Shown here piece by piece: positions 1-28,643 of a stretch of DNA of 28,643 bases. The first letter of the stretch is position 1. Every line of letters starts with the position of its first letter. The notes below the pieces were generated by a model. That model had not been told where the DNA came from. It was given only the letters and a program-made list of their open reading frames with translations, and made no database searches. Where the stretch lies: NCBI GenBank assembly GCA_041946805.1, contig JBHGBC010000070.1:1-28643 (forward strand), in the 5' to 3' direction. Made by a program: the position numbers and the translations under genes. Source of the DNA: a bacterium (GTDB lineage: Bacteria; Hinthialibacterota; Hinthialibacteria; Hinthialibacterales; Hinthialibacteraceae).

Positions 1-1547
1 AGGTGATCACGCCCGCCATCCAGCAGGTGATCCAGGCGCGGCGCGATCCCGAGTTCCGCCACGCGCTGCGGGACGCGGACTTGGTGGTGGCGGACGGCAT
101 GCCCGTGGTCTTGGCTTCACGTTGGCACAAGACCCCTCTCCAGGACCGTATCACCGGCGTCGATCTGGTCCCTGAAATCTGCCGGATGGCCGCTGGCGAA
201 GGCTACACGGTGTTTTTCTTCGGGGCGGAAGAGGGCGTGGCCGCGGAGACCGCCCGGCGCATGCTAGAACGGTTTCCGGATTTGCGCGTCGCCGGTTCCT
301 ACAGCCCTCCCCGGGGGTACATGGACAATCCGGTAGAAAACGAAAAAGCCCTTCAGGCCGTCCAGGCCGCCGCGCCCCAGATTCTCTTCACGGCGTTGAG
401 CAGCCCGGCCCAGGAAAAATGGCTGCACCGCCACCGCGCCCGGCTGGGCGTGCCCCTCATGATCGGCGTGGGCGGGGCGTTCAACATGATCACCGGCCGC
501 GAGAAACGGGCCCCGGCGTGGATCCAGCGCCTGGGGATGGAAGGGCTGTACCGGTTCGTCCAGCGGCCCCGCGAGATCGGGCGGCGGATCGTCATTAACG
601 TTCCTTACTTTTTCCTGCTGCTGTTCGACCGGTTGACGTATCGTACGCAAAAACGGCTGGCCCGGTGGCTCCGTCCGCTCATCCTGGCGGCCGGCGATGC
701 GCTATTGGCCCCCGCCGCGTTTCTGTTTTCGTACTGGTTCTATTTCCGCAGTGGGGTGTTCAACAACGCGGCCGATCCCTTCGCCGAACATCCCGCGCTG
801 CTCAACATGCCCGCCTACAGCGACCTGCTGATGGTCGTCTCGCTGCTGGGCGTGGCCTCGCTCTGGTTTTTCCGGCTTTATGAGCGCAACAAGTACATGA
901 CTTTCCAGGATTTGTTCGTCCGCCTGCTGAAAACCTCGTTGACCGCGGTCTTCCTGCTGATCGGCTTCCAATTCCTCTTCTTCAAACACATTTTCGCCGA
1001 ATACAACTTCCGGGGATTCTCCCGGGTGGTCTTTGGCTTCTTCGGTATCAGCGTGTTTTGGGCCTGGATGGGTTGGCGGTGGGGATTCACCGTTTGGGAA
1101 AAATGGCTGCACCGTACGGGCTTGAACCTGGACCGCATCATCATCGTGGGCGGCTCTCCAGCCCCCCACCGGATCGCCGAATCCATGCTGCGTCATCCCG
1201 AATGGGGAAACCAGCCACTGGGGGTGGTTGCCCCTGAAGGTCAGGCCTTGGATTCAGATAGCTCCATTCCCTGCCTGGGTACGATCCAGGATCTGCAACG
1301 CCTCCTCCCCGCCCGGAAGGTGGATGAAATCCTGGTGGCCGATCCCGGCCTGCCCATGCCCGGCCTGCTCGATGTGGTGCGCCTGTGCCGCGAACACCGG
1401 GTGAGGCTCAGCATCATCCCCTCCATCCATGAACTGCTCGGCGTCTCGTCCGAAATCAAGCGGATGGGCGAATACCGGGTCATCACCGTGTCACTCGACC
1501 GGTCCGCCGGGGAATGGTCCGCGCCGGACCAGGAGACCCGCGCATGA
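1..1547 (+). CDS. WecB/TagA/CpsF-family glycosyltransferase fused to a WcaJ/WbaP-like membrane + CoA-binding-like module (5' end lies outside the window)
   Basis: Frame is open from the window edge. TagA motifs ADLVVADGMPVV, RITGVDL, FFFGA, QEKW, IGVGGAF, RAPAWIQRLGMEGLYR. These are followed by about 4 TM helices and IIIVG...PLG...CLG...VDEILVA...IIP, as in the N-terminal part of sugar transferases. No Bac_transf catalytic domain. Confidence 0.85.
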   Translation, partial: VITPAIQQVIQARRDPEFRHALRDADLVVADGMPVVLASRWHKTPLQDRITGVDLVPEICRMAAGEGYTVFFFGAEEGVAAETARRMLERFPDLRVAGSYSPPRGYMDNPVENEKALQAVQAAAPQILFTALSSPAQEKWLHRHRARLGVPLMIGVGGAFNMITGREKRAPAWIQRLGMEGLYRFVQRPREIGRRIVINVPYFFLLLFDRLTYRTQKRLARWLRPLILAAGDALLAPAAFLFSYWFYFRSGVFNNAADPFAEHPALLNMPAYSDLLMVVSLLGVASLWFFRLYERNKYMTFQDLFVRLLKTSLTAVFLLIGFQFLFFKHIFAEYNFRGFSRVVFGFFGISVFWAWMGWRWGFTVWEKWLHRTGLNLDRIIIVGGSPAPHRIAESMLRHPEWGNQPLGVVAPEGQALDSDSSIPCLGTIQDLQRLLPARKVDEILVADPGLPMPGLLDVVRLCREHRVRLSIIPSIHELLGVSSEIKRMGEYRVITVSLDRSAGEWSAPDQETRA

Positions 1548-2524
1548 CGCTTCGCCTCCTCGAACGCGCCGCGCTGCCGGATGAGAAGCCCTATGACTTG
1601 TGGTGGAACCTGCTGTCCCGGATGGAGCGGTATTCTTTTTTCCACATGCCCCGCTGGGCGGAGTTGCTCACGAACACCCTGCCGGATTTACGCCCCTTCC
1701 ATCAGTGGCTGCGGTTTTCGGATGGGACCGAAGCGGTTCTGCCCCTGTTTATGCTCCCCAAACGGTTGGGTGTGATGAAATTGGAATCCCTGCCCTGGGG
1801 GACCTATGGCGGCCTGGTCTCTCCCGATTCTCTGTCCTGGGATCACTACCGGCTGGCGGTCCGGGAATGCCTTCGCCTGTTCCGCCCGGTTTGTCAGATC
1901 ACCCTGTCCCCCGGAGACTTCGAGCGGTTCCATTCGGCCTTGCACGCCGATGCCGCAATCCAAAACCGTGAGCGTAGCACGCATATCCTGCCCTTGAGTC
2001 GGCCGTTTGAGGAAATCTGGTCACGCCGGTTTCAACCCCGCAACCGGACGAATATCCGCCGCGCCCGGGAGCAGGGAGTGCGTGCCGAATGGTCGAACTC
2101 GCGTGAAGCCGTGCAGGCCATGAAGCAACTCTACCAACGGGCCACCCATCGCTGGGAAGGGGTGGAAACCGTACCGGAACGGTTTTTTGATTCGCTGGCG
2201 GATCTTTCGGGAGATGAAGTCCGAATCTGGCTGGCCCGGAAAGACGATGCAATCCTCGCGGGAGATATGGTGTTTTATGGGAAGGGGGAAGCGCAATATT
2301 TCGCCGGAGCCGGTGACGAAAGATTTCTGTCATTCCACGGAAGCAAATTGTTGATGAGCGAGATCATTCGCGATGCCTGCGAGCGGGGATTCTCCTGGTT
2401 CAATTTCGGGGCCAGCGGCGGTTTGGCCGGAGTGGAACAATTCAAGCGGATTTTTGGGGGCGAGACGGTTCCCTACGCTTCGATAGCCTGGCGGCATCCG
2501 GTGGCGCGCTGGGCATGCCGGTGA
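1544..2524 (+). CDS. FemAB-like / Acetyltransf_6 GNAT-family protein (likely envelope polysaccharide modification)
   Basis: ATGA overlap with the upstream stop. Motifs FFHxPxW, SLPWGTYGG, RTNIRRA, IIRDACERGFSWFNFG, GVEQFKRIFGG. Confidence 0.8.
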   Translation: MTLRLLERAALPDEKPYDLWWNLLSRMERYSFFHMPRWAELLTNTLPDLRPFHQWLRFSDGTEAVLPLFMLPKRLGVMKLESLPWGTYGGLVSPDSLSWDHYRLAVRECLRLFRPVCQITLSPGDFERFHSALHADAAIQNRERSTHILPLSRPFEEIWSRRFQPRNRTNIRRAREQGVRAEWSNSREAVQAMKQLYQRATHRWEGVETVPERFFDSLADLSGDEVRIWLARKDDAILAGDMVFYGKGEAQYFAGAGDERFLSFHGSKLLMSEIIRDACERGFSWFNFGASGGLAGVEQFKRIFGGETVPYASIAWRHPVARWACR

Positions 2525-2796
2525 GGGAAACTAGTCAGTGAATGAAAGCAACGGGAATGCAAAAAACCGATAACCTATGCTCCCTCCTCGTAAAGGGGGC
2601 AGGATATGGGAATACCATAATCCCCCATGGTATCCTGATTTCTATTCCATCTCCACCGGAGGCCTTTCGCCAAATGTGGTAAGAGCCATTTGCCCCGCAT
2701 CCCGGCGTTTTACATGATGGAAATCCGTGCCGGTTCGTTATTCTCATAGCGGCCGCGCTGGGAAAAATGAAAGATTCAGGGAGGGCGGGGATATAG

Positions 2797-2805
2797 TGGT
2801 ATAGT
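2797..2805 (+). promoter_or_regulatory. Putative extended -10 promoter element
   Basis: TGgTATAGT about 90 nt upstream of the ATG at 2898. Confidence 0.3.
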
Positions 2806-2897
2806 ATGAAAAAGGCTCGAACGGATAGGTATCGCCGCCACGATTGACATCCGTTTTTCTCTCTCTCAATCTCCCAAAGGCAGGTCATTGGATCACC

Positions 2898-5800
2898 ATG
2901 TTTGCATTATGTATTTTTCTATCTCTCTGGAAGCCGGTTCATCCGCTCCGCCTGTTTATCGCCGCGGCCATCTGCCTGATGGCCAACGTGTACACAGCGG
3001 ACGCTCTCGAAAACGCCTGGCTGGGATCGATCAACACCATCAATGACTTCAATCTGCTTTCCTTGGAAGACCACAGCCGGAGCGACTTGCTGCGCGTCAC
3101 CAAGTTCCTCATCCCCGCGCGCCAGGATCCGGCCTTGCTGCCATCCGTCTTCCAAAATGTAAACCTCTACCGCCTCCACCTGGAGTTCATGGTGAATGAG
3201 TTCCCGGAGCGCTTCGGGGGGTTGACCTCCACGGAGTACATGGAGCTGGTCTTTTCCGCAACGCGGACCTATTACGCCGGGGCGGTGTACCAATTCGAGG
3301 ACCGCAACGGCCAGATTCTGTATGGATTCAACATTTACGACTCACCGGATCACGTGGTGAATCCCGCCGAGGTGAAGGCGGTGTACGACATTCTCGCCGG
3401 GGCCATTCGCTTACGGCCGCTGGCGTATTCACCCATCAGCCCACGGGAGATCCAACAAGCCCGGCAATGGACCGATCCGGGCTTCCCCGTCTACCTTCCG
3501 GAGGGAATTGTCGAGCCGGGGTATGAATCCTATTCCCCCGGCACGGCGTACGGCCGCGTGCGGCGCTTCACCCTGGCGGCCTTGGAGACGGCGGTTCAGC
3601 AGGGCCGCCTCAGCTGGCAGGACATCGTGGTGGTGGATGCCGCACCCACGGACATCGAAACCGTGGTCGCGGGAGTGATCACGGGGACCCGGCAGGGCGA
3701 ATTGTCGCACATCAACGTTCGTTGCCTGCGCCGCGGGACGCCCAACGCCTATATTCAGAATCCATTGCCCGTGTTCGCGTCCTACGAAGGGCAACTGATC
3801 AAACTGGAGGTCTCCTCCGATGCGTATCAGATCGTTTACCCCGTGGATGTGGAAGAAGCGGAAGCCTGGTGGAAAGCGCACCGGCCCCAGATTCCCCCGC
3901 TGCCGCTTCCTGACGACACCGATTCCACGCTGCTCTCCTTGCCGGATATGGCGAAATCCCTGAATGGCGATGCACTGGTCCGCCGGTACGGAGGCAAGGC
4001 ATCGCAATTGGGAATTCTGTATTCCGTCATGGCGCCGCGCTACGAGGGGCAGCCGGACATTCCCATCCTGGTGGATGGCTTTGCGATTCCCTTTTATTAC
4101 TACACCGAGTTCATGCGGTCCAACTACATCCCCAATCCCCATGTGCCCAACGCCATGGTGACCTTGGAGGAATACATCCTGGGGCTGCTGGAAGATCCCC
4201 AGTTTCGTAGTGACAGCGAGTTCCGGCGGAGATCCCTGGAGGATTTCATGGAATACATCGAGGACTACGGCATCGTGCCCAACGCGTGGATCGAGGCGAT
4301 CATCGCTAAGATCGAGGAAGTGTTTGGATCGGACTCGGTGAAGGTGAGGTTCCGCTCGTCATCCAATGCCGAGGATGACGTGGCCTTCAACGGCGCGGGA
4401 TTGTATGATTCCACCTCGGTCTGTGTGGCCGATAACCTGGATGGCGATGATTACGGGCCCTCGCTTTGCGATCCCACCGCCAAGAAGGAACGCACGGTCG
4501 AACGTGGATTGAAACGTGTGTGGGCCAGCCTATGGAATCCCCGGGCGTTCGAGGAACGCGAATACTACCAGATCGAACATCGCAACACGCGCATGGGCGT
4601 GCTGGTCACCCTGGCGTATCCCAGCGAAGACAGCAACGGCGTGGCCTTCACGGGCGATCCGGCGACGGGGCGCAAGGATTACCTGGTCATCAACGTGCAG
4701 CAAGGCGATGAAAGCGTGGTGCAGCCGGGGACGGGGATCATTCCCGAAAAGGACATCGTTTATCTCGAATACGGCTGGCCCAGCCGCATCCAGCGCGCAC
4801 GGCCTTCTTCGCTCATGCCCGCGGGCGAATGGATACTCAGCGAGGAGCAGCTGTACGAATTGTCATCGCTGATGGTGGAGATCGACCAAAACATGCCCGT
4901 GAAAACCGGCGAATACACGCGCGATCAAATCGTATTCGATATGGAATTCAAATACGACCAAGGCCAGCTGGTCATCAAGCAGATCCGGCCCACGCTCATG
5001 GCCACGGCGGTGAATCCACCGGTGTTCCCCAGCGAAGTGATCTTGCGCATCCCGGAGAAAACCACGCTGGTGAAGCAATTCGAAGTGGGGCGCACGATCG
5101 AAGAGGAATACCAACTGCTCTCCCGGATTCAATTCAAGGCGGGAAAGTACCTGCTGCCCGTTCAGGCTGGGGAACACGAGTTGGAAATTGTTGAGGAGCT
5201 GGAATTCGGCCCGCGCCGAATCGTGGCGGTTCCCCTGGCGCCTGGGATCGTGCGCGTGGAAGCCTTCACGCGTCCGCAAAACGGCGTGCTGTTGCGGTAT
5301 GAATTCGAGGAAAAGTTCCGGGTTCAGGATAGGCCGGAGAAGACCTTGATCCTCACCATCCAGGGGTTGCAAATCCTCAATGAAAACAAACAGCAGTATA
5401 CAGTCGAGTTGGATACCGTGGTGCTGAGCTACGATCTCTTCACGCAGCTCCAGTGCGAGGAAAATGGGGAGATCAAGAACATTGCGTACGGCCCGGCTAT
5501 CGACCTCTCCGCGCAAGTGTATCTACACGAGGCGGTGCTGGAGGGCAATCAGACGATCAAGTTCTATGAGCTGATCAAGCGCCGCACGCAAGGTATCGGT
5601 ATCGCGTATGCCAACTTTGTCTTCGCCGACATGGAATTAAATGAAGGCTCGTTTCAGCCAAAGGACTACTGGCGGCTGGCCTATTCGGCCATGGGGCACT
5701 GCTGGAACGCGAAGTTCTGGGCCTTGCTCGACCAGCCCGTGGGCGATGTATATGGCGTGGCCTTGCTGACCACCACCATCCAGTGGGGCGCCAGCACCGA

Positions 5801-5930
5801 GGCGGAAGTCTTTCTGCTGGACAAAGACCTCAAGCCTCTGCGGAAGGTGGAGATCATTTCGTATTCGAAGCAAGAGATTGAAGAACTGCCTGATCCCATC
5901 ACCGCCGTGCCGGAGTGGGATTTCTATTAA
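2898..5930 (+). CDS. Signal-peptide protein with phosphohistidine swivel and PPDK_N (PEP/pyruvate-binding, ATP-grasp) domains, and a C-terminal TAVPEWDFY motif
   Basis: Hydrophobic N-terminus (LFIAAAICLMANVYTADA). His motif GELSHINVRCLRRGTPN. ATP-grasp motifs YGGKASQL, DGFAIP, RFRSSSNAED, GAGLYDS, KRVWASLW, DMEFK, KQIRP. Start uncertain (TTG 2844 or ATG 2898). Confidence 0.8.
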   Translation: MFALCIFLSLWKPVHPLRLFIAAAICLMANVYTADALENAWLGSINTINDFNLLSLEDHSRSDLLRVTKFLIPARQDPALLPSVFQNVNLYRLHLEFMVNEFPERFGGLTSTEYMELVFSATRTYYAGAVYQFEDRNGQILYGFNIYDSPDHVVNPAEVKAVYDILAGAIRLRPLAYSPISPREIQQARQWTDPGFPVYLPEGIVEPGYESYSPGTAYGRVRRFTLAALETAVQQGRLSWQDIVVVDAAPTDIETVVAGVITGTRQGELSHINVRCLRRGTPNAYIQNPLPVFASYEGQLIKLEVSSDAYQIVYPVDVEEAEAWWKAHRPQIPPLPLPDDTDSTLLSLPDMAKSLNGDALVRRYGGKASQLGILYSVMAPRYEGQPDIPILVDGFAIPFYYYTEFMRSNYIPNPHVPNAMVTLEEYILGLLEDPQFRSDSEFRRRSLEDFMEYIEDYGIVPNAWIEAIIAKIEEVFGSDSVKVRFRSSSNAEDDVAFNGAGLYDSTSVCVADNLDGDDYGPSLCDPTAKKERTVERGLKRVWASLWNPRAFEEREYYQIEHRNTRMGVLVTLAYPSEDSNGVAFTGDPATGRKDYLVINVQQGDESVVQPGTGIIPEKDIVYLEYGWPSRIQRARPSSLMPAGEWILSEEQLYELSSLMVEIDQNMPVKTGEYTRDQIVFDMEFKYDQGQLVIKQIRPTLMATAVNPPVFPSEVILRIPEKTTLVKQFEVGRTIEEEYQLLSRIQFKAGKYLLPVQAGEHELEIVEELEFGPRRIVAVPLAPGIVRVEAFTRPQNGVLLRYEFEEKFRVQDRPEKTLILTIQGLQILNENKQQYTVELDTVVLSYDLFTQLQCEENGEIKNIAYGPAIDLSAQVYLHEAVLEGNQTIKFYELIKRRTQGIGIAYANFVFADMELNEGSFQPKDYWRLAYSAMGHCWNAKFWALLDQPVGDVYGVALLTTTIQWGASTEAEVFLLDKDLKPLRKVEIISYSKQEIEELPDPITAVPEWDFY

Positions 5931-5936
5931 TAGATA

Positions 5937-6672
5937 CCTGCTACCGTGAACCAAACTTTCCGTGATTGCACTCAATACCTTGATAAATAATGACTTATGC
6001 AATATAATATATACAGCTTACTAGCCACCCCGGAGGTGAACAGCTTTCCGATGCTTTTTGACATCAAACAAGTCGATGAATCCCTCACCAGTCACAGCGG
6101 CCTGGCGTTGATGGGATTGCGTTTGCCGAAAACGAAAATTAAGGACCGGCTCAACGCGGTCCCTCTTCCCGGCCACCCGTACCCGGCGATCAGCCACGGC
6201 GACAACGCCCAGGTCATGATCGGATTGCTGTGTTTGGGCCAGCCGGATTTTGCCGCCATCGAAGCCTTTCGCGATGATCCCTTTTTCCGCGCCGCTTTGC
6301 ACCTGCGGCAGGTACCCTCCGAAGCCACCCTGCGACAGAGCCTGGACAGCGCGCGCGGGGCGTTTGACACGATCCTCAAGGAAGAAGCGGCTGACCTGAT
6401 CGCGCGCCACGCCTTCCGGATCACTCCCTGCCACCAGAATCTCGTGCCCCTCGATATCGACGTGTCCCCCTTCGACAACTCGGGCACCCGCAAGGAAGGC
6501 GTGTCGTGCACTTACAATCAGGTGGATGGCTATGCGCCGATCTTGGCCAACCTGGGCGAGGAAGGGTATTGGATCAACGCGGCATGGCGGGAAGGCAAGG
6601 ATTGGCCAAGATCATTTTTCGTGATGTAAGTTCCGCCGCGATTTTTGGGGAATCGTAGTTCACGGATTCAGG
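5937..6672 (+). mobile_element. Internally deleted IS1380-family insertion sequence (736 bp)
   Basis: Imperfect 17-bp terminal inverted repeats: CCTGCTACCGTGAACCA at 5937-5953 and the reverse complement of 6656-6672, CCTGAATCCGTGAACTA (13/17 match). They enclose a truncated transposase. Confidence 0.8.
6051..6629 (+). pseudogene. Truncated IS1380-family (DDE_Tnp_1_4-type) transposase
   Basis: ESLTSHSGLALMG, VPSEATLRQ and LDIDVSPFDNSGTRKEGVSCTY..DGYAP are typical of the IS1380 N-terminus. Similarity ends at REGK (about 6600), under half of a full transposase. GGAGGTG RBS at 6032. Confidence 0.85.
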
Positions 6673-6872
6673 TATTTGACATGGTGAAATTCTCTCGCGA
6701 TGGGAACATGGTTGCATTCGTAAAAGGGGATACCGTTTATCGCTACGACATCTCCGGCCTCGCCGCCGGGGTGAAGGGATCGGAAAATTTGCGGCAATAA
6801 TGGGAGAAACAAAACGCCTCCCTGTTCGTTCCTCCCTCCAGCGGTGTTTCCCCTTCCGCGGGGATTCAATCC

Positions 6873-7685
6873 TCAAAACAGGCTGACTTCCCGCCAGGCC
6901 GGGGTGGTGTCGTCCCGCCACAGGGCCAGGCCGTCGTGGGCGACGTAGACGGGGCCGTGGTAGTAGCGGCCGATCACGCGCCGGATTTCATACGGGGATT
7001 TGTCCTCCACCTCCGGGTAGAAATGGACCAGCAGCAAGGCTTCGGGCTCGGTTTCCCCCGCCAGGATTCCCGCGTCCTCCAAGGACATGTGCATGAAGAG
7101 CTGCGTCTCGCTGAAGCTGGCTTCGGCCACCAGGAGGTCCAGCCCGCGCAGAGACTCCGCTTGGTCCTCGAAGCGCCCGGTGTCGCCGGTGAAGGCCACC
7201 CGGGCGCCGGCGTCCGTTTGCACGCGGAGGCCGATGGAACCGTCGATGTGCCGGGAAGGCAGCGCCTGCGCCGTCATCCTGCCGAGTGTAATGGTCTGGC
7301 CGGTTTCCAGCGGGTGGGGGACGAAGATTTCGGCGTACATGCCCTCCAGCCCGGTGTGGTCCAACATTTCCTCCACGGCGGCCAGGGTTTCCCGGGTTCC
7401 ATAGAGGTTGACGGCCGGGCCGGGGCTGTAATCCGGCGTGTATTTCCAGGCCACGGCCAGACGGGTCAGGTCGACGATATGGTCGGAGTGGGCATGGGTA
7501 AGCCAGAGGTGGGTGATGGAATCCAAAACCCGGTTAATGGAACCCTCGAGGCAGCAGCGGCGAAACACCGCCCCGTGGCCGAAATCCACCTGCAGCCGGG
7601 TCCGCCCTTCCACGCATTCATAGCTGGACTGCAGGGAGAGGTTCGAGGAAGCGGATCCGCATCCATAAACACGCCACTCCACCAT
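6873..7685 (-). CDS. MBL-fold metallo-hydrolase (RNase Z/BN-like)
   Basis: GCGS N-terminus, VDFG, THAHSDH (HxHxDH), RH, FTGDT, EASF..HMS, LVHFYP. Confidence 0.85.
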   Translation of the reverse strand: MVEWRVYGCGSASSNLSLQSSYECVEGRTRLQVDFGHGAVFRRCCLEGSINRVLDSITHLWLTHAHSDHIVDLTRLAVAWKYTPDYSPGPAVNLYGTRETLAAVEEMLDHTGLEGMYAEIFVPHPLETGQTITLGRMTAQALPSRHIDGSIGLRVQTDAGARVAFTGDTGRFEDQAESLRGLDLLVAEASFSETQLFMHMSLEDAGILAGETEPEALLLVHFYPEVEDKSPYEIRRVIGRYYHGPVYVAHDGLALWRDDTTPAWREVSLF

Positions 7686-8230
7686 GAGTCAGGCTCCTTT
7701 TCCCAGGATTCATGCGTACCAACTGCCGTTGACGAACAATAACCAGCGCGCCGCGAACGAGTCGATTCTCCGAACCGGTTCCCGCCGGATGGCTTCCTGT
7801 TAACCATATATTTACCTGATTCTGAACCAAAAACGAAGCGCAGTCGGGATTCTCACAGGCGATTTCGTGTGGAAATCAATCTTCGGGCAGGCTGATAGGA
7901 GGAAAAACGCCGCGGCGCCTGGATCTCCATTTCCGCGGGGATCCAGGAATTTGGAGTGCAGGCGTTCGGCCCGCATCCAATCTCAATCGGATCGCATAGG
8001 AACAGCCGGGGTGACAATCCCTGGCGCCGTTCTCAAAGGGATCGGCATTTCAGGATTCGAATGATCTTGTGTTCAATCCTGGCGGGATAGTTGTTTTTCT
8101 TTCACAAAACCGTGAGCTGTCGTGTGCGGCTCTTCACCTGAATCCCCTGCGGGGATGAAAGTCTCCTGCATGACCGGGGCTTCGGGGTAAAGATCAGCGC
8201 CGGGGGGAGGGGATGGATTCGCCCGCGGGA

Positions 8231-8239
8231 TGATATACT
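8231..8239 (+). promoter_or_regulatory. Putative extended -10 promoter for the DUF4159 cluster
   Basis: TGaTATACT about 80 nt upstream of the ATG at 8318. Confidence 0.35.
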
Positions 8240-8317
8240 GTGGTTCAGGCGGCGCGCGAGGTGCACAGGAGCGCGTAACCATTCATTCCGTGAAACAGGA
8301 CAAGCGAGTCAGGATTC

Positions 8318-8980
8318 ATGAAGTGGAAATGTTGGGCGGTTGTGGCGCTGTCGTTTCTCGCCCTGGGGGCGGTCAACCGGCCGGACCAGTTGACGATCGC
8401 GCGGCTGAAATACGCGGGCGGCGGGGATTGGTACGGCAATCCGACCTCCTTGCCGAACCTTCTCCAGCAGTTGCGGGAACGGTTGGGCCTGGAAGCCGCG
8501 GCGGAAGAATCGGTGGTCCCCCCCGCGGATCCGGAGTTGTTCTCGTATCCCCTGGTGTATATGAACGGGCATGGGACTGTGCGCTTTTCCGACCAGGACA
8601 TCAACAACCTGCGGGAATTTTTCCGCCGCGGAGGCGTCTTGTGGGCCGACGACAACTTCGGGATGGACGAATCGTTCCGGAGAGAGATCGCGCGGGTGCT
8701 GCCGGATCATCCCCTGGAGGAGATACCCTTCGACCACCCGGTGTTCTCGGCCTACTATGTCTTCGAGAACGGGCTGCCCAAGATCCATGAGCATTACGGC
8801 GGCCCGCCGAAATTGTACGGAATTTACCTGGACGGGCGGCTCGCGGTTTTCTACACGTTCAACACGGATATCGGGGATGGATTGGAGAGCGAGGGGGTGC
8901 ATCCCCAGGATTCGGCGGAAATCCGCGAGCAGGCCATGAAAATGGCCATCAATATCGTGCTCTTTGTCCTGTCCAGTTGA
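8318..8980 (+). CDS. DUF4159-domain exported protein
   Basis: Signal peptide. IARLKYAGGGDWY.NP, YPLVYMNGHG, GGVLWADDN, PKIHEH, TDIGDG are characteristic of DUF4159. Confidence 0.85.
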   Translation: MKWKCWAVVALSFLALGAVNRPDQLTIARLKYAGGGDWYGNPTSLPNLLQQLRERLGLEAAAEESVVPPADPELFSYPLVYMNGHGTVRFSDQDINNLREFFRRGGVLWADDNFGMDESFRREIARVLPDHPLEEIPFDHPVFSAYYVFENGLPKIHEHYGGPPKLYGIYLDGRLAVFYTFNTDIGDGLESEGVHPQDSAEIREQAMKMAINIVLFVLSS

Positions 8981-9062
8981 CCATTCCGCTTCCCTTGGAC
9001 CTGGAATCCGGCATAATCAAAGGAAACACCCGATCATCCGATGGGCCGCCGTGGATTAAAGC

Positions 9063-10724
9063 ATGGATCTGCGCAGGGGATACGCTTCCGAGGAGGAACG
9101 GGAACGCCTTTTGTTCCGGTTGATTCTCGTCAACAAATGGTTCCTGATTCCCACTTCGGTCGTTTATGAATGGATCATTTCCACCGCCCCCTTCCGCCTG
9201 GCGGTGTACGATTTCATTTTACCCACCATTCTCTACACCAGCAGTTCGCTGATTTTCGTGATCCTGCTATGGTTTTTGCACCGCAACTACGGCGAGGACG
9301 TGAACGCGCCGCGGTATTTGCGGTCCGCCATGGCGCTGGGCGCGCTGTCGTTTTTGGCGGACGCCGCGTATATCTTTTTTTTGACCTTCAACTCGAGCGC
9401 GGGCAATGTGTTATGGCTCTTGTTCCTACCCCCGATCTCGCAAATTCTCCTGGTTCCCCGGTGGCAGCAATGGAAAACGTTGGTCGTGGATGGGCCGGCC
9501 GCCTTTGTGGTTTTCATCGTCCTGTTCGGGTTGTTGCTTTCCTACGAATACCCCGCCGGGACGCCCCGGTTCCCCCCCGCGGATCTCTTGCTCAGCCTGG
9601 CGGGTTTGCTTTTCATGTGGGTGAACGTGCGTCTGGTGCGGGTGTGGATCGACGCGCTGTTGACGGATGTCCAAGGCCTGGGGAATCTCGATTCGCTGTG
9701 GACGGAGGTGATTCACCGTTTTCCGACGGAGTTTTTCCTGGTGAACGACCAGGGGAAACTGATCATCGCCTCGGAGGCGGCCCGCAAGCTCTTATCCCTG
9801 CCCGAAAACGGCAGTTACGATTGGCCGGAGCCGACGCAGTCGATCCGCAACGCCTTGTTGCTGCGCTTTCATGCCGAAACCAAGTTGGATGACAACATCA
9901 CCGTTCCGGACGACGACTATCCGCATCCGGTCAAGATTTACCCGGCCTTCTTTTTGATGGGCAACGAGCGGTTTTGCATCGCCCTGGCGCAGGAAGAGAA
10001 TCCCGAGATCCCCAAGCAGGCGGCCGTGTTGCGTTCGGACCGGTTGACCATCGCCGGGCAGATCGCCGCCGGACTGGCGCACGAGTTGGGCAATCCCCTG
10101 GGGATCATCCATTCGTGTGCGTCGTATCTGAAACAGAAATCGCCCGAGGACCCCAACCGGGAAGAATTCGAGTTGATCGAGAGAGAGTCGAAGCGGTGCC
10201 AAAATCTGATCGACCGCCTGTTGTCGCTGGCCTCGCCCAAACGCGACACGCCTGGCGTGCATGACCTGCGGGACATCGTGCGCAATTCCCACGCTCTCGT
10301 GAAGTACCAAGCCGGGGAGCGGGAAATCGACCTGTCCCTGCCCAGCGAACCGGTATGGATCCACGCCAATGAAGGCCAATTGTCCGCCGTGTTCGTGAAC
10401 TTGTATCTGAACGCGCTCCAGGGGATGGAAACCGTGGGGCCGGAAGCCAAGTTGCGCATCCACATGCGCACGCGCGGAGAGCAGGCGATCGTGGACGTCA
10501 CGGACGAGGGCGTGGGGATTCCCAAGGACGAGCTGGAAAAGATTTTCGATCCCTTTTTCACCCGCAAGGCACAGGGGACCGGTCTGGGATTATACATCGT
10601 GCATCAAATCATCCACTCGCTGGGCGGCCGGATCGATGTGGCGAGCACCGTCGGTTCCGGAACCACGTTCAGCATTTACCTGCCCCTGTGCCAGGATATC
10701 CCCGACGCGGAAAAATCAGAATGA
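9063..10724 (+). CDS. Membrane sensor histidine kinase (HisKA + HATPase_c)
   Basis: About 5-6 N-terminal TM helices. H-box LAHELGNPL, N-box NLYLNA, G1 DEGVGI, F-box IFDPFFT, G2 GTGLGL. Confidence 0.93.
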   Translation: MDLRRGYASEEERERLLFRLILVNKWFLIPTSVVYEWIISTAPFRLAVYDFILPTILYTSSSLIFVILLWFLHRNYGEDVNAPRYLRSAMALGALSFLADAAYIFFLTFNSSAGNVLWLLFLPPISQILLVPRWQQWKTLVVDGPAAFVVFIVLFGLLLSYEYPAGTPRFPPADLLLSLAGLLFMWVNVRLVRVWIDALLTDVQGLGNLDSLWTEVIHRFPTEFFLVNDQGKLIIASEAARKLLSLPENGSYDWPEPTQSIRNALLLRFHAETKLDDNITVPDDDYPHPVKIYPAFFLMGNERFCIALAQEENPEIPKQAAVLRSDRLTIAGQIAAGLAHELGNPLGIIHSCASYLKQKSPEDPNREEFELIERESKRCQNLIDRLLSLASPKRDTPGVHDLRDIVRNSHALVKYQAGEREIDLSLPSEPVWIHANEGQLSAVFVNLYLNALQGMETVGPEAKLRIHMRTRGEQAIVDVTDEGVGIPKDELEKIFDPFFTRKAQGTGLGLYIVHQIIHSLGGRIDVASTVGSGTTFSIYLPLCQDIPDAEKSE

Positions 10725-10745
10725 ACAGGATGGGAATTTGAATCC

Positions 10746-13223
10746 ATGGCCCAACGCCGCGCCCCATACCCGATTCCGTCACCCCTGGCGTTGTTTTTTG
10801 AAAACCTGACCCATTTGGCGTTGTGTTTTCAGCTCATATCCACCGCGATATATTACAACGGATGGATGCATCCCCTTTCGCACAAGATGCTGCTGGCCCA
10901 GTTTCTGGCCGTGACCGCCTGGTTCTGTTATCTGCTTTACAGCCTCCTGGCCCGGCGGTTCGTCCTGGCGTTCAGCCCGTATTACTGGCCTGCCCTGGTT
11001 TTGTGCGTCTGGGCGGGCATCCGCGCCTGGACCGCCCCCAATACCGACGCTCCGCGCAATTATTGGATTTTCATCAACATCACCGCCACGTTTCCCCTCT
11101 GGATCACCGCGTTCCGCAAGCCCCGGTTCCGGAGCTGGTTCGCGTGGTCGTTGCTGTTCGCCGGGGCTTGCATGGCGGCGGGTTGCCTGCGGCAGTTGGC
11201 GATGGACGATCCCAAGTTCGAATGGCCGTTTTTCCGGGCCATCACCCTGTCGAGAGGCTCTTACGAACGGCAGGAGTTGGGATCATTCATGGGGCATAAC
11301 AACGACAGTTCCGAATACCTGGGCATCACGATGCTGTTCGCGGGTTTTCTGGCCTGGCGTTTCCGGCGCTCGCCGGGAGTCCTGGCGTTCGTGTTCTATA
11401 TTCTGGTGGCCCTGGTCCTCATCTACCTTGGCGGCAGCCGGGGGGTGGCCTTGATGGTGTTGGTGTGCGCGGCGTTTCTGTTCATCGCCGCGTTCACGCG
11501 CCGGCCGGGGCTGGGATCCGTGTTGAAGAACCTGCGGCGGTGGCTGTCACCCCAATGGGTGCTGGGCGGCGTGGGGTTGCTCGCGGGGCTGCTGGTGGCG
11601 CTGGCGGTGATTTTCCCGGACGCCACCTACCGGAAGATGGACCAGAATGTGATCCGGCGGTTTTTCACCTCGCCCGAGACGCTGTTGTCGGGTACATATC
11701 CCCGGGTGTGGTGGATGTCGGTGCTCATGGCCGGCGACAATCCCCTGTTCGGGGTGGGATTTTCCTCCTGGCCGTATCAATACCCGTATTATCAGAAGAA
11801 ATGGTTCACCGAGAATCCGCAGACATCGCTCGGATTGCCGGAGATGGGGCGGCATTCCCTGCAGGCGCACAATGATTATTTGCAGTTGTGGGCGGAGCTG
11901 GGATTCATCGGATTGCTGTGCCTGCTGTGGCTGCTTTGTGTCCACGTCCGGGCCTTCGTGACCTTGCTGAAAGCCCAACCGTTGTCTCCCCTGGGCCTGA
12001 CGGCCGGGGCGGCGACGCTGGGCATGCTGACGCGGGCGGTATTTGGTTTTCCGTTTCACATGGCCGCCGCCAGTTGCCTCTTTTTGGCCAACTTGGGATT
12101 GCTCTCGGCGGTGGTGTGCCGCAAGGATTGGATTTGGCAGCCGGATTGGCTGGCGAAGGCCACGCCGGGCGCCCAGGCCGGCATGGCGGCGGGGGCCGTG
12201 GCGGGGATGTTCGCGTTGTGTTTTCCGATCCACACACTGATCCTGGCCGATTATTCCGCCCGCAGCCATGGGATCTGGGCCTACGAAGCGATGAACGTCC
12301 AGCGGGCGGGGAACCAGGAGGCCGCCCAACGGTATCTGGATTACGGCTACCGTGATTTCGAACACGCCGTGCAGGTGCTTCCCAACCAAGGGAAGTATTT
12401 GTATGAATTGGGATCGGAAACCGTGATGCGGGGGACGTCCTCCCGGAATCAGGAGTTGTTGAAGAAGGGAATCGCGTACCTGGAGCAATCCCTGGAGAGT
12501 TACACCTTTTACAACACGTTCGCCTGCCTGGGCCGTGCATACCGGATGCTGTGGGAGGGGACCCAGAATCCCGAATACTGGCAAAAAGCCCTGGACAACT
12601 TCGAGGAAACGGTCGGCATCATGCCGACGTTCGAAGAGGGGTATGTGCAGCTGGCCCTGTTGTATGGCAAGAATGATCAGCTCAAGAAAAGCCTGGACCT
12701 GTTGAGCGAAACTGAACTGCGCTATCCCGGCTTTATCGAACGCGGCGTGCTGGAGGCGGCGCACGTGGCGGAATCCGGCCAGGACATCCCCACCGCCACG
12801 ATCCTCTACAACCTGGCGGCCAGTATTACTCCGCAGAACAAGAAGATTTTTCAGGACACCATCCTGTTTTTCCTGAAGATCGGCCGGATGGACATGGCGG
12901 CGCTGACCCTCACCCGCCTGGCGCCGTATCAGGAATCCGGGGTGGTGGTTGACGCCATCACTTCGCTGCTGGTTCTGCAATTGGAGCAGAAACAGACGCC
13001 TCTGGCGGCCGCCATGATGCGGGATCTCCGGAATCTCCCGGCATTGCGTTCCCTCCAATCGCTTTGGTATTATTCCGGCGCAGTCTCCTGGATGGCCGGA
13101 CACCCGTGGGAAACCGCAGTGTATTGGGCGGCCGCGCGGGACCAGGGGGTGCCCCTGGCGCAGCTGGATCCGCCCTTGTCCCTTGTCCTGGAAAAACTGG
13201 TCAATCCTTTGATTCCGCGCTAA
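10746..13223 (+). CDS. O-antigen ligase (Wzy_C/WaaL/O-OTase-like) membrane protein with C-terminal TPR-like region
   Basis: About 12 TM segments. Motifs GSRG, PLFGVG and AHNDYLQLWAELGFIG. Helical TPR-like C-terminal third. Confidence 0.85.
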   Translation: MAQRRAPYPIPSPLALFFENLTHLALCFQLISTAIYYNGWMHPLSHKMLLAQFLAVTAWFCYLLYSLLARRFVLAFSPYYWPALVLCVWAGIRAWTAPNTDAPRNYWIFINITATFPLWITAFRKPRFRSWFAWSLLFAGACMAAGCLRQLAMDDPKFEWPFFRAITLSRGSYERQELGSFMGHNNDSSEYLGITMLFAGFLAWRFRRSPGVLAFVFYILVALVLIYLGGSRGVALMVLVCAAFLFIAAFTRRPGLGSVLKNLRRWLSPQWVLGGVGLLAGLLVALAVIFPDATYRKMDQNVIRRFFTSPETLLSGTYPRVWWMSVLMAGDNPLFGVGFSSWPYQYPYYQKKWFTENPQTSLGLPEMGRHSLQAHNDYLQLWAELGFIGLLCLLWLLCVHVRAFVTLLKAQPLSPLGLTAGAATLGMLTRAVFGFPFHMAAASCLFLANLGLLSAVVCRKDWIWQPDWLAKATPGAQAGMAAGAVAGMFALCFPIHTLILADYSARSHGIWAYEAMNVQRAGNQEAAQRYLDYGYRDFEHAVQVLPNQGKYLYELGSETVMRGTSSRNQELLKKGIAYLEQSLESYTFYNTFACLGRAYRMLWEGTQNPEYWQKALDNFEETVGIMPTFEEGYVQLALLYGKNDQLKKSLDLLSETELRYPGFIERGVLEAAHVAESGQDIPTATILYNLAASITPQNKKIFQDTILFFLKIGRMDMAALTLTRLAPYQESGVVVDAITSLLVLQLEQKQTPLAAAMMRDLRNLPALRSLQSLWYYSGAVSWMAGHPWETAVYWAAARDQGVPLAQLDPPLSLVLEKLVNPLIPR

Positions 13224-13352
13224 AGTTACCCGGCGGGAGTTCCGACGATAGCGCCAGACCGGCCGGGCGGGGGAAGGGGGAATTTTTATCTTCTCAAGCG
13301 CGTCCAATCGACGTACAATGAGGAAGTAATCTTACTCAAGGGAGCATGGAAG

Positions 13353-14837
13353 ATGCGGCGTGCGTGCGCGGTAGTGCTGGGAGGGAGTGTTTTTTTTCTG
13401 TTCGCGGTGTTGCCCTGCGGCGGCGCGGACAATCCGTACATCGATCTCAAGATTGGCCTCAACAATTTCAGCCGGGTGACGGAACTGATCTACACGAAAT
13501 ACGAAAAAGAACCTGATCTGGCCGCGCTTTACGAAAAGACCTGGGTGAGCCTGGCCAAAATCCTGCCGGCCACCGAGGTGATTCCCTCCGCCACGCTCCC
13601 TCCTTATAGCAGTTCGCGGGAAATCCGCGATTTTTACGCCAACCGGATCGAGCAGGCCATCACCATGACCGCCCGGAAGCAGCCGGATGACGCCACCCCC
13701 TCGGTGAAGCAACTATGGAACCGGGCCTCCAGCGCCCTGGTGGGAGCGCTGGACGATCCGTACAGCCAGTTTTTGCCCGCCGAGGAACACAAGGAACTGC
13801 AGCGCGTCCTGTCGGGCGAGCCGGATGAAACCAAGCAATTTTACGGCGTGGGGATCAGCGTGGATTGGGACACGACGGGTAACGAAGGCGTGTTGGTGAT
13901 CGCACCCCTGCCGGGCACGCCGGCGGAACGAAACGGCATCCGGGCGGGCGACATCATCATCGCCGTGGATGGGGATTTGCTCAAGAACTGGGAGGGGACC
14001 TCCAGCGAGAAACTGACCAAGGCGATCGATAGAATCAAGGGCGAGCAAGGAACCGAGGTCAAACTGACCCTCAAGAAACCGAACTCACCGGAACCGGTGG
14101 ATGTAATCCTGAAGCGGGAACCGATCAATCCCGAACTGCACATCACCAAGGAGATGCTCGACAAGGAGGTGGGGTACATCCGCCTCTTCAGTTTCTACGC
14201 CCGCGCGATGGAGGACGTGTTGGAGTCCATCCGTTATTTGAAGACGGAAGGCCTGAAGAAGTTGATATTCGACCTGCGGTACAATCCGGGCGGATATCTC
14301 GACCAGGCGGTCAAGGTGGCCGATCTCTTCTTGAAGAAAGACGATTTGATCACGTACACCTACGGCCGCAACTCGCCTGAACGGTACTTTTACGACGAAT
14401 CCACCGGCGCCGACGGCTTGATCGATATTCCCATGGTGGTGTTGATGAACGAATGGTCGGCCAGCGCCTCGGAAGTGGTCACCGGCGCGCTGAAAGACAA
14501 TCACCGCACCCTGGTGGTGGGCAAGAAGAGCTTCGGCAAAGGATCCGTGCAGGAAGTGTTCAATCTCAATGAGGGCGCGGGCCTGCGCCTCACCGTGGCC
14601 CGGTATTACACTCCGTCGGGAGTTTGCATCCACGAGAAGGGCATCCAGCCGGATATCGAAGTGGAGCGTCTGACGGACGAAGAGGCGGAAGCCATTCTGC
14701 AGAAAGACTACAACAATATATCCCGCCTGAACCGGCTGCTGGAACGCGATCCGCAGCTCAAGGTGGCGCTCCAGTATCTCCGGGGGGAAATTTCGCTCGC
14801 CGGCGTCAAGAAAGACGGCGTCAAGGATGACGGGTGA
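13353..14837 (+). CDS. ctpA: S41A carboxyl-terminal processing protease (PDZ + S41)
   Basis: LDDPYS, PDZ (GVGI..PAERNGIRAGDIIIAVDG), DLRYNPGG, catalytic SASASE and KSFGKGSVQ, TVARYYTPSG. N-terminal signal/anchor. Confidence 0.92.
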   Translation: MRRACAVVLGGSVFFLFAVLPCGGADNPYIDLKIGLNNFSRVTELIYTKYEKEPDLAALYEKTWVSLAKILPATEVIPSATLPPYSSSREIRDFYANRIEQAITMTARKQPDDATPSVKQLWNRASSALVGALDDPYSQFLPAEEHKELQRVLSGEPDETKQFYGVGISVDWDTTGNEGVLVIAPLPGTPAERNGIRAGDIIIAVDGDLLKNWEGTSSEKLTKAIDRIKGEQGTEVKLTLKKPNSPEPVDVILKREPINPELHITKEMLDKEVGYIRLFSFYARAMEDVLESIRYLKTEGLKKLIFDLRYNPGGYLDQAVKVADLFLKKDDLITYTYGRNSPERYFYDESTGADGLIDIPMVVLMNEWSASASEVVTGALKDNHRTLVVGKKSFGKGSVQEVFNLNEGAGLRLTVARYYTPSGVCIHEKGIQPDIEVERLTDEEAEAILQKDYNNISRLNRLLERDPQLKVALQYLRGEISLAGVKKDGVKDDG

Positions 14838-14840
14838 TCC

Positions 14841-15464
14841 ATGGCCCTCCATGACCTGACCTTGCCGATGCGTCCCGAACAGCCGCCGTGGCCGGGCGAC
14901 CCTCCTTTTTCCAAGACACCCGTCAGCGCCATCCACCAGGGGGATTCGGCGAATGTGTCCTGGCTCGCCATGAGTTCCCATTTCGGGACCCACCTGGACG
15001 CGCCGTATCATTTCGAGGAAACCGGCCTCCGGCTCGATCAAATCCCCCCGGAAGTCTGCGTGGGGCCGGCGACCGTGCATGCCGTTGACACGCCAGACCT
15101 CATCCGTCCGGAACACCTTCCCCGCCTCGAGGGCGTGGAACGGATCGTTTTCAAAACCCGCAACACCCGCGTGATCGCCGATACCGTCTTTCACACGGAT
15201 TATGTGTCACTGAGCCTGGAAGCGGCGCGGGAATTATCGGGGGCGGGTGTGAGACTGGTGGGGATCGATTATTTTTCGGTGGAAGCGTTCAAGAATCCGG
15301 GGCATCCCGTGCATCACGAGTTGTGCGGGAAGGGGGTGGTGATCGTGGAAGGTCTGGATCTGCGGCGGATCGCGCCCGGCCGTTATGAGATCATCGCCCT
15401 GCCTCTGTTGATCGCGGGAGGCGACGGCAGCCCCTGCCGGGTTTTGCTGCGGGATCTCACGTAA
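14841..15464 (+). CDS. Cyclase-family metal hydrolase (kynurenine formamidase KynB-like)
   Basis: PWPGD, HFGTHLDAPYH (HxGTHxDxPxH), VGID..S, IVEGL, DGSPCR. Confidence 0.88.
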   Translation: MALHDLTLPMRPEQPPWPGDPPFSKTPVSAIHQGDSANVSWLAMSSHFGTHLDAPYHFEETGLRLDQIPPEVCVGPATVHAVDTPDLIRPEHLPRLEGVERIVFKTRNTRVIADTVFHTDYVSLSLEAARELSGAGVRLVGIDYFSVEAFKNPGHPVHHELCGKGVVIVEGLDLRRIAPGRYEIIALPLLIAGGDGSPCRVLLRDLT

Positions 15465-16341
15465 GCAGCTGGATAGCCTTCATCCCTTCCTGCAAGGCCA
15501 TCATTTCATCGTCTTCCAGGTTGCGTTGGGGGAGGCGCATGGAGCCCGCGTCCACGCCCAGGAGCCACAAGCTGGCCTTGAGGTGGGCGATCAGATTGGC
15601 GTGGACGATCAAGTCCACGTAGCGGTTGATTTGCTGCTGGCATTGCATGGCGGTTTCGTGGTCGCCCGCCTGGACGGCGGCGAGGAGCGCCAGGAAAACC
15701 TTGGGCTGCACGTTGGCCGTGGAGGAGACGATGGCTTTGCCCCCCGCCTGGAGGGAGCGGCAGACCTGCGTGTCGTTTCCGCAAATGATTTGAAACTGGT
15801 CGGATTTATAGGGCAGCCAGCGTTGCAGCGCGCCCTCCTCGCCGCTTTCCTTGATCCCCCGGATGTTGGAAAACCGTTTGAGCAGCCGCTCCAGGGTGAC
15901 GGGTTTCAAGTCGTTGCCGGTGTTCTGAGGCAGGTTGTACAAATAAAGGGGGTTGTCCCCCACGGCTTCGGCCACCCGGGCGATGTAGGTGAATTGGGCC
16001 TCTTCGTCGCAACGGAAAAACCAAGGCTGCAGCAGGCTGATGGCGTCCACGTTCATTTGCACGGCGGCCTTGGCGGTGGCCAGGGTTCCCGGCAGATCCC
16101 CGCATCCCACTTGCATGATCACCCGCGCGCGGCCGTGCAGGCAGCGCAGGGTTTCTTCCAACACGACGATTTTTTCCTGGGAAGAGAGGCAGGGGCCTTC
16201 GCCGGTGGTTCCGCAGATGAATACGCCTTGGACTCCGCTTCGCAGCAGCCATTCACAGAGCGGTTTGATTTTGGCGGTGTCGATCTTCATGCCGTCCGGC
16301 GTGAAGGGAGTGGGCAAAGCCGGAAATATGCCACGTAACAT
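15457..16341 (-). CDS. DapA/NAL-family class I aldolase (probably not a true DHDPS)
   Basis: ALPTPF, GTTGEG, LYNLP, Schiff-base lysine in GIKES. 8-bp convergent overlap with the KynB-like gene. Confidence 0.88.
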   Translation of the reverse strand: MLRGIFPALPTPFTPDGMKIDTAKIKPLCEWLLRSGVQGVFICGTTGEGPCLSSQEKIVVLEETLRCLHGRARVIMQVGCGDLPGTLATAKAAVQMNVDAISLLQPWFFRCDEEAQFTYIARVAEAVGDNPLYLYNLPQNTGNDLKPVTLERLLKRFSNIRGIKESGEEGALQRWLPYKSDQFQIICGNDTQVCRSLQAGGKAIVSSTANVQPKVFLALLAAVQAGDHETAMQCQQQINRYVDLIVHANLIAHLKASLWLLGVDAGSMRLPQRNLEDDEMMALQEGMKAIQLLT

Positions 16342-16540
16342 GGGTCCGGGTGTCCTTTCTCAACGTCAAATGGGTTTGTGCGAGTCTACTCCATCCGTGG
16401 GAAAACAGAAGTGAACCGGTGATTTTGGCTAGGGGGGCGGGAGGAACGAAAGGGAAGCTGCGCCGGCCGTCCCGCAACGGGGAACGTGAAGAATAGGGAA
16501 GGATGAGGACGGTGAAGGCAGGATGGCTTGGCCGATCCGG

Positions 16541-16588
16541 AACACAAAAACAACAAGGCGCGGACAGGCAAGCTTCCCGCGCCTTGTT
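16541..16588 (-). terminator. Intrinsic terminator downstream of the 16634-18457 gene
   Basis: Perfect 12-bp stem AACAAGGCGCGG (16552-16563) / CCGCGCCTTGTT (16577-16588), followed on the minus strand by GTTTTTGTGTT. Confidence 0.7.
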
Positions 16589-16633
16589 TGGTCATTTGTC
16601 CGTTCAGGAATCCAATCCCCGCCGACCGGGCCG

Positions 16634-18457
16634 TTAATACAGGTCCCAGAGTTGGACCGCCGTGGGGTACGGTACGATGTCGGCCAGCATGTCCACGCCG
16701 GCGTTTTTGCCCACGGGGCGGATCACCGCGTAGCGGACCCGGCTGATATACACCGCGCAATTGTCGGAGAACCCCAGCCGCACCGCTCCCGGGGAGACAT
16801 TGACGCCCGTGAAGTTGACGTCATCGATCACCCAGGCCACCGTACGCCATTCTCCCGTGCCTTCCAAGGTCAGGCGGTTTTCGGCGGGATAGAACTTGAT
16901 GGTCACAATCCCGAAGACGTTGGTTTGATACACTTCCGGCCCGAAGCGTTCGCCCGCCAACGCCGGATCATCGTAATAATCATAGGCCATCTTGATCTTG
17001 GCGTTGGGTTGGCTGGTCGGCCCGAACACTTCGTTCAGGATGACGAAGTTCATGTACCGGTCGAAGTTGGTGTCCGTCCCCTCGCCCAGCGCGGGCCGGA
17101 CCGCCCGGCGCTTGTCATTATCGGGTCCGATGCCTTCCTCGATGATGTACTCCTGGTCGCCGCCGCTGCCGACCATGTCGAGATTGTCCGTGACTCCCAG
17201 GTTGAGGTCCAGTTCGGCGTAGATCCCATACGGATCGGGATCGAAGGGATAGACGTTGGGAATGGGGTCGACCCCCTCATAGATGCCGGAGGTGCGGATC
17301 ACGCCGAGGCGTAGGCGGCTGATGTACACCGGCCCGGTGAAGACGAACTGGGTGGCCGCCTGGGTGGGAACATTGACGCCCTTGAGTTTCACGTCCGTCA
17401 CATACCACAACGCCTCTTTCCACTTCCCGCTGCCTTCCAACACGGTCCGGCTGGCATCCGGATAGAACGCCAGTTGGTCACCCACGGAGTAGTATGCTTC
17501 CGGCCCGAAGATGGCGCCGGCCAGGGCGGGATCGTCGTAATACTCGGCGACGATCTTGTACCGGGCGCTAGGCTGGCTGGTGGGGCCGAAGAACTCATTG
17601 AGAATTTCCCAATTCACGTAAATGTCCCGCGTCCCATCCGTGCCATTGTCCAATGCCGGGCGGATCGCCTTGCGCTGGTCGCCGGCGGGTCCGATGCCGG
17701 ACGATTCCACGATTTCCTGGTCGCCGCTGGTCACCCGGTACACATCCAGGCCGTTTTTGACGCCCTTGTTGATGTCCCATTCGGCCATGATCCCGAAGTT
17801 ATCGGGGTTGAATTCCACCACCGTGGAGACATTGATGTCTTCCGGTTCCCCGAACACGCCCGCGGGGGCGAAAGCCACTGCCCGGATGATCAGGCCGTTG
17901 GTGTTTTGCAGCCGGATGGTGCCGCCGTTCACGCCGCCGGCCGTGGCGCCGGGATCGACCTGGTTTCCAGCCCAGCCGTCGGAGTTGTCCACGCGGAAAA
18001 GCCGCCATTGATACTGGTCGGTCACCGATTCGAACGAATAGTCGGGCGTGCCATGCAGGTTTCCGAGCGTGCCGAGCAGAAAGTTGAAATTGCTCCGCTT
18101 GGATTCGGAATTGGCGAAATACAAGACCAGCACGTCGATGGAGGTGATATCCGGCCAGAAATCGAAGAATTGGTCCGCCACATTGAAATATTGGGACTCC
18201 GATTTTTTGGCGTCGAGACCGCCCACGACCACATCCGTGGTTACCTGATCGCCTCCGGTCAGGACGGAAAGCGAATCGATGAACTGGGTTCCCTGGCCGC
18301 TGGGAATCGCGTCAAACAGGAAACCGTCCGCGCTCCAGAAGTGCACCTCCGCGGTGAAGTCGGTGAGGGGCGGCCACTTGGTGGTGTCCGGCGCTTGCGC
18401 GTTGGCCGCCATGGCCGTCACCACAAGCAATCCTAGCAAAAGTCTGGTGCGTTTCAT
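16634..18457 (-). CDS. Secreted hypothetical protein with tandem ~190-aa repeats and a C-terminal TAVQLWDLY motif
   Basis: Sec signal MKRTRLLLGLLVVTAMAANA-Q and AAAGGA RBS. Duplicated blocks GIGP..D.R.A.RPAL, ILNE.FGPTSQP.A, YYDDPALAG..FGPE, YISR.R. Confidence 0.85.
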   Translation of the reverse strand: MKRTRLLLGLLVVTAMAANAQAPDTTKWPPLTDFTAEVHFWSADGFLFDAIPSGQGTQFIDSLSVLTGGDQVTTDVVVGGLDAKKSESQYFNVADQFFDFWPDITSIDVLVLYFANSESKRSNFNFLLGTLGNLHGTPDYSFESVTDQYQWRLFRVDNSDGWAGNQVDPGATAGGVNGGTIRLQNTNGLIIRAVAFAPAGVFGEPEDINVSTVVEFNPDNFGIMAEWDINKGVKNGLDVYRVTSGDQEIVESSGIGPAGDQRKAIRPALDNGTDGTRDIYVNWEILNEFFGPTSQPSARYKIVAEYYDDPALAGAIFGPEAYYSVGDQLAFYPDASRTVLEGSGKWKEALWYVTDVKLKGVNVPTQAATQFVFTGPVYISRLRLGVIRTSGIYEGVDPIPNVYPFDPDPYGIYAELDLNLGVTDNLDMVGSGGDQEYIIEEGIGPDNDKRRAVRPALGEGTDTNFDRYMNFVILNEVFGPTSQPNAKIKMAYDYYDDPALAGERFGPEVYQTNVFGIVTIKFYPAENRLTLEGTGEWRTVAWVIDDVNFTGVNVSPGAVRLGFSDNCAVYISRVRYAVIRPVGKNAGVDMLADIVPYPTAVQLWDLY

Positions 18458-18716
18458 GCAATTTCATCCTTTCGTGGAGAGTTTGCCAAGATGCATCGAT
18501 TGAGTGCTTATTTGATAATTCTCTCAAAAAAAATTACTTACTGTCAAGCTATGTCCGGTTCATGGCATAATATCAGTCCGGCGATGAGGGGATCGTTGAA
18601 GAAACCGGATATTTCCATCATGATTTCACCGGCCGGGATGATCCGGATGAGGGAAGTAGAGGCCTCCTTCTCCACGAGACGCGGGAAGGGGAACGCGATT
18701 CAGAAAGGGACGAGAC

Positions 18717-20039
18717 GTGAATGCGACATTGAATCGGAGAGGTTTCATTCGGCGCGGTTCCGTGGTGGCCTTGAGCCTGCCGGCGTTCCAGCGGACAGCG
18801 AAAGCGGGAGAGCCGGCGGCGGATCCCGCCCGGCCGGTCCGGATCGGGGTGATCGGCGTGGGCGGGCGCGGGTATTCGTTGCTGAGCCTCCTTGCAGGCA
18901 TCGAAAACGTGCGCATTCCCGCCCTGTGCGACATCCGGCCGGAGCGGGTGGAAATCGGCCAAAAGTTGGTGACCGAAGCCGGTCAACCCCAGCCGGAGGG
19001 GTATGTCAAGGATGATTACGCCTACGAAAAGCTGTGCGCGCGCGAGGACCTGGACGGGGTGATCATCGCCACGCCCTGGGACTGGCACGCGCGCATGGCC
19101 GTGGCGGCCATGAAAGCGGGGAAATACGCCGGGGTGGAAGTGCCGGCGGCGCAAACGCTCGAGGAATGCTGGGACCTGGTGGACACCACGGAGAAGACCG
19201 GCGTCCCGTGCATGATGCTCGAGAACTGGAGTTTCCGGCGGGACAACCTGGCCGTGTTGAACATGATCCGCGCGGGCCTGCTGGGCGAAACGGTCCATGC
19301 CCAATGCGCCTACGCCCACGATTGCGTGACGTATTTCTGCGACGCGGAAGGCCGGCCCCGCTGGCAAGGCGAATATTTGTTCACCCGGAATCGCGATCCC
19401 TATCCCACCCATGGCCTGGGGCCGGTGCTGAGCTGGATGGACATCCACTGCGGAGACCGTTTCGACCGCCTGACCACCGTGGCCACCGCCCCGTTCGGTC
19501 TGCAGCATTATCTCCAAAAGCAATTCGGGCCGGATCATCCCGCCGCCAAGCGCCCGGTCCTGCAGGGCGATGTGGTGACCACGATCGTGAAGACCAAGAA
19601 GGGCAAGACCATCACGATTATCAACGACATGGTGCTGCCCCGCCCGTACGACAACCGGTGGCTGGTCCAGGGGACCGGCGGCATCTACAGCCAGGAACAT
19701 GACGCGGTGTATCTCGAGGGCCGCAGTCCGAAATCGCACGAGTGGGAGCCGTTCGCGCCGTATCAGAAACAATACGACCATGCCTTGTGGCGGAATGCCC
19801 CGGCGGATGTCGAACAACGCGGCCACGGCGGACCGGATTATTTCGAGTTGGCGGAATTCGTGCGGGCGGTCCGGGCGAAAGGCCCGTTGCCGTTGGACAT
19901 CTACGATTCGGTGACCATGAGCAGCGTGGTGGCGCTGTCGGAGCAATCCCTCGCCCAGGGCGGCGCGCCGGTGGAATGCCCCGACTTCACGCGGGGAAAA
20001 TGGGAGAGCCGGAAGCCGGTTTTCGCGGTGGAGGCGTGA
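18717..20039 (+). CDS. Tat-exported Gfo/Idh/MocA oxidoreductase, GH109 (alpha-N-acetylgalactosaminidase-like)
   Basis: Twin-arginine LNRRGFI, Rossmann IGVGGRG, ATPWDWH, VEVPAA, MMLEN, YPTHGLGP, GHGG.D, PDFTRGKW. Confidence 0.88.
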   Translation: MNATLNRRGFIRRGSVVALSLPAFQRTAKAGEPAADPARPVRIGVIGVGGRGYSLLSLLAGIENVRIPALCDIRPERVEIGQKLVTEAGQPQPEGYVKDDYAYEKLCAREDLDGVIIATPWDWHARMAVAAMKAGKYAGVEVPAAQTLEECWDLVDTTEKTGVPCMMLENWSFRRDNLAVLNMIRAGLLGETVHAQCAYAHDCVTYFCDAEGRPRWQGEYLFTRNRDPYPTHGLGPVLSWMDIHCGDRFDRLTTVATAPFGLQHYLQKQFGPDHPAAKRPVLQGDVVTTIVKTKKGKTITIINDMVLPRPYDNRWLVQGTGGIYSQEHDAVYLEGRSPKSHEWEPFAPYQKQYDHALWRNAPADVEQRGHGGPDYFELAEFVRAVRAKGPLPLDIYDSVTMSSVVALSEQSLAQGGAPVECPDFTRGKWESRKPVFAVEA

Positions 20040-20078
20040 GGGGGTAATGATTCCATTCCTCACGACAGAAAGATGTCA

Positions 20079-20306
20079 TCAACGCGAATCGCGGATGATT
20101 TCCGCTAATTTTCTAAGGGCATCATTGACGGCGGCGGATGTGGGAAATACACGCGCCACATCGGGATCGAGCACGACCACATTGGTTCCATGCGCGTAGC
20201 GTTTGGCCGTTACTCCCCTTTCGGCCTTGGAAAAGTCGTATTCGGGGCGCATCGTATCTTCATCCGCATGGGCGGGAGACGTTTTATTGACCGGTTCCTT
20301 CTTCAT
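20079..20306 (-). CDS. Antitoxin of a BrnT-type toxin-antitoxin pair (BrnA/CopG-like)
   Basis: 75 aa. MRPEYDFS..RG...LDPDVA..F....VNDALR. The ATG overlaps the restored toxin C-terminus. Confidence 0.75.
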   Translation of the reverse strand: MKKEPVNKTSPAHADEDTMRPEYDFSKAERGVTAKRYAHGTNVVVLDPDVARVFPTSAAVNDALRKLAEIIRDSR

Positions 20307-20570
20307 ATTGTCTTCGTTCCCGTGGAGTCGCTTCCCGCGCACTGATCAAGCGGGTTTTGTTTCTCTCTCCACATACGACACAACCAGACATCGTTTTCGT
20401 TGAGATACTCCAAGAAGCAAATAACGATCTTCGGTGATTGAATGATCCGGATCCGGCATATTCATGGAAAATGGATCGCCGAAAACCGTCGAGACCTCTT
20501 CAAATGACACTCCGTGTTTGCGCAAATTCATAACCGCTTTTTGGGAATCCCATTCAAAATAATACATCAC
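20284..20570 (-). pseudogene. brnT: BrnT-family toxin with a 1-nt frameshift
   Basis: FEWD..KA..NLRKHGVSFEE, DPDHS..EDRY. The frame stops at 20346, but the -1 frame continues KTRLISAREATPRERRQYEEGTGQ* to 20284. Confidence 0.85.
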
Positions 20571-20665
20571 AAATCATCCCCTGCCAAGCATTTGTTTTAT
20601 TAACTCCTTTGTAATCAAGGATTTCTATACTACACTCCCCACGAAACCGCCCGATTGTCCATCTT

Positions 20666-22972
20666 CTAAATCAGCCACTCCAACAACTCCAACGCGCTCT
20701 TTTTGCCTTGCGCGCCGATTTCCAGCGGGGGGCCGGCGCAAGAGGGGCATCCCTGCTTGCATTGGCAGCCGTGGAGCAGGTCGCCGGCGGCCTTGAAGAG
20801 CTGCTGGTCGATGTCGTATATGCGGCGGGCGATGCCGATGCCGCCGGGATAGACATCGTACAGGTAAATGGTCGGCAGGCCGGAGAAGGGGGCGCGCACC
20901 ATGGGGGCGGCGCTGATATCGCGGGGATCGCACAGCACGAACACGGGAACCACGTTGCCCAGCGCCGTGGCCAGGGCGCGCAGGCCGCCGCCGAGGTCGA
21001 CCTGCCGGCGGGCCAGTTCTTCCATCAATTCGGCGGGAAATTCAATCCAATAGGATTCGGTCTGCTTGTCCAGCTGGGGCAGGTGGATGTTGCCGAAGCC
21101 CACGTTTTCATGGGTTTCGAAGCGGATCTTCTTGTATTTCGGGACGATGGTGCTGACCGCCACTTCGCCGAAGTACCGGTGAATGTGGGCGGGCGGGTCC
21201 TTGCGCCCGGTCTGGATCGGTTCGCTAAGGTCCGTGGTCAGCACCTTGATGTCGCTCTCTTCCACGGCGTCGGTGTAGTAATCGACGTCCACCTCGCGGG
21301 CGTAGGCGGTGCGGCCGTTCCAATCCAGTTTGTCGATGACGTAGGGCTGGCTCTGGTGCAGGTAGATGGCCTGCTCGTGGATCAGCATGGGCGCGCTGTG
21401 GAGGTCCACTTCGCCCAGCACGCGGTTGCCGTCGCTGGTGTTGATGATCACGAAGTTCTCCGAACTGGCCGACCGCAGCGAGATCTCCTCGGCGGGATAG
21501 GCGGCGCTGGACCAGAACCACTTGTCCCCCGCGTGGCGCAACACGCGCTCTTCTTCCAGGTAACGGAGGATGCCCTCGACCTCCACGCGGCCGAAGGGTT
21601 CGCCTTCGTTGAACGGCAACTCGAACGCCCCGCATTTCAGATGGCTGGCGAGGATGGCGAGGTTGTCGGGATTGACCAGGCCGCTTTCGGGGGTCGTGCC
21701 GAAGAAATACCGGGGGTGTTGGATGATGAACTGGTCGAGGGGGGCCGAACTGGCCACCAGGAAGACCACCGAAGATTCCTGGGTGCGTCCCGCGCGGCCG
21801 CCCTGCTGCCAAGTGGAGGCGATGGTTCCCGGGTATCCCGCGAGCACCGCCGCCTTGAGCCGGCCGATGTCGATGCCCAGCTCCAGGGCGTTGGTGCTGA
21901 CCACGCCCAGGTAGCGCCCGGAACGCGTGCCTTCCTCGATGTCGCGGCGTTCGTTGGGGAGATAGCCGCCCCGGTAGCCGCGGATGCGGTCGGGATCTTT
22001 CTTGTGGCGCTCCATGGCGCGCTTGAGGTAGGTGGTGAGGATCTCCACGCGCAGGCGGCTGCGGCCGAAGACGATGGTCTGGACGCCCTGCAGCAGGAAC
22101 TTGGTGGCGATGCGGCTGGCCTCGTTGATCACCGACTTGCGGATGCCCAGTTCCTGGTTGATGACCGGGGGATTGTAGAAGATGAAATGCTTTTCGCCCC
22201 GGGGCGCGCCGTTGTTGTCGATCAGGCGGAAGGGGACGCCGAAGAGCTGCTCGGAGAGTTCCTTGGGATTGGCGATAGTCGCCGAGCAACAGATGAAGCG
22301 GGGATTCGCGCCGTAGAAGCGGCCGATCCGCCGCAGCCGGCGCATCAGGTTGGCGAGATGGCTGCCGAACACGCCGCGGTAGTGATGCACTTCATCCACC
22401 ACCACGAATTGCAGATTTTCGAACAGCCGGATCCAGAGAGTGTGGTGCGGCAGGATGCCGGTGTGCAGCATGTCCGGATTGGTGACGACAATATGGCCGG
22501 AGTTGCGGATGGCGCGGCGGGCGGTTTGGGGGGTGTCGCCGTCGAAGGTGTGAATCTTGATATCACGCCCTAGTTGCGAGGCGATATCCCGAGCCTCCAG
22601 CACCTGATCCTGCGACAGCGCCTTGGTCGGAAAGAGGTACAACGCCCGGGCTTCGGGATTGATGAGGGTGAGATGATGCAGCACCGGCAGGTTGTAGCAC
22701 ATGGTCTTGCCGGAGGCGGTGGGGGTGACCACGATCACGTTTTCACCCCGCAGGACACGATCGACGGCCGCGGCCTGGTGGCTATAAAGGTTCTCGATAC
22801 CCCGTTGTTTCAACACGTCCCGCAGTCCGGGGGAAAAGCCGTCCGGCCAGGGGCCGTATTCGGCCGGCTGGGCGGGAATGGTATGCCAGAAGGTGATATT
22901 CTCCCGGATGTGGGGATCGGAGCGGAGGGATTCCAATACGGTATCGACGTCGGCCATCTCAACCCAGGTCAT
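20666..22972 (-). CDS. DEAD/DEAH-box helicase with DUF1998 Zn domain (MrfA/YprA/SftH/Hrq1 family)
   Basis: LYSHQ, TPTASGKT, PTKAL.QDQ, DEVH, SAT, LELGIDIG, QQGGRAGR, and C-terminal CDPRD...YD..PGG.G...CQCKQGCPSC. Confidence 0.93.
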   Translation of the reverse strand: MTWVEMADVDTVLESLRSDPHIRENITFWHTIPAQPAEYGPWPDGFSPGLRDVLKQRGIENLYSHQAAAVDRVLRGENVIVVTPTASGKTMCYNLPVLHHLTLINPEARALYLFPTKALSQDQVLEARDIASQLGRDIKIHTFDGDTPQTARRAIRNSGHIVVTNPDMLHTGILPHHTLWIRLFENLQFVVVDEVHHYRGVFGSHLANLMRRLRRIGRFYGANPRFICCSATIANPKELSEQLFGVPFRLIDNNGAPRGEKHFIFYNPPVINQELGIRKSVINEASRIATKFLLQGVQTIVFGRSRLRVEILTTYLKRAMERHKKDPDRIRGYRGGYLPNERRDIEEGTRSGRYLGVVSTNALELGIDIGRLKAAVLAGYPGTIASTWQQGGRAGRTQESSVVFLVASSAPLDQFIIQHPRYFFGTTPESGLVNPDNLAILASHLKCGAFELPFNEGEPFGRVEVEGILRYLEEERVLRHAGDKWFWSSAAYPAEEISLRSASSENFVIINTSDGNRVLGEVDLHSAPMLIHEQAIYLHQSQPYVIDKLDWNGRTAYAREVDVDYYTDAVEESDIKVLTTDLSEPIQTGRKDPPAHIHRYFGEVAVSTIVPKYKKIRFETHENVGFGNIHLPQLDKQTESYWIEFPAELMEELARRQVDLGGGLRALATALGNVVPVFVLCDPRDISAAPMVRAPFSGLPTIYLYDVYPGGIGIARRIYDIDQQLFKAAGDLLHGCQCKQGCPSCAGPPLEIGAQGKKSALELLEWLI

Positions 22973-23002
22973 AATTCAAGATGTTGATTTTGTTTCCTAA
23001 CA

Positions 23003-23014
23003 GAACAAATGTTC
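23003..23014. promoter_or_regulatory. Putative LexA/SOS box GAAC-N4-GTTC
   Basis: GAACAAATGTTC palindrome 5 nt downstream of the helicase -10 element, over the expected transcription start. Confidence 0.7.
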
Positions 23015-23019
23015 AGTAA

Positions 23020-23048
23020 AGTATAGGGATGAGGAATGAGAAAGTCAA
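23020..23048 (-). promoter_or_regulatory. Sigma70-type promoter of the helicase gene
   Basis: Minus strand TTGACT (23048-23043), 17-nt spacer, TATACT (23025-23020). Confidence 0.8.
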
Positions 23049-23155
23049 GAAAAGTCACAGAAGATGTTGCCATTTTCCTTGGCGGGATTGAAATTTACGA
23101 ATTTCAAATATAACCAATTATGGATTCGGTTAATCATTCAATCTGTTGTTTCATA

Positions 23156-23182
23156 TTGAAATCAGGCAGGAAATGATATAAT
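23156..23182 (+). promoter_or_regulatory. Putative promoter of the LamG gene
   Basis: Perfect extended -10 TGaTATAAT (23174-23182). TTGAAA at 23156-23161 with a short 15-nt spacer. Confidence 0.5.
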
Positions 23183-23353
23183 GGTCTGCTTTTTTAGAAT
23201 TCCATGTTGAAAGGAGGCCGACTGATCGCAGAACCAGACGATGACTCAATTCGGAAATGGGGAAATTGTTATCTGTCACAGGTCCATTTGGGTGTAGCCC
23301 GGAATGGGGAAACAGCCGTTTCCTGAAACCCGATTAAAGAAGGAGAAGAGCAG

Positions 23354-24766
23354 ATGAAACAATATGCGGTGATTTTCGGATTGCTGGGTATCTTGGTGGC
23401 TATGCAGGTCCCCGGCTACGCGCAGCCATTGGCGTCGTTTGATTTCAACGAGGGGAGTGGAAACACGACCACGTCCAATCCAGGCGGGCTGGTGGGAACC
23501 TTGGGATTGACGGATCCTCCTGATCTTACCGGAGCGATCGTAGTGAATGACGACAATCCGTCCGGGGCGGCCAATGACAAGTCGATTCAGTTCACGGGCG
23601 TGGACGGCCTGAGCGCGGCGGGCGAGCAGGCGGCGTTCGCGGACTTGATCCAGAATCCGCTGACGGTGGAAGCGTGGGTGAAGGTGGACCAGTTCGCCCA
23701 GGAATGGGAAGATGTCTTTCGTTTGGGTAACAGCCTGAAACTGGGTTTCCACAATGGAAACATTGTGTGGACGACATTGGGCGTCCTCGACTGGCAGAGT
23801 GAAGTGCCGGTGCCCGCGGGCGAATGGCACCATATCGCGGTGGCGTGGACACCCGGGGACATCGCCATTTTTTATCTGGACGGAGAGGAAGTGAATTCCA
23901 TTACAGACGCCGGTCCGGCCCGCGCTCTGCAGAACAGTTTGCTTTCCATCGGGTCATCGCATACCGCGTCGAGCATCCTGATCGGATCAATCGACCGCCT
24001 GCGGATCCACAAGGCAATTCTAGAGCCGGCGCAGCTCGATTCCGTCGCCGCCACGCCCAAGGCGGCGGACGCCAACACGGTGATCGCCTACGACTTCAAC
24101 GAGGGCTTGCCCGCGCAGAACAAGGGTTCTTTCACCATGCAGCCCACGGCGGGAATCGTGGAGGCCCAATACGCTAACGCCATGCCGGAGTTCCGGACGG
24201 ATACGCCCACGGGCCAAGCGGGTGATTACTCCCTGTATTTCAATGGGATCGGTTCGCGGGTGGAAGTCCCGGATCCCGATTTCAAGATCGCGTTGGACGT
24301 GACCGGGAATTTCACCCTGGAAGCGTATATCAAATTCGACGACCTGCCGGGCGCGCGTTCCATGATCCTGGCCTATGGCGTTCCCGGAGCGGGCGGGTAT
24401 TCGTTCTCGGTGACCAGTGACCGGAACCTGTTCGCCACGACCTATGGCATTTTGGATTTCGATATGGCGGTCGAAGCGGTCATCTCCGACACCAACTGGC
24501 ATCACGCCGCAGTCGTGCTCGACGGTGACAACGGGCAGATGCGGTTCTACGTGGACGGCGAATTGAAGACCACCGTGGACTACACGGGCGGGATCAATAC
24601 AACGACAGGGAATTACCTGTTCATCGGTATGGAAGGGACGGCCACCGCGCCGGGGAATCTCTACAAGGGATTCATTGACCGGATCCGGATTTACGACACC
24701 GTACGGACACCCGACCAGTTCGATATCGTCACGCCGGTGAGCGTGGACAGTTGGATGATGTTCTAA
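23354..24766 (+). CDS. Secreted protein with two LamG-like (Laminin_G_3 / concanavalin-like) domains and a C-terminal VSVDSWMMF motif
   Basis: Signal peptide ending GYA-Q and AAGGAG RBS. Two copies of FNEG...TxEA[WY]xK...WHHxA...FYxDGE...GxIDRxRI. Confidence 0.9.
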   Translation: MKQYAVIFGLLGILVAMQVPGYAQPLASFDFNEGSGNTTTSNPGGLVGTLGLTDPPDLTGAIVVNDDNPSGAANDKSIQFTGVDGLSAAGEQAAFADLIQNPLTVEAWVKVDQFAQEWEDVFRLGNSLKLGFHNGNIVWTTLGVLDWQSEVPVPAGEWHHIAVAWTPGDIAIFYLDGEEVNSITDAGPARALQNSLLSIGSSHTASSILIGSIDRLRIHKAILEPAQLDSVAATPKAADANTVIAYDFNEGLPAQNKGSFTMQPTAGIVEAQYANAMPEFRTDTPTGQAGDYSLYFNGIGSRVEVPDPDFKIALDVTGNFTLEAYIKFDDLPGARSMILAYGVPGAGGYSFSVTSDRNLFATTYGILDFDMAVEAVISDTNWHHAAVVLDGDNGQMRFYVDGELKTTVDYTGGINTTTGNYLFIGMEGTATAPGNLYKGFIDRIRIYDTVRTPDQFDIVTPVSVDSWMMF

Positions 24767-24794
24767 GCGAGTATTGCAGGTTTGAGTGTTGAGT

Positions 24795-24829
24795 AAGGGG
24801 AGCGCCGACTCCCCTTTTTCTTGTTTTTT
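24795..24829 (+). terminator. Intrinsic terminator
   Basis: AAGGGGAG-cgccga-CTCCCCTT followed by TTTCTTGTTTTTT, 28 nt after the LamG stop. Confidence 0.8.
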
Positions 24830-24917
24830 CGCAACTATAGTACTTGTCCGCACGGATCATTGGCCGCCTTTTTCCCCCCCCATTTCTGCATCAGAAGGGT
24901 GACCTGTTACCCTGTAT

Positions 24918-25844
24918 TTACACAGTCATGGGGTCATCGCTCTTGGAAAACGCCTTGGCGATATTCTTGAGCGTTTCCACCATCTCCACGGGGAACAAAA
25001 CCACGGTGTTCGAGGGGCCGGCCCCCAGGGCGTCGATGGTTTGCAGGGTTCTCAGTTTCATCGCCCCGGCCGTCTTTTCCATAATGTCAGCCGCCGCCGC
25101 CAGATTCACCGCCGCGATCTTGTCACCCTCCGCCTTCGTGATCGTGGCCCGTTTCTCCCGTTCGGCCGAGGCTTGCCGGGACATGATCCGCTTCAGGTCT
25201 TCCGGCATCTCGATGTCCTGCAGACGAATGGAATCCAGGTGCAATCCCCAATTTCGGATGTGTTCTTCCACCACCTCCGCGATCCGCTTCTGAATCTGCT
25301 CGCGCTCGGACAAGAGTTCATCCAGCGAGAGTCCGCCCACGACGTCCCGCAATGTCGCCTGCGCGTACTGAGCGATGGCGAACGCGAAATCCTGAATCTG
25401 GATGATGGCCTTTTCCGCGTCCGACACCAGGAAATACAAGACCCCGTCGATGGCCGCGGGCACATTGTCTTTGGTCATCACCTGCTGACTGGGAATGTTG
25501 AGCGTCAACAACCGCAGGTCCACGAACCGGACATTATCGATGTAGGGTATGATATACATAATGCCCGGCCCCTGGACGGCCTGGAACTTCCCGAGACGGA
25601 GCACCACGCCCCGTTCCCATTGCGCGGCGACACGGATTCCGGAAATCAAGATTCCCCAAAGGACGGCACATATCACTCCGGCCGCAATCCGGCCGAATCC
25701 GATCGTGCCGCCTTGTTGAAGCGGTCCCGCATAAAGCATTAGCCCTCCGAAAATGACAGGAACAAGAAACAGGATCATGCGCAACGATCCGCCCAAGGAG
25801 ACATGTCCCCTTTTCGGTTCCGCGTATACTCTTTGTGATTCCAT
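24918..25844 (-). CDS. SPFH/band 7 stomatin-like (slipin) protein
   Basis: Two N-terminal TMs, WERGVVLRLG, TKDNV, AQATLRDVVG, QASAEREKRA, LRTLQT. AAGGAGG RBS before ATG 25844. Confidence 0.92.
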   Translation of the reverse strand: MESQRVYAEPKRGHVSLGGSLRMILFLVPVIFGGLMLYAGPLQQGGTIGFGRIAAGVICAVLWGILISGIRVAAQWERGVVLRLGKFQAVQGPGIMYIIPYIDNVRFVDLRLLTLNIPSQQVMTKDNVPAAIDGVLYFLVSDAEKAIIQIQDFAFAIAQYAQATLRDVVGGLSLDELLSEREQIQKRIAEVVEEHIRNWGLHLDSIRLQDIEMPEDLKRIMSRQASAEREKRATITKAEGDKIAAVNLAAAADIMEKTAGAMKLRTLQTIDALGAGPSNTVVLFPVEMVETLKNIAKAFSKSDDPMTV

Positions 25845-26124
25845 CTGCTTGACCTCCTTTTGCCGGTTCATCCGGGATCGGAGTTCTCGAGAGTGAAAAC
25901 CGAAACCCATCTCCTTCGGCTCCCCCCGGATACAAATCCAATTGATCCTACCAGAAAATGGCCGGGAAGTTATCTCATTTTTGGCTCATCCGGCAATCAG
26001 GATGATCCCGGAACATCAACGACTCGTTGAAATGGATACGAAGCCAGTGGGCGCCACTACGAACGGCCGGGGTGCGGTGAAAAGTGAAACGGTCAGCCGG
26101 ACCATGAGATCCTTGGTCCATGGA

Positions 26125-28170
26125 TCACGGGGAAGCAACGGAATAGTATAATTTACCGGAAGTCAGGAACCGTTTATCCCCGCTGAAGGGGATCAAGACC
26201 ACCTGGAATTGATACACATGGCCGTTTTCCGGGCCGCCGGCGAACAGGGCGTTGGTGGAAAAATCTCCCCGTGAATTCCACAGGAAGTAAGGAATGGACC
26301 CGTTATAGGTTTGCCCCAGGAATTGATATGTACCGCCATCGATGCTGACCTGCACATGGTAGTCCCGGACACTCTCCGCGCCGACGCCGAAATTCCAGGC
26401 GATTTGGAGGGCCCGGGTGGCGGGGCGGTCTTCATCGAAACCGCTGAATTTGGCCGGCGCTAAGTCGTTCCCCCCCAGGATGTCGTCGTACAGCGAGATC
26501 TGGCCCGGTTGCAAGGAAGGATTTTCATATTGATCGATGGGGACCGCGTTGCCTCCCGCCATGTTATAGCCGACCGGCGCGGCCAAATCGAAGTAATCGT
26601 CCGGCCCCAGTTGGCCGTCGATGCGGATCACCCGGAAGTTGTACACGGAATTGAAATCGGGCCCCTGGGCGAAATCCCTCGCCAGATTGGGGGCTCCCGC
26701 GGCCCATTTCAGGAACGAGGCCGCGCCGCTGCCGCACCGGCCCAGGTATTTCATGCCCCCGATCCCCCGGCGGACATACACATGCCAATCCGTGGCGCCG
26801 CCTTGGTCCATGTCCCAGGCGATGGTGAGGTTGCGCTGGCCGGCGGCGTCGTACTTGGTGAATCCGGCCATATCAAACTCGGTCAATTTAGACAGGATGT
26901 CCGGCCGGGTCACGATGTCGTAATCGAGCACAAACACATGCTTGAGCCGGATGTGCGGATCGATGGTCGGCAAGGGCGTGGGCGTGGGGGTCGGCGAGGG
27001 GCCGGGCGTGTGCGTCCGCGTCGGGGTCATCGTGGGCGTGCGCGTCGGCGTCCGGGTGGGCGTCGGCGAGGGGAAGTTGGACGTCTTCAGCCCGGTATAG
27101 GTGGTATTGTTGTTTTCCCGGAACGATTCGCTGACCCATTCGCCCGAGTCGATGATGCATCCGATGTAATAATTCCGGTTGGGATACAGATCGTTGGGCA
27201 GGGAGACCGGCAGGGCGACGGTCCAGGGAGCGTAAAATACATTGAGATTGAAATTGTAGGTGGCCAGGAGGCGGTCCGACTTGCTGATAGCCCAGTCATC
27301 CGACAAGTAGAACTGTCCTTGCACCGTTTGATTGGTGCGGCCGTTGTTTTCATACGAGAATTCCACCTGGATGGCTTGCGCGTTATTGACATAATACGTC
27401 GGTTCGTAGGTGCTCCAGTCACGGCTGAGTTCCACGCCGTTTGCGTTGAAGACGCGGCAGCGGTCGTGCACGCTGTATTCCCCGCTGCTGCCCACCCATC
27501 GCCAGTGGACCACGCTCAGGTCTTCCTTGTACTGGCTGCGCGCGCCGTAGAGAAACATCAATCCTCCGCTGGCGTCCGGGCCCAAATAGGCTACCGCTTT
27601 GGTGTTTTCGGGATGGATATGGGTCCAATCCGTGCCCATGATGTTGTACCAGATGGCGTTGTGCGCGAGGCCGAAGGCATGGCCCAATTCATGCAGGAAA
27701 GTCGTTTGGAAGGGCCGGTAGGCTCCCCCGTAGGAATTGATCCCGCTTTTGTCCTCGAAGGGGGTCCAGGCGACATTCGCGTCGAAAAAGATGTCGGCCT
27801 CGGCCAGGCTCGAGCCGTAGCGCCGCCACTTGGTGACCGCCGGCGCCCCGCCGAGGACGTCTTGATTCGTGATGAAACACACTTCATTTTCCCCGTTGCC
27901 GATGGATATGCTCGTGTCATCGAAAGACAGGAGGACCTGGCAATTGCTGGGATTGTTGGCGTTGAAATCCATGATGAACAAATCCAGCGCGCTGCGGTAC
28001 GCGCTGTCCGGCAAAAAACTGTTATGGCCGGCGGACATCGGAATCACGGAACCATCCCATCGCACGGGATTGCCGTCCACAATATAGTAGTAAAATGAAA
28101 AGGCCGGGGAGGGCGCAAAGCAAAACCCACATAGAAACGCGAAAAGGGGCGAATATTTCAATATCTTCAT
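26125..28170 (-). CDS. Secreted metzincin (matrixin/M10-like) metalloprotease with CARDB-like domain, Pro/Thr linker and duplicated C-terminal domain
   Basis: Signal peptide from MKILK (GGAAAGG RBS). EADIFFD, HELGHAFGLAH and Met-turn NIMG. FYLS.D...YYIG.IID...V.ES..ENN. PT linker and two related C-terminal repeats. Confidence 0.88.
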   Translation of the reverse strand: MKILKYSPLFAFLCGFCFAPSPAFSFYYYIVDGNPVRWDGSVIPMSAGHNSFLPDSAYRSALDLFIMDFNANNPSNCQVLLSFDDTSISIGNGENEVCFITNQDVLGGAPAVTKWRRYGSSLAEADIFFDANVAWTPFEDKSGINSYGGAYRPFQTTFLHELGHAFGLAHNAIWYNIMGTDWTHIHPENTKAVAYLGPDASGGLMFLYGARSQYKEDLSVVHWRWVGSSGEYSVHDRCRVFNANGVELSRDWSTYEPTYYVNNAQAIQVEFSYENNGRTNQTVQGQFYLSDDWAISKSDRLLATYNFNLNVFYAPWTVALPVSLPNDLYPNRNYYIGCIIDSGEWVSESFRENNNTTYTGLKTSNFPSPTPTRTPTRTPTMTPTRTHTPGPSPTPTPTPLPTIDPHIRLKHVFVLDYDIVTRPDILSKLTEFDMAGFTKYDAAGQRNLTIAWDMDQGGATDWHVYVRRGIGGMKYLGRCGSGAASFLKWAAGAPNLARDFAQGPDFNSVYNFRVIRIDGQLGPDDYFDLAAPVGYNMAGGNAVPIDQYENPSLQPGQISLYDDILGGNDLAPAKFSGFDEDRPATRALQIAWNFGVGAESVRDYHVQVSIDGGTYQFLGQTYNGSIPYFLWNSRGDFSTNALFAGGPENGHVYQFQVVLIPFSGDKRFLTSGKLYYSVASP
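26972..27072 (-). repeat. Low-complexity Pro/Thr linker-coding repeat
   Basis: Encodes PSPTPTRTPTRTPTMTPTRTHTPGPSPTPTPTPLP. Confidence 0.85.
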
Positions 28171-28264
28171 GATGGCGTTTCCTTTCCGGAATATGGACAT
28201 CACGATCAAGGGTAACGGTTTATCCGATTGCAGAGACAGGATGAAGTTCGCCCTTACAGGGCTT

Positions 28265-28363
28265 CCCTAACCCTCTCCCAGGGGGAGAGGGGATCAATTA
28301 CTATCGTTTTATCTTTCCCAGGGCTTACGCCCGGGGCTACACTCATTCCGCGCCGTTGGCGCT
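28265..28363. repeat. Cluster of REP-like extragenic palindromes
   Basis: CCCTCTCCC-agg-GGGAGAGGG (28271-28291), CCCAGGGC-ttac-GCCCGGGG (28317-28336) and GCGCC-gtt-GGCGC (28350-28362). Confidence 0.6.
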
Positions 28364-28406
28364 CGAAAGCTGTTCCGCCAACCGGTAAATCGTGACTATC
28401 AAGGCT

Positions 28407-28643
28407 CTATCGCGCCGGCGGCGCGGGCGTGGCTTCCTGCATGACGTGGGCCTGGAAAGGTTGATTGACATCCTGGCTGGGCACCTCCACCAATCCGCGG
28501 AGTTCCTCCTGGGTATGCAGTTCGTTCACCATGGTCTGCAGATGCGAGAGATAGCGGGCGGCATCCAGCACGGCGCCGGCGGGGATTGGCGCGGCCGGCG
28601 GGGTTTCATAGGGTGACTGGTTGGAAGCGGCGGTTTGGATTTC
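28407..28643 (-). CDS. 3' end of a hypothetical protein (partial)
   Basis: Minus frame open from the window edge with GC-rich third positions: EIQTAASNQSPYETPPAAP...QEATPAPPAR*, TAG at 28409-28407. Not in the ORF track. Confidence 0.65.
   Translation of the reverse strand, partial: EIQTAASNQSPYETPPAAPIPAGAVLDAARYLSHLQTMVNELHTQEELRGLVEVPSQDVNQPFQAHVMQEATPAPPAR

Follow-up and report, generated by a model that had tools for sequence, protein, structure and literature searches.

A nine-residue C-terminal tail on unrelated exported proteins of three related candidate phyla, possibly a signal for a type IV filament machine

Background

Short conserved C-terminal motifs that are shared by many unrelated exported proteins are known as LPXTG, PEP-CTERM, IPTL-CTERM, GlyGly-CTERM and MYXO-CTERM. 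In the type IX secretion system (T9SS) of Bacteroidota, one signal, the C-terminal domain or CTD (PF18962 / TIGR04183), serves many Sec-exported extracellular cargoes (LamG, CotH, CBM). Two further systems involve type IV filaments. According to PMC13533445, the C-beta of PilC/PilY1/MshQ consists of about 6-12 C-terminal residues of a Sec-exported folded protein that has no trans-membrane helix; it is read by type IV filament components, and each system has one such tip adhesin or a few. In the type IVb pair CofJ-CofB (PMC6048534), a flexible terminal peptide of the secreted protein binds a pilus component; the peptide is N-terminal and the cargo a single one.

The tail described here shares features with each of these and is identical to none: unlike the tripartite CTERM signals it has no trans-membrane helix, no basic tail and no HMM match, it has nine residues whereas the T9SS CTD is a domain of 70-80 amino acids, and unlike C-beta it tolerates proline, is acidic and is found on about 158 unrelated cargoes.

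Three carriers in the window

In the window (the whole analysed stretch of 28,643 nucleotides), three proteins end in the tail, at the positions reported in an earlier note on this DNA (Table 1). Other claims of that note held as well: the three carriers are unrelated (no mutual BLASTP similarity at E<=1 with the last 15 residues cut off), all have N-terminal signal peptides, judged from the translations and a heuristic caller, and the tail is confined to them, as the other 15 called genes of the window score -4 or less on a profile of the tail, compared to 16.9-21.7 for the carriers. The non-carriers include three exported proteins: an S41 protease, a 220-aa protein at 8318 and a metallopeptidase at 26125.

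Table 1. Tails and carrier proteins in the window (positions count from its first nucleotide)
Feature	Position	Strand	Remarks
Carrier 1, exported PPDK_N-domain (dikinase-like) protein, 1010 aa	2898..5930	+	Pfam PF01326
C-terminal tag of carrier 1, TAVPEWDFY + stop	5901-5930	+	profile score 21.7
Carrier 2, exported repeat protein, 607 aa	16634..18457	-	no Pfam or NCBIfam family
C-terminal tag of carrier 2, TAVQLWDLY + stop	16634-16663	-	profile score 16.9
Carrier 3, exported double-LamG protein, 470 aa	23354..24766	+	Pfam PF13385 x2
C-terminal tag of carrier 3, VSVDSWMMF + stop	24737-24766	+	profile score 19.8

In carrier 3 the last LamG domain ends about six residues before the tag; carrier 2 has an internal duplication that is seen in the translation. 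A single-sequence AlphaFold prediction of the LamG carrier, with a pLDDT of 37, told nothing about its structure, neither the repeat protein nor the tail had useful neighbours in the Atlas, and a comparison of the window's helicase with viral contigs found nothing. Contigs from RNA libraries with about 90% identity span most of the repeat-protein gene in three of four runs, and in the remaining run a part of the gene; this is no proof of expression, as the runs were picked by that very gene and the contigs come from relatives.

The tail in the genome

The tail has the consensus [TAVS]-x-[VI]-x-[DE]-W-x-L-[YF], at times with one residue more: threonine, valine, alanine or serine at position -9, valine or isoleucine at -7, aspartate or glutamate at -5, tryptophan at -4, leucine at -2 and tyrosine or phenylalanine at -1. 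It is common beyond the window: 158 proteins of the genome, belonging to 85 sequence groups, end in it (0.3 expected), and they are scattered, the first 123 lying on 85 contigs. The search pattern suggested in the earlier note did favour called genes (17 of 4449) over uncalled ORFs (1 of 30038), but was too narrow for the real consensus. A genome-trained profile matched 117 of the 4449 genes with 0.34 expected from internal windows as control, a circular result in that the profile scanned the genome it was trained on; an independent DNA pattern applied to 35 genomes gave 576 matches versus 25 for the reversed control. A chance origin of the tail is excluded.

The tail hangs on a short linker of proline, glycine and alanine behind the last folded domain. 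Proline is accepted at positions -10, -8, -6 and -3 and never at -9, -7, -5, -4, -2 or -1, and 35 of the 158 carriers have 1-3 extra terminal residues. The proline pattern and the tolerance of 0-3 extra residues fit a peptide that would bind in a groove, with no carboxylate clamp.

Cargo and export route of the carriers

Signal peptides, called with a heuristic of our own instead of SignalP, are present on 115 of 143 carriers and on 1118 of 3522 other proteins (P=1e-31), the enrichment predicted by the earlier note. Internal trans-membrane segments are found in 5/143 carriers versus 735/3522 others, and Tat signals in 1/143 versus 119/883. The T2SS (type II secretion system) also takes Tat cargo. 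Carriers are more acidic than the remaining exported proteins.

The Pfam content of the 111 carriers scanned (of 158) includes CBM9 (nine), CotH (eight) and LamG (seven), as well as FG-GAP, beta-helix and propeller proteins; 61 of the 111 have no Pfam match, and neither a solute-binding nor a beta-barrel family was found among them. By their Pfam content the scanned carriers are, as had been claimed, not beta-barrels that carry a BAM beta-signal. Three carriers are multiheme cytochromes with 7-10 CXXCH motifs, two of them with MtrC/MtrF-like domains. Judged by these domains, the cargo looks extracellular.

Distribution and exchange of the tail

The tail is present in 35/35 genomes of the phylum, which is Hinthialibacterota by the names of homologues; it also occurs in many Sumerlaeota genomes and in another small phylum, the third. 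The link to Sumerlaeota and OLB16 suggested in the earlier note was correct. A block of 18 Sumerlaeota genomes (G039-G056) is tag-negative. About 332 kb around the pilins of one of these (G043) had no common tail, and a relaxed pattern (W-x-hydrophobic-[YF]-stop) was not above control in any of five tag-negative genomes (13 versus 51), thus no variant tag was found in those five.

Homologues of the carriers show what happens to the tail elsewhere. The 20 closest homologues of carrier 1 among the matches listed retain the tag, one with five extra residues, and in 21 of 50 PPDK-like homologues of near full length it is replaced by a dockerin-like EF-hand domain; Dockerin_1 was confirmed on one of them (P0028), and the dockerin-bearing homologues are planctomycete. 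Of 44 homologues of the LamG carrier, 21 have the tag and 18 a domain of about 65 aa with an F/Y-Y-R-L ending. The dockerin-like tails of Planctomycetota and the FYRL domain of Verrucomicrobiota type thus stand at the same junction of homologous cargo; they differ from the nine-residue tail in being folded, 60-70 aa long and unrelated to it in sequence. Given this exchange at one junction for the C-terminal domains of other lineages, the tail is a swappable label, as would be the behaviour of a sorting signal, and the swaps suggest that the Planctomycetota and Verrucomicrobiota-type tails are probably labels of this sort too.

Comparison with known C-terminal signals

Searches of 43 tails against NCBIfam matched no relevant model at E<=10, with the HMMER filters dropping weak hits, and the trans-membrane helix and basic tail of CTERM signals are missing, as the tails stop 0-3 residues past W-x-L-Y; both agree with the earlier note. 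Sortase was found in none of five genomes and exosortase in one of five, which was not this one (the search covered these two enzyme types). The S/D-E-W-x-L part of the tail recalls IPTL-CTERM; identity with it was unsupported by the IPTL-CTERM HMM. TIGR04174 gave two hits with E 3-4, neither at the tail of a carrier.

C25 proteins resembling PorU of the T9SS are present. The T9SS domain Por_Secre_tail was on none of the 111 scanned carriers and in none of five genomes, the control of that genome search staying silent; PorV was in none of five genomes, with a positive control; SprA gave only a sub-threshold match of 53 positions, with a silent control; and a CTD of the YPNP type was not found in this genome. 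A literature search that covered the main texts of open papers found no description of the tail.

A type IV filament machine as possible reader

The earlier note had proposed export or surface attachment via an unnamed receptor. The frequency of the tail, its enrichment on proteins with signal peptides, the lack of an NCBIfam match and the domain swaps all support this. The tail is probably an address label that directs proteins across the outer membrane or to display on it. The best explanation, which we consider nearly an even bet, is that it is a linear signal for export or display whose reader is a type IV filament machine resembling the T2SS. Carriers would cross the inner membrane by Sec and then fold in the periplasm, which is where the multiheme cytochromes have to receive their hemes. 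The tail would next be bound by a conserved part of the filament machine (T2SS or T4P-like), with GspC, the N-domain or TPR region of a secretin and a pseudopilin as candidates; its T-x-V-x-D half would form a short extended strand and its W-x-L-Y half a hydrophobic turn. The carrier would then be driven through a secretin and reach the cell surface or the medium. A single signal with a single machine could in this way suffice for about 150 proteins of glycan-binding, hydrolytic or redox function, as the CTD does in the T9SS of Bacteroidota.

The genome encodes eight secretins and 108 GspG-like pilins, and complete T2SS gene sets were found. Carriers adjoin a GspG-like pilin in 27 of 158 cases, whereas 20000 shuffles among the 940 exported genes gave 11.3 on average and never more than 24; 131 carriers have no adjoining pilin, and therefore the linkage may merely reflect shared loci for glycan use. 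No component of the machine tracks the tag: secretins are present in 80/80 genomes tested, AIAVPNF pilins in 76/80 and the TPR-secretin in 70/75 Sumerlaeota, and secretins, TPR-secretin and the pilin family also occur in the tag-negative block. Every candidate for the reader is present in tag-negative relatives too, or is otherwise explained. The rarity of Tat signals among carriers is a further point against a T2SS-like reader, since the T2SS accepts Tat cargo.

Tandem short secretins (G000:C223) were rejected as reader, as tag-positive G036 has three secretins, none of which is this pair, and several tag-rich genomes hold only 2-3 secretins. The near-zero pilin counts of one family (f6) are caused by a pattern miss; a variant pilin adjoins a tagged gene there.

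Alternative explanations

It is unlikely, though worth weighing, that other signals take the carriers out of the periplasm and that the tail then docks non-covalently, in the manner of a dockerin, to a surface scaffold such as an S-layer, a lipoprotein or a cohesin-like adaptor. The dockerin-like replacements in PPDK-like homologues, the cohesin-domain lipoprotein that heads the TPR-secretin locus and the glycan-binding cargo would agree with docking. However, a scaffold with repeated binding domains was not found, the 85 unrelated groups would each need a separate export signal, and dockerin-like tails might themselves be export signals.

Improbable is also a transpeptidation, in which a conserved protease of the gingipain family (C25) would cut at or before the tail and attach the carrier to a glycan or a lipid of the cell surface, acting like the sortase of the T9SS but with no T9SS translocon. 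C25 proteins are encoded in 78/80 genomes, the 1826-aa copy of this genome has, by eye, the His and Cys catalytic motifs, and several copies adjoin putative O-antigen-ligase-like and glycosyltransferase genes (by eye). The T-x-V-x-[DE] half of the tail may resemble the linker before T9SS CTDs. Yet 17 of 18 genomes in the tag-negative block have C25 as well, the 1826-aa protein reaches 213 bits on the PorU model NF033707 (cut-off 420), PorV is missing and no gene linkage of C25 to carriers was seen; none of the C25 proteins inspected bears the tail itself.

The chances are slim that the tail is the missing last beta-strand of a minor pilin of the PilK/GspK family, with the carriers being interchangeable tip proteins of the PilY1 type. 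All 26 genomes of the phylum that were tested encode a giant PilK, of 2157 aa in this genome, and all 18 complete copies end straight after the penultimate strand, which PMC13533445 gives as the hallmark of a PilK that takes its strand in trans. The orthologous cis strands resemble I-I-D-W-R-F-I, but none of 19 such strands reaches carrier scores (best 4.8), and proline directly after the tryptophan, present in 14 of the 158 tails, is unsuited to a strand buried on both edges. A better donor exists: in three families, the gene after pilK, not itself a carrier, encodes an exported protein ending in N-L-Y-F-R-E-R or similar. About 26 GspK-like proteins of Sumerlaeota keep the strand in cis (by eye), many of them in tag-bearing genomes. 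None of the 111 scanned carriers matches PilC/PilY1 in Pfam, and pairing of the tail with PilK is not supported here. Complex predictions for a window tail and two native fragments of the PilK core that lacks the strand scored 0.01 and 0.00, the mark being 0.32, with unfolded controls, and weigh neither for nor against binding.

Very improbable is a signal for periplasmic handling (a motif for a chaperone, a BAM-like machine or a tail-specific protease) with no role in export: the terminal aromatic residue as in BAM beta-signals and the S41 protease in the window would agree with it, but the S41 gene may be there by chance, by eye, no tag is seen on barrel-like proteins with a terminal F, the tail tolerates extra residues and it swaps with whole domains in other phyla.

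Significance

The nine residues delimit the probable surface and extracellular proteome of uncultured phyla, about 3.5% of the genes here, and prokaryotic C-terminal sorting signals gain a class without trans-membrane helix and without domain. T2SS cargo is generally held to have no linear signal in common (PMC7949064). Should the reader of the tail be a type IV filament machine, this would bear on the open question of how the T2SS recognises its cargo. We regard it as possible, at somewhat less than even chances, that three related candidate phyla have a universal nine-residue linear C-terminal signal by which as many as some 150 folded proteins, unrelated to each other, are loaded onto a T2SS or type IV filament machine. 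If true, this would be a portable tag of the T2SS type that could be grafted onto any protein, and cargo recognition would become directly testable.

The tail in the window and in the source genome

The three tails of the window lie exactly where the earlier note had placed them (5901-5930, 16634-16663 and 24737-24766) and, as it had claimed, the dikinase-like PPDK_N protein, the repeat protein and the double-LamG protein that carry them are not homologous: no relation is left once the tails are removed. The tag is also confined to these three: with a motif profile (iterated, 14 positions, threshold score >= 9) they score 16.9-21.7, the other 15 called genes -4 or less. Two further open reading frames of the window are listed in the table.

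The contig (C284) belongs to a genome of 6.7 Mb (96.8% complete), in which a dicodon model called 4449 genes. The regular expression proposed in the earlier note is indeed enriched at the ends of called genes (17/4449 vs 1/30038 uncalled ORFs) but covers only a fraction of the tails: a looser expression matches 88 called genes and 12 uncalled ORFs, and the profile matches 117 genes, vs 0.34 expected from internal windows, with a near-empty score gap beneath the threshold. With six long uncalled ORFs and forms with one to three extra residues included, the genome has 158 carriers, a few of which (extended forms with low scores) may be false positives; 123 end with the tag itself and 31, 2 and 2 have one, two and three extra residues, respectively. 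When the tails are left out of the comparison, BLAST sorts the carriers into 85 groups, and 70 of these have a single member. The tag is conserved at position -9 (T83 V26 A24 S21), -7 (V120 I28), -5 (D71 E27), -4 (W145 F11), -2 (L96 V19 I14) and -1 (Y82 F26 H16 Q15; n=158).

Loci discussed in the text (source genome G000; L numbers are an alternative coordinate frame)
Feature	Position	Alternative frame	Remarks
210-aa ORF	window 5997-6629 (+)		directly 3' of the dikinase-like gene; presumably a transposase fragment, by eye
Exported zinc metallopeptidase	window 26125-28209 (-)		Pro/Thr linker, repeated C-terminal region, no tag
Three tagged multiheme cytochromes	C242:229-8361 and C5:1636-2895		7-10 CXXCH; two with MtrC/MtrF-like domains
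Cohesin lipoprotein, PilM-PilN fusion, TPR protein, TPR-secretin	C35:8465-17879	L161:466-9877	
Two short secretins in tandem, TPR lipoprotein	C223:91484-98364	L159:8688-14365	
GspG-like pilin (one example, genome-wide family)		L173:2264-2803	AIAVPNF ... SNGLxSxGDI, hypervariable middle
H-I-J-K minor pilin cassette	C79:14130-25933	L163:3131-14934	2157-aa PilK
Two PorU-like C25 proteases	C251:31078-36558 and C259:5788-9633		catalytic motifs intact by eye

Carriers are exported proteins

By our own signal peptide heuristic, 115 of the 143 callable carriers are positive, vs 1118/3522 other genes (P=1e-31). By eye, the majority of the 28 negatives seem to have a signal peptide after all or a wrongly called start. 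Internal trans-membrane segments are rare (5/143 vs 735/3522 other genes) and so is a Tat motif (1/143 vs 119/883 other exported proteins). Most exported proteins have no tag, which thus marks a subset; its members are distinctly more acidic (median net 0.067 vs 0.025 in the remaining exported proteins).

A Pfam search of 111 carriers identified CBM9 (9), CotH (8), LamG (7), FG-GAP, WD40/PQQ/NHL propellers, beta-helices, hydrolases, rhodanese, PPDK_N and three multiheme cytochromes, while 61 had no match; there were no solute-binding proteins and, in agreement with the earlier note, no beta-barrel families. We infer that carriers have the profile of extracellular cargo. As c-type cytochromes mature in the periplasm, an exported carrier of this type would be folded.

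The tag is lineage-restricted and exchangeable

The tag is real and widespread in three candidate phyla. Genomes were searched for the DNA pattern V-x-[DE]-W-x-L-[YF]-stop, to which only 29 of the source genome's 158 carriers conform, with the reversed pattern as control. The 35 genomes of the host phylum have 576 matches vs 25 for the control, with at least one match in all 35 and three or more in 32. The 75 genomes of the phylum with Sumerlaeota titles have 350 vs 32 (three or more in 38), with no excess in the block G039-G056 (3 vs 10), and five genomes of a third phylum have 14 vs 2, the tag terminating a long frame at 7 of 10 loci inspected. A species-genome search listed at least 119 stretches: at least 72 terminate long frames (titles: at least 21 Sumerlaeota, 9 Omnitrophota/Hinthialibacteria, 1 UBP4, 38 'bacterium' and 3 others) and the 47 with short frames are chance matches. 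The occurrence in Sumerlaeota/OLB16 mentioned in the earlier note is thus borne out by OLB16, 'Omnitrophota' and Sumerlaeota titles on tagged loci. For two window carriers the best named homologues belong to 'Ca. Omnitrophica bacterium' and Ca. Hinthialibacter antarcticus; together with these titles, this makes Hinthialibacterota the probable host phylum.

From 120 listed homologues of the dikinase-like protein, 50 of near-full length were compared: the tag terminates 18 of them and an EF-hand/dockerin-like domain 21 (Dockerin_1 confirmed on one; those with names are Planctomycetes), while 11 have other ends. Two shorter homologues (P0021, P0041) lack the last ~290 residues and still keep the tag. 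Of 44 LamG homologues, 21 have the tag, 18 a ~65-aa domain ending F/Y-Y-R-L (named: one Verrucomicrobiae, one 'Clostridia') and five are partial or other. This exchange indicates a lineage-dependent label rather than a part of the fold. The ~65-aa domain that replaces the tag on LamG homologues (P0143-P0158, P0161, P0162; F/Y-Y-R-L-x-K-P) has no Pfam or NCBIfam model among the copies searched and may serve for sorting in bacteria of the Verrucomicrobiota type.

The tag is outside the catalogued signal families

The tag behaves as a many-cargo C-terminal sorting signal, yet the features that define each of the known signals are missing from it. Tails have neither the trans-membrane helix nor the basic tail of CTERM signals, 43 of them gave no relevant NCBIfam match, and the IPTL-CTERM model did not find them. 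In five genomes searched, sortase and PorV are absent, exosortase is present in one (not the source genome) and SprA matched only as a sub-threshold fragment; a search for the T9SS C-terminal domain was blank, with the control equally silent. No description of the tail was found in the literature searched. The tag is outside every catalogued family.

Candidate readers of the tag

The host cells have no PorV or sortase and are rich in type IV filament machines: the source genome has several GspE-K gene sets and eight secretins, of the GspD-like and Tad (two) kinds, two short ones in tandem and one with TPRs, which follows a cohesin lipoprotein and a PilM-PilN fusion. Our preferred reading, somewhat short of an even chance, is that recognition of the tail, as a short strand followed by a hydrophobic turn, would take place in the periplasm and that the carrier would then pass through a secretin. 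Co-occurrence profiling, proposed in the earlier note, covered secretins, TPR-secretin, pilins and C25 proteases; none separates tag-positive from tag-negative genomes. Secretins are in 80/80 genomes and the TPR-secretin, recurrent with the PilM-PilN fusion in both larger phyla, in 70/75. The tandem secretins, without motor genes nearby, are also found in G016, G031 and G037. A few proteins of the source genome have dockerin-like tails, which the cohesin lipoprotein could read.

The 108 paralogous pilins of the source genome (up to 193 pattern counts per genome in the host phylum) resemble GspG/EpsG in a predicted model (pLDDT 70), for which the best pseudopilins reach TM-scores of 0.6-0.67 on the target, without significant E-values. 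They adjoin carriers more often than other genes do (26/108 vs 213/4193), and 27 of the 158 carriers adjoin a pilin, a number that none of 20000 shuffles reached (maximum 24). Two observations speak against a direct role: the other 131 carriers are not next to a pilin, and the family is also present in tag-negative genomes, where its neighbours are untagged.

Docking of carriers on a surface scaffold via the tail is an unlikely alternative to secretin passage. Transpeptidation by PorU-like C25 proteases is improbable: these are found in 78/80 genomes, tag-negative ones included, and the source genome has its two without PorV or SprA. Their relatives often adjoin genes for O-antigen-ligase-like proteins and glycosyltransferases. 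Similarly improbable is strand addition of the PilC/PilY1 type (extracts of PMC13533445), in which the tail would complete PilK: a giant PilK is present in 26/26 host-phylum genomes and its last beta-strand is absent from 18/18 complete copies, but in three families the protein encoded by the next gene ends like a GspK strand, Sumerlaeota PilK/GspK homologues keep the strand in cis with a tag-profile score of at most 4.8, and 14 tails have Pro directly after Trp. This next protein (~430 aa, exported, outside all Pfam families, C-terminus N-L-Y-F-R-E-R or similar) is probably a non-propeller PilY1 analogue; the cassette locus weakly matches Verru_Chthon cassette protein A. A mere periplasmic handling signal is very improbable.

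The nine-residue tail, conserved, lineage-restricted and swappable on Sec-exported proteins of extracellular type, is almost certainly a functional label of some kind. T2SS cargo is generally held to have no common linear signal (extracts of PMC7949064), and the nearest peptide-docking precedents on such filaments, as described in extracts of PMC13533445 and PMC6048534, are single-cargo, whereas the tag is many-cargo. The three tagged multiheme cytochromes, two of them with MtrC/MtrF-like domains, suggest extracellular electron transfer.
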